Origin: Desulfomonilia bacterium
GTDB taxonomy: Bacteria > Desulfobacterota > Desulfomonilia > UBA1062
Length of the DNA: 64,000 nucleotides
Assembly (NCBI GenBank): GCA_050014195.1
Contig: JBEKDT010000004.1
Span: 96,001-160,000, forward strand
Direction: 5' to 3'
Shown here: in pieces, positions 1 through 64,000 of the stretch
Layout: every line of letters begins with the position of its first letter
Position numbering within the stretch: the first letter of the stretch is position 1
Position numbers and translations under genes: made by a program
Notes under the pieces: generated by a model
Seen by the model: the letters and a program-made list of their open reading frames with translations, nothing else
What the model was told of the DNA's origin: nothing
Database searches by the model: none

Positions 1-250
1 GTCTTTCCTCTGGAGGGTGCCTATACTTAAGGATATGACCCGGAATCTTATTAAAAGATTTTCAAAGGAGTAAAACTCTTACATTCACTTCATCGCCGGA
101 TGGTTAAGAAAAGCATGGACTCACAAGTACCCTCGACCCTTCTTCTGGATTTATTTATATCTTATATGATTCATCCCTTTATCGAGCCATTGTGTTTTAC
201 CGATAGAGTTGCTATATAGCGCACACTATGCACTCACTGGCCGGAAGCGC

Positions 251-2374
251 ATGAGCACGAGAACAAAATACCTCTCTATATTTAGCATCATATGGTTGAT
301 TGCCCTATTCGCTGCCGCAACCGAACCACAGGCCTCCGAATCCCTCAACTCATCGAATTATATAATAGAAATTAAGCCGTTAAAAGAACACCAACGCGTT
401 ACCACTGAGATCATCAGGGAACTCAAGAAAAACCACTACAAGAAAGTCGCTATTGACGATGCGCTCTCGAGCAAGGTCTTTGACCGATATCTAACGGATA
501 TCGATTCTTCACACATATACTTCCTTGCAACCGACATAAAAGAATTCGAACCTTTTCGCTACCGGCTTGATGACGGCCTCTTGAAGGGAGATGTAGCCCC
601 TGCCTTCACGATCTTCAACAGGTACGAAGAGAGGCTTGCGCAAAGGCTCGTTTTCATCATCAGCCGGGTGGATAGCGGTCTCAAGGACATAAGCCTGGAT
701 AAGAATGAGAATTTCGAAACCAACAGGGAAAATGCCCAGTGGCCGGCTTCGCGCTCCGAGCTCGAAGGCCTGTGGCTCAAGGCACTCAAGAACGAAGTGA
801 TCAACATGAAGCTCGAGGGAAAATCCTTGTCCGATATCTCAACGACCCTTTCGAAACGCTATTGGAGCCAGCTCAAGCGTCTTCGCCAGACCTCCAGCGA
901 AGACATCTTCCAAATATTCATGAACTCACTGGCAACGAGTTATGACCCCCACACCTCGTACTTCTCCCCGAGATCTTCCGAGAATTTTAACATCAACATG
1001 AGCCTCTCTCTCGAAGGAATCGGCGCCATGCTCACCACGGAAAACGAAAACACCAAGGTAGTGCGGCTCGTTCCTGCAGGACCTGCCGATAAATCAAAAC
1101 AGCTCAAGCCGAATGATAAGATCGTTGGAGTGGGCCAGGGTCCGGAGGGAGAAATAATAGACGTGGTAGGGTGGCGACTCGATGACGTTGTAGACCTCAT
1201 CCGCGGCCCTAAAAACACCATCGTTCGTCTCAAGATCATCCCTGCCGATGCAAGTGACGACCATCAGACAAAGATCGTCAGGCTCATGCGGAGCACAGTC
1301 CAGTTGGAGGACCAGGCTGCCAGCAAAGATGTGCTCGATATCACCAGAGGAGGCCGCACCTATAAAATCGGTATCATCCATATCCCCACCTTCTACCTCG
1401 ACATCAGGGCCATGCAGTCCGACACCGAAGATTATAAAAGCACTACCCGGGATGTGAAGCGCCTCTTAAGTGAGCTTGATGCGCTTCATGTAAACGGTGT
1501 CGTCATCGACCTGAGAGATAATGGCGGAGGCTCACTGCATGAAGCAAACACCTTAACTGGTTTATTCATAAAACGCGGTCCTACCGTGCAGATCCGCTCA
1601 GCCGATGGTGTGACCGAAACCCTCTATGACCGTGATAACAAGATCACCTATGCAGGGCCCTTGGCTGTGCTCGTTAGCAGGTTGAGCGCATCCGCCTCCG
1701 AAATATTTGCCGGGGCAATCCAGGACTACGGCCGCGGGGTCATCATCGGTGATACTACCTTCGGTAAAGGAACAGTTCAGACACTGCTCAATCTCTCTCG
1801 AGGACAACTCAAGGTCACTACTGCCAAATTCTATCGCATCTCTGGAGAAAGCACTCAGCACCGCGGGGTAGTCCCGGACATATATTATCCAAGTCTTTAT
1901 GATAAGGACACTATCGGCGAAAGTTCACTCAAAAATGCACTGCAATGGGATGCCATCGGCGCAATACCCCACTATGTCTTCACAGACATCCCCCCTTACA
2001 AAGCACAACTCCGTTCCATGCACCAAGCACGCATTCAGCAAGATCCGGACTATCAATATCTTCTTGGCATGATCAATTATCTCAAAGAATCCCGGGACAA
2101 AAAGAAGGTTTCCTTGAAACTCTCCACGAGGCTCCAAGAAAAGAAAAAATCGGAAAAGTTAAGGCTTGCTCTGGAGAACAGGCTCAGAAAAGCTAAAGAC
2201 CTCAAGCCCATAATAAATCTTGATCAGCTGAACGAAGATAAGGATGAATCCCCAAAGGTAAAGCCTGCAAAAGATGATGCTGAGCTTGTTGAAAGCGGGA
2301 ATGTCATAGTGGATTATCTCACCATTAAAAACAAGTCGAATTCTCCGCAACAAGCCCAGACAGGGGTCCAATAG
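251..2374 (+). CDS. prc: Carboxy-terminal processing protease (S41A, Prc/Tsp), PDZ + DUF3340-type tail
   Basis: Signal peptide; motifs DPHTSY, EGIGA (PDZ), [40 protein letters not shown] 251 preferred over TTG 209. Confidence 0.93.
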
Positions 2375-2400
2375 AAGATCGAGGGACAAGGAAGAACCCG

Positions 2401-3408
2401 ATGCAGATACTTGTTACAGGCGGGGCAGGATATATCGGAAGTCATACCTGTCTTGAACTCCTTCAGGCGGGGCATGGGGTCGTTGTAGTGGACAACCTCA
2501 TGAACTCCAAAGAGGAGTCTCTCAAGCGCGTGCAAGAGATCGCAGGGAGACCTCTGGTGTTTCATTGTGCAGACCTCCTCGATAAAAAGGCCTTGGAGGG
2601 CATCTTCGTTCACCACAAGATCGATGCCGTAATACATTTCGCAGGGCTTAAGGCAGTGGGTGAATCGGTCCGAATCCCCCTGATGTACTACCACAACAAC
2701 ATCACAGGGACCATCATCCTGTGTGAAGTCATGGCCGAGCATTCTGTAAAAAACATCGTGTTCAGCTCTTCCGCCACGGTCTATGGAAACCCTGCATCCG
2801 TTCCCATCCGGGAAGACTTCCCTCTCGGACCGACAAACCCCTACGGCCGGACCAAGTTGATGATTGAAGAAATCTTTAAGGACCTTTATACATCCGACCC
2901 ATCATGGAATATCGCACTTCTGCGCTATTTCAACCCCATAGGTGCACATAAAAGCGGTCGGATCGGTGAAGACCCCAACGGTCTTCCCAATAATCTCCTT
3001 CCAAACGTTGCACAGGTGGCAGTTGGCAGACTGCCTGAACTGAAGGTTTATGGGAATGATTATCCTACACCCGATGGAACGGGCGTTAGAGATTACATCC
3101 ACGTTGTGGATCTGGCACAAGGCCATCTGTATGCACTTCAAAGGCTTTTAACAGGGTGCGGGGTCATCACCTATAATCTCGGTACGGGCAGAGGATATAG
3201 CGTGATCGAGGTGGTGAACGCCTTTGAAAGGGCATGCGGTAGAAAGATCCGCCTCCAAATCATGGGAAGGAGAGATGGTGATATCGCAACCTGCTATGCA
3301 GACCCCTCCTCGGCAAATAGGGATCTCGGCTGGGCCGCCAAGCGTGGGATGGATGAGATGTGTGCCGACACGTGGAGATGGCAGTCACGAAATCCTCAAG
3401 GGTATTAA
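2401..3408 (+). CDS. galE: UDP-glucose 4-epimerase
   Basis: [45 protein letters not shown]. Confidence 0.97.
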
Positions 3409-3454
3409 CGATCACTTGTTCATGCAAAGCCATGTATCTACCTGAGGCTTTCAC

Positions 3455-3805
3455 ATGGGTTTTCTGAAAAAGGCCATAAAAAGCGGCAAGGACATGGCAA
3501 TATCTTCTGCCGTCAAGGTTTTTGCTGAAAAGTATATATCCGGATTCGCGGTTATCAATACCATCGAGATCGATTCGTCCCAAAAATCCTTTACTGCCGA
3601 GGTGGTCCTGAAAGGTGAGAAAGACCCTATCTCCCTAAAGGTTGCAAAATACGAGATCATATCCGAAGGCGAGAGGCACCTCCTCATACCGCACAACGTC
3701 AGTGCATCCCGCCAATGGCTCGATATACTTGCAAAGGAATATCTCGAAGAACATGCATTTGAGATACCCGCCCCTATTGCAAGAGCCCTTAAGATAATGG
3801 TTTGA
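3455..3805 (+). CDS. Hypothetical protein (116 aa)
   Basis: Fills the gap between galE and metF on the same strand, with GAGG upstream and protein-like composition; no recognised motif. Confidence 0.7.
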   Translation: MGFLKKAIKSGKDMAISSAVKVFAEKYISGFAVINTIEIDSSQKSFTAEVVLKGEKDPISLKVAKYEIISEGERHLLIPHNVSASRQWLDILAKEYLEEHAFEIPAPIARALKIMV

Positions 3806-3877
3806 TCAGGTTCTTGCAATTTACCAAGAACTCTTATAATTCTGTGGTCCAGCCTACAAAAATGCTTGGGTATGTGA

Positions 3878-4792
3878 ATGATGCTTATTAAAGATATACT
3901 GAGTTCCACACCAACTACATTCAGTTTTGAATTTTTCCCTCCTAAGAGTGATGCCGGGTGGGAGCATCTCTTCCATACCATAGCAGACCTTATACCGCTT
4001 AAGCCTTCATGGGTCAGCGTTACATACGGAGCCGGAGGCTCAACCCGTGAGAACACCCACAACTTGGTTGTGCGCATCAAGAAAGAAACCGATCTCACTG
4101 TGGTTTCTCACCTTACTTGCATTGAGTCATCCAGGGAGAATCTCCTGGTAATCCTGAACCGCTATAATAAAAACGGTATTGAAAACATCCTGGCGCTCCG
4201 TGGTGACCCGCCTGAAGGCCTTTGTGGTTGGTCTGCCCCCTTAGAAGGATTTGTCCATGCCTCTGATCTCGTTACGTTCATAAAAAACCATTTTCCCCGC
4301 ATGAGCATCGGTGTCGCAGGATTCCCCGAAGGTCATCCCGAAACGCCTAATAGGCTCAAGGAGATTGACTATCTGAAGGCAAAGGTGGATGCCGGTGCAG
4401 ACTACATTATTACACAGCTCTTCTTCGACAATCATGACTTTTATGATTTCTGCGAGCGCTGTGAACTCGCGGGCATCAACATCCCTATAATTGCCGGCAT
4501 TATGCCTATCATCACAAAAAGCGGAATGATCCGTATGGCTGAACTTGCTGCAGGGGCTCGTTTTCCCGCCAGGCTTATGAGAGCTCTCAATCAAGTGGAA
4601 ACCACAGATGCAATTGAAAAGATCGGCATAGAATGGGCAACCAACCAGGTACGTGAACTTGTTGGAAACAAGGTAAGGGGCATTCATTTCTACACCCTCA
4701 ACAATGCCCGCGCGACCCTGGGGATCTATAAGGCTCTTGGGGTAACGGACTCCTCCCAGATGGGACCGCCGTTGAAGCTGCCATGTTTTTAA
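3878..4792 (+). CDS. metF: 5,10-methylenetetrahydrofolate reductase
   Basis: FSFEFFPPK, SVTYGAGG, HLTC, LALRGDPP, ITQLFFD, GIHFYTLN. Confidence 0.96.
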   Translation: MMLIKDILSSTPTTFSFEFFPPKSDAGWEHLFHTIADLIPLKPSWVSVTYGAGGSTRENTHNLVVRIKKETDLTVVSHLTCIESSRENLLVILNRYNKNGIENILALRGDPPEGLCGWSAPLEGFVHASDLVTFIKNHFPRMSIGVAGFPEGHPETPNRLKEIDYLKAKVDAGADYIITQLFFDNHDFYDFCERCELAGINIPIIAGIMPIITKSGMIRMAELAAGARFPARLMRALNQVETTDAIEKIGIEWATNQVRELVGNKVRGIHFYTLNNARATLGIYKALGVTDSSQMGPPLKLPCF

Positions 4793-4876
4793 AGCATGTT
4801 CACAAGGGAATATCACCCCTTGGGATAAACCCCCTAAACGAACATCGATACTTTAAAAGGGGTATTTCCATTTCTA

Positions 4877-5128
4877 AATCAAAGATGATATCGAGGAGGC
4901 AAGGAAGAGACGACGCAGGCGTACTCTAATAGTACGTCGAGGAGTCGATGACGATGACAACACAATTCGGCAGGATGGCCGAATTGGACGTCCCGAAGGG
5001 ACGCCTTTAGGCGAAAGCCATGGATGGCCTGAGTCAAATTTTCGCAGGATAGCGAAAATTGTCGCATCGCAGGTGCGCCCGAAGGGTGAAGGACATGGAT
5101 GTTCTGAAACAAAGATTACGCTTTGATT
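4877..5128. repeat. Composite multi-hairpin intergenic element (MITE-like or structured RNA)
   Basis: Terminal inverted repeat AATCAAAG / CTTTGATT. Internal hairpins CGTACT-ctaat-AGTACG, AATTCGGC..GCCGAATT, CGTCCC-gaa-GGGACG, AATTTTCGC..GCGAAAATT. Two similar tandem ~73-76 bp units at 4962-5110. Confidence 0.65.
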
Positions 5129-5147
5129 GAGAATTGGAATAAGCCTT

Positions 5148-5468
5148 ATGGAAGATGATCATACACCACATCAGCTTATCGTAGACGGCGAACTAGATCT
5201 TCATATGTTCAAACCGAAAGATGTGAAAGATCTTGTGCCCGACTACCTTGAGGAATGCCGAGAAAGGGGTATCCTGTTTGTCCGGATCATACACGGCAAA
5301 GGGACCGGGACCTTGAGAAGAACCGTGCATGCAATCCTTGAAAGGCTGCCCTGGATAACCTCATTTCGGCTTGCATCCGAGTTGGAAGGTGGATGGGGGG
5401 CCACCATTGCAGAGTTGATGCCCTTGGATAAGAAAGACCCTGGTAACAGGACTCATGACCCGTTATGA
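5148..5468 (+). CDS. Smr/MutS2 C-terminal domain protein
   Basis: ELDLH and [12 protein letters not shown]...GGWGAT are Smr signatures. Confidence 0.92.
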
Positions 5469-5768
5469 ATAAGACGGATTAGCTGCTTAAGGTGTCAATT
5501 CAGGGAATGGCTTATCGGATCAACACACCTTGCCTCATACCTGTATACCATTCATTAGAGCCGATCCATAAAGGCCATGAGATTCTTACTTGAAAATATA
5601 TACGAAAACAGGTTAATAAGAACTATTAAGAGCAAACACCCTGTGGATAACGGGGTGAGTATGCATGGGTACTAAATAGGCTTTATATAAGAGCATTACA
5701 GTACAATGTTATGGCAACGCTTAACCCATAAGAGGGAATCCCAAATAAAATATCAAGAGGAGGGTACC

Positions 5769-6335
5769 ATGGTTCTGAAAAGAGTTAGTATCACATTACT
5801 TGCAGTTTTGTTTTTTGCTACATCTGCCTTCGCCCTGGAGATTATCGGAGTTAATATGCCCGAGACCATCAAGGCTGGCGGAAACGATCTGGTTCTTAAT
5901 GGCGCAGGTGTGAGATCAAAATTCTTCATCAAGGTCTATGTTGGTGGTCTTTACCTTAAACAGAAAAGCAGTGATGCCGAGAAGATCATGGATGCTGATG
6001 AACCAATGGCGATCAAAATGGCTATGACTTCAGGGCTTGTGACCGGTGATAAAATGGAAGCAGCTTTCAGAGAAGGGTTTGAAAACTCCACCAAAGGCAA
6101 TATCGCTCCAATCAAGGACAAGATCGAGGTTTTGATAAATGCCTTCAAGGCCAAAATGAACAAAGGCGACATCTATGATTTTGTCAATGTTCCGGGTAAG
6201 GGTGTTGAAGTCTACAAGAATGGGTCCTTATTATCGACGATTCAGGGACTTGATTTCAAAAAAGCCCTGTTCGGCATCTGGCTTTGCGACAAACCCGCTC
6301 AGGCAGATCTGAAAAACAAAATGCTCGGCAAGTAA
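5769..6335 (+). CDS. Chalcone-isomerase-like exported protein
   Basis: RBS GAGGAGG, signal peptide (SAFA), LVLNGAGVR..KVYVGGLYL, DFKKALFGIWL. Confidence 0.88.
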   Translation: MVLKRVSITLLAVLFFATSAFALEIIGVNMPETIKAGGNDLVLNGAGVRSKFFIKVYVGGLYLKQKSSDAEKIMDADEPMAIKMAMTSGLVTGDKMEAAFREGFENSTKGNIAPIKDKIEVLINAFKAKMNKGDIYDFVNVPGKGVEVYKNGSLLSTIQGLDFKKALFGIWLCDKPAQADLKNKMLGK

Positions 6336-6353
6336 GACTTGCGGATGAACTCA

Positions 6354-6389
6354 TGGGGCTCAGGGGGCAGCATCTTGCCCCTAGCCCCA
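6354..6389 (+). terminator. GC-rich hairpin after the chalcone-isomerase-like gene
   Basis: TGGGGCT..GGGGCA / TGCCCC..AGCCCCA stem; no clear U-tract. Confidence 0.4.
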
Positions 6390-6442
6390 AATGAGCTTAC
6401 CCTTACCTGCATATCCTGCAGCATATGTATATGTGAGACGCA

Positions 6443-7510
6443 ATGAAGCACGTCCTGCGCAGATGGCTCAAACAATACTTTTCCGATCCCCAGCTCATGA
6501 TCCTTATCTTTTTACTCCTGTGTGGATTCTTACTGATCTTCGTATTCGGCAAAATGCTCATGCCGGTGTTTACATCCATCGTTATTGCATTACTCCTTGA
6601 CAGCCTCATCGAGTGGCTGAAACGTTTCCATTTGCGTCGGGAAGCAGGGGTCTACCTAGTGTTCATGCTCTTTCTTGCCCTCTCTTTTGATCTGCTGATA
6701 ATTTTGCTTCCAATGATATCCCATCAGATAGGCCAACTTGTAGGAGATCTCCCATCCATAATAACCAAAGTTAAAGGTGAATTGATTTTGCTGCCTCAGA
6801 AATACCCGGGCATTATCTCCGAAGAAAGGATCAACCAGTTCATTGCACTGCTGGCCTCAGAGTTCAACGACTTTGGGAAGAACATCATACGGATATCCAT
6901 CTCTTCTGTCCGTGGGATCATCACCATCATTATCTACCTGATCCTCGTACCCTTTCTGGTGTTCTTTTTTCTTAAAGACAAGGCGATGATACTGGAGTGG
7001 TTCAGGAGACTTCTGCCGGAAGAGCGCGGCTTGGCCATTCAGGTATGGCAAGAGGTGTATGAACAATTTTTTAACTATCTCAGGGGAAAAATCCTTGAGA
7101 TCCTCATTGTGTGGGCCATTAATTATATAGCTTTCGCCCTGTTAGGATTGAAGTATTCTATCATCATATCTCTCTTTGTCGGTCTGGCCGTGCTTGTCCC
7201 CTATATAGGTGCCGCTGTCATGTTCATCCCGGTTATTCTGATCGCATTTTTCCAGTGGGGCTTAGGGGCGAATCTTATCTATATCATCATAGCATTTTTC
7301 TTCTTGCATGCACTTGACGGGAACATGATCGCCCCACTGTTACTCTCAAAGGTAGTGAAGATCCATCCTGTCGCAATCATTATCTCCATCCTCGTCTTCG
7401 GCAGGCTTTGGGGCTTTTGGGGGCTGGTCTTTGCCATTCCTCTGGCAACACTCCTGCATGCCGTTCTCAAGGCATGGATAGGTTCGTCCGTTTCCTCAGA
7501 AGAATTTTAA
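6443..7510 (+). CDS. AI-2E/PerM family transporter
   Basis: Multi-TM; YFSDPQ start typical of PerM, LVPYIGA, DGNMIAPLL, HPVAII, WGFWGLVFAIPLA. Confidence 0.9.
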   Translation: MKHVLRRWLKQYFSDPQLMILIFLLLCGFLLIFVFGKMLMPVFTSIVIALLLDSLIEWLKRFHLRREAGVYLVFMLFLALSFDLLIILLPMISHQIGQLVGDLPSIITKVKGELILLPQKYPGIISEERINQFIALLASEFNDFGKNIIRISISSVRGIITIIIYLILVPFLVFFFLKDKAMILEWFRRLLPEERGLAIQVWQEVYEQFFNYLRGKILEILIVWAINYIAFALLGLKYSIIISLFVGLAVLVPYIGAAVMFIPVILIAFFQWGLGANLIYIIIAFFFLHALDGNMIAPLLLSKVVKIHPVAIIISILVFGRLWGFWGLVFAIPLATLLHAVLKAWIGSSVSSEEF

Positions 7511-7643
7511 CAACGACTTTATCTCATTAAATTGTCTTTTTCATCCGATAGATAGATGGAGGTAAGGATAAAGTGCGTCTTGATAAGGTTTAATAGGAAA
7601 AACATGGTTAGCCTGAATATTATTAGGCAATTGAGATGAGGAT

Positions 7644-9092
7644 ATGACGAACAGCCTTGGCCTTCCAAAGGGAATCCATATACTCATTGCAGATGCAAGC
7701 GCCGTAGTACGCAGCTTCCTCTCCCGTGAGCTTGGTAAATCGGGCACCCTTATATCAGTTGCCGATGACGGCGAGCAGGCCTTTGATTGCGCATCATCAG
7801 GGGATATCGACCTTGTTATCGCCGATGTCGACCTGCCAAAGATCAGCGGAGTCGAGCTCTGCAAAAAGCTCAAGGCAAGCCAGAGCACACAGCAGATACC
7901 GGTAGTCATCCTTGACTCACTGAATACCGAGGATGGCATACAGAAAGTATATCAGGCAGGGGCCACCGCCTGTATTCCCAAAACCCAGTCAAAAGAAAGC
8001 CTGCTCGATGCCGTCGGGAATGTCATCCTTAAGGCGACTTTCCAAAGAGGGCGTTTAATCCTGGTTGTGGATGATTCTCTTACGGTACGTTCCCTGGTCA
8101 GCAGGAGTCTTAAAGGTGCCGGCTTTACCGTCATTCAGGCGGAAAACGGGAAAGTGGCCTTACGTCTCTTGGGGTATAAGAAACCCGATCTCATTTTAAG
8201 TGATATCGACATGCCCGAGATGAACGGCGAGGCCTTCTGCCAAGCCGTTCATGCCGATCCTGTACTCGCAACTATTCCATTTGTCGTCATGAGTGCCAAC
8301 AGCCAGCGGCCTATCATGAGGCGCATGCTCCAGCTCGGGGCGGATTCCTATCTTGTGAAGCCCTTCAATGTGGAACAACTCGTGATTACCGTTGAAAAAC
8401 TGCTATCTGACCAGCTCCTACTCCTCCATAAGGAAAAGGAGCGGCTTGAGATAGAACAAAGACTCATTCTGGCCAGCATCACAAGTCTTTGCAATGCCCT
8501 TGAAGCCAGGGATTCCTACACCAGGGGCCATTCAGAGGCAGTATCCGACATCGCTACCAAGATCGCCATGCAGATGGGCATCTCCCAGGAAGAGATCGAG
8601 CTCATCCGCCTTGGCGGCAAGCTGCATGACCTTGGCAAGATCGGAGTAGTGGACAGTGTGTTATTGAAGACCGGAAAGCTCACCGATGAAGAGTTTTCCA
8701 TCATCAAGCGGCATCCTGTCATAGGTGCGGAGATCTTAAGACCTGTCCCTTCGCTCGCGCCTATCATCCCAATAGTCCTGTATCACCATGAACGTCTCGA
8801 TGGAAAAGGATATCCTGAAGGACTCCATGGTGCATCGATACCTCTGTGGGCAAGGATTACCGCAGTGGGTGATACATACCATGCCCTCACAAGCGACCGG
8901 CCTTACCGCAAGGGCATGCCGAAGGAAAAAGCACTTGAGATCATCCAATCGGTAAGCGGCACCCAGCTCTGCCCCGACTGCGTGGAAGTCTTTATCAAGA
9001 TGGAGCTCTGGGACAAATCATCTTCATGGTCGGATGAAGAGAAACGACCCGTTGAAGAACCATCTCGAATTGTCCTCGTTACCGGCACTTGA
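7644..9092 (+). CDS. Dual receiver + HD-GYP c-di-GMP phosphodiesterase
   Basis: Two REC domains (first atypical, IADAS; second VVDDS..LSDIDMPEMNG..KPF); YTRGHS, LHDLGKIG, HHERLDGKGYP, DRPYR. Confidence 0.92.
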   Translation: MTNSLGLPKGIHILIADASAVVRSFLSRELGKSGTLISVADDGEQAFDCASSGDIDLVIADVDLPKISGVELCKKLKASQSTQQIPVVILDSLNTEDGIQKVYQAGATACIPKTQSKESLLDAVGNVILKATFQRGRLILVVDDSLTVRSLVSRSLKGAGFTVIQAENGKVALRLLGYKKPDLILSDIDMPEMNGEAFCQAVHADPVLATIPFVVMSANSQRPIMRRMLQLGADSYLVKPFNVEQLVITVEKLLSDQLLLLHKEKERLEIEQRLILASITSLCNALEARDSYTRGHSEAVSDIATKIAMQMGISQEEIELIRLGGKLHDLGKIGVVDSVLLKTGKLTDEEFSIIKRHPVIGAEILRPVPSLAPIIPIVLYHHERLDGKGYPEGLHGASIPLWARITAVGDTYHALTSDRPYRKGMPKEKALEIIQSVSGTQLCPDCVEVFIKMELWDKSSSWSDEEKRPVEEPSRIVLVTGT

Positions 9093-9231
9093 ATGGATAT
9101 TTGAAAGGGTACAAACAGGGTTTTATAAAGGATTTGTGTCAAGAAATACATTGCATTTACCGTATGTTTTGTTTATGTTTTCAACTAAAGAACCCCTGAA
9201 TCGGCTAATGGAGAGCAATTACAAGGCTTAA

Positions 9232-10578
9232 GTGGAGATGACGACCATGAGAAGAAACATCGTACACGAAGGGGCTGAACAGCTCACCTATGAAATCCGG
9301 CAGATCGTTGCTTTTGCCGAAGACCTTCAGAGACTAGGCGTAGAGATCACCTGGGAGAACATCGGCGACCCTATTGCCAAAGGGGAAAAGCTCCCCCAAT
9401 GGATGAAGGATATCATAATCAAGCTGGCCTCCGAAGACAAGACCTATGGGTATGTCGCCACCCAGGGTGTGGCAGAGTCACGCCAGTTTCTTGCAGAAAT
9501 GGTGAACAGCCGTGGCGGCTACCAGGTCACCAAGGATGACATCATATTCTTCGACGGCATCGGTGATGCCATTGCCAAGATATTCGGCTATCTGAAGCGT
9601 GAGGCGCGTGTTATAGGCCCCTCTCCTGCTTATTCCACGCATTCCTCAGCCGAGGCGGCCCACTCGGGATATGAGCACCTCACCTATGAGCTCGATCCGA
9701 ACAACCGCTGGATGCCCGACCTTGCCGATCTGGAGAATAAGATCAAATACAACGACTCCATTGCCGGCATTCTCATCATCAACCCGGACAACCCTACAGG
9801 CGCAGTCTATCCTCGCGGGCTCCTCGGCAAAATGGTGGAGATCGCACGGCGCTATAAGGTGTTCATGGTCTGTGACGAGACCTACACCAGGCTCGTCTAC
9901 GGAGGCGCCAAGACAGCCCATCTAAGCGAGGTCATCGCGGATGTTCCTGGTATCGCGCTCAGGGGGATCTCAAAGGAATACCCCTGGCCTGGTGCCAGGT
10001 GCGGGTGGATCGAGGTCTTCAACCAGGATAAACTCCATTTCAAGCGGTACATAAAAAGTCTCATCAATGCCAAGATGCTGGAGGTCTGCTCCACGAGCCT
10101 GCCTCAGCATTCCATCCCGCTGGTCATGGGGGATGTGCGTTATGAGGAGCATCTGGCCTCAAGGAGGGCCATGTATGAAAAGAGGGCCCAGGAGGCCTGG
10201 GAAATCTTCTCGCAGATAGAAGGTATCCGGGTGAACAAACCCCAAGGCGCCTTCTACATGTCGGTGCTCTTCGAGGATGGTGTCCTGAACAACAGGCAGA
10301 CCCTGCCCATCTCCAACGCAAAGGCCCTTGAGTACATCGAGAACAAGGTCAAGGGCGTGGAGGTGGACAAACGTTTCGTCTACTACCTCTTGGGCTCCAC
10401 GGGCATTTGCGTGGTGCCTCTCACCGGTTTCTGCTGTAACAGGAAAGGGTTCAGGATTACCCTGCTTGAGATGAATGATGAAAAACGCCTGTGGACCTTT
10501 CAGGCTATAGCTGAAGGCATCAGGAATTATATCAATTCCACCAGCAGCACTGCCGCCTCCAGTCAGTCTGCAGTGTAG
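9232..10578 (+). CDS. PLP-dependent aminotransferase class I/II (AlaT-like)
   Basis: NIGDP, INPDNPTGAVY, DETY, GISKEYPWPGARCGW, PQGAFY. True start may be ATG 9238 or 9247. Confidence 0.9.
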   Translation: MEMTTMRRNIVHEGAEQLTYEIRQIVAFAEDLQRLGVEITWENIGDPIAKGEKLPQWMKDIIIKLASEDKTYGYVATQGVAESRQFLAEMVNSRGGYQVTKDDIIFFDGIGDAIAKIFGYLKREARVIGPSPAYSTHSSAEAAHSGYEHLTYELDPNNRWMPDLADLENKIKYNDSIAGILIINPDNPTGAVYPRGLLGKMVEIARRYKVFMVCDETYTRLVYGGAKTAHLSEVIADVPGIALRGISKEYPWPGARCGWIEVFNQDKLHFKRYIKSLINAKMLEVCSTSLPQHSIPLVMGDVRYEEHLASRRAMYEKRAQEAWEIFSQIEGIRVNKPQGAFYMSVLFEDGVLNNRQTLPISNAKALEYIENKVKGVEVDKRFVYYLLGSTGICVVPLTGFCCNRKGFRITLLEMNDEKRLWTFQAIAEGIRNYINSTSSTAASSQSAV

Positions 10579-10634
10579 CATGGACATGTCTTGAGGCAGG
10601 CAGATCTTAGTATATATAGCCTGCATTTGAAAAT

Positions 10635-11513
10635 ATGGGAGACGGTGTGATCGTCAGCAAGACGAATGTATCCTTCCTTTCCGGTCCCGATAAAATCGTT
10701 GGGGCCCTCTTCATCCCGAAAGCCGCCACACCCTTGCCTGCACTCATCATCTGCCATGGGGCACTGGACTTTAAGGAAAACTACCATGAGCTCTGCGAGT
10801 ACCTCGCCGGAAAAGGTATCGCTTCTTTGGCCATCGACATGCACGGTCACGGTGAAAGCGGCGGGAGCCGCTTTCATATCAATATCTCAGACTGGGTATC
10901 GGACATCAGGTGCGCCATTGACTATCTTGAGCAGAGACCGGAGATCAATGGCAAATCAATCGGCGTTTTCGGGCTCTCTTCAGGGGGAACGGCAGTGCTT
11001 GAAGCTGCCATGCTTGACAAGAGGATACGATGCATCATCACCTTGGACGCCACGGTGAGAAACACATTGACCCCTTCAGAGCATCTCGGCATAAAAATCT
11101 TGAATACCGCAGGCCGGATCAAACGTTTTATCACAAAAGAGGATTTGAGGCTTTCCATGGTAAAGCCCTTTGCAAACGTGCCGGCGGCATCCGACCCGGA
11201 GGTCAACCTCAGGTGGAGAGAAAATCCAAAAGTCTTAAAGATGTGGTCTAACGTACCGTTTCCAGGCTTCACCCCATCTCTCATCGTGGATACCATCAAG
11301 AGGGTGCACCTGATAACAGTTCCGACACTCGTCATCCATGGTGAGGACGACAAGGTGGATCCCCCCGAGACGGCACGACTCCTCTTTGCCGCCCTCGGCT
11401 GTGTCAAGCGCCTGTGCATCGTCCCGGGCAACGGCCATTTGGGACATATGGACAGGAATAAAGATGTCGTGATGGAGCAGACCTCTGACTGGGCGCACAC
11501 CCACTTAGATTGA
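10635..11513 (+). CDS. Alpha/beta fold hydrolase
   Basis: CHG, DMHGHGES, nucleophile GLSSGG, IHGEDD, GH. Confidence 0.88.
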   Translation: MGDGVIVSKTNVSFLSGPDKIVGALFIPKAATPLPALIICHGALDFKENYHELCEYLAGKGIASLAIDMHGHGESGGSRFHINISDWVSDIRCAIDYLEQRPEINGKSIGVFGLSSGGTAVLEAAMLDKRIRCIITLDATVRNTLTPSEHLGIKILNTAGRIKRFITKEDLRLSMVKPFANVPAASDPEVNLRWRENPKVLKMWSNVPFPGFTPSLIVDTIKRVHLITVPTLVIHGEDDKVDPPETARLLFAALGCVKRLCIVPGNGHLGHMDRNKDVVMEQTSDWAHTHLD

Positions 11514-11550
11514 GAAATCAGGGCCTCTGTGCTATCCTCATCGCAACCCA

Positions 11551-13242
11551 ATGTTTCTACCCACTACCCAGGAAGAAATGAAGACCCTTGGCTGGGATGC
11601 GCTCGATGTCATCCTGGTTACCGGGGATGCCTACATCGACAGCCCCCATATCGGGGCGGCGGTGGTGGGCAAGGCCCTGCTGAAGGCGGGATACCGTATA
11701 GGCATCATATCCCAGCCTGACACTGGGTCATCAACCGATATCATGAGACTCGGCGAGCCGGAGCTGTTCTGGGGCATTACCGGGGGCAGCATCGACTCCA
11801 TGGTGGCCAATTACACCCCTCTCAAGAAAAGACGCAAATCGGATGACTACACCCCGGGCGGTTTAAATTCAAAAAGGCCGGACAGGGCTGTTATCATATA
11901 TGCAAATCTCATCAGGCAATACTTCAAAGAAAAGAAACCCCTCGTGCTCGGCGGCCTTGAGGCGAGCCTGCGGCGCATAGCGCACTACGACTTCTGGTCG
12001 GATAGTATAAGGCGCTCCATCCTCTTCGATGCAAAGGCCGACATCCTGGCCTATGGTATGGGAGAATACACGGCCGTAGAGCTTGCCCGAAGATTGGGCT
12101 CTGGCAAAGATATTCATGATATGAGGGGCATCTGCTACATCAGAAAGGATAAGCCCCAAGAATTTATTGAGCTGCCCTCTTATGAAGAGGTTGCTACTGA
12201 TATGGGCTCCTTCACGGCAATGTTCCACACATTTTACCGGAATAACGATCCTCTTACAGGTAAAGCCCTCTGCCAAAGGCACGGCGATCGCTACCTGGTG
12301 CACAACCCGCCATGGCCCGTTCTCACCGAGCAGGAGTTGGATGCCGTCTATGAGCTCGATTTCGAGCATGAGGTTCACCCGCATGAACTTGCCCAGGGAG
12401 ATGTCAAGGCCATTGAAACCATACGTTTCTCTCTGAGAACCCACCGGGGCTGCATGGGACAGTGCAACTTCTGCTCCATTTCCGTCCATGAGGGATCGAG
12501 AGTGGTCTCCCGCAGCGAGGCATCCATCCTGAAAGAGGCCGAGAAAATCATCTCCCATCCGCAGTTCAAGGGGTATATCCAGGATATAGGCGGCCCCACA
12601 GCGAATATGTATGGATTTACGTGCACCAGGAAAGGCCGACAAAGCGCTTGCCATGAACGGGGGTGCCTCTACCCTGAGATCTGTCCCCATCTGGATGTCA
12701 GTCACAAGCGACAGACCGCGCTCCTCAAAAGACTGCGATCCATCCCAGGCATCAAGAAGGCCTTTGTGGCCTCGGGTATCAGGCACGACCTCGTATGCGC
12801 GGACAGTAGATATGGTGATGCTTATCTGGAAGAGCTTGTGGAGCATCATGTCTCGGGTCAGGTGAAACTGGCCCCTGAACATTCAGAACCAGGCGTGCTC
12901 GCTCGGATGGGCAAGACCGGTATTGCCTCACTCATGGAATTCCGGGGGCGCTTTTTTGCACTCTCAAAGGAAAGTCACAAGAAGCAGTTCCTCACCTACT
13001 ATTTCCTTGCTGCCCATCCCGGATGTACAGAATGCGATATGAACAGGCTCAATGCCTTCATCAATAAGAACCTGAAGCTTAATCCGGAACAGGTGCAGAT
13101 CTTCACACCCACACCATCCACATACTCCACCCTCATGTACTACACCTGTACAGACCCGTTCACGGGTGAGAGAATATTTGTTGAAAAAGACCCAATGCGC
13201 AAGAAGAAGCAGAAGGGCATCCTGATCGGACAAAAGAGGTAG
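11551..13242 (+). CDS. ygiQ: YgiQ family radical SAM protein
   Basis: MFLPTT..LGWD.LDVILVTGDAYIDSP, RGCMGQCNFC, DIGGPTANMY, APEH, YFLAAHPG, QVQIFTPTP. Confidence 0.93.
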   Translation: MFLPTTQEEMKTLGWDALDVILVTGDAYIDSPHIGAAVVGKALLKAGYRIGIISQPDTGSSTDIMRLGEPELFWGITGGSIDSMVANYTPLKKRRKSDDYTPGGLNSKRPDRAVIIYANLIRQYFKEKKPLVLGGLEASLRRIAHYDFWSDSIRRSILFDAKADILAYGMGEYTAVELARRLGSGKDIHDMRGICYIRKDKPQEFIELPSYEEVATDMGSFTAMFHTFYRNNDPLTGKALCQRHGDRYLVHNPPWPVLTEQELDAVYELDFEHEVHPHELAQGDVKAIETIRFSLRTHRGCMGQCNFCSISVHEGSRVVSRSEASILKEAEKIISHPQFKGYIQDIGGPTANMYGFTCTRKGRQSACHERGCLYPEICPHLDVSHKRQTALLKRLRSIPGIKKAFVASGIRHDLVCADSRYGDAYLEELVEHHVSGQVKLAPEHSEPGVLARMGKTGIASLMEFRGRFFALSKESHKKQFLTYYFLAAHPGCTECDMNRLNAFINKNLKLNPEQVQIFTPTPSTYSTLMYYTCTDPFTGERIFVEKDPMRKKKQKGILIGQKR

Positions 13243-13250
13243 ACCATATT

Positions 13251-13595
13251 ATGAAGAGAGCGGGTATTCCCATAGATCGGCAGATGCCGCCTGAGCAGGA
13301 AGAGAAGAAGAGCAAGACCAGGCTCAAAAAGGAGATGATCGAACTGCAGAAACTCGGGGAGCAGCTTATTGATCTCCCGAATTCATACTTAAAAAAGATC
13401 GGCCTGTTTCAAGAACTCCTGGAGGCCGTACTCTATGCCAAAGAAGTCCGTACCCATGGGGCTAGGCGTAGGCAGAAGCAACGCATCGGCGTGCTCATGC
13501 GGGAGGCGGACCCTGTTCACATCAAAAAAATGCTTGATGAATTTGGGCAGACGAGGCAGACCCATGCGCCTCTAACGACTGAATATGATGATTGA
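13251..13595 (+). CDS. yjgA: Ribosome-associated DUF615/YjgA (DarP) family protein, short form
   Basis: KSKTRLKKEMIELQKLGEQL...HGARRRQKQRIGVLMRE; shorter than the enterobacterial protein. Confidence 0.82.
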   Translation: MKRAGIPIDRQMPPEQEEKKSKTRLKKEMIELQKLGEQLIDLPNSYLKKIGLFQELLEAVLYAKEVRTHGARRRQKQRIGVLMREADPVHIKKMLDEFGQTRQTHAPLTTEYDD

Positions 13596-13626
13596 TATCA
13601 ACAATGGATACAAAAAGGAGGTAGTC

Positions 13627-13917
13627 ATGAAAAAAATGCTTCTGAAGGCATTCTCACACATGTTTGTTCTCTTTGCCTGCCTCTGCGTCCTTGTATTTGC
13701 AGGTTGTGAGGGCAGTGACGCAAAGAAAAAAATCACAGATACTGTCCATACGTTGGTGGGTAGTGAGGTGGTCAAAAAGGGTGAAGATATGAAGAAGCAA
13801 GCCGACCAGGCCATGAAGGAAGAGGCCAAACGCCTGATTAAGATGGATAATGAAAATAAAGGCGAGGGAACCGATGAAGGTTCAGGCCCTCAGAACGAAA
13901 AAGAATCCGACAAGTAA
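13627..13917 (+). CDS. Small putative lipoprotein
   Basis: RBS AAGGAGG, MKK + hydrophobic stretch + lipobox FAGC. Confidence 0.75.
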   Translation: MKKMLLKAFSHMFVLFACLCVLVFAGCEGSDAKKKITDTVHTLVGSEVVKKGEDMKKQADQAMKEEAKRLIKMDNENKGEGTDEGSGPQNEKESDK

Positions 13918-13929
13918 GGAGGTTTCCCC

Positions 13930-14721
13930 ATGTCTATATCCGGCAAGGTGGTCTGGATCACCGGTTCATCCTCGGGAATCGGGGAGGCCCTGGCGTATGC
14001 CTTCGCCAAGGAGGGCGCTCACCTCATCCTCTCATCACGCAACGCTTCTCAGTTGACTGAGGTGAAGAACCGGTGTCCATACCCGGAGCGGCACCTTGTG
14101 CTGCCGCTCGACCTCGAGGATTCCTCAACCTTTTCCGTCGATGTCCGATCCGTTCTTGATAAATTCGGCCGCATAGATATTCTCATCAACAATGGTGGTA
14201 TCTCTCAGCGGAGCCTTGCCGCCCGGACGAGCCTCGAGACCGACCGGAGGATCATGGAGACCAACTTCTTCGGTACGGTGGCATTGACCAAGACGGTCCT
14301 GCCGTCGATGATCGAACGGGGTTCCGGCCATATAGTGGTCATCAGCAGTCTGATGGGCAAATTCGGCACGCCCTTGCGCTCGACGTATTCCGCATCAAAG
14401 CATGCGCTGCACGGCTTCTTTGACTCGCTGCGCGCCGAAGTTCGCTCGCAGGGCATCAGGGTCACCCTTGTCTGCCCGGGCTTTATCCGGACAAATATAT
14501 CCATAAACGCCCTGTGTGCAGACGGGTCATGCCACGGGTCCATGGACGATGCCCAGGCCGCCGGTTTGCCGCCCGGTGTCTGCGCTGCAAGGATTGTCCA
14601 GGCGGTTGCCAAGGGCAAGGAAGAGGTGTTCATCGGGGGGAAAGAAGTCATGGGCGTGTATCTCAAGCGATTCTTCCCCGGCATCTTTAGCCATTTTATT
14701 GCAAAGGCAAAGGTCACCTGA
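13930..14721 (+). CDS. Short-chain dehydrogenase/reductase (DHRS7-like)
   Basis: WITGSSSGIG, INNGGISQRS, YSASKHALHGFFDSLRAE. Confidence 0.93.
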   Translation: MSISGKVVWITGSSSGIGEALAYAFAKEGAHLILSSRNASQLTEVKNRCPYPERHLVLPLDLEDSSTFSVDVRSVLDKFGRIDILINNGGISQRSLAARTSLETDRRIMETNFFGTVALTKTVLPSMIERGSGHIVVISSLMGKFGTPLRSTYSASKHALHGFFDSLRAEVRSQGIRVTLVCPGFIRTNISINALCADGSCHGSMDDAQAAGLPPGVCAARIVQAVAKGKEEVFIGGKEVMGVYLKRFFPGIFSHFIAKAKVT

Positions 14722-14744
14722 AAAACTCTTAAGGAGAAGCCCCC

Positions 14745-14939
14745 ATGTCAGTGAACCTGCTTTTGCTGGGTACAGCCGGTGTTGAGCTAAGCTGTGATGG
14801 GCGGGTAATTCTCATAGATCCCTACCTTTCCAGACCCTGCAAAAAGGATATCTTATTGAATGCACTCATACCAAAAAGAGATATCGTGGAGGTTGTGTAT
14901 TTTCCCGAAATGCAGCCATGGAGGAGGAAAAGGTCATGA
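14745..14939 (+). pseudogene. N-terminal fragment of an MBL-fold metallo-hydrolase
   Basis: RBS AAGGAG; LLGTAGVEL...ILIDPYLSR is a typical MBL-fold start, but the ORF ends before any HxHxDH motif. Confidence 0.6.
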
Positions 14940-15706
14940 ATGTGATCATCGAGAAAAGTAACCGCATTACCACTATCATCATCAACCGGCCTGATGTGCG
15001 CAATGCCGTGGACGGCCCCACCGCTGGCGAGCTGGCAAATGTCTTCAGTGCCTTTGATGCGGATGAGACTTCAGATGTGGCTGTTCTTTCAGGTGCAGGC
15101 GGGCACTTCTGTGCAGGCGCGGATCTGAAGGCCATCAGCTCCGGTATGCATGCAAATCGCCTTGATGAGACAGGAAATGCCCCCATGGGCCCATCGAGGA
15201 TGTTGTTAAGCAAGCCGGTGATCGCTGCTGTGGCGGGCTATGCAGTTGCCGGCGGGCTTGAGCTTGCCCTGTTCTGCGACATGAGGGTCGTTGAGAGGAG
15301 CGCCGTATTCGGCGTATTCTGCAGGAGGTGGGGCGTACCTCTGATCGACGGCGGTACCATCAGGCTACCCGGACTCATCGGTCTCAGCAGGGCACTGGAT
15401 CTCATCCTCACCGGCAGGGCTGTCCATGCGGAGGAGGCGTATGCCTTTGGCCTGGCCAACAGGGTCGTGGATGACGGGACAGCCTTACAAGAGGCGATTA
15501 AGCTTGCATCCGCCTTAGCCCGATTCCCCCAAGGTTGCCTCCGCCATGACCGTTTGAGTGCATATGAGCAGTTCGATCTTGACCGTGAACAGGCCTTTCT
15601 CAATGAGTTCCGGCACGGCATGGAATCCATAAAGGCCAATGAAACCCTTGATGGAGCCAGAAGATTCGCCGGAGGCAAAGGGAGGCACGGGGCCTTCGAA
15701 GAATAA
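14936..15706 (+). CDS. Enoyl-CoA hydratase/crotonase family protein
   Basis: NRPDVRNAVDG, FCAGADL, AVAGGLELA, CRRWGVPLIDGGT. RBS GGAGGAGG favours ATG 14936. Confidence 0.92.
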   Translation: MNVIIEKSNRITTIIINRPDVRNAVDGPTAGELANVFSAFDADETSDVAVLSGAGGHFCAGADLKAISSGMHANRLDETGNAPMGPSRMLLSKPVIAAVAGYAVAGGLELALFCDMRVVERSAVFGVFCRRWGVPLIDGGTIRLPGLIGLSRALDLILTGRAVHAEEAYAFGLANRVVDDGTALQEAIKLASALARFPQGCLRHDRLSAYEQFDLDREQAFLNEFRHGMESIKANETLDGARRFAGGKGRHGAFEE

Positions 15707-15811
15707 GCACAACGGCCTTGAAGCTTGCCGGAAAAAACTTCCCGCCCATTGTCATATTCTGCCTTTGTTGTGACGATATAATAGACCAGGGCACACCCAA
15801 GGAGAATGACA

Positions 15812-16600
15812 ATGAAAAAGTATGCATTTTATCTGTCAGCACTCGCCTGGATCATCCTCTCTGCGTGCGGGGGCGGAGGGGGCGGAGGTGGCGGCGGTGG
15901 CGGCGGGACGAACGACGGCAGTTCTCAGGCAATCTATTCCTCGGACTATATGACCTATGATCCGAGTAAAACCTATACCTTTCAGGAGATAGAGGCTGAT
16001 TCATCCGGAAGCACGACAACCACAATGATTTACAGCTATGCAACGGTAGATTCGATTCCCAGCAAATACGGATATTCCGGCACAATTGCAGGACCATATA
16101 CCCTGGAGACCATTAGTCCTGTAGGGAAGAATCAAACGTTTATCTACATGAGCTCCGGGGAGACCATCATCAGTGATGACTCATCTTTCTTCACCAGTTT
16201 CGCTCACTCCACCTTTACGGGCGGCAGCCTCCCGCCTGATATGGTCATGAACAAGGAATACTCTTTTTCCAGCACAGAGGATCTCTTCATCTCTGATTCA
16301 AGCCTAGGGACAGTTGGTACAAAGGTAGGCACCAAGACATCCGAGTGGTCCATTACGGTTATCGGAGTGGAGAACGTAACGGTCCCTGCCGGCACCTATG
16401 AGGCATTAAAGACCGAAGACTCCTCTACCGTCATCTATACCATCGATAGTGTCGCGACCCAGACCACAGCATCTTCAGGGAACACATGGTTCGGCAAAGG
16501 CATAGGGACCGTGAAGAAAGTCTCCAATAATACATCTACCTACTCCGACAACACCACGACCACCAGCACGGTCACGGACGAACTGACAACAATAAATTAG
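15812..16600 (+). CDS. Ser/Thr-rich lipoprotein with poly-Gly linker
   Basis: Lipobox LSAC then 13 Gly; C-terminal ENVTVPAGTY...WFGKGIGTVK motif common in deltaproteobacterial lipoproteins. Confidence 0.8.
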   Translation: MKKYAFYLSALAWIILSACGGGGGGGGGGGGGTNDGSSQAIYSSDYMTYDPSKTYTFQEIEADSSGSTTTTMIYSYATVDSIPSKYGYSGTIAGPYTLETISPVGKNQTFIYMSSGETIISDDSSFFTSFAHSTFTGGSLPPDMVMNKEYSFSSTEDLFISDSSLGTVGTKVGTKTSEWSITVIGVENVTVPAGTYEALKTEDSSTVIYTIDSVATQTTASSGNTWFGKGIGTVKKVSNNTSTYSDNTTTTSTVTDELTTIN

Positions 16601-16651
16601 TGACGTGCAACAAGGCCGATTGCTGGATTTCGCTCAATATCCACACACTCT

Positions 16652-16679
16652 AAAAAGGGCAGGCATGAGTCCTGCCCCT
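16652..16679 (-). terminator. Intrinsic terminator between convergent genes
   Basis: AAAAA-GGGCAGG-catgagt-CCTGCCC; the A-tract gives a U-tail on the minus strand. Confidence 0.55.
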
Positions 16680-16689
16680 CTAATCATTT

Positions 16690-16820
16690 GTCCGGGTTCG
16701 CTGTCGCTCAGCCCGATCTACAATCACGGCTAAAGCGGCTCCTACAACATATTATTGAGATGTAGGAGCGCCTTCAGGCGCGACCCATTTTTGGATGTCG
16801 CGGCTAAAGCCGCTCCTACA
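16690..16820. repeat. Cluster of GTAG-family REP sequences
   Basis: TGTAGGAGCG-palindrome-CGCGA units at 16724-16746(-), 16761-16783(+), 16798-16820(-); a second GTAG hairpin type at 16690-16721(-). Confidence 0.8.
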
Positions 16821-16842
16821 ATTATCGGGTACAGACCCCCAT

Positions 16843-17742
16843 TCACTGGTCACTGGTCACTCTGTTATTTATCTCCTGGCTCATCACCACTCCAACGATC
16901 ACCAGCGCAGATGCTAAATATTGGACCGTGGTAAAGCGCTCTCCCAGAAAAATCCAGCCGAAGATCACCGTGAGAACCGGTATGAGGTTTACGAACGCCG
17001 ATGCCTGGCTTGCAGGCACCTTGCTTACCGCGTAGTTATACAGGCCGTAGGCCCCCAAGGTGACAAAGACGCCGAGATAGACGATGCTGAAGGCCGGAAC
17101 GGCCTCAAAGCGGACCGGCAGGGCCGTTGTGGGGAGAAAGAGAAAAGGCAGGAAGAAGATGCTCCCGGCAAAGGCCTGGAGTGCGGTGAGAAAGAAAGGA
17201 TCGTATCGGGCGGTGAGCCGCTTGAGGGATATTGTGTAGCCTGTTGCAAAGACCATGGCCAGAAATTCATAAAAATTGCCCAGCACCGGGTTCGGTGCAG
17301 AGTCATTCGATTGGGCGGCCATGCTCAACAGACATACGCCGAGAATGGCTGTGAGAAAACCAAGGATCGTCTTTATGGTTATAGATTCTTTGAGGTAGAT
17401 GCCGGCCGTAATGGCCACCATGAGAGGGAGCATGGCCGTGATCATGCCTGCCTGGGAGGCCGTGGTGTTCTTAAGGGCGGCAGCCTCAAACAGGAAATAG
17501 AGGCACGGCTCGCAGGCGAGCATGAAGCCCAGTACCGCAATATCCTGTCTTCTGAAATGGGCCCGTTTAAAGGCGCCTGCAAAGGGTATTATACAGATGC
17601 TTGCCGTGATCATCCTGCCGAAGATGACAACCATGGGGTTATAGGCCGCAAAGGCCAGCTTCAGGGCAATGAACGAGCTCGCCCACAGTATCATTGCACC
17701 GAGCAGGCAGAATATGGGACCGAAAAGGTTTCTTCGCTGCAT
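16843..17742 (-). CDS. DMT/EamA family transporter
   Basis: ~10 TM; LWASSF, LKNTTASQAG, YLGVFVT.GAYGLYN, FVNLIPV, LGERFT. Confidence 0.9.
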   Translation of the reverse strand: MQRRNLFGPIFCLLGAMILWASSFIALKLAFAAYNPMVVIFGRMITASICIIPFAGAFKRAHFRRQDIAVLGFMLACEPCLYFLFEAAALKNTTASQAGMITAMLPLMVAITAGIYLKESITIKTILGFLTAILGVCLLSMAAQSNDSAPNPVLGNFYEFLAMVFATGYTISLKRLTARYDPFFLTALQAFAGSIFFLPFLFLPTTALPVRFEAVPAFSIVYLGVFVTLGAYGLYNYAVSKVPASQASAFVNLIPVLTVIFGWIFLGERFTTVQYLASALVIVGVVMSQEINNRVTSDQ

Positions 17743-17921
17743 TGGTATTCCCCGACCTTTTGGCTGTCTATTCATGATCAGCCCTTTTGACATACCATGA
17801 GCATGATGTGCTGAGAAATATAATCTTCTTTGCATGATTCCGTTGCGACATACCGGCAACCCATTGTATACAAATAGACGGACACTAAGGTATGTATCTT
17901 ATCCGAGAAGGGTGAATTATC

Positions 17922-18404
17922 ATGAAATTTTGTCCGCAATGCGGCCAAGGCCTTATCAATAAAGTGATTGAGGGAAAAGGGAGACTTGCCTGCTCATCTC
18001 CCACATGTCAATTTGTATTCTGGGATAATCCCATTCCCGTAGTGGCCGCCATAGTGGAGCTTGACAACAGCATTGTCCTGGCGAGGAACAGGCTCTGGCC
18101 TGAAAAGATGTTCGGCCTGGTCACAGGATTCCTCGAACAGGGCGAGTCGCCTGAAACCGCAGTACTGCGTGAGGTGAAGGAGGAGCTCGACTTGGAAGGA
18201 ACCGTGGCCGAATTCATCGGCTGCTACAGCTTCTTCGAGAAAAACCAGCTCATCCTTGCCTACCATGTCAGTGCACACGGCACAGTGACTCTGGGCGAAG
18301 AGCTTGCAGAGGTGAGGTACGTGAACCCGGAGCGTCTCAAGCCCTGGCCCTTCGGCACCGGGTATGCGGTGAGAGATTGGCTGGAGAAGAGAAAAACAAA
18401 GTAG
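17922..18404 (+). CDS. NUDIX hydrolase with N-terminal zinc ribbon (NudC-like)
   Basis: KFCPQCG..C..C; Nudix box GFLEQGESPETAVLREVKEEL. Confidence 0.9.
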   Translation: MKFCPQCGQGLINKVIEGKGRLACSSPTCQFVFWDNPIPVVAAIVELDNSIVLARNRLWPEKMFGLVTGFLEQGESPETAVLREVKEELDLEGTVAEFIGCYSFFEKNQLILAYHVSAHGTVTLGEELAEVRYVNPERLKPWPFGTGYAVRDWLEKRKTK

Positions 18405-18457
18405 CCAAACAGCCAAGTCTGTAGGGATACCATTATTACAATACCAAGGAGTTGAAT

Positions 18458-19048
18458 ATGGAAAGGAGAGTGTTTGGTCTTATGATGATCTTGTTCAGTC
18501 TGCTCAGTGTAAACGTGCATGCCGCACAGAACCCGAAGGTGGTCCTGGAGACAAGTATGGGGGACATCACCCTTGAGCTCTACCCCGACAAGGCACCTGC
18601 AACAGTCAAAAATTTCCTTACCTATGCGGATGAGAAGTTCTATGACGGAACCGTCTTCCACAGGGTTATCAGCGGTTTCATGATTCAGGGTGGAGGGATG
18701 ACCTCCGATATGAATGAAAAGCCCACCCACAGCCCGATCCTTAATGAGGCGGACAACGGATTGAAGAACGACCGAGGTACCATTGCCATGGCACGCACGA
18801 ATGATCCTAATTCCGCCACAGCCCAGTTCTTTATCAATGCAAAGGACAACACGTTCCTGAACTTCAGGAGCAAGACGATTGAAGGATATGGCTACTGCGT
18901 CTTCGGGAAGGTGACCAAGGGCCTCGACGTGGTGGATGCAATTGAAAAGACCCCCACGACAACGAAGGGGTTCTTTCAGGATGTCCCGGCCAAGCCCGTG
19001 ATCATCAAAAAGGCCTACCGGCTGAAAGAGAAAAAAGCGGCTTCCTGA
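18458..19048 (+). CDS. ppiA: Periplasmic cyclophilin-type peptidyl-prolyl isomerase
   Basis: Signal peptide; [38 protein letters not shown]. Confidence 0.92.
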
Positions 19049-19086
19049 TGACGCTTGGCTCAATGGGCAGAAACTATTAAAATGCC

Positions 19087-20388
19087 ATGAGAGAAGCACC
19101 CATGGAACAGGGCTCCAGAAAATCAGTCCTTGCATGGGCCATGTACGACTGGGCGAATTCCGCCTTTGCCACGACGGTCATGGCAGGTTTCTTCCCCATA
19201 TTCTTCAAGCAGTTCTGGAGCTTTGGAACGGACACCTCCTTGAGCACGGCCCGGCTGGGCCTTGCAAACTCTCTGGCAGGCGTGTTGGTGGCTCTTGCCG
19301 CCCCTTTCCTGGGCGCTATTGCGGACAGGAGCGCTGCCAAAAAGAAATTTCTTTTTTCATTTGCATCAATCGGAGTTGCCGCGACATTGAGCCTCTCCTT
19401 TGTGGCCAAAGGGCACTGGGCGGCTGCAACAATGCTCTATGCCTTTGCCTTGATGGGCTTTTCAGGCGGCAATGTCTTCTATGACGCCCTTCTCAAAACC
19501 GTCTCTGAAGATAACAAGATGGATTACGTCTCAACCCTCGGCTATGCCCTGGGCTATCTGGGAGGAGGACTGCTCTTTGCACTGAATGTGCTGATGGTCA
19601 TCAAGCCATCTCTATTCGGCCTGGGCAATGCGTCCGAGGCTGTGAAACTCTCGTTTATCACCGTGGGCATCTGGTGGGCCGTGTTTAGTATACCACTTGC
19701 CGTTTTTGTATATGAAACACGCACCAGGGGCAAAGAACGCACCTCTCGGATGGTGTCCCAGGGCTTTCATGAGCTCAGCCGGACCTTTGCCGAGGTGAGG
19801 CATCTGAAGGCCATCACCCTATTTCTGTTTGCCTATTGGTTCTATATAGACGGCGTAGACACGATAATCGTGATGGCGGTAGATTACGGTCTCTCTCTGG
19901 GCTTCCACAAGGAAGACCTGATCGCGGCGCTGCTGCTCGTCCAGTTTGTCGGCTTCCCCTTTGCCATAGCCTTCGGCCGTATTGCAAACTACATGGGCAC
20001 AAAGCGATCGATCCTCCTGGGCATCTGCGTCTATCTGTTCGTATCCATCTGGGGTGCATTCATCCGGAACCGGGCAGAATTCTACATTATGGCCGTGCTC
20101 ATCGGCATGGTCCAGGGGGGAGTCCAGGCCCTGTCGCGCTCATTCTATGCCAGGTTGATTCCCAGGGACAAGGCCGCCCAGTATTTCGGGTTTTTAAACC
20201 TGCTCGGCAAATTCGCCACTATCGTGGGACCGGTGCTCATCGGATCGACCGTACTGATAGCCCGCACCTTGGGCGCAAACCCTCATTTGGCCTCCAGGAT
20301 AAGCATCTCATCCGTGGCCGTGCTCTTCATATCAGGAGGCATACTTCTCTGGTGCGTGGATGAGAAGAAGGGGAAGCAGGAGACTTAA
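19087..20388 (+). CDS. MFS transporter, UMF1/Atg22-like family
   Basis: WAMYDWANSAF, GYALGYLGG, YIDGVDTI, QALSRS. Confidence 0.9.
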   Translation: MREAPMEQGSRKSVLAWAMYDWANSAFATTVMAGFFPIFFKQFWSFGTDTSLSTARLGLANSLAGVLVALAAPFLGAIADRSAAKKKFLFSFASIGVAATLSLSFVAKGHWAAATMLYAFALMGFSGGNVFYDALLKTVSEDNKMDYVSTLGYALGYLGGGLLFALNVLMVIKPSLFGLGNASEAVKLSFITVGIWWAVFSIPLAVFVYETRTRGKERTSRMVSQGFHELSRTFAEVRHLKAITLFLFAYWFYIDGVDTIIVMAVDYGLSLGFHKEDLIAALLLVQFVGFPFAIAFGRIANYMGTKRSILLGICVYLFVSIWGAFIRNRAEFYIMAVLIGMVQGGVQALSRSFYARLIPRDKAAQYFGFLNLLGKFATIVGPVLIGSTVLIARTLGANPHLASRISISSVAVLFISGGILLWCVDEKKGKQET

Positions 20389-20394
20389 ATCTTT

Positions 20395-21492
20395 TTAGAG
20401 TATCGTCCTCTTCCCGTTATATCTTTCCGTGTCATAGTACTTATCGACTTCCACGACCCTGAGCCTGTCGATGACCTCTTTCATGGGCACCGAGGTGATC
20501 TCGCCGTGGAGGTAGCTCACCATCCTTCCATAATCCTCATTCATGATCATATCCACGGCCGCGATCCCGAACCATCTTGCCATGAGCCTGTCACGGGCGG
20601 AAGGCGACCCGCCCCTCTGGAGGTGGCTCAGGTTGACATAGCGGGCCTCGAATCCGGTTCTCCTCTGGACCTCTTCGGCAATGTACGCTGCAATGCCCCC
20701 GAGTGACCTGTGTCCGAACTCATCCACCTTCTCATCCTTGTAGAACTCCCTGTCGCCTGACAGTTTGGCACCTTCCGAGACTACGACGATGCTGTACTGG
20801 ATCTCGCGGCCCCTGCGCCCCTGGAGGAGTTCGCAGACCCTCTCAATGCTGAAGGGGTACTCGGGGATCAGGATGATATAGGCGCCGCTGCACTCGCCGC
20901 CGTGCAGGGCCAGCCAACCCGCATGCCTGCCCATGGTCTCCACTACGAAGATCCTGTTGTGGGAACCTGCCGTAGTGCGAAGCCGGTCGATCTCTTCCAT
21001 GATAATGTTTACCGCCGAGTCGAACCCCAGGGAATATTCGGTACCCACAAGGTCGCCGTCGATGGTCTTGGGAATTCCGATAGTCTTGACGCCCTGCCTG
21101 TAGAGCTTGTAGGCCACACCGAGGGTATCCTCGCCTCCGACGGCAACGATTACGTCTATCCCAAGTTTTCTGATATTTTCAATCACCTTGCCGGAACGGT
21201 CTTTCTTAGGGTTGAAGGGGTTAGTCCGGGAGGTACCGAGGTTGGTCCCGCCATAGCGGTCCCATGTGCGGACAACCTCTTCATCGAGTTTTATGATGTG
21301 CTGAGCCATGCTCTCAGGGTTGTCGGGGTCGACCTCTACGAGCCCTTTCCACCCTTCCCTGACACCGAGGACATCGAACTTGATTGACCTATTCTCTTCA
21401 AGAAGCGGGTCCAAGGCTGTTTTGGTTACCCACTTGATCGCGCCGTTCAATCCCGGACAATCGCCGCCGCCGGTCAATACCGCTATTCTCAT
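20395..21492 (-). CDS. pfkA: 6-phosphofructokinase (PfkA family)
   Basis: LTGGGDCPGLN, GGTNLGTSR, GGEDT, PKTIDGD, ETMGRHAGW, HLQRGG. Confidence 0.93.
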   Translation of the reverse strand: MRIAVLTGGGDCPGLNGAIKWVTKTALDPLLEENRSIKFDVLGVREGWKGLVEVDPDNPESMAQHIIKLDEEVVRTWDRYGGTNLGTSRTNPFNPKKDRSGKVIENIRKLGIDVIVAVGGEDTLGVAYKLYRQGVKTIGIPKTIDGDLVGTEYSLGFDSAVNIIMEEIDRLRTTAGSHNRIFVVETMGRHAGWLALHGGECSGAYIILIPEYPFSIERVCELLQGRRGREIQYSIVVVSEGAKLSGDREFYKDEKVDEFGHRSLGGIAAYIAEEVQRRTGFEARYVNLSHLQRGGSPSARDRLMARWFGIAAVDMIMNEDYGRMVSYLHGEITSVPMKEVIDRLRVVEVDKYYDTERYNGKRTIL

Positions 21493-21665
21493 GCTTAAGC
21501 TATCCTCCCGTCTCAGATCCGAAACCGCCTACTTCACGGATGGCCTTTTCACCATTATAATCCTAAAATACACCTCGGCAAGACGGAAGTAAAAATTGAG
21601 CATCTTTGGTGTTTGTTTGCATGAAGACTCCTATATCCTGTAAAATAAGATAAAAGGAGGGACAC

Positions 21666-22412
21666 ATGAAGGTCGTATTCCATGAAGACTTCTACAAGGT
21701 GTACACCTCGGACCCTGCGGCGGAGGATGGGAGGATAGAGGCGGTCATGGAGGTGATCGGCGGCAAGGTGGATCTGGTTACCGCCCTAAATGCACAGATA
21801 GAAGATATCGAGGCAGTGCATACAAAAGCCCATATCGATCGTATTAAGAACATGGGCCTCCACGAAATAGCCTCTCTGGCCGCAGGCGGGGCCATCCAGG
21901 CAGCAGAGATGGGGCTTACTGAGCCGTGCTTCGGATTGATCAGACCACCGGGCCACCATGCATCCTCGGATTCAGCCTGGGGCTTTTGCTTCTACAGTAA
22001 TATGGCCATCGCCATGGACCACCTGAAGCGGAAAGGGGCCATAAAGAGCGCCTATGTCCTTGACTTCGACCTGCATTACGGCGACGGCACGGTCAACATC
22101 CTGGGTAAGAAGGGGTATGTGCAAATCCACAATCCCAAATCCTCTGAACGCAAATCCTATCTTAAAGAGGTTGCAGGCGAGCTGGAAAGTTTCAAGGCCG
22201 ACATCATCGGCATCTCGGCAGGCTTCGATAATCACGAGGAGGACTGGGGCGGGGTCTTGAGCACCGATGATTACCGGCAGATCGGCAGGCTCGTGAGAGA
22301 GACCGCGAATCGCACCGGAGCAGGGTTCTTCGCCATCCTGGAGGGCGGCTACAACCACCGGGTCCTCGGGCACAATGCGTGGGCGCTCATGCAGGGAATG
22401 GAGGGGGTCTAG
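21666..22412 (+). CDS. Compact histone-deacetylase-family protein
   Basis: RPPGHHA, GFC, DFDLHYGDGT, SAGFD, LEGGY. Confidence 0.9.
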   Translation: MKVVFHEDFYKVYTSDPAAEDGRIEAVMEVIGGKVDLVTALNAQIEDIEAVHTKAHIDRIKNMGLHEIASLAAGGAIQAAEMGLTEPCFGLIRPPGHHASSDSAWGFCFYSNMAIAMDHLKRKGAIKSAYVLDFDLHYGDGTVNILGKKGYVQIHNPKSSERKSYLKEVAGELESFKADIIGISAGFDNHEEDWGGVLSTDDYRQIGRLVRETANRTGAGFFAILEGGYNHRVLGHNAWALMQGMEGV

Positions 22413-22490
22413 TCACTAGTCACTAAAAAAATATGATTCATCACAGTAAAGCATACTCGGATCATTGAGGAGCACACAGAGGGATATCTA

Positions 22491-22913
22491 ACCACGAAGA
22501 GCACGAAGGATGAAATTTTTTGAACTCTCGAAACGGGACATTGGCTGTGCCATCGAGGTACATCGTATTCTCGGCCCTGGTTTGCTGGAATCGACATACG
22601 AGCAGTGCCTGGCACATGAGCTCCATCGGGCTGGAATAGCTTTCAAACTGCAACATCCATTGCCTGTGGAGTACAAGGGAACGAGAATGGACTGCGGCTA
22701 AAAGAGTTGATGTGCTGGTAAATGACGAGCTGATCTTAGAACTGAAGAGTTTCGAGGAGGTTAAGGGCATCCACGAGGCCCAGTTGCTTACGTATATGAA
22801 GTTGGCAGGTGTTAAGACAGGCCTGCTGATCAACTTCAATGTGAAGGTGCTTCGGACAGGCGTTAAGCGTTTTGTCTTATGATTTTCTTCGTGCTCTTCG
22901 TGTCCTTCGTGGT
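22491..22913. repeat. Inverted arrays of 9-bp CACGAAG-type repeats flanking the GxxExxY gene
   Basis: ACCACGAAGAGCACGAAGG (22491-22509) versus CTTCGTGCTCTTCGTGTCCTTCGTGGT (22887-22913). Confidence 0.8.
22510..22882 (+). pseudogene. GxxExxY (PD-(D/E)XK nuclease-like) protein, frameshifted
   Basis: LGPGLLESTYEQCL...DCG then TAA. Removing one base at ~22700 restores RVDVLV..LELKS..HEAQLLTYMKL..GLLINFN..KRFVL-stop. Confidence 0.85.
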
Positions 22914-23093
22914 GAGAACAATGAGCTGGAAGAATGAGGCAAACCATAAAAGTATGCTTCACAGAGAAGAACCAAAAATATACAGGCTCATTTGCGTTGA
23001 GAGCTCGTTGTTGTGGTAAACTATTACATGAGCAACAACGATAAGGTTATTCAGAAATGCCTGAGACGAGATGATCATGCGAGGAGGCAATAG

Positions 23094-24659
23094 ATGAAGG
23101 TCAGTACGGTTTCCGAGATGAGGGCTTTTGACAAGGCTGCAATTGTTCGATTCGGCATCCCCGAGGTGTTGCTCATGGAGAATGCAGGCCTTGCCTCGTA
23201 TGAAGTCCTGATGAGGGAATTAGGTATTGCAGGCAAGTCCTTCGTGGTGCTCTCAGGCATCGGAAACAATGGCGGCGACGGGTTTGTCACGGCTCGGAAG
23301 ATCCATTCCGCAGGAGGTAATGTCAAGGTCTTCATCCTGGGAGAGGCCGGTAAGTTCAAGGGCTCAGCCCTCATCAACCTCGAAGCAATCAGAAAAATCC
23401 CCATCGAGATCCATGAGATCGCGGCGGCAAAGGGCATCAAAAAGGATATCGCCCGTTGCGACATAATCATTGACGCCATCTTCGGCACCGGCCTGACACG
23501 CAATGTGGAAGGGCTCCATAGAGAGGTCATCGAACTGATAAACTCAAGCAATAAGACCGTCCTCAGCCTTGACATCCCATCCGGCATAAACGGCGACACA
23601 GGCCGGGTCATGGGTTGTGCCGTACATGCGGATTATACCATCACTTTCGGCCTTCCCAAGGTCGGTAACCTCCTCAATGCCGGATCTCATTACTGCGGCC
23701 GCCTCTTTGTCACCCATATCTCTTTCCCGCCGGCCTTGTACAATTCCGAATCCATCAAGCTCGCCCTCAACGACCCCCCTGCACTTCCGCCAAGGGACCC
23801 CGACGGACATAAAGGCGACTTCGGAGAGGCGCTCTTTATTGCAGGGGCCAGGGGATACTATGGCGCCCCGTATTTTGCAGCGCTCTCGTTCATGAAGGCA
23901 GGAGGAGGGTATTCACGGCTTGCAGCACCCGAATCCATAACACCTTTTATTGCCTCCAAGGGCAGCGAGATCGTGTTTATCCCCCAGGTGGAGACCGGTT
24001 CCGGCAGTATCTCACTGAAGAATAAAACCGGACTTCTGGAACTCTCTGAAAAGATGGACTTCGTTGTCCTTGGCCCGGGGTTGTCGCTGAACGAGGAGAC
24101 TGCCGCGCTTGCACGCGGGCTGGCACAGAGGATAAAAAGGCCGCTGCTCATCGACGGTGACGGTATCACCTCCGTTAGCAGAGACCTCACCTGTATCAAA
24201 AAAAGAAAGGCGCCCACCATACTCACCCCGCACCTTGGCGAGATGGCAAGAATAACCGGAAGACCGGTTAAGGATATTGATGCCGACAAGATCGGGACCC
24301 TCAGGGAAGCTGCAGCCGGCCTCAATGCCGTCATCGTGCTCAAGGGTGCCCGCACGCTCATTGGATATCCGGATGGGAAGGTCTTCATCAATATGAGCGG
24401 CAACTCCGGAATGGCCACTGCCGGATCGGGTGACGTGCTCACCGGGACCATTGCAGCCATGTACGGTCTTGGTTTGCCCCTTGAGGATGCAGTGCGCAAG
24501 GGGGTCTTCATCCATGGTGCTTCAGGGGATCTGGCGGCCCGCGATAAAGGTGAAGACGGCATAACAGCCCAGGACATCCTTGATTATCTACCCTCTGCCA
24601 TGGTGCAGGACCGGCAGGGAGTCCTCCTTAAACGATACGGCTTACCGGTCATATTCTGA
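23094..24659 (+). CDS. nnr: Bifunctional NAD(P)HX epimerase/dehydratase
   Basis: LMENAG, GNNGGDG, DAIFGTG, DIPSG, HKGDFG, LTPHLGEM, MATAGSGDVLTG. Confidence 0.95.
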   Translation: MKVSTVSEMRAFDKAAIVRFGIPEVLLMENAGLASYEVLMRELGIAGKSFVVLSGIGNNGGDGFVTARKIHSAGGNVKVFILGEAGKFKGSALINLEAIRKIPIEIHEIAAAKGIKKDIARCDIIIDAIFGTGLTRNVEGLHREVIELINSSNKTVLSLDIPSGINGDTGRVMGCAVHADYTITFGLPKVGNLLNAGSHYCGRLFVTHISFPPALYNSESIKLALNDPPALPPRDPDGHKGDFGEALFIAGARGYYGAPYFAALSFMKAGGGYSRLAAPESITPFIASKGSEIVFIPQVETGSGSISLKNKTGLLELSEKMDFVVLGPGLSLNEETAALARGLAQRIKRPLLIDGDGITSVSRDLTCIKKRKAPTILTPHLGEMARITGRPVKDIDADKIGTLREAAAGLNAVIVLKGARTLIGYPDGKVFINMSGNSGMATAGSGDVLTGTIAAMYGLGLPLEDAVRKGVFIHGASGDLAARDKGEDGITAQDILDYLPSAMVQDRQGVLLKRYGLPVIF

Positions 24660-24936
24660 GTAATTAATATTGAATTGCCGGGAATTAACCGGATTCTTAG
24701 CCTTTTTAGGGTATGACACAGAGGGAGTGTTCTCTCCTCCCTCTTTCATGATATTCATATTGAGAAGTACCCTTAACAAATTTTTATTCCCCCTGTTAAG
24801 TTTATTTCAGATCGCGCCGATATACTTACTAGCCAGAAAGAGTCAACACTCTCTTCGTAACTGCCAGGCCTTGTTAGCTTGGCATTTTTTTTACCCTCAT
24901 GGATGGATTTTATGTTTTTCACTATCAATCATGTCC

Positions 24937-25007
24937 TGTGGTATGTAAGAAAAATAGGTACAGGTTCAGGACATAGGTAACAGATGAGGTTCAAGACATG
25001 GGTTACA
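24937..25007. mobile_element. Solo IS481-family-like terminal repeat array (no transposase)
   Basis: TGT start followed by imperfect direct repeats AGGTTCAGGACATAGGTAACA (24962-24982) and AGGTTCAAGACATGGGTTACA (24987-25007). Confidence 0.55.
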
Positions 25008-25015
25008 CTTTCTGA

Positions 25016-28000
25016 TCACTGGTCACTATCCAAAATCTCCCTGACCTTCTTCGAAAGCTCGGCCATACTGAAGGGCTTCTGGATGAAACCTTTGCAGCCG
25101 CTTTGCATGATTTCCTTGGCCTGGCCGTCAAGACTGTAACCGCTTGAGAGCAGCACCCTCACTGCCGGGTTTATACGGCGCAGGGTGTCAAAGGTTTCCT
25201 TACCGCCGAAATCAGGCATGATAATGTCGAGGACCACAAGGTCGATCTTGTCCATATTCTGCTCATAAATCAGTAAACCTTGTCTCCCACCCGGAGCAGG
25301 CATCACCTGATAACCGAGACTTTCGAGCATTCTGGAGCCGACATCCAGGATCATTTCCTCATCATCGATGAGCAGCACGGCCTCTTGTCCCTTCATGATC
25401 TCGTCTTTTGTCCCGAGCTCTTCTTGCACATGCTTTTCTGAAGCAGGGAGGTAGATCATGAAGGAAGTACCAAAGTCTTTTTCACTATCCACATGGATGA
25501 ATCCGCCGTGATTCTTGATAATACCATACGCGGAGGCCAGCCCAAGGCCGGTTCCGCGTCCGCGCTCCTTGGTGGTGAAAAACGGCTCGAATATCCTTGA
25601 TTTTACCGACTCGTCCATTCCGATGCCCGTATCCGTGACAGTCACCTTCACGAATCTACCCGGGTTGATGTCGTAGGGACTCACATCAACCTTGTCCAGG
25701 TCGATATTTTCAACCGAAAGATACAGGTCACCCCCGCCCGGCATAGCCTGCCACGCATTTACGAACAGATTGAGCAGTACCTGCTCCATCTGCCCCCTAT
25801 CCACTTCTACTGACCAAAGTCCTTCGGCGATCTTGTGGTGTATCCGTATCTCCTTCTTGGTCCTGCCGAACAGCTCGGAGCTCTTGTGGATGAATTCCCC
25901 GAGATGGGTGGGTTTGACCTCGTACTTGCCTCCACGGGCAAAGCCCAGGAGCTGTTTGCTGAGGTCGGAGCCCCGTTGTACGTATTCCTCAACGCTCTTG
26001 AGTCGGTCAAAGAACGGATGAGACTCGTCACAATGCATGAGCATGAGGGATACATTACCAAGTATACCCATGAGCAGATTGTTAAAGTCATGGGCAATAC
26101 CCCCGGCAAGAGTTCCGACAGCCTCCATCTTCTGTGCACGCATGAGCTGCTGTTCCAGGTTCTTCTGATCGGTGATGTCGATGAGGAAGCCCCTCAAGCC
26201 TGCGGGTTTGCCATTGCGGTAGATGACCGTGGAGTGCACCAGTGCAGGGAAAGTGCTGCCGTCCTTTCTCCGTGCCTCATACTCATTGAGGCCAAGCCGC
26301 TCACCCTGCAAGACCCTCTGGTAGTTCATGATCAGACGATCACGATCCTCCAAGGCGAATGCATCCATGACATTCATGCCTTTATCCACTTCTGCCTGAG
26401 TGAACCCGAACTGCTTCAAGGAACTCTGATTCACAAAGGTCACTATCCCATTCTCATCAGTCTCAAATACCGTCTCTGGAAGCAGATTCGCTATGTCCCG
26501 GAATCTTTCTTCGCTCCGCTTGAGCGACTCTTCCGCCTGTTTGCGGTCGGTCATGTCGATGATGGACGCCACGCTGTCCCTGGTGCCCGGGATTATGGCC
26601 ACGCTCATGAAGAGGTTCCGGATCTCCCCCGAGCGGACCTTCACTTTGAATTCATACGAACTGGGGGCTGAACCGGGGTCGCCCCTCCTCTTCATGTGGT
26701 ACTGCTTCATCATCTCGAGTTCTTCTTTCATCACGAAATGGGTCCAGCTCATCTTGTTCTCCACTTCCTGCCTGGAATATCCCGTGAGCTTCTCGAAGTT
26801 GGAATTCACGAGCAGTATTGTGGTGCCCTCGGTCACGATCATATTGGCTGTCGCAGTGCTCTCGAATATGGTCCGGTACCGCTCCTCACTCTGCTTGAGG
26901 GCATCTTCCATCTGTTTGCGTTCGGTCATGTCGATGAGGGACACTACACTGTCCCTGGTGCCGGGTATCATAGCCACACTTGCGAAGAAGTCCCGAACCT
27001 CCCCCGATCGGATCCTTCCTCTGAATTCATACATCCTGGGGGTTGAACCGGCCTCGACCCTCCGCTTCATGTGGTATTGCTTCATCTTCTCGAGATCTTC
27101 TTCCACCACAAAATGGGTCCAGCTCATCTTGTTCTCCACTTCCTGCTTGGAATATCCGTTCAGCTTAACGAAGTTTGAATTCACCAGCAGTATTGTGGTG
27201 TCCTCAGCCAAGATCATATTGGATGTCGCAGTGCTCTCGAATATGGTCCGGTACCGCTCCTCACTCTTTTTTATGGCCTCTTCGGACTCTTTCCGGTCGG
27301 AGATGTCGGTCTGGGTGCCTATTATCCGCAGCGGCCTTCCATCCTCGGACCACCTTATGACCTTGCCGCGTTCCAGGATCCATTTATACATCCCGTCCTT
27401 GCATTTGATCCTGTGCTCGCTCGTATAGATGGGCATCTCACCTTTCAGATGCCGGATAAGATTCTCTTGGGACTGCTGCCGATCATCCGGGTGGACCAGA
27501 TTCGTCCACTCATCCTGATCGTCGGTGATCTCATCCTCCGTATAGCCGAGCATCTCCTTCCAGCGCCTGGAGCGGTAAACTTTTCTGTTTGGGACATCAA
27601 AATCCCATACCCCGTCGCCCGCGCCCTCCAGGGCGAACTGCCACCGTTCTTCACTCTCACGCAAGGCCTCTTCCACCTTCTTGCGCTCGCTTATATCCCG
27701 GGTGGTCCCCAGAATACCCGTCGGATTACCGGCTTCATCATACAGGATATTAATCTTCACCTCTGTCCATACAGTGGATCCATCCTTGCAGAGCATCTCG
27801 AGCTCGATGCTCTTCGTCCACTCTCTGCCGTGCATCTGTCCGCCGAACTCCAGCAAACGCTCCTGTGTAAAGAGATCGACTACTTTCTGGTAGGATTCGG
27901 GCGTAAGAGTATGCTCCATGGCATGCGTCATAACTTCTTCAGGGGTGTATCCCCTGAGCTCCATGACAGAAGGGCTCACATAGACATAGTGCAAGGCGGG

Positions 28001-29665
28001 GTCGAGAACCCAAATAACATCCCGCAAGTTCTCGGCAAGCAGCCTGTAGCGTTTCTCGCTTTCCTTGATAGCATGTTCCGCCTGGATCCTTTCCGTGATG
28101 TCTCTTCCTATGCCCCGAAAGCCTGCTGCCTCTCCCGATGGCCCATACATCAGAGATATGGACGCCTCGATGACCCTTTTATCCCCATCCTTTCTCATTA
28201 TTTCATAATCCACCATGGTATTTGATATGCCGGTCCTGAGTATCTCGTCGAAAATCTGGGATGCCTTTTCGGCAGACTCCGGTGTGCTATAGACCTTGTA
28301 ATTCATTCCCATGAGCTCTTGCCGGGAATAGCCGAGGACTTTGCTCAGGGAATCGTTGAAAAAGGTGAAGCTGCCCTTGAGGTCCAATTCGAAATATGCC
28401 TCATCAATGTTCTCCAGGATAGTGCGGTACTTCTCTTCGCTCTCCCGAAGGGCCTCCTCGGCCCGTTTACGCTCGGTAATATCCCGGACAACCCCCCTGA
28501 AACCAATCGGATCTCCGTCGGCATTGCGCCTCAGGGATACCGAAGCCTCTACGAAGATCCTACGGCCTCTCTTGTCCTTCAGCTCCCAGTCGACCAGGGA
28601 GATCGGCTTACCTGAGAGAAAGACGCTATGGTAAGCATTGAACACCTTCCTGGCATTCTCCTCATCCATATACTTGCGAAAATTCATTCCATTGAGTTCA
28701 TTTATGGTATAGCCGAGTCGATTCAGAGTCTTGGAATTGAAGAAGGTGAAGTTGCCCTTGAGGTCCACCTCGTAATATGCCTCTTCCATATTTTCGAGGA
28801 TACTCCTGTAGCTCTCCTCGCTTTCACACATGGCCTCCTCTGCGCGCTTACGCTCGGTGATATCCATACAGGAGGCCACGCTATCTTTGGTACCTGGAAT
28901 CAGGGCTAAAGTCAGAAAGATGTCTTTCATCTCTCCAAAGCGATTCTTGAACCTGAACTCATAGGAATTTGGGGCCGAATTCGAGTCAATCCTGCGCTGA
29001 ACATGGTAGCGCTTCATCATCTCAAGGTCTTCATCCGCAATAAAGACAGTCCAGCTCATCTTCCCTTCCATCTCTTGCCTTGAATAACCGGAAAGCTTCT
29101 CGAAATTGGAGTTCGCGAGCAGTATTGTCGTGTCCTCTCCAATGAGTATGGATGCGTTGCCTGTATTCTCGAAGATGGTGCGGTAGCGTTCCCCGATCTT
29201 CTTCAGTTGTTCTTGGGCCACCTTCCACCCCGTGATGTCACGGGCTATGCCCTGGATGGCATAGGGTTCTCCTCCCCGGTAGATGACCGAGGACCTCGTC
29301 TCCAGCCAGAGGAAGCTGCCATCTTTACGGCGAACCATGTACTCGCTGGACCCCTTCTGGGAACCTGTTTGCTTAAGTTCTTTTACGATGTTAAGCCCAA
29401 TGGGCATCTGATCGTCTGTGAGCAGGGTTCTCAATGTGAGGTTGGGCACCTCGTCTCTTGAATATCCCAGCATGGTGAGGGCGGAATTGCTGAGATCAAG
29501 GACCTTGCCTTCAAAGTCATGGACATAGATGATATCAAAAGAACGCTCAAAGAATGCCTGGTAGCGCTCCTCACTCTCCCTGGCGGTTTCCTTGGTGAGG
29601 AGATATTCCTGCTCCAGATCTTTGAACTTTTTTTCCAGTTCCTCATAGCTCGGCCGGTCGTTCAT
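25016..29665 (-). CDS. Cytoplasmic hybrid sensor histidine kinase: 9 PAS/PAC + HisKA + HATPase + REC
   Basis: Repeated 'DITERK..EE' linkers; GIAHDFNN, NAWQAM, DTGIGM, FEPFFTTK, GTGLGL; C-terminal LIDDE..LDIIMP..KPF. RBS AAGGAG favours ATG 29665. Confidence 0.93.
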   Translation of the reverse strand: MNDRPSYEELEKKFKDLEQEYLLTKETARESEERYQAFFERSFDIIYVHDFEGKVLDLSNSALTMLGYSRDEVPNLTLRTLLTDDQMPIGLNIVKELKQTGSQKGSSEYMVRRKDGSFLWLETRSSVIYRGGEPYAIQGIARDITGWKVAQEQLKKIGERYRTIFENTGNASILIGEDTTILLANSNFEKLSGYSRQEMEGKMSWTVFIADEDLEMMKRYHVQRRIDSNSAPNSYEFRFKNRFGEMKDIFLTLALIPGTKDSVASCMDITERKRAEEAMCESEESYRSILENMEEAYYEVDLKGNFTFFNSKTLNRLGYTINELNGMNFRKYMDEENARKVFNAYHSVFLSGKPISLVDWELKDKRGRRIFVEASVSLRRNADGDPIGFRGVVRDITERKRAEEALRESEEKYRTILENIDEAYFELDLKGSFTFFNDSLSKVLGYSRQELMGMNYKVYSTPESAEKASQIFDEILRTGISNTMVDYEIMRKDGDKRVIEASISLMYGPSGEAAGFRGIGRDITERIQAEHAIKESEKRYRLLAENLRDVIWVLDPALHYVYVSPSVMELRGYTPEEVMTHAMEHTLTPESYQKVVDLFTQERLLEFGGQMHGREWTKSIELEMLCKDGSTVWTEVKINILYDEAGNPTGILGTTRDISERKKVEEALRESEERWQFALEGAGDGVWDFDVPNRKVYRSRRWKEMLGYTEDEITDDQDEWTNLVHPDDRQQSQENLIRHLKGEMPIYTSEHRIKCKDGMYKWILERGKVIRWSEDGRPLRIIGTQTDISDRKESEEAIKKSEERYRTIFESTATSNMILAEDTTILLVNSNFVKLNGYSKQEVENKMSWTHFVVEEDLEKMKQYHMKRRVEAGSTPRMYEFRGRIRSGEVRDFFASVAMIPGTRDSVVSLIDMTERKQMEDALKQSEERYRTIFESTATANMIVTEGTTILLVNSNFEKLTGYSRQEVENKMSWTHFVMKEELEMMKQYHMKRRGDPGSAPSSYEFKVKVRSGEIRNLFMSVAIIPGTRDSVASIIDMTDRKQAEESLKRSEERFRDIANLLPETVFETDENGIVTFVNQSSLKQFGFTQAEVDKGMNVMDAFALEDRDRLIMNYQRVLQGERLGLNEYEARRKDGSTFPALVHSTVIYRNGKPAGLRGFLIDITDQKNLEQQLMRAQKMEAVGTLAGGIAHDFNNLLMGILGNVSLMLMHCDESHPFFDRLKSVEEYVQRGSDLSKQLLGFARGGKYEVKPTHLGEFIHKSSELFGRTKKEIRIHHKIAEGLWSVEVDRGQMEQVLLNLFVNAWQAMPGGGDLYLSVENIDLDKVDVSPYDINPGRFVKVTVTDTGIGMDESVKSRIFEPFFTTKERGRGTGLGLASAYGIIKNHGGFIHVDSEKDFGTSFMIYLPASEKHVQEELGTKDEIMKGQEAVLLIDDEEMILDVGSRMLESLGYQVMPAPGGRQGLLIYEQNMDKIDLVVLDIIMPDFGGKETFDTLRRINPAVRVLLSSGYSLDGQAKEIMQSGCKGFIQKPFSMAELSKKVREILDSDQ

Positions 29666-29830
29666 CACCTTCTCCTTCTGAAAGAGATACGGGCCTCTTT
29701 TTCCCATACCTCGTCCGGCAAGATACACGAGTACCTTTTGTAAATACTTTATCGGTAAATTGCCCTGCCGATACTTAGCATCTCATGATGAATTGGTAAT
29801 ATTGATTGTTGAGGGCTACTTATGTGAAAA

Positions 29831-31666
29831 TCAGCTGCCCCACAGGAGGCTGTTCAGGCCGGAGCTTCGCTGTGTCCGTCTGGCAACCGCGGCAGAGAAG
29901 ACCACATCGCTTGCCCATATCTCGATTGCGTTCCTGGCCCGGGTGATGCCGGTGTAGACGAGCTCTCTGGTGAGGATGGGGGAATCTCGGTCGGGCAGCA
30001 CGAACAGGACTCGGTCGAACTCGGAGCCCTGGCTCTTGTGCACGGTCATGGCAAAGGCGGTCTCGTGCTCAGGCAGCCTCATGGGTGAGATCTTTCTGAC
30101 AGACCCGTCCTTGTCCGGGAAGCATGCGCGCAACGCTCCGTCATCGTTCAGAATGAGCCCGATATCACCGTTAAAGAGCCTCACCGTGTAATCGTTCTGT
30201 GTGATGAGCACCGGCCTGCCGTGGTAATGCGGCCCTCCTGGCTCCAGCAGACCGGCATCGCGGAGGATCCCTTCCGCCATACGGTTTATGGTCTTCACCC
30301 CATAAGGCCCTTCCCGAACAGGACAGAGTATGCGGAATGTATCGAAGAGCCTGAAGCGGTCATGGATGTCATCCGTGCTGAGATAACCTTTATAGCCCTT
30401 GAGCAAACTATCCTGTAATTTATCCCGAAGCTTTTCAGGCCTGGGCAGGTCATGGTATCCAAGCTCAGGGCCCGGGCCGGACCCAAGTATCTCAAGGCAA
30501 TGCCCGGCGTCGCCGGCATTCACTGCCGTGCTTAAACGATAGATGGGGCTGTCACCGGCAAACCTGTAGGTCTTGGTGAGATCCACTAATGAGTCCTGCA
30601 TGCCGCTTGTTTCGCTGCTTGTGACGGCCACACCGGTAATCTCTTCAATCAGGGATGCAAAGGCCCTTGAATATTCATGGGTACCGCCTACATCACAGAT
30701 ATCACCGAGCACATAGCCTGCCTGAACGGATGCGAGCTGGTTCTTGTCGCCCAGGAGGATTAGTCGAGCCCCGACCTTGAGGGCCTGCACGAGGTTGGAC
30801 ATGAGGGCCAGGTCCGCCATGGACGCCTCATCGATGACCACCACGTCCGCCCTCAGCGGATTGTCAGCCGAATTGCGGGGCCGTGAAGACCCTGGTGCGA
30901 AGCCGAGGAGCCGGTGGATTGTGGAGGCTTCATGAGGGATCATGGCCTTGACATCAGGGGTACAGTCGAGCAGGCTCAGCCCGCGCTGAATAGACTCCTC
31001 AATCCTGCGGGCGGCCTTGCCCGTGGGCGCCGCCAATGCGATCTTCAAGTTCGGCTCCTGTTCGAGGATCAGGGCCAGGATCTTGCACACAAGGGTGGTC
31101 TTGCCCGTGCCGGGTCCGCCGGTTATCACGCATAATGACCGGGTCACGGCGATCAGTGCGGCTATTTTCTGCGGGATGTTCACATCCGTATCATCAGGGA
31201 ACAGGCAGATCGTGCCGTCGCGCAGCAGTGCCTGATCAAAGGGTTTCTCCCGGGCATTCAGGTCCAGCAGGGCCCTGGCCAGCCTCTGCTCGTTCTCATA
31301 AGAACGGTAGAGGTAAAGCCTGCCGGCCTCATCCAGGATCAGCGGACGATACTCCCCTGGGCTTCCTACCACCGGCTCTGATCTGAGAGCTGCCATCCAT
31401 GCTTCAGGAGAAGGCAGATCCGTGATAAGGGCCTTGTCATCCCCTTCGGCAAGCGATGCCAGGGGGTTATTCAAATCCATGCAGGTGTGCCCTTCCCTGC
31501 CGAGCCTGCTGACAAGCGCGGCTGCGAGGATGAGCTCAGGGCTGTTCGATCCTGAGAGCTGCATCATGAAACGGGCGAAATGCAGGTCAATCGGCTCGAA
31601 GACGTCCACGGACAGTATCAGAGCCTGATCAAGGTCTTGAAAAAAGCTTGCAGTATCATTTGCCAT
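29831..31666 (-). CDS. recD: Exodeoxyribonuclease V alpha subunit
   Basis: GGPGTGKT, APTGKAA, TIHRLLG, IDEASM, GDKNQL, MTVHKSQGSEF, YTGITRAR. Confidence 0.96.
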   Translation of the reverse strand: MANDTASFFQDLDQALILSVDVFEPIDLHFARFMMQLSGSNSPELILAAALVSRLGREGHTCMDLNNPLASLAEGDDKALITDLPSPEAWMAALRSEPVVGSPGEYRPLILDEAGRLYLYRSYENEQRLARALLDLNAREKPFDQALLRDGTICLFPDDTDVNIPQKIAALIAVTRSLCVITGGPGTGKTTLVCKILALILEQEPNLKIALAAPTGKAARRIEESIQRGLSLLDCTPDVKAMIPHEASTIHRLLGFAPGSSRPRNSADNPLRADVVVIDEASMADLALMSNLVQALKVGARLILLGDKNQLASVQAGYVLGDICDVGGTHEYSRAFASLIEEITGVAVTSSETSGMQDSLVDLTKTYRFAGDSPIYRLSTAVNAGDAGHCLEILGSGPGPELGYHDLPRPEKLRDKLQDSLLKGYKGYLSTDDIHDRFRLFDTFRILCPVREGPYGVKTINRMAEGILRDAGLLEPGGPHYHGRPVLITQNDYTVRLFNGDIGLILNDDGALRACFPDKDGSVRKISPMRLPEHETAFAMTVHKSQGSEFDRVLFVLPDRDSPILTRELVYTGITRARNAIEIWASDVVFSAAVARRTQRSSGLNSLLWGS

Positions 31667-31828
31667 TTATTTTGACCCTCTGTTCATATATAAATCTGCT
31701 TTTTAAATATGTTTCACTCTTCAATCAATGTCCATTCCCCCTCGCTTATCAACATCTAGTTCAGTCAATTTTCCTTCTTCATCAGGGGAAAGTTTAACTC
31801 TTTTACCCATCCCCCATGACATATATCT

Positions 31829-31846
31829 TCGCGCCAAAAGGCGCTC

Positions 31847-31849
<3 letters not shown>
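31829..31849 (-). repeat. REP copy overlapping the recB stop codon
   Basis: Minus strand TAGGAGCGCCTTTTGGCGCGA, nearly identical to the REP at 16761-16783. Confidence 0.7.
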
Positions 31850-35529
<3,680 letters not shown>

Positions 35530-35536
<7 letters not shown>

Positions 35537-38500
35537 TTCCTTGCCTCCATCCGGTCGATGAGCGGTCCGTACACCTGCACCGCCATTTCCCGGAACTCAT
35601 CATCCAGGGGATCAATGCCTGCAAAGCAGAGGTGCATGGCTGCATCCCCCGCCTCGGCCATCCCCTGCCACCCCCCGGCCCAGGCCTTGCGGGCCTCCTG
35701 CATGGCCCTGTCCGGATTGAGAGTCTTCTTCACCACCTCTGCATAGGCGTACGAGCTCCTGGGGAAGAGGTGCACCGGCCGGCACAGGCCCTGCCAGTAC
35801 ATGTCCAGGAGCGCCTTCAGCACGACAAACGGCTCCTCCACTGCGCTGAACCGAGCCTGCCCTGCCTTGTGGATGTGCAGTCCCGTCACCTGCGCACCCG
35901 GGCTCATAGCCTGGAGCAGGAGCAGGCTGACCCAGGCCCGCATCAGGTCGCTCGGTGTGATGTCGGCATAGCGGAACGAGAGGAATCCTTGTGCCTCAAG
36001 GCTATCCACGGCCCCGAAGATCGTAAAGGCGTCCACCGCCACTGTCACGTCCTTCCTCATCATCCCGGCGCCCGTCATGGCCCGCCTGATGAGCGGGAGG
36101 AAGGCATCGATCTCACCGGCGATGCCGGATAGCGCCAGCTCGCCCGGCAGGCCGTGGGGCAGGTCCCCCTCGGCCCTGAGCCGCGACAAATCCATCTCCA
36201 CACCCTTGCCTGCGAGCCTCTCCGCAAGGACCCGCTGCTGCAGGGTGTATCGCTCCAGGCCGGTCATGGCAAAGGGCTCCCGGTCGAGCAGGGCCTCCTC
36301 CTCCCGGGGCAGCATGGCGCCGAGCCTATGCCTCAGGAAGAACCGAGCCGGGCCCCGGAAGAACTCCAGGAGGCGCTCCATGTCCACGATCCGCCACTCC
36401 TTCTCGGGCTCGGAGAGCCGCATTGCGCTGACCGGCCCTGCATGCCCATCCATGCGCAGCGCCCTGGCAGCTAAGGCATTGTCCTTGGAATAGCTGAACA
36501 GGCCCGTGCCTGCTGTGAAGTATTTCGGGTTGAAGGCCTGGAGGCAGTGGCGCACCACCACATGTTTGCTCACCGGTCCCTCCGGGGTCACAAAGGCCCG
36601 GTCCAGGTACTCCAGCAGGCTGCTCACCACCACCGAGGGCGGGATCGAGGCATTGTCCTGTATGCCCTGGCCCACGTGGCTGATGCAGAGCACGTCTCTG
36701 GCCGAGAGCAGGGCCTCGAGGAAGAGATAGAGGTCGTCTTCGCGCCTGGAGCGGTCGCCCTTGCGCGCCTGCATGGCCATAAGGTCGAGCCCGCTTGCAT
36801 AATCCCTGCGGGGGAAGGATTCATGGTTCATGCCCATGAGGCAGATCACCTTGAACGGGATGCTCCGCATGGGCAGCATGGAGCAGAAGGTGACCCCGCG
36901 CTCTAAGAAACCCGCCCCTTCCGCGGCATGGCTGAAGGCCTTAGCCAGGTGGTGCCGTACCACGTCGATGGTCACCTTGCCGGTGAATCCAGCATCCCGG
37001 GCGATCTTCTCCAGGTTCCGCACCGCTGACTTCAGCCGCAGGAGCTCCTGCACGGTCTCTTCATCCGCAGCAAAGAGGTCATCGATGATCTTCAGAAGCA
37101 CCTCCGACCACTCGCCCAATCCCCTTTCCTGCCTGAGCTCCTCCACACCCGAAAAGAGCCGGTGCACGAAGTCCACAAAGCTGCCCAGAAGCTCTGCCGA
37201 GGCAGGGTCCATGTCAATCAGCGGCGCAATGCCTTCGAAAAGTCCCTCATCGTCCCCTGCCATGGCATAGCCCAGCAGGAGCCTCTTCAGGCCAAAGCCC
37301 CAGGTGTTCTCCTCGAACCCGGGCAGGCCCATTTCCTCTTTTTCCTTGCCGTCCCTACCCCACCTGATGTTGGCATCTGTTACCCACGTATGGGCCTTCC
37401 GCACTGCCTCCTCATCCATGTTGAACCGGCTGCGCACCGGCGCCTTGTCGAGGAGGTCCATGACGAGCGACGCCTCGAAGCGCTGGCTAGGCAGGTCGAG
37501 GACGGCCATGAGCGCATCCGCGAGCTGGGAGCTCCTCCTGAACGACCGGTCCGAGATGCTGTAGGGGATGCGGCGGCTATCATCCCCAGCCATATCGAAC
37601 ACGGCGCGGATGAAGGGCGCATACGCCTCGATGTCAGGCGCCATGACCAGCACGTCCCGGGGCTCAAGGCCTTCGATCATTACCTTATCTTCCTCTCCCC
37701 TGGTGGGAGAGGATTGAGGAGAGGGGGGATTCTCGAAAAGCGCAAGCAGCGTGTCCAGGAGCACCTCCACTTCCCGCATGGGGCTGTGGCAGGAATGGAT
37801 CTGAATGGAGCAGTCCCAGGGCTCCACCTCCACCAAACCCTCTTCGCCGGGCTGCCTCAGGTTCAGGATGTCGTCCTGGACTTTGGTAAGCATGGTGGAA
37901 CGCTCACCATCATCGAACAGGTCCGTCTCCTCGGGGTCGAGGTCGAGGACCATGTCCAGGAAGTTCCTGCCGAGCCTGCCCATGCCTGCCAGGAGGTCGT
38001 TGCGCGATTCCAGGTGCAGGTCCGTCTCCGGAACCTTGCCCGCGATCCTCGTGATGCGCCTCTCCGGCATGATGTCTGCCCAGTATTCTCTGCAGGGGTT
38101 CAGGCAGTAGAGGGTGACATCGATGAGCTCTGCAAGACCTTTCAGCACCTCCAGGTGAAATGCAGGAAGATACGAGATGCCGAAGATGGACACCCGCTGG
38201 GGCAGCTGCGAGACGTCCGCCTTGGCAAGGCCGCGGCTGAAGAGCTGCTTGAGCCGGGCCCGGTGGTTCGCATCGACCCCTTCGATTATCTTTTTCCAGA
38301 GCACTGCCTGCCAGTTCTCCGGGTAGCCTGTCGGCGCGACCTTGCCCTCTTCCCATCCGAGCACGAGCTCGGGCCTGAATATGACGTACTGGTCAAAGAT
38401 GTTCGCCATCATGGCGCTGAACTGGTAGAGCTTCATGCCTGCTGTGTCGCCCTGGAGGTAGTCCCTGATCCGGCTGAAACCGACTTGGCTGAGGAGCCCT

Positions 38501-38802
38501 GGCAGGCAGTCCATGATGCATAAGCCGAGTGCATCCTTTTCGAACAAAGCGGGCTGTGTGAAACCCGGCAGGATGCGCGAGAACATGTCCAGCACAAAGG
38601 CATTGGGAAAGGGCCAGCTCACGTTCGCGCATATGCCGCTGCCGCGCGCCAGCTCCATGGAGAGCCAGCGCTGCATGCCGCGGCTCTGCACCACGATGAC
38701 CTCTGGGGCCAGCGGCGAAGAGAGCGGCTCGGCCAAGGACGCAGCAAGGGCCTGCGAAAGGACCTCGAGCCGGTTGCTCTCAATGAGTCTCAGGCCTGAC
38801 AA
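35530..38802 (-). CDS. recC: Exodeoxyribonuclease V gamma subunit
   Basis: SNRLEVL, VVQSRGMQRWL, NPCREYW, HSCHSPMREVEVL, PMRSIPFKVICL. TTG start with GGAGG RBS; overlaps the recB start. Confidence 0.95.
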
Positions 38803-38838
38803 CAGACGCCTCCGTGCATGGAATTAAAAAGTGGGGAT

Positions 38839-38847
38839 AGTATAGCA
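38839..38847 (-). promoter_or_regulatory. Putative extended -10 element of recCBD
   Basis: TGCTATACT on the minus strand ~37 nt upstream of recC; retained as TGTTATACT in the duplicate near 47872-47880. Confidence 0.5.
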
Positions 38848-39003
38848 TGGAAGACTCGTTCTGTGGGTGGAGAAATGTGGCAAAAAAGGGGACATTTATT
38901 TTTACTTCACCTATGGTCGTAAGAAATCGGCATTAAGCAATAGGACCGAATTTATACACCGCACTTTTTACGGCACCACTCAGCCATAAGAGCGAAGATA
39001 GGA

Positions 39004-39052
39004 AGATGGGAGTCAGGTCTTGCTTTTTGACTATTCCGTGTGAATCCGGGGA
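39004..39052 (+). repeat. Direct repeat copy 1 (partner 57192-57239)
   Basis: Core CAGGTCTTGCTTTTTGaCTATTCCG matches 57202-57226 at 24/25. Confidence 0.75.
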
Positions 39053-39075
39053 TAAATTGATAAACATCCCCTTTC

Positions 39076-39360
39076 TTATGCTGCACGGCTCAGGCTGATG
39101 CGCATACCTGCCCTGGTCGCCAGAGTGATGAGCATCTCCAGGCTGAACTTCTCCCACTTGCCCCGGACAAGGTCCGATACCCGGGACTGGCTGATGCCGA
39201 GCATCTGAGCTGCCTGGGCCTGCGTGACCTTCTTCGCCTCTATGAGTGTGCGCAGGTCAGCCATTAGATCGGCACGCATCTTCAATATCGCTGCCTCGTC
39301 CGGGGCGAACCCCAGGTCGGTGAATACATTTCCCGAAGATTTCGTTGAGGTCTTTTTCAT
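39076..39360 (-). CDS. XRE-family HTH antitoxin (HigA-like)
   Basis: SSGNVFTDLGF, TQAQAAQMLGISQSRVSDL, KFSLEML. Confidence 0.9.
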   Translation of the reverse strand: MKKTSTKSSGNVFTDLGFAPDEAAILKMRADLMADLRTLIEAKKVTQAQAAQMLGISQSRVSDLVRGKWEKFSLEMLITLATRAGMRISLSRAA

Positions 39361-39363
39361 ATA

Positions 39364-39678
39364 CTACACTCCTATCTGTTTGTATCTCATGCGGGCCAGC
39401 TCTATATCCTTCAGGTTTGTCTTTCTCCCTTTCTTGTGAAACGAGTGCAGAACATAGACAGCATCCGCACGTTTCGCCACGTAGATGATCCGCCATTCTC
39501 CAAGCACATGTATGCGGATCTCCTTCACACCTTTTCCTATTGTCTGCATGGGCTTCCAGTCACTGGGTTCTAAACCACATTGCACGGCGTAGAGCTCAAA
39601 GCCTACAGCCCTACGCACTTCCATGGGAAAATCACGCAGGTTATCAAGGCTTGATCCCATGAACAATAGAGCCTTCAT
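39364..39678 (-). CDS. RelE/ParE family toxin (Gp49/HigB-like)
   Basis: GFELYAVQCG..DWKPM..GVKEIRI..RIIYVAK..YVLHSFHKK; upstream of the HTH gene. Confidence 0.9.
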   Translation of the reverse strand: MKALLFMGSSLDNLRDFPMEVRRAVGFELYAVQCGLEPSDWKPMQTIGKGVKEIRIHVLGEWRIIYVAKRADAVYVLHSFHKKGRKTNLKDIELARMRYKQIGV

Positions 39679-39882
39679 GGGATTATTATATAAGTTTTTA
39701 TATATCTGGCAACATTAATTTCATACGGACAACCAACCCCCTTATGCCTTGGAGTGGAGAATAATATACTGCTATTTTAGGGATTGACAGACGGAAACAA
39801 ATCTGTCTAAAAATGTGCCTCATGTAGTCTTTGTTATGTTTACCCTCGCAAAACTCTTGCGAGACTGAGGAGGTTGTTTCCA

Positions 39883-42800
39883 ATGAACAACACTTGCCGT
39901 GTCAGGACACGTGTCTATTCGTTTGTTCCCAGGCTGGTGTCGGTCTTGTTCCTCATCTTTCTCTTCCTTGTACCGCTGAGCCCGTCAAAGACGAGTGGAA
40001 AATCTGCTGAAATAACCTGCACCCCTGATCCCCATAACGAGATCGCCACCGACAAGAACCTTCCGCTCGGGTGCGAGATGACCCTGAGCAGTTCTTTTTA
40101 CCACGAGATCCAGGGCAATCCCCTTCTGTATGAATGGTACGGACCGTTCTCTCCGAGCACCATATCGGAGCCGGAAGTGTTCATGCCCGAAGGGACTCAT
40201 GCAGTCTCCCTGCTTACCTTTGACGGCGTGCAACGCTCTGCCCCCCACGTCCTCTACATCACGGTCGATCCGGCATTCTCCATTTCCGCCGCTGCAAAGA
40301 AGGGGAAGGTAGTTGTCACGTGGCCCCATGTGCAGGGGGCCACTCGCTTTGACATCTACCGCGCCAAAGAGAGCGACCCTAGCCGATTCGAAAAGATTGC
40401 AGAGCTCCCGGCAGCAACAACCTCCTATACGAATGTAAACCTATGCGATGCAACCTATCTGTATGCCGTGGGTGCGTTGTCAAACAGGCAGTGGCTGTAT
40501 TCTCAGGTCAAGAGCTCTCATCCGTATTTAACATCCCCGATGTGCAATTACCCGCCTGTCATATACTCCGCACCCATAACCAAGGGCATTGTGGGCCTGA
40601 AATACACCTACGACGTGCAGGGGTCAGATCCCTTGGGGGACATGCTCACCTACAGCCTCTTAAGCCCACCGGCGGGCATGAGGATAAACTCCCAGAGCGG
40701 TCTCATCGAATGGACACCTCCTTCCCTGGGAGACTATGAGGTTACGGTCAAGGTGAAGGACTGCAAGGGCTCATACAAGATACAAAAATTCATCATTGAG
40801 GTGGATGAGCTCCCCGACATCAACAGGAACCCCATTGCCGATGCAGGCGGCCCATATGCCGCAGAGGTGGGCCAGCCGATATCTTTTGACGGCTCTTCAT
40901 CCTATGACCCTGACGGCGATCCCCTCCTGTATGCATGGATCTTCGGAGACGGCTCAAGCGGAAACGGGGCCTCTCCGAGCCATGCATATGGTGCTCCCGG
41001 AACATACCAGGTTACGCTCACGGTCTCTGACGGAAGGGGCGGAACCGCGACCGATGCAACCACAGCAAGCATTCAGCAGTGCCTGCCGCCAACAGTAGGC
41101 TTCTCTTCGAACCCGGCGGCCATACGGCAGGGCGAGTCATGCACCTTGCTCTGGACATCCAAGAATGCCTCCACCCTCAGTATCGACCACGGCATCGGAG
41201 ACGTGGGTGCATCGGGAACCATCACAATACAGCCACAGGCCACTACCACCTACACGATCACCGCAACAGGCCGCTGCGGGACGGCTGCAGAGTCTGTCAC
41301 CGTCATTGTCCATTCTCCGCCTGTTGTTCATTTGACCGCTGTCCCGGGGTCCATTGCGGCAGGGCAGACATCTAAGCTCTCCTGGACATCCGAGAATGCG
41401 GATACGGTAACCATCGACCAGGGCATCGGCCCGGTGACGCCGAACGGCTCTCTCGCCGTAGCTCCCACATCTACCACAACCTACACCATTACTGCTTCCG
41501 GGCCCGGAGGGACTGCAACCGATAGTGCAACAATCACGGTATACCAGCCGCCGCATGTAAGCCTGACCTCCCAACCCCAAGCAATCGCCGAAGGCGGGGC
41601 ATCAATACTCACCTGGACATCCGAGAATGCCGACTCTGCCTTCCTGGATAACGGCCTGGGCAATGTCGCCGTGAACGGATCGCTGGCGGTTTCCCCTGCA
41701 GAGACGACAACCTACGCAATAACGGTCCAGGGTCCCGGAGGCACGGCAACAGCCAGTGCTTCAGTAACCGTGCTTCACAAGCCGGCAGTCATCATTGCGG
41801 CCTCACCCGACACCATCGACGCAGGCGAGACCGCCACCCTGACTTGGACTTCCACCAATGCCGATTCCGCATCCCTTGACCAGGGCATAGGGGCCGTGGA
41901 GGTGAACGGCAGCCTGCAGGTGAGCCCATCCGAGACGACCACCTATACCATCACTGCAACAAGCCCCGGAGGCATTGCAACCGCCTCTGTGCCGGTCGGG
42001 GTCAACCACCCGCAGCTGCAAAGAAAGGCCTGCGCATACATCACGAACATGGAGAGCGGTGATGTCACGGTGGTGGATATCTCCACGAACAGTATCATAA
42101 CCCGTATCCCGGTGGGCACGGCACCCTACGGCGTTGCCGTGAGCCCTGACGGCGACCGGGTATATATCGCATGTGGAGGGAGTGACGGCGGGATATATGT
42201 CATTGATACCATTACCAATACGGTGGCAGGCACCATAGAAGGAATATATGCGACCACCCTGGCAGTGAACCCGGATGGATCGATCATCTATGCCGTGTCA
42301 GCCGTTGACGGGACACTCACGGCTATCGATGCACATTCCCATGGGGTCATCGGGGTCGTTCAGACAGGACCGTCGCCTTTCGGGATAGCTGTAAAACCCG
42401 ATGGAACAAGGATCTACATCACATCCATGGAAGATGGCACCATGAGGGTGATCGATGCTGCAACCTTGGCAGTCATAGACACCGTGCAGATTGTATACAC
42501 GGGGAAGCCCCTCTGGGATGTCGAGGTGAGCCCCGACGGGGCATTTGTGTATGTGGTGTCGAGTGATTCATGCCTCCTCGCCGTCATCGACACGAACACG
42601 GATGCTTTCGTGAACTCACATTTTTACATGCCCGAGAGGCATCTCGGAAGATGTTATCTTGCTGTGAGCCCTGATGGAAACCGCATATACCTGAGCATAA
42701 ACAATAGCACCTATTCCGCAGGATCGGTCTATGTCATTGACACACTCTCCCTTGGTGTTGTGAACAGGATTACCGCAGTATCCCCTTCGGACCTGTCATT

Positions 42801-44712
42801 CACCCCGGACGGAACATTCCTTTATGTGCCCGATAGCGGGGCAAACGGCGTCATGGTCATCGATTCCGGGTCAGACTCAGCGGCTGCTTTCCTGGGAGAC
42901 GATTTCAGCCGCCCCACGACCTGCGGCCATTTCATCACGAAACATAGGGAGCGGATTACCGGCAGGATCGTGGCCGATGGCGCGGGGGTCGAGGGAATCA
43001 TGGTCACGCTCACCGATGGCCGCATGACCTGGAGCTGTCCGACCGATGCACAGGGACGCTACATTTTCTATGCACCGCCCGGCAGCTATACCCTTTTCTT
43101 TTCCGGCAGGGGATATGCATTCGCGCAGCAGAACCTGGCAGTGAATGTCAGCGACAGGGAGATATCCATCACGGATACCGAGGTGCTTCTGGGCGTGAAG
43201 ATATGGTCGGAGCCCGGTTCAATAGCATCCGGACGAACGGCACTCCTGCTCTGGAGCTCGATCAAGGCTTCAAGCATCACCATAGACCAGGGCATCGGCA
43301 GTGTGGGAACGAGCGGTTCTTACGCAATATCTCCAAACGAGACCACGACCTATACGATAACCGCTTTTGACGGCCAGGGCAGGACAGTGACTGACCAGGT
43401 GACGGTGACCGTCTTCCCTCAGCCCCAGGTGAATATCAGTGCGGAGCCGCAGGTAATTTTGAAAGGACAGCCTGCCACCCTGTCATGGACGAGCACCAAT
43501 GCGGATACACTTACCTTGGGGCCATACGGATGGAATCTGGAGAACATCGGCTCTATCACGGTATTCCCTCAGGAGACCACGACCTACACCATTACCGCTT
43601 CAGGTCCGGGCGGGATTGCCACCGCCTCTGCCACTGTGACCGTGTATGAGCCGCCCCAGGTCACTATCTCAGCAAACCCCCAGACCATCTATGCAGGTGA
43701 ATCCTCTCTTCTCACCTGGTCCTCTTCCAATGTAGATCATGTCAGCATCGACAACGGCATCGGCAATGTGGAACCCGGCGGCTCAATGACCGTGAACCCC
43801 GCAAAGACCACGACTTATACCATCACCGCATCAGGCCCGGGCGGGGTCGCCGAGGCTTCAGCCACCCTGACCGTGAACAGCATCATCAGCCTCCACATCG
43901 ATTCCCCGGCAGAGGGAGCCCTCATCGACAGGCCGGACATCCTGGTGAAAGGCACCATGACAAACGTATACGGCAATGAGACCGGGGTGACGGTGAATGG
44001 GGTTCCGGCTGTCATTCATGGGGACAGGTTCTTTGTGAATCATGTGCCGCTCTCTCCAGGAGAGAATTCTCTGATAGTGCGGGCCGCCGATGTTCAAGGG
44101 AATGCTTCCGAAGTCGTTATTCCCCTTGATTGCGAGGTTACAGGGCCTTACATCACCCTGTCCGTCAATGATGCCGCGGGTATTTCACCATTCGAGTCAA
44201 TATTGAGGGTGGAGTCCTTCTTCGAGCCTGACAGCCTTACCTTCTCAGATTCCGGTCCCGGACAGATCGAGTATCTTGACGGATCGGATACGAATGAACG
44301 GCTCATAAAAATCCCAAATGCCGGAGTCTATTTCATTACGGCAAGGGTTTATAAAACCGGGGTGCTCTATACAGATACAATAGGGACTGTTGTACATGAC
44401 CGGACAGAACTTGATGGGATGCTCAGGCAGAAGTGGGCAGGCATGCGCACTGCCCTCCTGAATAATGATATTGATACGGCAGTGAAAGACATATCAAGCA
44501 GGACAAAAAATATATACCGGAATGCATTTGGCTATCTCACCGACAGCCAAAGAAGCAGCCTGGTGAATGAAATTGGTGACATCCGGCTCATCAAGATGAG
44601 AGGCACCGGAGTGGAATATGACATCCAGACAACAAGGGATGGTACCCTTTACTCATACATTCTTCTCTTCGATCTGGACGAAGACGGGATGTGGAAGGTC
44701 GCAAACTTTTGA
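39883..44712 (+). CDS. Giant exported repeat protein: FN3/putative Ig, PKD, tandem Ig-like repeats, YVTN/YncE beta-propeller, C-terminal domain
   Basis: Signal peptide; YSL..PPAGMRINSQSGLIEWTP (He_PIG-like); PIADAGGPY..FDGSSSYDPDGD..WIFGDG (PKD); ~7 'L.WTS.NA...IDQGIG...TTTYTITA.GPGG' repeats; AVSPDG repeats. Confidence 0.88.
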   Translation: MNNTCRVRTRVYSFVPRLVSVLFLIFLFLVPLSPSKTSGKSAEITCTPDPHNEIATDKNLPLGCEMTLSSSFYHEIQGNPLLYEWYGPFSPSTISEPEVFMPEGTHAVSLLTFDGVQRSAPHVLYITVDPAFSISAAAKKGKVVVTWPHVQGATRFDIYRAKESDPSRFEKIAELPAATTSYTNVNLCDATYLYAVGALSNRQWLYSQVKSSHPYLTSPMCNYPPVIYSAPITKGIVGLKYTYDVQGSDPLGDMLTYSLLSPPAGMRINSQSGLIEWTPPSLGDYEVTVKVKDCKGSYKIQKFIIEVDELPDINRNPIADAGGPYAAEVGQPISFDGSSSYDPDGDPLLYAWIFGDGSSGNGASPSHAYGAPGTYQVTLTVSDGRGGTATDATTASIQQCLPPTVGFSSNPAAIRQGESCTLLWTSKNASTLSIDHGIGDVGASGTITIQPQATTTYTITATGRCGTAAESVTVIVHSPPVVHLTAVPGSIAAGQTSKLSWTSENADTVTIDQGIGPVTPNGSLAVAPTSTTTYTITASGPGGTATDSATITVYQPPHVSLTSQPQAIAEGGASILTWTSENADSAFLDNGLGNVAVNGSLAVSPAETTTYAITVQGPGGTATASASVTVLHKPAVIIAASPDTIDAGETATLTWTSTNADSASLDQGIGAVEVNGSLQVSPSETTTYTITATSPGGIATASVPVGVNHPQLQRKACAYITNMESGDVTVVDISTNSIITRIPVGTAPYGVAVSPDGDRVYIACGGSDGGIYVIDTITNTVAGTIEGIYATTLAVNPDGSIIYAVSAVDGTLTAIDAHSHGVIGVVQTGPSPFGIAVKPDGTRIYITSMEDGTMRVIDAATLAVIDTVQIVYTGKPLWDVEVSPDGAFVYVVSSDSCLLAVIDTNTDAFVNSHFYMPERHLGRCYLAVSPDGNRIYLSINNSTYSAGSVYVIDTLSLGVVNRITAVSPSDLSFTPDGTFLYVPDSGANGVMVIDSGSDSAAAFLGDDFSRPTTCGHFITKHRERITGRIVADGAGVEGIMVTLTDGRMTWSCPTDAQGRYIFYAPPGSYTLFFSGRGYAFAQQNLAVNVSDREISITDTEVLLGVKIWSEPGSIASGRTALLLWSSIKASSITIDQGIGSVGTSGSYAISPNETTTYTITAFDGQGRTVTDQVTVTVFPQPQVNISAEPQVILKGQPATLSWTSTNADTLTLGPYGWNLENIGSITVFPQETTTYTITASGPGGIATASATVTVYEPPQVTISANPQTIYAGESSLLTWSSSNVDHVSIDNGIGNVEPGGSMTVNPAKTTTYTITASGPGGVAEASATLTVNSIISLHIDSPAEGALIDRPDILVKGTMTNVYGNETGVTVNGVPAVIHGDRFFVNHVPLSPGENSLIVRAADVQGNASEVVIPLDCEVTGPYITLSVNDAAGISPFESILRVESFFEPDSLTFSDSGPGQIEYLDGSDTNERLIKIPNAGVYFITARVYKTGVLYTDTIGTVVHDRTELDGMLRQKWAGMRTALLNNDIDTAVKDISSRTKNIYRNAFGYLTDSQRSSLVNEIGDIRLIKMRGTGVEYDIQTTRDGTLYSYILLFDLDEDGMWKVANF

Positions 44713-44797
44713 ACTATCCCGTTGCGATTGAACATCTGCTAAGGGGTTGTGATGGTATCATTACAGGTACTACAGGGCTTGTTTTGAAAAAGGGGGA

Positions 44798-45547
44798 ATG
44801 GGAATGCTGACAAAAAAGGCATGTCTGATACTGACCATGGCGATGCTTCCTCTCGGTCTTATGGGTGCAGACCTGTTCGGGAATGTGACATTCAGGGGCA
44901 AGGTGATCGATGCAGACACCCTCAAACCCATCGAAGGGGCGGTGGTAGTGGCCGAGTGGGAGAAATGCCACCCAGGGATAGGTGAAGGCTCATTATGTGA
45001 TTTCAAGATGGTTAAAGAGACACTGACAAATGCTTCTGGTGAGTGGAGCATCACAGGGCCACAAGGTGATAGTTTACCTAGTAAGACTCGGGAGATTCTC
45101 GGGTTCATCGTATCATGGACAGCACCGCCTCGTTTTCAGATCTACAAACAAGGGTACTGCAGACTTCACCAGAAACCAGGCGGATTACATGCATATCCAT
45201 ATGTAAATAAAGAAAAGAGGTTGGAAGGGATCGTATTGGTCCGCATGGGTGATACGAAAGAAGAGGAAAATGAATTTATGAAACAATATCTTCTAGAAGG
45301 TTTCGTTCCTTTTATTCCAGTTAAGGATCCGGAGAGGAAGCTTCGGGAGCTGAATTTCGACTTTCGATACCCTCCTGATGTTATGAGTATAAGGGATGTT
45401 TGGGAAAACACTATGTATGATGTAATCGGTTTAAAGAAGGCAGTGACACAAGAAGAAAAGAAGGAAGCGGAAATATTGCCTGCCACTGTAGATCATTGGA
45501 TTTATCTGCCTCTGTTAAGGAAGACAGTTGAAAATAGTATGAAATGA
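44798..45547 (+). CDS. Exported protein with carboxypeptidase-regulatory-like N-terminal domain
   Basis: Signal peptide then FRGKVIDADTLKPIEGAVVVAEW...ETLTNASGEW. Confidence 0.78.
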   Translation: MGMLTKKACLILTMAMLPLGLMGADLFGNVTFRGKVIDADTLKPIEGAVVVAEWEKCHPGIGEGSLCDFKMVKETLTNASGEWSITGPQGDSLPSKTREILGFIVSWTAPPRFQIYKQGYCRLHQKPGGLHAYPYVNKEKRLEGIVLVRMGDTKEEENEFMKQYLLEGFVPFIPVKDPERKLRELNFDFRYPPDVMSIRDVWENTMYDVIGLKKAVTQEEKKEAEILPATVDHWIYLPLLRKTVENSMK

Positions 45548-45572
45548 TTGCTGAAGAGGAGGTCTTGGTGAA

Positions 45573-47741
45573 ATGAAGAGGATATGGTTAATTGTATTCT
45601 GTGGGGTCAGTCTTCTCAACCTTGTTGTAATGCATATGGACTGCTTTTGTTACAATGTGAATGATCATGGGGAAATGTGTAATTTTGTATCAGATAACAC
45701 TGTTGATGGTTTTTCTTTTGACCAATACCTGAAACACAATCTCGGTTTTGACCTCGGCAAGGATCAGTATTTCACTGAAGCCCCGATCATGGCACTATTC
45801 TGGTTCGGCATCTTTGCAAAGGAACCGGTTAATGCAAAAGAGTGTCTTGCCCAGGGAGCGAGAGACGAAGACTCTCCAGTCATTCGTTGCAAAAACCATT
45901 TTCACGACCCCTCAATGACTTGGGATCTAGCTGGGTTAAATAGGGGTGAAGGCTTAGAGGGTGGTAAGTCATCGATACTCTGGGCACAGCTTGGGCAGGG
46001 AACACAGGATTATGGTGCGTATAGCTGGCATGATGCACGGCAATACTTTTACAAAGCGCTTACCACAACAGATCCTAATGAGAAAGGCATGAACCTTATG
46101 ATGACGTTTCAGGCAGTCGGTCACCTCATGCACCTGATTCAGGATGCCTCAGTGCCGGAACATGTGAGAGATAATTCTCATATCACAGGATATAATTACG
46201 AAAAATATGTGTCAGTATATTGCAATCCAAAATCTGATAAATACAATACCTTTCTGAATTGGCTAAACGATAATACAGGATACACCTTCAACGACTCTGC
46301 CTTCAATCTGCCGAGCAACAGCGAAGCCCCGATCCCCATTGCGCGGATCGTGGATACAGACAGATATGGCGGCACGAACCCCTCCATCACCATGGAGCAG
46401 CCCATCGGCATCTCGGAATATACAAATGCAAACTATTTCAGCAAGGACACGATCTTCACATTAGATAAATATCCTTTCCCCAATTGGGGAAGCGTGGATA
46501 CCGGTGCAGTGCTCATCCAGAACCCGAGGAATTCATCCGGAGAAATACACAGGCAATATCTTCTTAAAGTGCAGGACGGAGATTCAGGTTATCGCCTCTG
46601 CACGGCACCTCTGCTTGCCGGTCAGGTCCCTGACACGGCCGAGTATCTGGCCCCCATGCTGGATGACTCCGTATATGGAGACTATGCCGCGCGGCTGGTT
46701 CCCCGGGCCGTGTCTTATTCGGCCGGGCTGCTCAAGTATTTTTTCAGGGGTACCCTTGAGATCTCGCTGCCAGCGAGCGGTGTGTATGCATTCACTTCAA
46801 CTGAACCTGCAGACCCGAGGTCAAAGGGGTTCAACAAGGTGTCCCTGATGGTAAAAAACTCTTCGAGCTCAGGTGAGCCGATGAACGCAGGGGGGATCGA
46901 ACTGGTGGTCCAGTACCGGTTCCTGACGAACGACCAGAATGCCGATGACCCTCGTTCGGCGGCACTGGACCCCTTTGTCATGTACCCGGCATCGAACCTG
47001 CCTGCCCTCAGCAAACCCATATACCTTGTGAAGGCCTTGGATTCGAATAAAGATCATCGCATAACCACTGACCCGCAATTGCTTGAATTCAACCTCGATA
47101 ACGACGAGATCCCGCTCTGGGCAATAGATGTAAGACTGTATGTCGTGTACAAGGGCAAGCTCGGTACGACCGGCAGCGGGGGATATGAGGAAGATTCCGC
47201 GGTATGCGTAGGATACAAGAATATCAATGAACCTACTTCATTGGATATCATCAATGACACAGATACGGTCTGTAAAAATGATGAATGGTGTGAAGCATCC
47301 GATGTCGAGAATGTTAAACCCAAATATATTACGAGCTTCTATCTTCGATTCTCACCGGAAGCCCAACCCCAGGATGCATCCCCTGCAGAGGGAGAACATA
47401 TTTATGCGCTCAGCAATATTAACCCCGGGAAATACAAGAGAGTCTATCTGCTGAGCGATAATACGTACAGCGAGAGTGTCCATTATTCTTATCACTTTGC
47501 CGGAGAAAGCGATATGTATGAGGGTTCAAGCACCTATCAGAGGACAGCCATCAAGAATGGGATATATCGCGATGACATCAATGATACGGTGATAAGATAT
47601 TACCCCATATTCGATGATTTCAGAAATATTACTTATTGGAACATGTTCTACTTCCTCAATTTCGACATATGTACTTTGAGCTCATGCCCGGAAGGTTGTG
47701 ATAATGCCGATAATCCCTTTGATCTTGAATTGATGTTATAA
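45573..47741 (+). CDS. Exported protein with Zn-dependent phospholipase C / P1 nuclease-like N-terminal domain
   Basis: RBS AGGAGG, signal peptide; metal-ligand pattern H...ED...NHFHDP...GHLMHLIQDASVPEH...YE. Confidence 0.7.
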   Translation: MKRIWLIVFCGVSLLNLVVMHMDCFCYNVNDHGEMCNFVSDNTVDGFSFDQYLKHNLGFDLGKDQYFTEAPIMALFWFGIFAKEPVNAKECLAQGARDEDSPVIRCKNHFHDPSMTWDLAGLNRGEGLEGGKSSILWAQLGQGTQDYGAYSWHDARQYFYKALTTTDPNEKGMNLMMTFQAVGHLMHLIQDASVPEHVRDNSHITGYNYEKYVSVYCNPKSDKYNTFLNWLNDNTGYTFNDSAFNLPSNSEAPIPIARIVDTDRYGGTNPSITMEQPIGISEYTNANYFSKDTIFTLDKYPFPNWGSVDTGAVLIQNPRNSSGEIHRQYLLKVQDGDSGYRLCTAPLLAGQVPDTAEYLAPMLDDSVYGDYAARLVPRAVSYSAGLLKYFFRGTLEISLPASGVYAFTSTEPADPRSKGFNKVSLMVKNSSSSGEPMNAGGIELVVQYRFLTNDQNADDPRSAALDPFVMYPASNLPALSKPIYLVKALDSNKDHRITTDPQLLEFNLDNDEIPLWAIDVRLYVVYKGKLGTTGSGGYEEDSAVCVGYKNINEPTSLDIINDTDTVCKNDEWCEASDVENVKPKYITSFYLRFSPEAQPQDASPAEGEHIYALSNINPGKYKRVYLLSDNTYSESVHYSYHFAGESDMYEGSSTYQRTAIKNGIYRDDINDTVIRYYPIFDDFRNITYWNMFYFLNFDICTLSSCPEGCDNADNPFDLELML

Positions 47742-47803
47742 CTGCAGGTTGGCCTGAATAATCGATTCACCTATCACCGGGTGGCACGGGCAAAGGCGCA
47801 GGC

Positions 47804-47913
47804 CCGGTTGCTCTCAATGAGTCTCAGGCCTGACAACAGACACATCCCCACATGGAATGAAAAGTGGGGGTAGTATAACATGGATGGCTCGTTTCGTGGG
47901 TGAGGAAATGTGG
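47804..47913 (-). repeat. Duplicate of the recC promoter, leader and first ~11 codons
   Basis: Aligns to 38770-38880; first 38 nt identical, remainder diverged, RBS degenerate. Confidence 0.92.
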
Positions 47914-48018
47914 GAGATCATTCCAAAGTCGAGAATCCCATTTTCCTCTCCAAACCTCTGTTACTCACCTTGACACTGGTCACTGATGAAGGCATGATAT
48001 AATTATTGAGAGGTAAGT

Positions 48019-48228
48019 ATGAGAATATATACAGCGGTAATTGAAAAATGTAGCGATACAGGATTGTATGTCGGATACGTACCTGGTTTCGCCGGTGCCC
48101 ACTCTCAGGCTGAAAGTCTCGATGAGCTCAAGGACAATCTAAAGGAGGTCATCGAGATGTTGTTGGAAGAAGGAGAACCCGACCTTGAGGCCGAGTTTGT
48201 TGGAACCCAGACAATTCAAGTTGCCTGA
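48019..48228 (+). CDS. hicB: HicB-family antitoxin (short)
   Basis: YTAVIE..YVGYVPGFAGAHSQAESLDEL..NLKEVIEM. Confidence 0.9.
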   Translation: MRIYTAVIEKCSDTGLYVGYVPGFAGAHSQAESLDELKDNLKEVIEMLLEEGEPDLEAEFVGTQTIQVA

Positions 48229-48230
48229 TC

Positions 48231-48464
48231 ATGGTGAAGCCACCCATATTAAAACCCAAAGAGGTGGTGATTCTTCTTGAAAAAAAAGGTTTTACCGAAG
48301 TCCGCCAGAGAGGTTCACATAAACAATACCGCCACCCGGACGGCAGATACACAACTGTCCCCTTCCACCCCGGCCGTGATATTTCTCCTATACTGCTGAA
48401 ACAGATCGCCAAGGACATTGGGCTAACTGTCGAAGAATTGGTATCCTCCTCAGATTCGAAATAA
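48231..48464 (+). CDS. hicA: HicA-family mRNA interferase
   Basis: GF.EVRQRGSHKQYRH.DGR.TTVPFH. Confidence 0.92.
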   Translation: MVKPPILKPKEVVILLEKKGFTEVRQRGSHKQYRHPDGRYTTVPFHPGRDISPILLKQIAKDIGLTVEELVSSSDSK

Positions 48465-48491
48465 TTTCTCCTCACAGGGTCTTTCAGCAGT

Positions 48492-48516
48492 GAATTAGGT
48501 ATTGTGTCCCCGGAAT
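48492..48516 (-). repeat. 25-bp inverted repeat, left copy (partner 56493-56517)
   Basis: GAATTAGGTATTGTGTCCCCGGAAT; its reverse complement matches 56493-56517 at 24/25. Confidence 0.85.
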
Positions 48517-48739
48517 CGGCCCATTATGACTGTGGTTGACAGATATACAACATCCAGTTAATGTCATTAATATCATATTGAGATCAGATCTTATTTCAAC
48601 ATGTACTGGGGCTAATATAACCATTGTATATTGGGAAGAGAATTGAAAAATTCAATGATCACCTCAAAGAATTTATTATGATGAGGGTTTATCCCAAGAA
48701 GAATGTGTCCATAACATAAAATGTTGAGGAGGATGTGGT

Positions 48740-49378
48740 ATGAAGAAATTTGATCCATTTGATTTTCCAGAGGAACAGATACCAAAACATTCTAAGGTTG
48801 TTAATGTGGTATGTTTTTTTGATGTAGTTGAATTTACAAAAGAGACTACTAATAAAGATATGCAAAATATCATAAGGAAAATTGAAGAAGATATGTCGGA
48901 TTTACTTTATAATGGTTTTAACTGGAATGAAAAAGGAAGAGATAAGTACGACGAGCCTATTCACAATGATCTTATTCTAATCCCAACTGGCGATGGTTAC
49001 GGTATAGGATTCAACCCCGGCCTCGACGATAAAAGAATATTAGATACAATAACTAGTATATATAAGCAGTTGCTCGCGGATAATGGTTTGAAAATCCGGA
49101 TGGGTGTAGCTAAGGGGCCCAATGTAAGACATATAGACAAGAACGATGTTGTTAATCTCTTCGGATATGGTATAAATTTAGCGGCCAGAGTTATAAATGT
49201 GGCAAAACCAAATCAAATTCTTTTACACTCTGTTTATGCTGAAGAACTTGGCCAGGCTACAAAGATGTCTGATCTATGCAAGATTGAAAAGCCTATGCCT
49301 AGCAAACACGGAGAAAGCATTATCGTCTATAATTATTATAGAAGTGGCGAGTTTGGCATCCCACATCCCAAACAATAA
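48740..49378 (+). CDS. Stand-alone class III nucleotidyl (adenylate/guanylate-type) cyclase
   Basis: RBS GAGGAGG; metal-binding FFDVVEFT and TGDG, IRMGVAKG, GYGINLAARV, QILL, SKHG; visibly AT-rich. Confidence 0.85.
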   Translation: MKKFDPFDFPEEQIPKHSKVVNVVCFFDVVEFTKETTNKDMQNIIRKIEEDMSDLLYNGFNWNEKGRDKYDEPIHNDLILIPTGDGYGIGFNPGLDDKRILDTITSIYKQLLADNGLKIRMGVAKGPNVRHIDKNDVVNLFGYGINLAARVINVAKPNQILLHSVYAEELGQATKMSDLCKIEKPMPSKHGESIIVYNYYRSGEFGIPHPKQ

Positions 49379-49400
49379 TTAATAAATAACAATAAAAAAT

Positions 49401-50474
49401 ATGGAATACTATCTCTTTGTAACACATGCATGCAATATGAGATGCGCTTATTGCTCATCTCAAAGAGTATTATCTTCAAATAGCAATTCATTGTTAACCG
49501 ATGAAAAGGTAGATCAAGTTCTGGAATACATAAAAGAGAATCAAAATGGAGTTGAAGATACACTTGTTTTCTTTGGTGGTGAGCCATTATTAGAACATCA
49601 TTTGATCGAAGATATTATGAATAAGAGCAAAAACTTAAAACTAAAATATATGCTCTATTCTAATGGTTTATTAATTAACAAAGTTCCTCTTGCCCTTTTA
49701 AACTCACTCGACGCCATTTTTATATCTCTAGACGGAGATAAAACCGCGCATGATAAATATAGAGGGTTGGGAACATATGATAAGATAATTGATAACCTTA
49801 AGTACCTAAAAGCAAATGATGTTTCTTTTACAATTGGAAGGATCACTGTTGAAGAAGAGACAAATCTTTATGAATCTGTCACAAACATCTTACCACATGT
49901 CAATTCAGTATTTTGGCAAATCGTTAATAAACCAAATTTTACCAATCCAACCAAATTTATTAAAAATTATAAAGATGAACTAAATATTCTTTTTAAATAT
50001 TGGTTAGATAATTTTAGTAAAGGCAATTTAATTAATATAATCCCCTTCTTAGCCGTTGTTGATTATTTGGCATTTAACAACCGTAGGAGCCATTCATTTA
50101 GATGTGGGGCGGGTAGTAATTTTCAGGCAATTGATATTGATGGTAAAATATATTGGTGTGATGAGTATGTTGGTGATCCAGCTGGCGTAATAGGCAATAT
50201 TAAAAACCATAAAAATAACAATCATTACATATGCCACAGGGATATCTTTGAGAATTGCAAAACTTGTGATTTGGGGGATATTTGTTTGGGTAGATGTAGA
50301 AAATGTCTAACTGACTATAAAGCCGAGCACGTAGCAATGTATTGCGAGTTAACAAAGCATCTTATTAATTTAATTAAAGATAATTTAACAGAAGTTAATC
50401 AAATAATTACTAATTATAATTATAACAGCAATACTTTTTACAATATTACTCATTGCACGGAAGAAATTCCTTAA
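49401..50474 (+). CDS. Radical SAM/SPASM protein (resembles the AF0577/TIGR04084-type family)
   Basis: CNMRCAYC, FFGGEPLL, SNG, ISLDG; SPASM RCGAG..DG.IYWC..CKTC...ICLGRC...YC; ends EEIP; very AT-rich. Confidence 0.85.
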   Translation: MEYYLFVTHACNMRCAYCSSQRVLSSNSNSLLTDEKVDQVLEYIKENQNGVEDTLVFFGGEPLLEHHLIEDIMNKSKNLKLKYMLYSNGLLINKVPLALLNSLDAIFISLDGDKTAHDKYRGLGTYDKIIDNLKYLKANDVSFTIGRITVEEETNLYESVTNILPHVNSVFWQIVNKPNFTNPTKFIKNYKDELNILFKYWLDNFSKGNLINIIPFLAVVDYLAFNNRRSHSFRCGAGSNFQAIDIDGKIYWCDEYVGDPAGVIGNIKNHKNNNHYICHRDIFENCKTCDLGDICLGRCRKCLTDYKAEHVAMYCELTKHLINLIKDNLTEVNQIITNYNYNSNTFYNITHCTEEIP

Positions 50475-50538
50475 TCTTTTAAATCGCTTATAGTCCCTAT
50501 AAGCCTACACCCTAAACCCACCGTTTATCTCATCCGCG

Positions 50539-50602
50539 AAAAAGATGGGGTCAGAGTCCATTTTCTTCTTTAGAAAAATAAATCGTTTCTGACCCTATTT
50601 TT
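50539..50602. repeat. GGGGTCAGA...TCTGACCC palindromic element
   Basis: AAAAGATGGGGTCAGAGTCCAT...AATCGTTTCTGACCCTATTTTT; related copies at ~57256-57282 and ~60612-60660. Confidence 0.7.
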
Positions 50603-50725
50603 CCGGCTCTGCACTACAATGACCTCGGGGGTGAGCGGCGAGGAGAGCTGCTCGGACAAGGACGCAGCAAGTGCCTGTGAAAGTACCTCGAGCCGGTTGC
50701 TCTCAATGAGTCTCAGGCCTGGCAA
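50570..50725 (-). pseudogene. recC: Truncated second recC allele (41 recC codons plus run-off into a repeat)
   Basis: 50604-50749 aligns ungapped to 38681-38826 with 12 mismatches in 146 nt; reads (L/M)PGLRLIESNRLEVLSQALAASLSEQLSSPLTPEVIVVQSR then KNRVRNDLFF-stop. Confidence 0.92.
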
Positions 50726-50746
50726 CAGACGCCTCCGTGCATGGAA

Positions 50747-51625
50747 TTACTTTTGCCAGAACCTTTTTATGATTATCTGCCGGGCATAATCTGCAGATTT
50801 TGGTTTGGCAGGGAACAGGCCCAAGACATTTGTTGGGACACCCTCAGGAAATCTATTAAGAATACAAGCGCCACTGGTACCACACCTCTCAAGCACATTT
50901 GTCCAGACACCCTTGGGTGACATTCGCAATGGTTCAACCCATTTTAATGAAGCGCTTTGCCAATTACTCTTGAACTGGGGATCCCATAAATTATTGTCTT
51001 CGAATAACAATTGTCCAGTCTTGGGATTCACAAATGCAAACTTCGAAGTACCATGTGTTGATGAGTGATAAACCCCGAGAACCGCAACTACACAAATGTT
51101 GTTGTTAGTAAAACTTAAATCACTGAGGATCTTATAAGCATATATCTGGTAGTCGAAAAGCTCCTCAGGTTTACCTGTAAGTAAGGAGAACTCATTTCGA
51201 TTAGTACCCTTAAATGACAATTCGAAAATAAATGGTTGATTAGGATCTTTGGTTAGGATGTCTAGTGATACAACCCCTTTACCTATTTCAATACCATTTG
51301 TCTGAATCAAGATAGGGACTTTGTATGGCTGATATGCTTCACTTAAACCGTTTAGAACATCAATTAAGCTCGACCACTGGAGTGTAGGTTCACCGCCAGT
51401 GAAACGGATGAAAGCCTTACCTTTGTCGTATAGAATACTTCGTGTCCCATCTATTATTTCTTTTGAAGATAATACATGCGAAGGATCATCTGTCTCCATT
51501 GGCCTAGATGCTGGACTCCAGCAAAAGTGGCAACTGAGATTACATCCCGAAAAATCCCACCGGATTTCCTGATACTCTCCATAGAAGAAACTTCCGGGTG
51601 AGTACTTCTTTCTTATCCTGAGCAT
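50747..51625 (-). CDS. Radical SAM protein (COG5014-like), function unknown
   Basis: FFYG...GCNLSCHFCWS, RFTGGEPTL, IQTNG, LSFKGT..EF..LTG; no SPASM domain. Confidence 0.82.
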   Translation of the reverse strand: MLRIRKKYSPGSFFYGEYQEIRWDFSGCNLSCHFCWSPASRPMETDDPSHVLSSKEIIDGTRSILYDKGKAFIRFTGGEPTLQWSSLIDVLNGLSEAYQPYKVPILIQTNGIEIGKGVVSLDILTKDPNQPFIFELSFKGTNRNEFSLLTGKPEELFDYQIYAYKILSDLSFTNNNICVVAVLGVYHSSTHGTSKFAFVNPKTGQLLFEDNNLWDPQFKSNWQSASLKWVEPLRMSPKGVWTNVLERCGTSGACILNRFPEGVPTNVLGLFPAKPKSADYARQIIIKRFWQK

Positions 51626-51736
51626 CCTTTGGATACCTCTTTTTAAAAAGTACTTTATTGTATGGTTAAGGTCTCATTTACTATTTCAGTAGATTCTCTT
51701 TGGCAAAGGTTTGTAAAATTTTTTGGCTAGGAAAAT

Positions 51737-53029
51737 CTAAACTGATACCAACTTGTTTGCTAGAGCAACTGGAATAAGAGAGTTATCATACATGTTACAC
51801 CTGAGTTCAGCGATTAGAGAGAGGATCTCCTCCAAGTGTGGTATGTCTGCTGATCTTGGTTCTGCAAGATAAGAGGTTGCAGGAACAGTTAAAACGTGCA
51901 TTTCTCCACCAGAAGCTCGGTAAAATATTTTCTGGCCGTAATAGGTGTTCTGGCCATAAGATACCCCAGCTTCACCCGGTATGATATACTTACGAATATA
52001 TGAGTCTCCAACTATGAAATATGATCCCTGTTCCATACAATCCTGGATAGCTGCTGCATGCTCGACGAATGCGCCGCTCTTTTCAAGACCTGCTAAACGA
52101 ACTGTTGGACCAGTAGGTCCTCCAGGCTGGCTTAGCAAGTGTGAAATAAGCTCTCTCATAGGTTTGTAAAGGGGCGCCACTAGACCGAAAAAGGCGAGAG
52201 GACCATCTTTGATGAAGAGTATGTTTCGCATTAGGCTTGGCTTGAGGTGTTCAAGAATGTCATGGAATAGATGTACTAAGATGAGCTGCTCAAGCATTGT
52301 CATTAAATAAGAAATTATTCCACCTGCTCCGAGTTCTTCGTCAATGCGCTCATGTAATCTAAAAGTGTCTGTCAGGTATATTGGTTGATTGCATCCAGGG
52401 CATTTTTTATTAGTTGGATCACCATACTTAAAAGTAATATTGTCATGACCACAATTGTATGGGCAGTGAGCTATTGTTTCTTCATAGTTATTGTCTTGTT
52501 TACGCATCCAGCGACGGAAGAGAAACCATTGAAGACTGTCGATAAGCTTTTCACCTTCACCATGTTCCTTAATAAAAAAATCATATATGGTTCGCCGGAT
52601 TGTTGCAGACAGGGACGTTTGATCTTTATGACGAATACCCTTTGTTGGTATAACAAGTGAGTAGCGCTCTATCTTCTTTAGCCGTGCTAGATCTTCTGGG
52701 GCAATAAACCTTTTGCAATCAAGGGATCGTAGGTCTGAAAGCTCAAATAGTAATGGACCGAATGTAAAGAATGTAATCGAAGCTGAAGGATACTCTTCAC
52801 GCACAAAGGTTTCAGTAAAACCACCATCAATTGCAATTACTGCTGAGACTTCAGAAGTATCTACATTGTCAAGAATGGTCAGATAAGGCTCTAAAAACAG
52901 AGAGTCAGGTGCTGAAGGAATGATGCATTGATCAATATAAGCCTGAACATTAGGATTCTTGATTATTTCAACATGAGCGATCTTACTTGCTCGTTCAATT
53001 GGTTTACGGCCCTTTGATGAATATCCCAC
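51737..53029 (-). CDS. nurA: NurA-family nuclease (probable 1-nt frameshift at the extreme C-terminus)
   Basis: IAIDGG, TDTFRLHE, FIKDGPLAFFG, GLEKSGAFVEH, TYYG.K, LIPVALANKLVS; 2 nt downstream of the herA stop. Confidence 0.85.
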   Translation of the reverse strand: MGYSSKGRKPIERASKIAHVEIIKNPNVQAYIDQCIIPSAPDSLFLEPYLTILDNVDTSEVSAVIAIDGGFTETFVREEYPSASITFFTFGPLLFELSDLRSLDCKRFIAPEDLARLKKIERYSLVIPTKGIRHKDQTSLSATIRRTIYDFFIKEHGEGEKLIDSLQWFLFRRWMRKQDNNYEETIAHCPYNCGHDNITFKYGDPTNKKCPGCNQPIYLTDTFRLHERIDEELGAGGIISYLMTMLEQLILVHLFHDILEHLKPSLMRNILFIKDGPLAFFGLVAPLYKPMRELISHLLSQPGGPTGPTVRLAGLEKSGAFVEHAAAIQDCMEQGSYFIVGDSYIRKYIIPGEAGVSYGQNTYYGQKIFYRASGGEMHVLTVPATSYLAEPRSADIPHLEEILSLIAELRCNMYDNSLIPVALANKLVSV

Positions 53030-53031
53030 CT

Positions 53032-54960
53032 TTATTGCCCCTTCAACACTGTGAATCGATCAATTTGAACAGGTACAATGAAGGCATTGGAATATGTCTT
53101 CATACGAATAAAGCCTTTGTCTGTTGTTCTTCGTAAGCTATCAACAAAGTCTTCATAATCGTAATACTTGGCTATCTCTCTTAATTCATCTCTGTTGTTT
53201 AGGTGTGAGACAAACCAGTTCTGGGTGTTCTTTAGCACGTTGGCCGAAATAGAACTTACCTCTTGCGTTGCATAGATCAATCCCAACCTGAGTTTAGCAC
53301 CTTCCTTTGCAATCCTGTTGTATATCAATGTTAAGTCAGCCTCATTCTTTTTAGGAAACAGGTTATGTGCTTCTTCGAAGTACATCTGAATGAAGTTAGC
53401 TGGTTCGTTGTTGATGAATCTTTTCATAGCATCACTGAAGATAGCTCCACATAGGCGATCAGAATACGTTCTCTGAATTTTAGGATCACCTTGCGACAGA
53501 TCAATAATTACAACCTTCCCTTCACGTAATAAATCAACTACCTCCTCTTCATAAGACTTCTGGAGTGTTGAGGTGTGAAGGTTGCGGATAGGTATTAGTT
53601 TTCGAAATCCAGCCTCACTTGCTTGATGTCCAGGAGAAGGTTTTCTTGTAAGGAACCTCATCAAGCTCTGCAAGTCATCATCAGCCCATTCGTGATTGTG
53701 ACTCGTTCGATAATTGCTGAAATATTGGTCGGTATTGTAATTATCCCAAACCCAGGTAAACCAACGTATAGTCTCGTCAACAGTAAGACCATCTTTCGGA
53801 TTCAATCCAACAGCATTGTTGATATGCTCCGTTCCAACAAATTTAATCTTATGTTTTTGAGGAATAGTGAAACCAGCATTGCCAAGTATAGCTTGGTAGC
53901 AGGCTTTACGCCTTCCATACCTTGTTGTTGCACTTACATCCTGTGAATCAGGTTCCTCCCAATTAACATTCAGGAAGGCTTGGGTATAAATTGCCCTGTC
54001 ATCTTGTAGGTTGGCCCTGATCATCTCAAAGCCTTCAAGAAGCTGCTTATAGAAATTGAGCTTCATTACTTTAAAGCCTGGTTTCTCGAGTATGCTGTAT
54101 CTAGTTACATCATCTTTGTAGAGGTTATAAATGGCGGTACCTTCATCTTGCTGATTGTCATTTGCGTACTCACCATTAACATCAAAGATGATCTGACCTA
54201 TCGGCCCAACTGTTTCTGTATCTAACATTTTCTCTAATGTAGTGATTTCAGCTGTGGCCTTGATTACCATCTTCACTGTATTGGATTTACCAGTACGTGT
54301 CATTCCAAATAGAGCTGTTCGTTTTCCTAGGTAGTCAAGTGCAGAAACATAAACTGGCACTGATGGTCCCTGGGTATGACGCTGACTAGATGCATATCGT
54401 ACCTCACCAATCCTCTGATCACCTGGTCCGCCTGGTAAACCAGCACCTTCTCTGAAGTTTACAATATATTCAAGCACTTTCCCAACTGGCTTATAGATCG
54501 AGTAGTTATTCGGACCATAAAAATTATCTACATCTGCACCAAAGCATGTCTTGCCGTCAGATATACGGTAGAAAGATCCTAGAACACGACATTCAAGGCC
54601 TGAAAACTGGAACTCATACCTAGTGTAGCTATCAAGTTGATTAATCGAAGATTCACTCTCTGCACGTTCTTTGTAGTGATCGACCATGGCAGCTACAACA
54701 TCTGAGTCAGAAGGAAGTGTTGTTGGGCCTAATACACGTAGAAGAATCAGTTCAGGATTCTCCTTATCATTATCAAATATGGCTGTGAGAAAAGAACCTG
54801 CCGGAATACCCCCAATCTTCTCTTTCCAATAATCATTTGATAGCACCTTCATTGTGTTAAAGTCGAAGTAAAAGGGGCGGCCAACAAAAGCCTCAGGCTT
54901 GGCTACATCATTGAATAAATCAACAGTTGCAAGCTCCTTTAGTCTTTCCTGAAGTGACAT
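53032..54960 (-). CDS. herA: HerA/DUF87 family ATPase-translocase
   Basis: Walker A FGMTRTGKSN, IFDVNGEY, Walker B FEEAHNLF, RIAKEGAK, YATQE; N-terminal HAS-barrel-like region. Confidence 0.9.
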   Translation of the reverse strand: MSLQERLKELATVDLFNDVAKPEAFVGRPFYFDFNTMKVLSNDYWKEKIGGIPAGSFLTAIFDNDKENPELILLRVLGPTTLPSDSDVVAAMVDHYKERAESESSINQLDSYTRYEFQFSGLECRVLGSFYRISDGKTCFGADVDNFYGPNNYSIYKPVGKVLEYIVNFREGAGLPGGPGDQRIGEVRYASSQRHTQGPSVPVYVSALDYLGKRTALFGMTRTGKSNTVKMVIKATAEITTLEKMLDTETVGPIGQIIFDVNGEYANDNQQDEGTAIYNLYKDDVTRYSILEKPGFKVMKLNFYKQLLEGFEMIRANLQDDRAIYTQAFLNVNWEEPDSQDVSATTRYGRRKACYQAILGNAGFTIPQKHKIKFVGTEHINNAVGLNPKDGLTVDETIRWFTWVWDNYNTDQYFSNYRTSHNHEWADDDLQSLMRFLTRKPSPGHQASEAGFRKLIPIRNLHTSTLQKSYEEEVVDLLREGKVVIIDLSQGDPKIQRTYSDRLCGAIFSDAMKRFINNEPANFIQMYFEEAHNLFPKKNEADLTLIYNRIAKEGAKLRLGLIYATQEVSSISANVLKNTQNWFVSHLNNRDELREIAKYYDYEDFVDSLRRTTDKGFIRMKTYSNAFIVPVQIDRFTVLKGQ

Positions 54961-54975
54961 ATACTTTCATACCTC

Positions 54976-56211
54976 CTATGCCCAGTTCTTCGAGGATGAC
55001 CATTCAATCGGATTTAACCTAGGCAACTTTTTTTTGTTTGTTTTCTGGTGACCCAGGATAAGAATTCTATCAGTCTTTGTGGCCTGTCCACGGGTGTGCT
55101 TCCAGATACGGCTTACCTTATGCTCAGATGGTACTTCATCAACTATAACTGCAATACGATGCCAATCAAGCTTGGATGCAATTTCAGCCCAGACACACTC
55201 AGCAAGATTGGTAATTTTACCAGTACTCTTCTCCATGACATCACCAAAGATTAGACAGAGATATCCATCATCTCGTACGGCCTCCTTAAGTTGCTCTAGA
55301 ACTACATTCATGAATGCAAGGTATTTTCTAAGAGAACTTGTTGAGATAAGCTTTTGATCTACATTCTTAGAATCCTGCTTAAGCATCCATAAGCGTATCC
55401 AATTATATTTTCCATAACGTATAACACTTAAATATGGGGGTGAAGTGAAGACCAGCTTAGCTGGATTATTCCGAAGATCTTTTGGAAAAGGATCTCTCAC
55501 ATCTTGTCTCCAGGCATGTCCTCGTGTCCCATCTTCATTTGGTAAGTGCATCCTAGCCAACTTCGATTCCATTAAATCAAAGACATCAATATAAGGTGGA
55601 ATCAGTCCATTGTCTTTGATGTATCGACGTACGTATCCTGGTGCCATTGAGAATGTGTTTGGCATACTAATCGAAAGACCTCTTGCTGGTCTTCCTGGCT
55701 TATAATTCGCATGCATGATTCCAAGCAGTAGAGCCAATAAGAAACGATCAGTACGATCAGTGCTATTAAGCGAATCACGTAACCATAAGAGTTGCCCAAG
55801 AACAATTGGGTGATAAAGCATTTGGATGTCATCTGGAGCCTCTGCGGGGTTACCAGGGCAACATGCCTTACGGAGTATATGAATTCGGTCAAGAGCCTCT
55901 TTTTGAGAAGGTGGGTTTACCTTTGCACCAGTTAATATGTAAGCTAATGGGTTTGCATCAGAACCAAAGCCAATGCGCCCTAGACGGCATGCCTCCATGG
56001 GGGTTGTACCTCTACCTGAGAATGGATCATAAACGATATCCCCTGCATCAGTCAGCCAGCGGATGAAAACATGTGGAATATGTGGCGGGAACATAGCAAA
56101 ATAAGAGCAAAGAGAGTGCAAGGGATGGCCCCAGCGTCTTGGTGCTATATGCCACTGTTGATTAATATGGCTGGTACATACTTTTAAACTTCGGGCGTAA
56201 TTCTCAGACAA
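54976..56211 (-). CDS. Amino (N4-C/N6-A) DNA methyltransferase, alpha order
   Basis: H..CSYFAMFPP, motif I YDPFSGRGTT, motif IV FTSPPY; TTG start with GGAGG RBS. Confidence 0.88.
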   Translation of the reverse strand: MSENYARSLKVCTSHINQQWHIAPRRWGHPLHSLCSYFAMFPPHIPHVFIRWLTDAGDIVYDPFSGRGTTPMEACRLGRIGFGSDANPLAYILTGAKVNPPSQKEALDRIHILRKACCPGNPAEAPDDIQMLYHPIVLGQLLWLRDSLNSTDRTDRFLLALLLGIMHANYKPGRPARGLSISMPNTFSMAPGYVRRYIKDNGLIPPYIDVFDLMESKLARMHLPNEDGTRGHAWRQDVRDPFPKDLRNNPAKLVFTSPPYLSVIRYGKYNWIRLWMLKQDSKNVDQKLISTSSLRKYLAFMNVVLEQLKEAVRDDGYLCLIFGDVMEKSTGKITNLAECVWAEIASKLDWHRIAVIVDEVPSEHKVSRIWKHTRGQATKTDRILILGHQKTNKKKLPRLNPIEWSSSKNWA

Positions 56212-56374
56212 AATATGACCTCCATACCCTATGCTCCCAACACCATATATAAATTAAGACACATGTTTGGAGTGGCTGAACAGAAAATACATTAATGATC
56301 AGCATAGAAACCCCTCGTTCTATTGAATAACATTACATTTTTCTTTTACTCCGCCGCTAAATAAGCGTCAATGG

Positions 56375-56443
56375 GAGAAATTGGGGACGGGTTCACATTA
56401 AACTTACCCAACTTTTGAAATATGAACCCGTCCTCGATTTCTC
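56375..56443 (-). mobile_element. ~68-bp MITE-like element, copy 1
   Basis: Arms GAGAAATTGGGGACGGGTTCA / TGAACCCGTCCTCGATTTCTC; inverted copy at 58324-58390, partial copy at 61098-61148. Confidence 0.75.
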
Positions 56444-56480
56444 TCCTCTTTCTTTCAGGCAGGGCCTTTGAACAGTTCGG
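56441..56480 (-). pseudogene. Duplicate of the last codons, stop and trailer of the enoyl-CoA hydratase gene at 57352-58110
   Basis: Aligns to 57340-57377 (3 mismatches + 2-nt indel); encodes ELFKGPA-stop versus ELFKDPA-stop. Confidence 0.8.
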
Positions 56481-56492
56481 AATTCCGGGGGA

Positions 56493-56517
56493 ATTCCGGG
56501 GACACAATACTTAATTC
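56493..56517 (+). repeat. 25-bp inverted repeat, right copy
   Basis: ATTCCGGGGACACAATACTTAATTC, preceded by a tandem GAATTCCGGGG duplication. Confidence 0.85.
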
Positions 56518-56652
56518 CGCATAAAATACGGGGACACCATACTAGTTTTTCAGCAATAGATAAATTGGGGCAAGCAAAAATAAAACTGCCCTTTTTTCCT
56601 GTCTCCCTTTATGAATGTTGATTTTTAATTAATAATTAATTATATATTCATT

Positions 56653-56940
56653 ATGATCAGTTTCTCCTGGGACCACCGGAAGAGTGTTGCCAACAGACAG
56701 AAGCATGGTGTGTCCTTTGAAGAAGCCAAGACAGTGTTCTACGACGAGCATGCTGTCAGATACTATGACCCGGATCATTCAGGGGATGAAGACCGGTTCA
56801 TCATGCTGGGGCTCAGCTTGCACTTGCGGACTTTGGTGGTGCACCACAGTTATAGACAGGACAATTCGGTCATCAGGATCATATCGGCAAGGAAGGCCAC
56901 CGCATCGGAGGAAGAAGCCTACTGGAAGGAGCGACCATGA
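56653..56940 (+). CDS. brnT: BrnT-family ribonuclease toxin
   Basis: FSWD..K...N.QKHGVSFEEA..VF.D, DHS.DEDRF..LG, IRIISARKAT. Confidence 0.92.
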   Translation: MISFSWDHRKSVANRQKHGVSFEEAKTVFYDEHAVRYYDPDHSGDEDRFIMLGLSLHLRTLVVHHSYRQDNSVIRIISARKATASEEEAYWKERP

Positions 56941-57167
56941 GAAAAGAATACGATTTCAGCAAAATGAAAGCCCAGAAGAACCCGTACATCAAGGATTTGA
57001 AGACCCAGATAACCATACGCCTCGATAGAGAAACGGTGGAGTATTTCAAGGCGCTGGCCAAGAAAACCGGCATGTCCTACCAGAACCTGATAAACCTATA
57101 CCTGAGGGAATGCGCCCAGGCAAAGATGGAGCCCACCATCAAGTTTCACACCTCAGCGGGGTCATGA
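56937..57167 (+). CDS. brnA: BrnA-family (RHH) antitoxin
   Basis: MRKEYDFS, KNPY, ITIRLD..TVEYFK, YQNLINLYL; ATGA overlap with brnT. Confidence 0.9.
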   Translation: MRKEYDFSKMKAQKNPYIKDLKTQITIRLDRETVEYFKALAKKTGMSYQNLINLYLRECAQAKMEPTIKFHTSAGS

Positions 57168-57191
57168 GATCGGTAACGGCGTATCCTTGGG

Positions 57192-57239
57192 AGATAGGGG
57201 GCAGGTCTTGCTTTTTGCCTATTCCGGCAATTCCGGGGA
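57192..57239 (+). repeat. Direct repeat copy 2 (partner 39004-39052)
   Basis: AGATAGGGGGCAGGTCTTGCTTTTTGCCTATTCCGGCAATTCCGGGGA. Confidence 0.75.
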
Positions 57240-57351
57240 CAGTAGACTACTATTGAAAAAATGGGTCAGAGTCCATCTTCTCCATATCAACCGTGTGCTT
57301 TTCCGAGAAGCTCATCCCTCTCCCTTTCCCCCGGTAAAACTCTCCTTTCTT

Positions 57352-58110
57352 TCATGCAGGGTCTTTGAACAGCTCGGCATAGATCAGCGCCTGGTTGCGG
57401 TTCTCCACACCCAGGGCCTGCTCCAGGCCGCCGATGTCCATATTGATGTTGATTGCCTCCTTGGTCAGGCGCAACCCTGCCGGGTTCTTACCGTTCATGT
57501 TCCTCGCAAATTCCAGTGCGGTGTCCATCAGAATGTCCCGCTCGACCACGCGGCTGACAAACCCGAGACTCATGGCCTCCTGGGCTGACATGAAATTGCC
57601 GGTAAGCATGAATTCATAGGCCCGGCCCGCCCCGATCATGCGGGGCAGGAAGTAGCTGCAGGCCATGTCAGCACCCCCGAAGCCGATATTGATGTAGGCT
57701 GCCGAGAACCGGGCGTCAGAGCTTATGATGCGGATATCAGATGACAGGGCGAAGCTGAACCCGATCCCAGCGGCAGCACCATGAACGATGCAGACGATGA
57801 CCTGCGGAGCCTGCCGCATCCTGAGCATCAGCTTGGCCATACGGACCTGCGCGTGATAGAACTGATGGGAGTTCATCTTATGCCGGATCTCCATGGCCTC
57901 ATTCATGTCGAGTCCCGCGCAGAAACCTTTCTCTCCGTTTCCCTTCAAGATGATCACGTGAGTGTCCACATCGTTTTCACGCTCGGACCAGAAATGCTCC
58001 AGCTCCATCATCATGTGCTGATTTACTGCATTGTACTTCTCCGGACGGTTAAGAGACAGGATTCCGATGCCCGGCTCGCATGTTTCGTATCCGATCGTTT
58101 CGTAGCGCAT
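57352..58110 (-). CDS. Enoyl-CoA hydratase/isomerase family protein
   Basis: LNRPEKYNA, FCAGLDM, HGAAAGIG, SYFLPRMIG. RBS GGGGAGG favours ATG 58110. Confidence 0.92.
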   Translation of the reverse strand: MRYETIGYETCEPGIGILSLNRPEKYNAVNQHMMMELEHFWSERENDVDTHVIILKGNGEKGFCAGLDMNEAMEIRHKMNSHQFYHAQVRMAKLMLRMRQAPQVIVCIVHGAAAGIGFSFALSSDIRIISSDARFSAAYINIGFGGADMACSYFLPRMIGAGRAYEFMLTGNFMSAQEAMSLGFVSRVVERDILMDTALEFARNMNGKNPAGLRLTKEAININMDIGGLEQALGVENRNQALIYAELFKDPA

Positions 58111-58323
58111 GCAGACAACCTCCCCCACCAGAAAATGCCTGTGCCGATCAATGTACTTACATCTGTAACAGAGTATATGCATTTTATAAACGAACAAAAA
58201 GAGGACCGATTTATTTTCCAGCTTTCCTGGGTCGTCCTCGGCCACGCAATTCTATCCTGATCCTCAGACGGGATTCACCTTCATCAATGAATTTTCTCGG
58301 ACAAATCAATTGACCTCCATCGC

Positions 58324-58390
58324 AGAAATCGGGAACGGGTTCATATTTCAAAAGTTTGGGGTAAGTCTTAATGTGAACCCGTCCCCGATT
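58324..58390 (+). mobile_element. ~68-bp MITE-like element, copy 2
   Basis: AGAAATCGGGAACGGGTTCATATTTCAAAAG...TAATGTGAACCCGTCCCCGATT. Confidence 0.75.
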
Positions 58391-58448
58391 CCATAGGTTT
58401 GCTTTCTTGGTTAAGAGTTCACTTCACAGGCGGGTCGTGAACGCGTGA

Positions 58449-58562
58449 TTATTTTTTGGACAGCTTGCTAATCACGACAACCAGCAGGACCACCACCAGT
58501 ACGCCGATCACCATCCAGACCCACATCCCTCCGCCCATTCATCCGTATGTATTGTTCATCAT
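58449..58562 (-). pseudogene. Small single-TM peptide gene with in-frame TGA at codon 8
   Basis: MMNNTYG*MGGGMWVWMVIGVLVVVLLVVVISKLSKK-stop, with purine-rich RBS; not in the ORF track. Confidence 0.55.
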
Positions 58563-58778
58563 AAAGCCCCTTTCGTTGCACTGCGCCTGGCCCACCACCG
58601 CCGGGCCAACAAGAACGTGAGCGGAGGTAGCAGCGTCATTTGGAGTAGCGGCCACAGCCCCGCACCAAGCACGGACACAACGGGCATGCGCTCCGTGTAC
58701 GATCAGCGCCTGACGGCACGTCCAATCTTGCTGTCCTGCAAGATTGTGATCTTCGGCCTTTCCTGCCTTCGCCGCTCT

Positions 58779-60116
58779 TTACCGCACCTGTTTGAAACCA
58801 CTACCCGGCACAAAGCAGTACGGGCATTGCTCAGGCGGTTCATCTCCCAGGTGTACATAACCGCACATGGGGCATCGCCAGGCCTTGGTGCCCTGCATGG
58901 TATCGTTGAATTCGCCTTTTTCATCCTCCCATCTGAGGATGGGCAGGTCGCTCAACGAAGGCATGACCGGTTTATAGGAACTGAAGAGGTGCCCGGAGAG
59001 GATCAGGTGCTGGATCTCCGATGTGCCTTCATAGATGCGCAGCAGACGGATGTCCCGCATGAGCTTCTCCACGGGATACATCTTGGTGTAGCCATACCCG
59101 GCCATGATTTGGACGGCATCGTTCACCACCTCGAAGGCGGTCTCGGTGGCATAGAGCTTGGCGATGGAGGCTGTGGTTTTGGTGACAACTCCCTGATCCA
59201 CCTCACAGGCGGCTTTCCAGGTCAGGAGCCGGGCCGTCTCGATCTTCATAAACATCTCGGCCAGTTTGAACTGGATGGCCTGATTGTTAGCGATGGGGGT
59301 CCCGAAGGTGTGGCGTTTCTTGGCATAGTCCAGGGCAAACTCCATGGCCGAGCGGGCCGCTCCCACGCCGAAAGCCCCGATGGCAGGCCTGGTCTGGTCA
59401 AAGGTTTTCATGGCCAGGATAAATCCTTCGCCGGGTTGGGCCAGGATATTTTCCTTGGGCACCCGCACATCCTTGAACTGGATGCCAGTCGTGTTTGAAC
59501 AGCGCTGCCCCAGCTTGGGGATGGTTTTGCCAATGGATACACCTTTGCCCTTCAGGTCCACCACAAAGGCCGCAATGCCCTGATGACTCAGTTTAGGGTC
59601 CGTGGTGGCAAAGACGCTCATGTAATCCGCTATGCCCCCGTTGGTGATCCAGTACTTGGTCCCGTTGAGGATATAATCGTCACCATCTTTTTGGGCACGG
59701 CATCGCATGCCGGCCACATCGGAACCCATGGTCGGTTCCGAGGTACCGAAGCAGATGAGTTTGAACTGTTTGGCGATCTCGGGGAGGTAGCGCTGCTTGA
59801 TCTGGTCTTTGTCCGAGAGCAGGATCGGGGCATATCCCAGGGAATTATCGTATAACGAGGTGGCCAGTCCGGAACAGCCGGCGGCGAATTCCTCGATGGC
59901 GATAACCCCGGCCAGGAGCCCGAGCCCCGGCCCGCCATATGCTTTGGGGATATCGGCATTCATCAGGCCTTGATCGAAGGCCTTGCGGAGCAGGAACAGC
60001 GGGATTTCGCCGCGTTCGTCATAGTACCAGGCAATCGGGAGAATCTCATGAAGCATGAACTCACGTGCGGCTTTCTGAACGGCCTTCAGTTCCTCGGTGA
60101 TCGTAAAGTCCAACAT
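58779..60116 (-). CDS. Acyl-CoA dehydrogenase with C-terminal rubredoxin-like domain
   Basis: SEP.MGSD, LNGTKYWITNG, R.TFG.PI..NQAIQF.LA, IYEGTSEIQ; tail WRCPMCGYVH..PPEQCPYC. Confidence 0.93.
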   Translation of the reverse strand: MLDFTITEELKAVQKAAREFMLHEILPIAWYYDERGEIPLFLLRKAFDQGLMNADIPKAYGGPGLGLLAGVIAIEEFAAGCSGLATSLYDNSLGYAPILLSDKDQIKQRYLPEIAKQFKLICFGTSEPTMGSDVAGMRCRAQKDGDDYILNGTKYWITNGGIADYMSVFATTDPKLSHQGIAAFVVDLKGKGVSIGKTIPKLGQRCSNTTGIQFKDVRVPKENILAQPGEGFILAMKTFDQTRPAIGAFGVGAARSAMEFALDYAKKRHTFGTPIANNQAIQFKLAEMFMKIETARLLTWKAACEVDQGVVTKTTASIAKLYATETAFEVVNDAVQIMAGYGYTKMYPVEKLMRDIRLLRIYEGTSEIQHLILSGHLFSSYKPVMPSLSDLPILRWEDEKGEFNDTMQGTKAWRCPMCGYVHLGDEPPEQCPYCFVPGSGFKQVR

Positions 60117-60319
60117 AGCTTTTCTCCTTTGGGCCTAGAGGACACCCTGCCTCACAGCCATAACAAGATCATGACTGCCGCGATTCCCTCCCACAAGCTT
60201 GGGATTAATATAGTAACCAGCAGGCCTGTGGGAAGCAAGGGAGGTGGATATGTCCCTTGCCTTCCGAAACTATCTTCCTAATATAACTTGGACAAGCTCA
60301 CCACGAGAGGAGATCATGC

Positions 60320-60556
60320 ATGACAAAATCAACAAAACTGGCACTCTTCGGACATAGGCAATGCGGGTCCAAATTTTTTACGCATCTGAACGACGAAAAA
60401 ATGCTCCAGTATAAAGGCATGTGTCCGAATCCCAGCTGCAACCACTATGTAGAGCTCCTCCCCGAAGAGCTCTACACTTCGACCGACAAGGCACGCCGGG
60501 ATTACATCAAGAAAAAGACTAACGGCGAGCATGATGATATTTTCTGGCATATGTGA
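60320..60556 (+). CDS. Small hypothetical protein, possible zinc ribbon
   Basis: RBS GAGGAG; HRQCG...CPNPSC. Confidence 0.7.
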   Translation: MTKSTKLALFGHRQCGSKFFTHLNDEKMLQYKGMCPNPSCNHYVELLPEELYTSTDKARRDYIKKKTNGEHDDIFWHM

Positions 60557-60796
60557 AAGCGTGGACCATGGAGCGTAGCAGACCATCCGTCACGCCTATG
60601 TTTTTGGAGGGGAAACGGGGTCAGAGACGATTTTTATAAATCGACTCCGACCTTGTTTTTCACATCGCTATCCAAAAGACAGCACGGTAACCGTGCTTTC
60701 GGAAATATGGCCTGTCTCCTCTTCGTATCGAGGCTGGTATAATGACTCATGTAACTAACTGGGAAAAGAGGCTGGATTCATCCTGGAGGTAACTCT

Positions 60797-60961
60797 ATGT
60801 CCTTGATAATTTATCTCATCGGTTTTGCTTTTGTCATTGGCGGCATTGCGTGGGCCCTTATTGTCGCGAAATTGAGCGCCGTTTATGTGATGATTGCTGT
60901 CGTCATACTTGTCGGTGTCGGTATCTTAACCGGGGTGACCCGTACCCGCACTAAAGATTGA
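60797..60961 (+). CDS. Small two-TM membrane protein (54 aa)
   Basis: RBS GGAGGT; MSLIIYLIGFAFVIGGIAWAL...GILTGVTRTRTKD; below the ORF-track cutoff. Confidence 0.7.
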   Translation: MSLIIYLIGFAFVIGGIAWALIVAKLSAVYVMIAVVILVGVGILTGVTRTRTKD

Positions 60962-61097
60962 TCCGGAATTATTCCCTTTCCTTGAGTTTTTATTTTGATG
61001 ACCGAACTCTGCGAACCAGGGGAAAGAGAGAGGCCGCCGGTGATTTCGGATGAAGAGCCGATGGTAGTGTACACCGAAAGCAGGTGAACGAATATGA

Positions 61098-61148
61098 AGA
61101 AATCGGGGATGGGTTCATATTTCAAAAGTTTGGTGTAAATTCTTAATG
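61098..61148 (+). mobile_element. MITE-like element, truncated copy 3
   Basis: AGAAATCGGGGATGGGTTCATATTTCAAAAGTTTGGTGTAAATTCTTAATG, running directly into the GGAGG RBS of the next gene. Confidence 0.7.
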
Positions 61149-61156
61149 GAGGCTTC

Positions 61157-62539
61157 ATGGATCTCACACCCCTGTTCGAACCAAAAAGTATCGCTGTCAT
61201 TGGCGTTTCCCTCACGAATGATCTCAATCCCGCGAATATCATTTACTATAAAAACTATCTGCGCTATCCCGTGAAAGCCTACGGGGTGAACCCGCGCGCC
61301 GGGCTCCTTAAGGGTCAACAGGCATATTCAAGCATCAGGGATGTTCCTGAACAAATCGATCTGGCAATCATTGCCGCCCAGGCGGAAAGGGTACCCTCCA
61401 TCATGGAAGAATGCATTAAAGCCGGAGTTAAGGGGGCTGCCATCATCTCCGGAGGCTTTGCTGAAATCGGCAGGGTTGATCTTCAGGACCGGATTGTAGC
61501 CATTGCCAAAGAAGCCGGATTCCCTTTTATTGGCCCTAACTGTCTGGGCATTTACTCAGCATCGCGCATGGATACTTTTTTCCTGCCCTCGGAGCGGATC
61601 GACACACCCAAGAAAGGCAATGTTGCTTTAATCAGCCAGAGCGGTGGTGTGCTCGTAGATCAGATGATCCGTTTTTCATCCGAGGGTGTGGGAATGTCGC
61701 TCGGCATAAGTATTGGCAATAAGGCCTTCATCAAGGAAAAAGACCTCCTGGACTACCTTGCCGATAAGCAGGAAACCAAGGTTATTTCATTTTATGTTGA
61801 AGGTTTTGGTGCTGATGAGGGCCGGGAATTTATGGAAAAAGCTCAAAAAACCGGCAAACCGGTGATTGTTCTCAAATCCGGCAAGTCACCCGGAGGCAGT
61901 CGCGCCATAACCAGCCACACCGCATCCCTGGCAGGTGATTACACCGTGTTTTCTTCCGTGCTTGCACAATACGGTCTTGTCGAAGCCAGGAATATGCTGG
62001 AGCTTGTCTACTTCAGTCAATCTCTAAGCGCATACCAAGTATCTACCAAAGGCCGCGTCGGTATACTTACAATCAGCGGCGGCCATGGTGCATTGGCGAC
62101 TGATATGTGCATGGAGCTGGGCCTTACGGTACCCACCCTGCATGAGGTAGATCAGGAGGCAATCCGGCAGGGACTATCGCCAAGCATTCAGTCTATCGCT
62201 TCATGCATTAACCCGGTGGACCTGACAGGCAGTGCGGTTGATCAGGATATCGCGTCGGCTGCCATGACCATGTCCCTGCTCAAAGATATCGACTGCCTCA
62301 TCATCCTCATCCTGCCATACGCCCCCGGCATGTCCCAGGACCTTGGCGCCATCCTCGGTTCAGTTCCGAGAAGATCGAATATGCCGCTTATTGCTTATCT
62401 TCCCAGGCTTGATAAATACAGAATCCTCATCGAGGGTTTTGAAATGAATAATGTCCCGGTTGCCCACAGCATCGAAGGTGCTATACACATGGCGAAAGCA
62501 TTGATGAAATATAAGGGTGGAGCCGGAACCAAGGGGTAG
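61157..62539 (+). CDS. ADP-forming acyl/acetate-CoA ligase alpha-type subunit (CoA-binding)
   Basis: LFEPKSIAVIG, ISGGFAE, IGPNCLG, SQSGG, phospho-His SHTASLAG, NPVDLTG; no ATP-grasp domain. Confidence 0.9.
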   Translation: MDLTPLFEPKSIAVIGVSLTNDLNPANIIYYKNYLRYPVKAYGVNPRAGLLKGQQAYSSIRDVPEQIDLAIIAAQAERVPSIMEECIKAGVKGAAIISGGFAEIGRVDLQDRIVAIAKEAGFPFIGPNCLGIYSASRMDTFFLPSERIDTPKKGNVALISQSGGVLVDQMIRFSSEGVGMSLGISIGNKAFIKEKDLLDYLADKQETKVISFYVEGFGADEGREFMEKAQKTGKPVIVLKSGKSPGGSRAITSHTASLAGDYTVFSSVLAQYGLVEARNMLELVYFSQSLSAYQVSTKGRVGILTISGGHGALATDMCMELGLTVPTLHEVDQEAIRQGLSPSIQSIASCINPVDLTGSAVDQDIASAAMTMSLLKDIDCLIILILPYAPGMSQDLGAILGSVPRRSNMPLIAYLPRLDKYRILIEGFEMNNVPVAHSIEGAIHMAKALMKYKGGAGTKG

Positions 62540-62600
62540 ATAGGGGAATTCTAAGGGACAGCGGTTGTTTATCTATTACCGAGATCAGGAGGAAAAGAGA

Positions 62601-62987
62601 ATGGACGAGCAATTCAAACAACACGGGGCGTTTAGTTGGTGTGAGCTGATGACAACGGACGTGGCGGCGGCGAAAGTCTTCTACACCAAGTTGTTCGGAT
62701 GGGACAGTGAAGCCATGTCAATGCCGGGGATGACCTACACCGTGGTCAAAGCTGGAGGTAAGGGAATTGGAGGGATCATGGCGATGCCGAAAGATGCACC
62801 CAAGGGGATGCCTCCGATGTGGGGTGCCTACGTCACCGTCGATGATGTTGACCAGACTGCGAAGACTGCGGAAAAACTTGGCGCCAAGATATTGATGCCG
62901 CCCACCGACATTCCAACCGTCGGTCGATTTTGTGTGATTCAAGATCCGCAGGGTGCTGTAATCAGCGCCATTACCTATAAAATGTAA
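62601..62987 (+). CDS. VOC/glyoxalase family protein
   Basis: FSWCELMTTD, FY.KLFGW, YVTVDDVD, GRF.VIQDPQGA. Confidence 0.9.
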   Translation: MDEQFKQHGAFSWCELMTTDVAAAKVFYTKLFGWDSEAMSMPGMTYTVVKAGGKGIGGIMAMPKDAPKGMPPMWGAYVTVDDVDQTAKTAEKLGAKILMPPTDIPTVGRFCVIQDPQGAVISAITYKM

Positions 62988-63137
62988 CTGTCGCGCAGGG
63001 TCGGCTGAGACAGGAATAGAAGCAAGAGGGAATAATAAAGGGACAGTGCCTATTTTCCTTCCTTCTATTTCTGTCTCCCTTGGGGAAGCGCCCGAAGGAA
63101 AGAGAATTTTCCTGCTTTCTCTCTTATGATCCCCCCT

Positions 63138-63983
63138 TCAATCCTCCCTATAAGGCCCATGCTGATGATACAAACCGGGGTGGTAATGTTCAGGGGGTTT
63201 GCCGTGCTCATCGCGGGGCAGTATAGGATCCCGTAGTCGCTTGATAGAGATGGCCTTCTCGGGGCAGGCATAGAAACAGAGCCCGCAGCCGAAGCAGTTC
63301 CCCTCGGTCCTGCTCCTGCCGTCCACGCTCCTGCGGGCCGAGAAGGGGCATGCCTCGATGCATTTCCCGCAGGCCTTGCACCTTTCAGAATCGGTTACCG
63401 CCATGAAGTAGCCGTCTATGAGCGGATAATTCCGCTGCGAGAGCTCGCGGTTGATGATGTAGGGCACGCAGCCGCACGTGCAGCAGTTGCAGATGACGTA
63501 TTCGTTGTAGAGATTGATCGGGCAGTAGATAAAGACCATGTGGAACATGCCGAGCTCATGGGTCTGCTTCACAATGGCCTTGGCCTCTTCCCTGGAGATC
63601 CGGCGGTACTGGTGGGGAAAGGCCTTCATCCAGGCATCGTACCCGGTGCGCATGACGATATCGGTCTCAAGGGGGTGGGGGCACGACCTGTGGCCCATCC
63701 GGCAGCGGCACGGGCCCACCGCGATGGGTCCTGTCAGGCCGTCGATCATGGCGAGCACCTCGCCAAAAGGCATGGGCCTGGCAGTGTCTCCCAGGTAGCC
63801 GAAGGGCCGGGCAAGCAGGAACCCCGCCACGGCACGGAACCAGCCCATGCGGCCGATCCATTTGAACCTGCCCCTCAAGAGGTGGAAACAGATCTTCAGG
63901 AGAGGGACCTCGATAAAGGCGAAGATATAGAGCGTGAAACGCCTGAAGCGGCTCTGCTCCGCAGTGATGCCGTGGACGAGCAT
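63138..63983 (-). CDS. 4Fe-4S dicluster-binding protein
   Basis: GPCRCR, ICNCCTCGC, CKACGKCIEACP, CFGCGLCFYACP. Confidence 0.88.
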   Translation of the reverse strand: MLVHGITAEQSRFRRFTLYIFAFIEVPLLKICFHLLRGRFKWIGRMGWFRAVAGFLLARPFGYLGDTARPMPFGEVLAMIDGLTGPIAVGPCRCRMGHRSCPHPLETDIVMRTGYDAWMKAFPHQYRRISREEAKAIVKQTHELGMFHMVFIYCPINLYNEYVICNCCTCGCVPYIINRELSQRNYPLIDGYFMAVTDSERCKACGKCIEACPFSARRSVDGRSRTEGNCFGCGLCFYACPEKAISIKRLRDPILPRDEHGKPPEHYHPGLYHQHGPYRED

Positions 63984-64000
63984 GCAGGCCTATTCCACCT

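Follow-up and report, generated by a model that had tools for sequence, protein, structure and literature searches.

How are defence hotspots assembled that carry no integrase? The question is stated as open in the available part of the text of PMC10250203, and the accepted model, double crossover in the flanks, leaves no scars by which a single genome would reveal it. In a Desulfomonilia bacterium, an 18-kb island between recC and an enoyl-CoA hydratase gene keeps leftover ends of both of its neighbours. The host genome (4.2 Mb, 29 contigs) was assembled from peat or wetland metagenomes. Positions given here refer to the window, that is, the whole stretch of 64,000 nt that was analysed. A first-pass annotation of the window had read the island as alternative alleles of one hotspot that are added in tandem instead of replacing each other. 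Here we describe the leftover ends, their joints and their relatives, and propose how the interval may have grown.

Organisation of the recC-hydratase interval

The interval, which we take to be a recombination hotspot, holds toxin-antitoxin pairs and defence-type cassettes, and its present order is recC, block A, recC stub 2, block B, recC stub 3, block C, hydratase stub, block D, hydratase. The resident recC on the minus strand (35530-38802; Pfam Exonuc_V_gamma 2e-91, RecC_C 1e-47) is full length with 1090 aa and, from its N-terminal translation, starts with TTG at 38802. Its leader or promoter region (38803-38880, minus strand) ends at the natural edge of core and island: in alignments of relatives, part of the genus shares the leader as far as about 38879, and homology to both recC copies of the sister species G003 stops at 38878/38879.

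Block A (38881-47803, GC 51.6%), as annotated by Pfam and predicted folds, contains a HigB/HigA-like pair (39076-39678, minus strand) and, on the plus strand, a giant PKD/beta-propeller protein (39874-44712), a predicted beta-sandwich protein of 249 aa (44798-45547) and a predicted zinc-phospholipase-C-like protein of 722 aa (45573-47741). A HigBA pair likewise directly adjoins recC in the relative G011. By self-comparison, the stretch at 57189-57239, downstream of the hydratase, recurs at 39001-39052 (plus strand) with 82.7% identity, and this pair encloses the entire island. Pfam, NCBIfam and PADLOC give no match for the 249-aa and 722-aa ORFs, and a sequence profile search of the PDB gave 0 matches. 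The AlphaFold models of the 722-aa and the 249-aa protein (pLDDT 87.8 and 85.8) resemble zinc phospholipase C chains (probability 0.92-0.99) and prealbumin-like beta-sandwiches, respectively, with weak TM-scores (0.2-0.37 for zinc phospholipase C). A hidden recombinase was considered for these two ORFs and dismissed, there being no recombinase fold among the structural matches.

Stub 2 (47804-47913, minus strand; self-BLAST and alignment) comprises the first 33 coding nt of recC and the full 78-nt leader. Behind it, block B (47914-50603, plus strand) encodes HicB (48019-48228), HicA (48231-48464), a cyclase-like protein (48740-49378) and a radical SAM/SPASM protein (49401-50474), all on the plus strand and assigned by Pfam; the block also carries a match to NCBIfam TIGR04084 under the family cut-off, and a hairpin search places a hairpin at 50541-50602. 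Stub 3 (50604-50749, minus strand; self-BLAST and codon comparison) holds the first 122 coding nt of recC with an open frame and 24 nt of leader. Block C (50747-56442, minus strand), annotated by Pfam and PADLOC, consists of genes for a radical SAM protein (50747-51625), a NurA-like protein (51737-53029; an Atlas lead also pointed to NurA clusters), HerA (53032-54960) and an N6/N4 DNA methyltransferase (54976-56211), all on the minus strand, followed by a hairpin (56375-56443). Blocks B and C, with GC contents of 35.6% and 41.1% in a genome of 50.2%, are foreign in composition.

The hydratase stub (56443-56483, minus strand; self-comparison) retains the last 26 coding nt, the stop codon and 12 nt past the stop. 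Block D (56484-57339, plus strand) shows short ATTCCGGGGACA-type motifs in a motif search (56479-56553), a BrnT toxin gene (56653-56940, plus strand; Pfam BrnT 1.5e-26) and an overlapping 76-aa ORF (56937-57167, plus strand), a putative partner of BrnT. The BrnT region is 94.8% identical in the island of the relative G002. The resident enoyl-CoA hydratase (57352-58245, minus strand; Pfam ECH_1 5e-43) is 93.7% identical to the copy of G003, where it is syntenic with recC.

Copies, edges and joints of the gene ends

Self-BLAST bore out the earlier report that the recC 5' end occurs three times in one orientation (38681-38880, 47804-47913 and 50604-50749). Relative to the resident gene, copy 2 is 86.5% identical over 111 nt (E 6e-31) and copy 3 is 91.8% identical over 146 nt (E 2e-55); these three matches, all at this locus, are the only ones in the 4.2-Mb genome. 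The hydratase 3' end (57340-57380) is indeed repeated in direct orientation at 56441-56483, with 35/41 identical positions (E 1.7e-6 within a 23.5-kb region). As had also been seen, the stop codon of the radical SAM gene at 50747-51625 (minus strand) is the last triplet of the copied recC leader.

Each of the stubs combines a natural edge with a truncating joint. In stub 2 the left edge is a novel joint and the right edge is the natural leader end, the position common to the resident recC and both G003 copies. The left edge of stub 3 and the right edge of the hydratase stub are novel joints, and a terminator-like hairpin lies on the left of the hydratase stub, downstream of the stop codon. At the inner joints the joined sequences have no k-mer in common. 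The truncation points in recC are unequal, namely nt 33 in stub 2, nt 122 in stub 3 and nt 188 in the stub of G003, which argues against one attachment site. An extension of stub 2 further into recC was also tried and rejected: local alignment scored 12, where the null gave 8.5 +/- 1.6 and 19/500 shuffles reached this score, and no significant recC homology was found left of stub 2. The same pattern appears at both flanks, in mirror image.

A CGG next to a palindromic repeat had been described for every breakpoint, which does not hold. CGG or CCGG occurs at the three truncating joints only (C/CGG at 50604, C/CCGG at 47804 and AAT/TCCGG at 56483/4, the slash marking the joint), and the natural edges at 47913, 50749 and 56443 are without CGG. 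Counting the equivalent joint of the G003 stub (AAAGA/CAGCTG), which has none, the motif is found at 3/4 truncating joints. Hairpins adjoin two of the six block edges (50541-50602 and 56375-56443), and no inverted repeat was found left of 47804. A genome-wide REP family was ruled out as the source of these repeats, their exact copies numbering 2, 2 and 3 genome-wide, all at this locus. The palindromes are local terminator-like hairpins.

Divergence of the gene ends

Concerning copy 3, our count agrees with the previous one: 8 of its 12 differences from the resident are synonymous and 4 non-synonymous. All 12 fall in its 122 coding nt, and 27% synonymous changes are expected at random (P = 0.005). 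For the hydratase stub, the reported two synonymous changes out of three stand only if a change at the joint itself is set aside; the full count is two synonymous and two non-synonymous. Stub 2 is identical to the resident in its 33 coding nt and diverged in its leader. The stub of G003 also keeps an open frame; compared with the intact recC of that species, 13 synonymous and 8 non-synonymous differences were counted over 186 nt (P = 4e-4).

The fragments therefore represent orthologous alleles and not decayed duplicates, as the first-pass annotation had it, given the synonymous bias and the closer relationship of copy 3 to the recC of the sister species (6 mismatches of 146, 95.9%) than to the resident (12 mismatches, 91.8%). 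Judged by codon pattern, the divergence of the stubs accrued under selection. An intact orthologue thus fits copy 3 better than the resident recC does, and the closer foreign match is convincing for this copy only. The best match of copy 2 is the recC of G001 (88.8%, against 86.5% for the resident), and the G001 sequence past the leader continues weakly into block B. The hydratase stub matches G003 at 37/41 and the resident at 35/41, the resident itself matching G003 at 38/41. A tree of the 146-nt segment gave supports of 31-39%. A core of 33-38 nt, which is also the most conserved part of the recC start, is present in all recC copies with a diversity of 0.055, three times lower than the 0.164 of the next 89 nt. 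Perfect identity extends over 38 nt between copies 1 and 2, and over 29 plus 27 nt between copies 1 and 3.

Contiguity of the array

Seven loci from four metagenome contigs are 99.95-100% identical to the window across the 47.8- and 50.6-kb junctions. These four contigs were separately assembled, measure 15.5-173 kb and keep the same order. In Logan contigs of four runs the depth is flat over flanks and blocks (14.1/14.3/14.5/13.7 in X5, 23.7/20.9/21.9/21.2 in X9 and 31.2/33.7/31.1-31.8/30.7 in X14). The Logan contigs are broken only in the shared 29-38-nt core, and the core unitigs have about twice the depth. Missing reads or a coverage step at the junctions had been named as evidence that would count against the array; the junctions are spanned and there is no step in depth. 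The array is a single-copy tandem and not a co-assembly artefact. Apart from a hairpin self-match, no deletion or circle joint was found in the contigs of the four runs; since contigs drop rare variants, this says nothing on rare excision.

Recombinases and entry functions

No recombinase is encoded in cis, as had been proposed, neither of the tyrosine nor of the serine type: in a six-frame search, PF00589 matched 16 times and PF00239 three times in the genome, with 0 matches of either on this contig. In the relatives G002, G003, G007, G014 and G008, none of the PF00589 matches lies on the recC contig. Neither a tRNA nor an Rfam match was found. ComEC and DprA are present and are uninformative, as control genomes match in 10-11/14, and a gene search did not find Ku.

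Relatives of the locus

Among 12 genomes of the genus with a match to the recC 5' end, nine have a single full match, the state of an empty site. G007 and G009 each have one extra 32-nt match elsewhere. Two copies are found on different contigs in G012 and on one contig in G003. The latter, a sister species, carries a recC stub of its own that shows this signature too. The radical SAM gene of block C is absent from the 51 other genomes of the order. A metagenome scan with the recC core pattern returned 14 stretches, seven from the same strain and seven from diverged relatives with other cassettes. The short alleles in L037 and L044 read recC, 1.1 kb, BrnT; block B or C as the sole allele occurs in none of the 14. 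An intermediate in which recC, block C and the hydratase form a single allele on one contig was not found among the genomes of the order and the metagenome stretches, and neither were the parental sequences of the joints.

At least five other integrase-free gene-end stubs exist in the genome, including those of asnB, an Mrr gene and an HGD-D gene. The MTase-HerA-NurA-like trio is conserved in other phyla, where direct repeats of 72-265 nt flank 4/25 loci and one such repeat pair spans the start of the downstream gene.

Discussion

The notion that alternative alleles of one recC-hydratase hotspot are kept in tandem is supported by our analysis. We consider it an even call that the interval became longer as foreign alleles of this locus were acquired one after another, each in a one-ended event. 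What follows on the sequence of these events, on how the DNA entered and on the illegitimate joining step is inferred. DNA of a related lineage would pair homologously with a conserved flank, recBC on the left or the hydratase/acyl-CoA operon on the right, and would run through the donor gene end and leader into the donor cassette. The far, non-homologous end of the donor would then be joined illegitimately within the terminal 30-190 nt of the resident gene copy. The donor would thereby provide a complete working gene end, and the resident end with everything behind it would be displaced outward and persist as a stub. The present order would result if this happened twice on the recC side and once on the hydratase side. 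Block C with its two stubs would be the oldest allele, trimmed by independent one-sided events on the left and right; this is simpler than the cassette carrying both flanks of the first-pass annotation, which is unnecessary. The island has a conserved anchor, with the older ends arrayed outward of it as tandem copies of one orientation, and these ends are diverged functional alleles. Against this proposal stand the lack of an intermediate in the genomes and stretches searched, the low supports in the tree of the 146-nt segment, a closer foreign match that convinces for copy 3 only, the reported rarity of homology-facilitated illegitimate recombination (PMC5361080), the failure to find Ku, and the conserved 33-38-nt core, which is also explicable by an attachment site.

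Chimeric co-assembly of the alleles of several strains into one contig is barely credible. The 29 contigs do come from metagenomes, k=31 contigs do break at the shared core, and loose ends at 38903 and 56524 represent other alleles that coexist in the samples. Yet depth is equal in flanks and all blocks at absolute depths of 7 to 31 in the four runs, a twofold depth of the core unitigs is expected for repeats inside one genome, the four separate contigs keep the order, and the inner joints, in which a cassette end is fused to recC nt 33 or nt 122, belong to no natural single allele. Very improbable, too, is a local duplication of the gene ends with neutral decay and later insertion of cassettes between the copies, an origin that would suit repeats which are local and unique to the locus. 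It is contradicted by synonymous-biased differences and open frames in two species, by the affinity of copy 3 to the gene of another species and by a divergence of 8-14%, which is a between-species distance.

Two further explanations accept foreign DNA and differ in how it was joined. In a Campbell-type insertion, a circularised donor with a recC 5' end and a cassette would enter by a single RecA crossover in 110-190 nt of homology, which is thereby duplicated. The product would have the same topology as in one-ended acquisition, with one natural and one truncated edge and the newest block nearest to the gene, and the identical stretches shared by copy 1 with copies 2 and 3 could support rare crossovers; for RM units between long direct repeats, amplification and release through these repeats has been suggested, according to the available text of PMC2853133. 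Still, we hold this route to be rather unlikely: the homology on the hydratase side is 41 nt only, no deletion or circle joint is seen in the contigs of the four runs, though contigs drop rare variants, and the circularisation itself would need illegitimate joining, so that the model is not simpler. If it were true, RecA could excise cassettes through the stubs and integrate them again, and the locus would be a true recombinase-free counterpart of the integron. Clearly less probable is site-specific tandem accretion of decayed CIME-like elements with an att site in the first 33 nt of recC, an integrase in trans and the stubs as attL/attR. Gene-end direct repeats in tandem and a highly conserved core in all copies would fit, and such arrays arise by CIME-IME accretion (PMC5704250, available part). 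No integrase or remnant is found on this contig or on the recC contigs of five relatives, however, and inner edges at nt 33, 122 and 188 leave no common arm. Moreover, stub 3 extends past the core towards the gene body by 89 nt of recC coding sequence under selection, which an element has no reason to carry; the leader homology stops at the natural core edge; and the hydratase end and the other stubs of the genome would call for a second site unrelated to the first.

The first-pass annotation knew of no description of such an arrangement. This was wrong in kind, as the same architecture is reported for other gene classes in the available parts of PMC2853133 and PMC5361080. Like the locus described here, the T6SS effector-immunity arrays of V. 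cholerae have a constant anchor, new modules beside it and older ones shifted outward with a gene-end remnant, in tandem, in the same orientation and without an integrase (PMC5361080, available part). For polymorphic-toxin arrays this text describes sequential displacement, draws an explicit comparison with integrons and proposes homology-facilitated illegitimate recombination, reported there as rare, for arrays that are architecturally identical. There, as far as that text goes, the stub belongs to the toxin gene and retention occurs via selection for immunity genes, whereas here the stubs are housekeeping gene ends, the cargo consists of TA, defence and other cassettes, and displacement occurs at both flanks. 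A non-exhaustive literature search of main texts found no description of displaced housekeeping-gene stubs at a defence hotspot. The displacement of Rhs C-termini and orphan CdiA-CT modules reportedly belongs to the same class of displacement arrays.

Insertion with long target duplication is another likeness. As given in the available part of PMC2853133 (Furuta 2010), RM units of <20 kb without mobility genes are inserted, mostly in competent species, between direct repeats of 46-420 bp, which often span translation starts or stops. The blocks here measure 0.9-9 kb, the repeats 41-146 nt, there is no recombinase, and block C has a DNA methyltransferase. An earlier report of this kind of insertion is said to be that of Nobusato in 2000. 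The repeats of RM units are nearly identical to each other (e.g. 417/423 or 44/46; PMC2853133, available part), as befits a duplication that arises upon insertion, whereas ours are 86-92% identical with a synonymous bias, which points to alleles from different lineages, stacked three deep.

In integrase-free defence hotspots with conserved core flanks, a variable, defence-rich island likewise lies beside a recombination or repair gene, and such genes are over-represented at their flanks (PMC5635113 and PMC10250203, available parts). According to these texts, alleles are replaced there by double crossover without scars, but here they accumulate and stubs remain. CIME/ICE accretion resembles our locus in its gene-end direct repeats, here three recC 5' and two hydratase 3' copies, and differs from it in that our locus lacks any integrase or remnant, its repeat edges vary and its homology covers the natural promoter region. 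In an integron or CALIN, too, units accrete in order next to a fixed point and push the older ones back, and chromosomal integrons commonly contain TA cassettes. Our locus has no IntI, probably no attC-type site at cassette ends, and multi-gene blocks of 0.9-9 kb on both strands; a search for attC-type palindromes gave hairpins, local terminator-like copies, at 2/6 block edges and no match in Rfam. With no shared cassette-end site, variable truncation points and local palindromes, the term integron-like, as used before, is an analogy and not a mechanism.

Scars of the kind found here show a serial addition, on either side, of alleles that stem from different species-level lineages, and they suggest the order of events. 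A tentative extension, on the doubtful side, is that recombinase-free accretion generally builds core defence hotspots free of mobile genetic elements: one-ended entry would stack alleles, and the stubs would be a fossil record of order and donors as well as portable homology arms for RecA-mediated excision, loss or interspecies movement of blocks, a host-recombination analogue of the integron. This extension draws on recC, at least five other genes of this genome, the sister species and the MTase-HerA-NurA-like cassette in other phyla. The signature can be searched for genome-wide as a diverged, synonymous-biased gene-end copy that is oriented like the gene, lies within about 20 kb of it and comes with no recombinase. 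If general, it could tell when and from where uncultivated bacteria received defence genes and could explain how several systems accumulate at one hotspot.

Results

Gene-end stubs between the blocks of the island

The window corresponds to C4:96001-160000 in a genome of 29 contigs and 4.2 Mb. On it recB (31847-35536, minus strand) and the resident recC (35530-38802, minus strand) lie 18.5 kb to the left of the resident enoyl-CoA hydratase gene (57352-58245, minus strand) and the acyl-CoA dehydrogenase gene next to it, with four blocks in between. Block A (38881-47803) contains a HigBA-like pair, the gene for a PKD/beta-propeller protein of 1612 aa and two paired genes with products of 249 and 722 aa. 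In block B (47914-50603) HicBA is accompanied by genes for a cyclase-like protein and a radical SAM/SPASM enzyme. On the minus strand, block C (50750-56442) has a radical SAM gene and genes for a NurA-like protein, for HerA and for a DNA methyltransferase, and block D (56484-57339) consists of BrnT and a small ORF overlapping it. GC content is 51.6% in A, 35.6% in B and 41.1% in C (50.2% genome-wide). The recBC operon (31847-38802) has 62.7% GC against 50-56% in the adjoining genes, yet its synteny is kept across the genus. The entire island is enclosed by a pair of 82.7% identical segments (39001-39052 and 57189-57239).

Leftover gene ends (stubs) are found within the island. Stub 2 (47804-47913) matches 38770-38880 at 86.5% identity and comprises the first 33 nt of recC plus a 78-nt leader. 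Stub 3 (50604-50749) matches 38681-38826 at 91.8% and comprises the recC coding sequence up to nt 122 together with 24 nt of leader; the stop codon of the radical SAM gene is the final triplet of the copied leader, as the first-pass annotation had noticed. The hydratase stub (56441-56483) matches 57340-57380 with 35 of 41 positions identical, covering the final 26 nt of coding sequence, the stop codon and 12 nt beyond it. Self-BLAST within the 23.5-kb region gave E values of 6e-31 (stub 2), 2e-55 (stub 3) and 1.7e-6 (hydratase stub), and a genome search revealed no further recC copies elsewhere in the 4.2 Mb. The codon count reported earlier for stub 3 is exact, with eight synonymous and four non-synonymous differences, all within the coding part (P = 0.005 against 27% synonymous expected at random). 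The initial observation as a whole is largely borne out.

Contiguity of the array

An assembly in which the alleles of several strains had been joined would mimic such an array; in that case the block depths would add up to the depth of the flank, in ratios that depend on the sample. Neither was observed. Logan contigs of four runs, not all independent since some may be the source of the genome, were placed on 38400-58300. Depths for the recC flank, A, B and C-D-hydratase were 14.1, 14.3, 14.5 and 13.7 in run X5, 23.7, 20.9, 21.9 and 21.2 in X9, and 31.2, 33.7, 31.1-31.8 and 30.7 in X14. Contig breaks at k=31 were confined to the 29-38-nt exact core common to the copies, whose unitigs had about twofold depth, and the hydratase-stub junction was crossed without mismatch by one contig in each run. 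A metagenome search with a pattern from the shared recC core matched 14 stretches. Seven of the 14, located on four contigs with lengths of 15.5-173 kb, equal the window at 99.95-100% and run straight across the 47.8- and 50.6-kb junctions. Unspanned junctions or depth steps, named beforehand as grounds for rejecting the array, did not appear: both joints are spanned and depth is level. An assembly artefact is therefore excluded. Of the words sampled from 47500-57450, at least 86% are present in each of at least 24 peat or wetland runs. Further contigs in each of the four runs follow the window up to 38903 or from 56524 and part from it there; other alleles of the hotspot therefore coexist in these communities.

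Block edges

In relatives the alignable conserved region upstream of recC stops at about 38879, and this leader end is common to the resident recC, stub 2 and both copies of the sister species G003. HigBA stands directly behind the recC leader in the related genome G011, as in block A, and the post-leader sequence of G001 shows weak continuity with the beginning of block B. Each stub therefore has the natural gene-to-island boundary as its outer edge. The inner edges, at recC nt 33, 122 or 188, are novel joints to the next block's end. In the hydratase stub the arrangement is mirrored, with the natural side left and the novel joint right. A hairpin adjoining it on the left duplicates the hairpin found downstream of the dehydrogenase gene and would be the terminator of the stub; the right joint lies 26 nt upstream of the stop codon, onto a copy of a ATTCCGGGGACA-type motif.

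A CGG next to a palindrome had been proposed for every breakpoint. This does not hold: CGG or CCGG occurs only at the three truncating joints, and neither the three natural edges nor the corresponding G003 joint has it. Hairpins adjoin two of the six block edges, and the supposed family of repeats does not extend beyond this locus. The short motif ATTCCGGGGACA, followed by ATAC-type sequence, lies at 56479-56553, 57226-57241, 48492-48516 and 39040-39052, and in the G003 locus (L024) at 5712-5811, 9054-9119 and 11176-11209. It recurs at block edges in this island and in islands of relatives, with six exact copies in the genome, three of them at this island.

Origin of the stubs and the sister species

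Copy 3 (stub 3) has 6 mismatches in 146 nt to the intact recC of G003 and 12 to the resident gene. This agrees with the expectation that the fragments resemble intact orthologues more than the resident genes; for the other two stubs the agreement is weak. Copy 2 (stub 2) is 88.8% identical to G001 recC and 86.5% to the resident gene, and the hydratase stub matches G003 at 37 of 41 positions and the resident at 35, a weak preference because the resident itself matches G003 at 38 of 41. A tree of the 146-nt recC segment gave no resolved branching. By these comparisons the stubs are foreign or older alleles. The tandem retention of foreign alleles proposed at the outset was correctly recognised, diverged recC and hydratase ends being kept between the blocks.

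In G003 a further recC 5' end, made up of 188 coding nt and the leader, lies 1.9 kb from the functional recC, in the order functional recC, methyltransferase, recC stub, AAA_21/DUF4435 pair, HigBA, hydratase. This stub retains an open frame, and of its differences from G003 recC 13 are synonymous and 8 non-synonymous (P = 4e-4). G003 shows the architecture independently. The AAA_21/AAA_15 ATPase and DUF4435 pair between the G003 recC stub and HigBA (L024, contig C13, 3507-5662) presumably resembles a PARIS-type defence pair. At the start of this contig, inside recC (L024 1-196), three successive matches to about 50 nt of the window recC (37680-37731) may be either a tandem repeat inside G003 recC or an assembly end effect. 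In G004 (L029, contig C135, 838-1103) two copies of the hydratase downstream region stand 178 nt apart and enclose almost nothing; this could be a stub that is empty or has lost its cargo. Isolated hydratase 3' fragments of about 90% identity are present in G006 (115 nt) and G009 (64 nt).

Recombinases and cargo

Six-frame searches found 16 tyrosine and 3 serine recombinase matches in the genome and none on this contig, confirming the supposed absence of a recombinase in cis. The recC contigs of five relatives likewise had no recombinase match, and neither tRNA genes nor Rfam matches were found at the locus. The 249-aa and 722-aa ORFs of block A (44798-47741), a conserved pair with homologues on contigs of matching lengths, were considered as hidden recombinases and rejected on their confident models. 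For the 722-aa protein a zinc-phospholipase-C-like helical domain followed by Ig-like sandwiches is predicted, with invariant H32, E99, D100, H109, H187, D191, H197 and H203; for the 249-aa protein, a prealbumin-like beta-sandwich with an N-terminal helix.

Relatives of the block C HerA (52-78% identity) occur in many phyla. Methyltransferase, HerA and NurA-like protein (430 aa here; cassette at 51737-56211) are found together in 26 of 38 loci (L055-L092), in an order kept across Gemmatimonadota, Myxococcota, Acidobacteriota, Actinomycetota, Chloroflexota and others. The radical SAM gene is present in 0 of 38 and is not part of the module. PADLOC labels the cassette by generic HerA and methyltransferase models only, and the trio seems to be a defence-type module as yet without a name. 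In four of the 25 loci with long flanks it is enclosed by direct repeats of 72-265 nt; in L069 a 131-nt repeat (91.6%) includes the first 34 nt of the subtilase gene that lies downstream, together with its upstream region.

When the whole genome was compared with itself in windows, 148 pairs of local direct repeats emerged, and stubs were sought among those with at least 78% identity. An asnB 5' stub (first 301 nt, 88.7%) lies 1.5 kb away from its gene with a TylF-type methyltransferase between (C9:66479-68345), and a 3' stub of an Mrr-type endonuclease gene (239 nt, 94.6%) is separated by a Fic gene (C15:68860-70879). Further 3' stubs belong to an HGD-D dehydratase (C21:21884-24315) and a metallophosphoesterase (C5:178712-180112), and a 304-nt repeat (98%) surrounds a 14-kb chemotaxis/two-component signalling block (C6:137399-152357). 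These repeats are in direct orientation with 88-98% identity, and no recombinase was found on the five stretches.

Discussion

The simplest account of the array is serial one-ended homologous and illegitimate recombination, to which we give about an even chance of having built it. Incoming DNA would pair with a conserved flank and continue via the donor's own gene end and leader into the donor cassette. At its far end an illegitimate joint would form within the terminal part of the resident gene, shifting that gene end and everything behind it outward; since the donor supplies a complete gene end, nothing would be lost. Three events, two on the left and one on the right, would suffice to give the array. 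The 'miniature locus' of stub 3, block C and hydratase stub would be the oldest allele, so that no cassette carrying both flanks would be required. Integration of a circularised fragment by a single, Campbell-type crossover would yield an identical product; we consider it less likely. Site-specific accretion at an attachment site is disfavoured, as the inner edges vary, selected coding sequence sits on the gene-body side of the core and a mirror-image event took place at a second gene, the hydratase. Its single supporting point is a shared core three times less diverse than the adjacent sequence: across the 5' ends of eight resident genes of the genus and of the G003 stub, nine in all, diversity is 0.055 in the first 33 nt of recC (38770-38802) and 0.164 in the next 89 nt, with the same trend at synonymous sites. 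Translation-initiation constraint or frequent crossover at the island edge could explain this equally well as a recognition site.

Contrary to what had been supposed, the locus is not a new category of arrangement. Furuta et al. describe restriction-modification units inserted 'with long target duplication', with direct repeats of 46-420 bp that often cover a start or stop codon, in mostly competent species and with mobility genes absent (PMC2853133). Kirchberger et al. report sequentially displaced T6SS effector-immunity modules, for which they suggest homology-facilitated illegitimate recombination; they also compare them to integrons and cite the same idea for Rhs loci (PMC5361080). According to Oliveira et al., hotspots free of mobile genetic elements recombine at flanking core genes, and recombination and repair genes are over-represented among hotspot neighbours (PMC5635113); Johnson et al. 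treat the assembly of core defence hotspots as unsettled (PMC10250203). The present locus unites features of long-target-duplication units, sequential displacement arrays and hotspots free of mobile elements. It is a defence and toxin-antitoxin hotspot at recC in which alleles are stacked instead of replaced, so that on either side diverged ends of housekeeping genes remain as stubs.

Follow-up and report, generated by a model that had tools for sequence, protein, structure and literature searches.

The window (the whole stretch of 64,000 nucleotides that was analysed) carries a two-gene mobile unit, composed of a minimal stand-alone class III nucleotidyl cyclase and a radical SAM/SPASM enzyme (hereafter rSAM). 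Given this unit recurs in unrelated anaerobes beside anti-phage genes, it is likely to be a hitherto undescribed relative of the cyclic-nucleotide immune systems. The reading we prefer, with a probability of about 0.42, is that the pair is one horizontally mobile conflict (anti-phage) operon of a Pycsar-like kind, with the rSAM as its output or partner; its link to defence is one of guilt by association. No description of a cyclase-rSAM pair was found in the literature searched, which also yielded no papers on bSEFIR or on TIGR04084, the best family model for the rSAM, and nothing relevant on SPASM proteins together with defence or nucleotidyl cyclases.

The locus and the conservation of the pair

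The cyclase gene (48740..49378, forward strand) encodes 212 aa, and the rSAM gene (49401..50474, forward strand) encodes 357 aa. They are separated by an AT-rich spacer of 22 nt (49379..49400, forward strand), which is an operonic spacing, and a Shine-Dalgarno-like GAGGAGG (48726..48732, forward strand) can be read from the sequence 7 nt before the cyclase ATG. The sequence-only reading had described two very AT-rich genes 22 nt apart, which was borne out: both ORFs occupy these positions, and the pair presents a GC content of 0.32, against 0.45 for the remainder of its 12.6-kb locus. The GC content of positions 49001-50000 is 0.329, most of the window lies at 0.45-0.65, and the pair is enclosed in a low-GC region running from ~44.8 to 57 kb. 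The promoter scan of the locus returned 13 promoter-like sites, against 11.2 expected by chance, and the terminator scan of the cyclase-rSAM locus returned 0 terminators. Given 62 homologues exist for the cyclase and ~65 close ones for the rSAM, both are real genes rather than chance ORFs. The DNA matches 24 sequencing runs, which are peat and wetland metagenomes, with none of RNA among those listed.

The cyclase adjoins the rSAM in 20 of the 62 loci, which amount to 16 distinct loci in at least four phyla once four copies of the window and one duplicate are collapsed. A fifth MAG (L001) has the cyclase at the end of one contig and the C-terminal half of an rSAM at the beginning of another. 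Besides the window's own phylum (Thermodesulfobacteriota), the paired loci include MAGs labelled Aminicenantales, Oscillospiraceae and Paludibacteraceae. Among 15 related loci, the spacing between the two genes ranges from -11 to +69 nt; two loci have the genes in the opposite order. Across 15 loci, the pairwise identities among the cyclases vary together with those among their rSAM partners (Mantel r 0.82, a value reached by 0 of 2000 permutations), and the pair is AT-richer than its own flanks in 14 of 15 loci. A look for a conserved pair among homologues had been proposed as a check in the sequence-only reading, with nearest homologues lying apart elsewhere as the grounds for dropping its proposal; since the genes are paired elsewhere, these grounds do not apply.

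The distribution is patchy: a sample of 400 other genomes of the phylum contained the rSAM in 3, and none of 8 genomes of the same family contained it. No match to the cyclase family was found in plasmid and phage collections (tblastn) or in viral contigs (pattern scan), a result that is neutral for a defence reading. Complex prediction for the two proteins from their family alignments (A1 for the cyclase, A2 for the rSAM) gave a score of 0.00 in both of its runs, which had no controls, and this score counts neither for nor against a complex.

The cyclase and the rSAM

In the AF2 model of the cyclase (pLDDT 91.9), all 212 aa form one cyclase domain. The top Foldseek matches in the PDB are all class III cyclase domains, with TM 0.56-0.68 and E 1.5e-10 to 9e-9, and the A1 profile retrieves RhGC at E 5e-7, and also CyaB, from the PDB sequences. 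The PF00211 score is 26.6 bits for a cut-off of 21.9, with only residues 103-165 aligning. At E<=1e-10, the A1 profile reaches 2507 representative proteins, largely multidomain cyclases. The sequence-only reading was right that the window's protein has no sensor or TM domain: no extra sensor domain is present in the single-domain model, and the hydropathy scan gave no TM segment.

The catalytic motifs are FFD28VVEFT, TGD85GY, R120MG and GIN146LAAR150. From motif reading and the beta-hairpin in the AF2 model, D28/D85 were assigned as the metal-binding Asp pair and N146/R150 as the transition-state Asn/Arg pair. D28, D85, R120 and R150 are invariant in 35/35 aligned relatives, and N146, although present in the window's cyclase, gives way to GIVLA in 4 rows and to GIIDA in 1. 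Because the HMMER alignment to RhGC places the canonical GD opposite N76-D77, the role of D85 is a proposed one. With this qualification, the claim that both catalytic Asp and the Asn/Arg pair are kept stands and, going by sequence and model, the predicted protein combines a class III nucleotidyl cyclase fold with the catalytic residues that an active member of this class carries. In this class, whose members act as dimers, the base is canonically specified by Lys/Asp for ATP and Glu/Cys for GTP. In the motif alignment of A1, these residues are replaced, the positions reading I81/P82 and Y143, and hence the base of the product is not predictable.

The rSAM was modelled with a pLDDT of 91.5. 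It has the radical SAM cluster motif C11xxxC15xxC18 and seven SPASM cysteines (C235, C253, C286, C289, C295, C299 and C315), all of them invariant in the 40 rows of A2. The seven-Cys SPASM motif is CX9-15GX4C ... CX2CX5CX3C ... C. The layout in the rSAM, i.e., C235, G248-x4-C253, C286-x2-C289-x5-C295-x3-C299 and C315, is that of the seven-Cys motif for two auxiliary clusters, with a first spacing of 17 residues that is slightly beyond the usual 9-15. The Pfam SPASM model PF13186 does not match the protein, PF04055 matches it at 64.6 bits for a cut-off of 29.5, and Fer4_12 matches it at 44 bits. The database gene call (P0063, 345 aa) begins at Met13 and would drop C11; the MEY... start at 49401 is common to all full-length rows of A2 (36 of 40, the remaining 4 being N-terminally truncated).

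The closest relatives of the rSAM by fold are anSMEcpe (TM 0.70-0.75), CteB (0.74-0.75) and ChlB (0.73-0.74). The small-molecule SPASM/twitch enzymes BlsE and DesII reach TM 0.49-0.51, and viperin and MoaA only 0.44-0.47, over the shared radical SAM core. The profile comparison with the PDB gives CteB at E 2.7e-32 and anSME at E 1.4e-29, protein- or peptide-modifying SPASM enzymes spanning 1e-29 to 1e-32. Both anSME and CteB are among the top full-length matches by structure and by profile, are similar in size, have no N-terminal domain (anSME) or a dispensable one, and share both CxxxCxxC and the seven-Cys SPASM domain. The rSAM differs from them in its identity of only 21-23%, in a C-terminal TEEIP that is nearly invariant in its own family (A2), and in having neither a sulfatase gene nor a Cys-rich precursor peptide near the pair. 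By sequence and model, the rSAM is a SPASM enzyme with all its parts, and of the anSME/sactisynthase type.

A RiPP-maturase assignment does not follow from this. No RRE or other N-terminal extension precedes CxxxCxxC in A2, hence there is no leader-binding domain, and no small ORF (18-90 aa) lying up to 500 nt from the pair recurs from one distinct locus to another among the 15 compared, the matches coming only from near-identical loci. This agrees with the earlier remark that there is no clean precursor-peptide ORF nearby.

The best NCBIfam model for the rSAM is TIGR04084 (rSAM_AF0577), a family of unknown function, which matches end to end (residues 5-357 on model positions 1-347 of 347, E 3.9e-56). 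Its score of 190.5 bits is, however, below the curated cut-off of 225, and the rSAM is therefore a relative rather than a member; PapB scores 144 bits, and the rSAM is below the cut-off of every NCBIfam equivalog. The family forms a separate, tight bacterial clade, with ~65 members at >=244 bits and the next match at 99 bits. The nearest large clusters of the protein atlas are archaeal rSAM/SPASM families (Methanobacteriota, Thermoproteota) of 353-374 aa. No longer fused rSAM forms were found at E<=1e-20, which is weak evidence.

Partners, flanks and known systems

Pycsar, which protects against phage, consists of a PycC cyclase that makes cCMP or cUMP and a PycTM or PycTIR effector activated by this product, and its relatives include Pucsar. 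The pair resembles Pycsar in being a small mobile operon with a stand-alone, minimal class III cyclase whose catalytic residues are intact. In three related loci (L017, L018 and L022), the gene directly after the rSAM, in the same operon, is a full-length match to the PADLOC PycTM / CBASS 2TM effector, at E 1e-14 to 1e-19. TIR domains also recur with the cyclase family, as TIR-cyclase fusions (P0167, P0188) and as a cyclase-TIR fusion (P0200); the cyclase tree places P0167 and P0188 within its rSAM-linked clade, in a part that is weakly resolved. In addition, there is a HEAT-cyclase fusion (P0195), and a HEAT partner or fusion is present in 12 cyclase-family rows (5 of them Pfam-checked, the rest assigned by BLAST clustering), HEAT proteins replacing the rSAM in a sister branch. 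The cyclase family thus combines, by adjacency or by fusion, with immune modules, namely PycTM/2TM pore-type effectors, TIR and HEAT. The ~175-aa downstream genes were considered as a second, degenerate cyclase subunit and rejected: Pfam identifies them as HEAT-repeat proteins, which BLAST clustering had merged via the fusions.

There are also differences from Pycsar. The cyclases of the window and of L017 match no PADLOC model, the PycC models included, and hence are not recognisable as PycC; the window's copy has no NCBIfam match either. No PycC structure is among the PDB profile or fold matches of the cyclase, which lies no nearer to any solved PycC than to ordinary cyclases. Neither PycTM nor PycTIR adjoins the window's copy, and the genome carrying the pair, which is 100% complete, contains no PF18967 or PycTM-like match. 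The earlier observation of no TM or TIR effector in the window therefore holds for the window, and relatives do carry PycTM or TIR. Finally, the constant partner of this cyclase is a radical SAM/SPASM enzyme, and neither "radical SAM" nor "SPASM" occurs in the text of the Pycsar survey (10.64898/2026.08.12.744502).

The rSAM can also be found in the absence of the cyclase. A second rSAM branch is paired convergently with a TIR-containing protein in L004, L019, L072 and L073; the cyclase sits between the rSAM and the TIR gene in L004 and L019, where this is a TIR/ThsB-like protein, and no cyclase was found in L072, L073 or their genomes. Among the genomes found from the rSAM side, all four family-level bearers have no cyclase: two of one genus (G142 and G075) carry the rSAM alone, next to AOR-like and ferredoxin genes, and the other two (G718 and G675) carry it with a TIR protein. 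A further genome of 82% completeness (G235) has a distant rSAM match (29% identity, 119.5 bits) and no cyclase. Given these genomes, the coupling of rSAM and cyclase is not obligatory. No rSAM fusion was found among the 10 longer proteins that were domain-scanned from the best 150 cyclase-profile matches.

As for the setting, the sequence-only reading had suggested a defence system with no full-system match, and PADLOC indeed gives none. The defence-type neighbours in the window are HicAB and an MTase-HerA operon. Elsewhere, GmrSD/HEC-05 and an AAA ATPase neighbour the pair in L014, and other flanks include HipA (L021), Mob_Pre (L017), a TraG-like gene (L002) and an integrase (L072). Mobile-element or defence genes flank the pair in most loci that have flanks, which, together with the PycTM, TIR and HEAT partners of the family, supports a defence-like setting. 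Most two-gene loci present no other recognisable effector candidate, and PADLOC matched none of the neighbours submitted to it (the 197-aa protein of L002, the 209-aa protein of L012 with 2 TM, PIN_12 of L003, and those of L024 and L027).

Alternative explanations and meaning

If the pair is a conflict operon, the cyclase would make a cyclic mononucleotide (cNMP), either in response to infection or at all times, as a guard signal. The rSAM would be the output module of the two-gene form, covalently altering a host or phage protein, or burning SAM, under anoxia, and would work under the control of the cyclase or jointly with it; the three-gene form would have the PycTM membrane effector in addition. 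In favour of this explanation, the TIR-paired branch, with its loci that have no cyclase, suggests that the rSAM is a module in its own right and not one dedicated to maturing the cyclase, as does the scarcity of other effector candidates in most two-gene loci. Counting against it, no cyclic-nucleotide-binding domain is recognisable in the rSAM with Pfam, NCBIfam or the AF2 model, the cyclase is not a recognisable PycC, its coupling to the rSAM is not obligatory, and in the three PycTM-bearing loci the rSAM looks more like an accessory than an effector. A bolder version, which we consider doubtful, is a portable, anaerobe-only cyclic-nucleotide immune system whose SPASM-type effector is licensed by the sensor-less cyclase. 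An oxygen-sensitive radical enzyme would then irreversibly crosslink or oxidise a phage or host protein, or drain SAM, once licensed by a rise in cNMP on infection or by a Panoptes-style loss of constitutive cNMP to phage sponges or phosphodiesterases, and the same rSAM module might alternatively be plugged behind TIR-based partners.

The second option of the sequence-only reading, an rSAM that matures the cyclase or responds to it, is retained as a candidate. In its maturase form, which we regard as unlikely and which would parallel the action of Cap2/Cap3 on the CD-NTases of type II CBASS, the rSAM modifies the cyclase by a crosslink, oxidation or epimerisation that primes or restrains it, the effector being PycTM where present and, in the two-gene loci, located elsewhere or the cyclase's own product. 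In its favour, the fold and profile of the rSAM are nearest to enzymes acting on proteins or peptides, the rSAM has no RRE, as is the case for anSME, and the absence of a conserved precursor ORF within 500 nt in the 15 loci leaves the co-encoded protein, i.e., the cyclase, as the obvious substrate. The coupling is also tight, operonic and accompanied by co-variation, three loci already have a conventional PycTM effector, and a precedent for protein-modifying accessories beside Pycsar-like cyclases is "Pycsar-like-4", which carries E2-like accessory genes according to the text of the survey (10.64898/2026.08.12.744502). However, no cysteine is conserved across the cyclase family (the sole Cys of the window's copy, C25, falls in a column that reads L, M, I or A in 29/35 rows of A1), which takes thioether or formylglycine chemistry on Cys out of consideration. 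The DPFxY-type N-terminal tail of the cyclase was rejected as an rSAM-specific target, since HEAT-linked cyclases with no rSAM have a similar F-N/D-Y tail. Moreover, the rSAM exists without any cyclase in the four family-level genomes, and this explanation leaves most two-gene loci with no effector.

The pair may instead have no role in immunity, being, in anaerobes, an accessory module for regulation or metabolism (e.g., cNMP signalling that controls a protein-maturing rSAM for a redox enzyme, with the defence neighbours as usual island content) or a RiPP-like system with a missed precursor. The translations read around the orphan rSAM of G142, which include aldehyde:ferredoxin-oxidoreductase-like and ferredoxin genes, are in line with this, as are the archaeal families nearest in the atlas and the uncharacterised TIGR04084 as best model. 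We nevertheless deem it improbable given the combination of the cyclase family with PycTM, TIR and HEAT modules, the patchy distribution of a cassette that is AT-rich relative to its flanks, the mobile-element and defence genes around most loci, and the missing conserved precursor ORF. Quite improbable, in turn, is the two-step pathway put forward in the sequence-only reading and spelled out here as the rSAM acting like viperin or MoaA on the NTP substrate or the cyclic product, to yield a modified cNMP signal or an antiviral nucleotide. Like pVip and Ophion OpnA, the rSAM is a radical SAM enzyme encoded at a defence-type locus, the PADLOC pVip models match it at E 4e-19 to 5e-18, small-molecule SPASM/twitch enzymes such as BlsE and DesII do exist, and a modified signal could evade phage cNMP phosphodiesterases. 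Yet the pVip/viperin matches are confined to the generic core (residues 5-182); viperin_w_prok (NF038283) covers residues 5-175 only, with 63.4 bits against a curated cut-off of 180. Viperins have no SPASM domain and act on NTPs, and their specific C-terminal domain is absent from the rSAM, which is also found alone and paired with a TIR protein where there is no cyclase. Because its fold resembles anSME and CteB (and, likewise over the full length, ChlB) rather than viperin or MoaA, the modified cyclic nucleotide is the weaker reading. As for Ophion, it comprises a radical SAM enzyme, a PHP protein and a PRTase, with no cyclase, going by the available text of its description (10.1101/2025.09.30.679545).

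The mobile anti-phage operon hence remains our preferred explanation. To our knowledge, the anti-phage systems characterised so far stem almost entirely from model bacteria grown aerobically, and oxygen-sensitive immune chemistry is largely unexplored. The cassette described here is conserved, portable and 1.7 kb long, and is found in anaerobes of peat, gut and sediment. It would add a new small clade of cyclases whose base specificity is not predictable from residues, and the swapping of partners (rSAM, PycTM, TIR and HEAT) offers a natural experiment on the role of a minimal cyclase. If the preferred explanation is true, radical protein chemistry would join nucleotide-signalling immunity and, should the rSAM itself prove to be the effector, this would be a new kind of effector, portable among anaerobes only.

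The two genes and their products

The two open reading frames proposed in the sequence-only reading were recovered at exactly its positions: a class III nucleotidyl cyclase of 212 aa (48740..49378, +) and a radical SAM/SPASM enzyme of 357 aa, hereafter rSAM (49401..50474, +), with 22 nt between them and a GAGGAGG 7 nt upstream of the cyclase ATG. Given that 62 homologues exist for the cyclase (E<=1e-3) and about 65 close ones for rSAM (244 bits or more, after which scores fall sharply to 99 bits), the homologue counts indicate that both are real genes. The database gene call for rSAM is 345 aa long and starts at Met13, which would drop the first Cys of CxxxCxxC. In an alignment of 40 rSAM rows, 36 are full-length and all 36 start with MEY; hence, 49401 is the correct start. 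The pair lies in a low-GC stretch spanning about 44.8-57 kb, with a GC content of 0.329 at 49001-50000 and mostly 0.45-0.65 in the window. The window's genome encodes the cyclase once, and a PycTM was not found in it.

The cyclase passes PF00211 weakly (26.6 vs 21.9 bits, residues 103-165) and has no match in PADLOC or NCBIfam. The class III signature is present in the alignment with 35 relatives (FFD28VVGFT, IPTGD85GY, IR120MGIAKG and NLFGYGIN146LAxR150), where D28, D85, R120 and R150 are invariant. The PDB folds closest to its AF2 model (pLDDT 91.9) all belong to class III cyclase domains (TM 0.56-0.68, 12-22% identity), and its sequence profile matches RhGC, CyaB and mycobacterial cyclases in the PDB, with PycC absent from these matches. 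The chain is a single domain throughout, with no sensor domain or TM segment in the AF2 model and a hydropathy scan. On these predictions, the cyclase appears catalytically competent. The canonical base-specifying residues of class III cyclases are Lys/Asp or Glu/Cys; a motif reading of the alignment gives neither at these positions, so the product cannot be named.

Sequence and model together mark rSAM as a complete SPASM enzyme of the protein- or peptide-modifying type. It carries C11xxxC15xxC18 and seven invariant SPASM cysteines. Its top NCBIfam model is TIGR04084, an uncharacterised family, matched end-to-end at 190.5 bits, under the cut-off of 225, with PapB second. The AF2 model (pLDDT 91.5) superposes along its entire length on anSMEcpe (TM 0.70-0.75), CteB (0.74-0.75) and ChlB (0.73-0.74), and reaches just 0.44-0.47 against viperin and MoaA. 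Profile matches in the PDB are led by CteB (2.7e-32) and anSME (1.4e-29), the remaining ones being limited to the core; likewise, PADLOC pVip matches (E about 1e-19) are confined to the generic core. The C-terminus, TEEIP-COOH (window 50460-50474), is near-invariant in the family, with E354 and P357 in 40/40 rows. A conserved extreme C-terminus is often the sign of a docking or self-inhibiting tail.

Conservation of the pair

Scanning genome and metagenome contigs with the family pattern yielded at least 62 loci. The sequence-only reading held that the pair would be undermined if the homologues were not neighbours elsewhere; they are adjacent in 20 of the 62 loci listed, a count biased upward because pair loci were located via the cyclase; a small sample drawn blind, starting from rSAM, points the opposite way. 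Merging four copies of the window sequence and one duplicate record leaves at least 16 distinct pair loci, some in metagenomes and others in MAGs labelled Aminicenantales, Oscillospiraceae and Paludibacteraceae. A Desulfobaccales MAG has the cyclase at the end of one contig, and a second contig opens with the C-terminal half of an rSAM. The order among the 16 distinct loci is cyclase then rSAM in 14 and reversed in two, and the spacing ranges from -11 to +69 nt. Pairwise identity between loci co-varies for the cyclase and rSAM (Mantel r 0.82, 0/2000 permutations as high, n=15 loci), and the pair is AT-richer than its flanks in 14/15 loci. Given this adjacency, co-variation and AT-richness, the neighbour test does not refute the pair. 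The cyclase and rSAM form a conserved unit that is inherited together. Two cyclase copies (L024:3023-3505 and L025:1-585) lack the N-terminal strand bearing the first metal Asp, and neither has an rSAM next to it; both are probably remnants of a cassette that has decayed.

No description of a cyclase-rSAM pairing was found in the literature searched. The most systematic immune cNMP cyclase survey among those consulted lists, in its text, Pycsar-1, -2 and -3, Pycsar-like-4 (with E2-like accessories) and Pucsar; the terms "radical SAM" and "SPASM" are absent from that text, figures and Table S1 aside (10.64898/2026.08.12.744502). Ophion, as outlined in the available portions of its report, combines a radical SAM protein with PHP and PRTase (10.1101/2025.09.30.679545), whereas the window pair combines one with a cyclase. 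In the parts available, Kaur et al. 2020 mention a radical SAM effector in FtsH-vWA systems only (PMC7159879), and PMC13069673 mentions none.

Partners of the cyclase and of rSAM

In three loci (L017, L018 and L022), a gene 15-18 nt after rSAM matches the PADLOC PycTM and CBASS 2TM effector models at full length (E 1e-14 to 1e-19), the Pfam PycTM model giving just 18 bits on the L017 copy. Searching the cyclase family profile against 1.8 billion representative proteins returned 44 representatives at E<=1e-30, among them TIR-cyclase fusions (P0167, P0188), a cyclase-TIR fusion (P0200) and a HEAT-cyclase fusion (P0195); in P0181, a cyclase is fused to a weakly rubrerythrin-like region. P0167 matches the PADLOC model of bSEFIR, a validated defence protein, at E 3.6e-75, and the alignment continues past the TIR part to cover about 70 residues of the cyclase part; bSEFIR may carry a related C-terminal domain.

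The partner in a sister cyclase branch (30-42% identity) is a HEAT-repeat (PBS-lyase-type) protein of ~175 aa, not rSAM. This branch comprises 12 rows, five checked as HEAT-linked by Pfam and the others assigned by clustering, from Dehalococcoidia and Nitrospinaceae MAGs and soil metagenomes. The HEAT protein always adjoins or is fused to the cyclase (L005, L007, L015, L036 (1012-2192), L038 and others); to our knowledge, a two-gene system of cyclase and HEAT protein has not been described. The maximum-likelihood tree places both N-terminal TIR fusions and one HEAT/rubrerythrin subclade inside the rSAM-linked group, in a poorly resolved part.

The distribution of rSAM is rare and patchy: it occurs in 3/400 other sampled genomes of the window's phylum, 0/8 of the same family, and 2/398 additional genomes scored in the class to which the Oscillospiraceae MAG belongs. 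No cyclase was found anywhere in the four family-level rSAM genomes (G142, G075, G718 and G675). Two of these, of one genus and 97-100% complete, carry a lone rSAM 44-46% identical to the window's (L065, G142:C35; L066, G075:C242). In L065 it adjoins aldehyde:ferredoxin-oxidoreductase-like and 4Fe-4S ferredoxin genes, as read from translations, with an 870-nt ORF-free region upstream. The third phylum match is a distant one in G235 (29% identity, 119.5 bits), a genome that likewise yielded no cyclase.

A second rSAM branch, ending in YTE[YF]T, not TEEIP, is present in L072:3-2598, L073, L004:2232-5436 and L019; the G718 and G675 members are 42% identical to the L004 rSAM. In these two genomes the gene is convergent with one for a TIR-containing protein 36% identical to that of L004/L019, an assignment that in G675 comes from reading a 171-aa partial ORF without a Pfam match. 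This partner (~490 aa) has an N-terminal TIR and a conserved C-terminal domain of no known family. A cyclase stands between the two genes in L004 and L019 and in neither of the other two loci; a tyrosine integrase adjoins in L072 (G718). Since rSAM occurs with the cyclase, with a TIR protein with or without the cyclase, and alone, it is a module used in at least three settings.

Genomic setting and possible roles

A HicB-like antitoxin (69 aa) and a HicA toxin (77 aa) lie directly upstream of the cyclase (48019-48464, +). On the other side is a minus-strand run of four genes (50747-56211), encoding an N6/N4 DNA methyltransferase (54976-56211; PADLOC MTase_II 1.3e-38), a HerA/DUF87 ATPase (53032-54960), a 430-aa protein that matches no family and no PDB entry (51737-53029), and a further, non-SPASM radical SAM protein (50747-51625; 292 aa), unrelated to rSAM and with weak MoaA, QueE or NrdG-like core matches only. 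Among the loci examined, this run is confined to copies of the window's genome; it may represent a defence operon, R-M-like or MADS-like, that includes a radical SAM gene of its own. Further upstream (39874-47741, +), a 1612-aa protein with abundant Ig-like and beta-propeller-type repeats is followed by 249-aa and 722-aa proteins, each with a hydrophobic N-terminus and both already inside the low-GC stretch; Pfam gives no significant family for either of these two, and one sub-threshold CarboxypepD_reg match for the 249-aa protein.

Elsewhere, the pair is flanked by GmrSD/HEC-05 and an AAA ATPase (L014), PIN_12 (L003), HipA (L021), Mob_Pre (L017), a TraG-like gene (L002) and an HD/dGTPase-like gene (L020). 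These defence and mobile flanks, listed by locus and not a statistic, are supportive of an immune role, and a non-immune role for the pair is improbable. The proposal of the sequence-only reading that rSAM modifies the nucleotide is rated quite improbable. The main rival is that rSAM is an accessory modifying the cyclase, which would suit the conventional PycTM effector in three loci and the lack of a conserved precursor ORF within 500 nt of the pair in 15 loci; yet the cyclase family alignment has no conserved Cys and rSAMs exist in cyclase-less genomes, and we regard this as unlikely.

PycTM and TIR are effectors of cNMP immune systems and, given that they are partners of this family, the cyclase would act as signal generator. 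No other recognisable effector candidate was seen in most pair loci, and rSAM also serves cyclase-less TIR-type partners; rSAM is therefore favoured as the putative output module. To this whole reading, a cyclase generating the signal and rSAM giving the output, we tentatively assign a probability of roughly 0.42. More speculatively, a cyclase with no sensor would also be compatible with a constitutive 'guard' signal.
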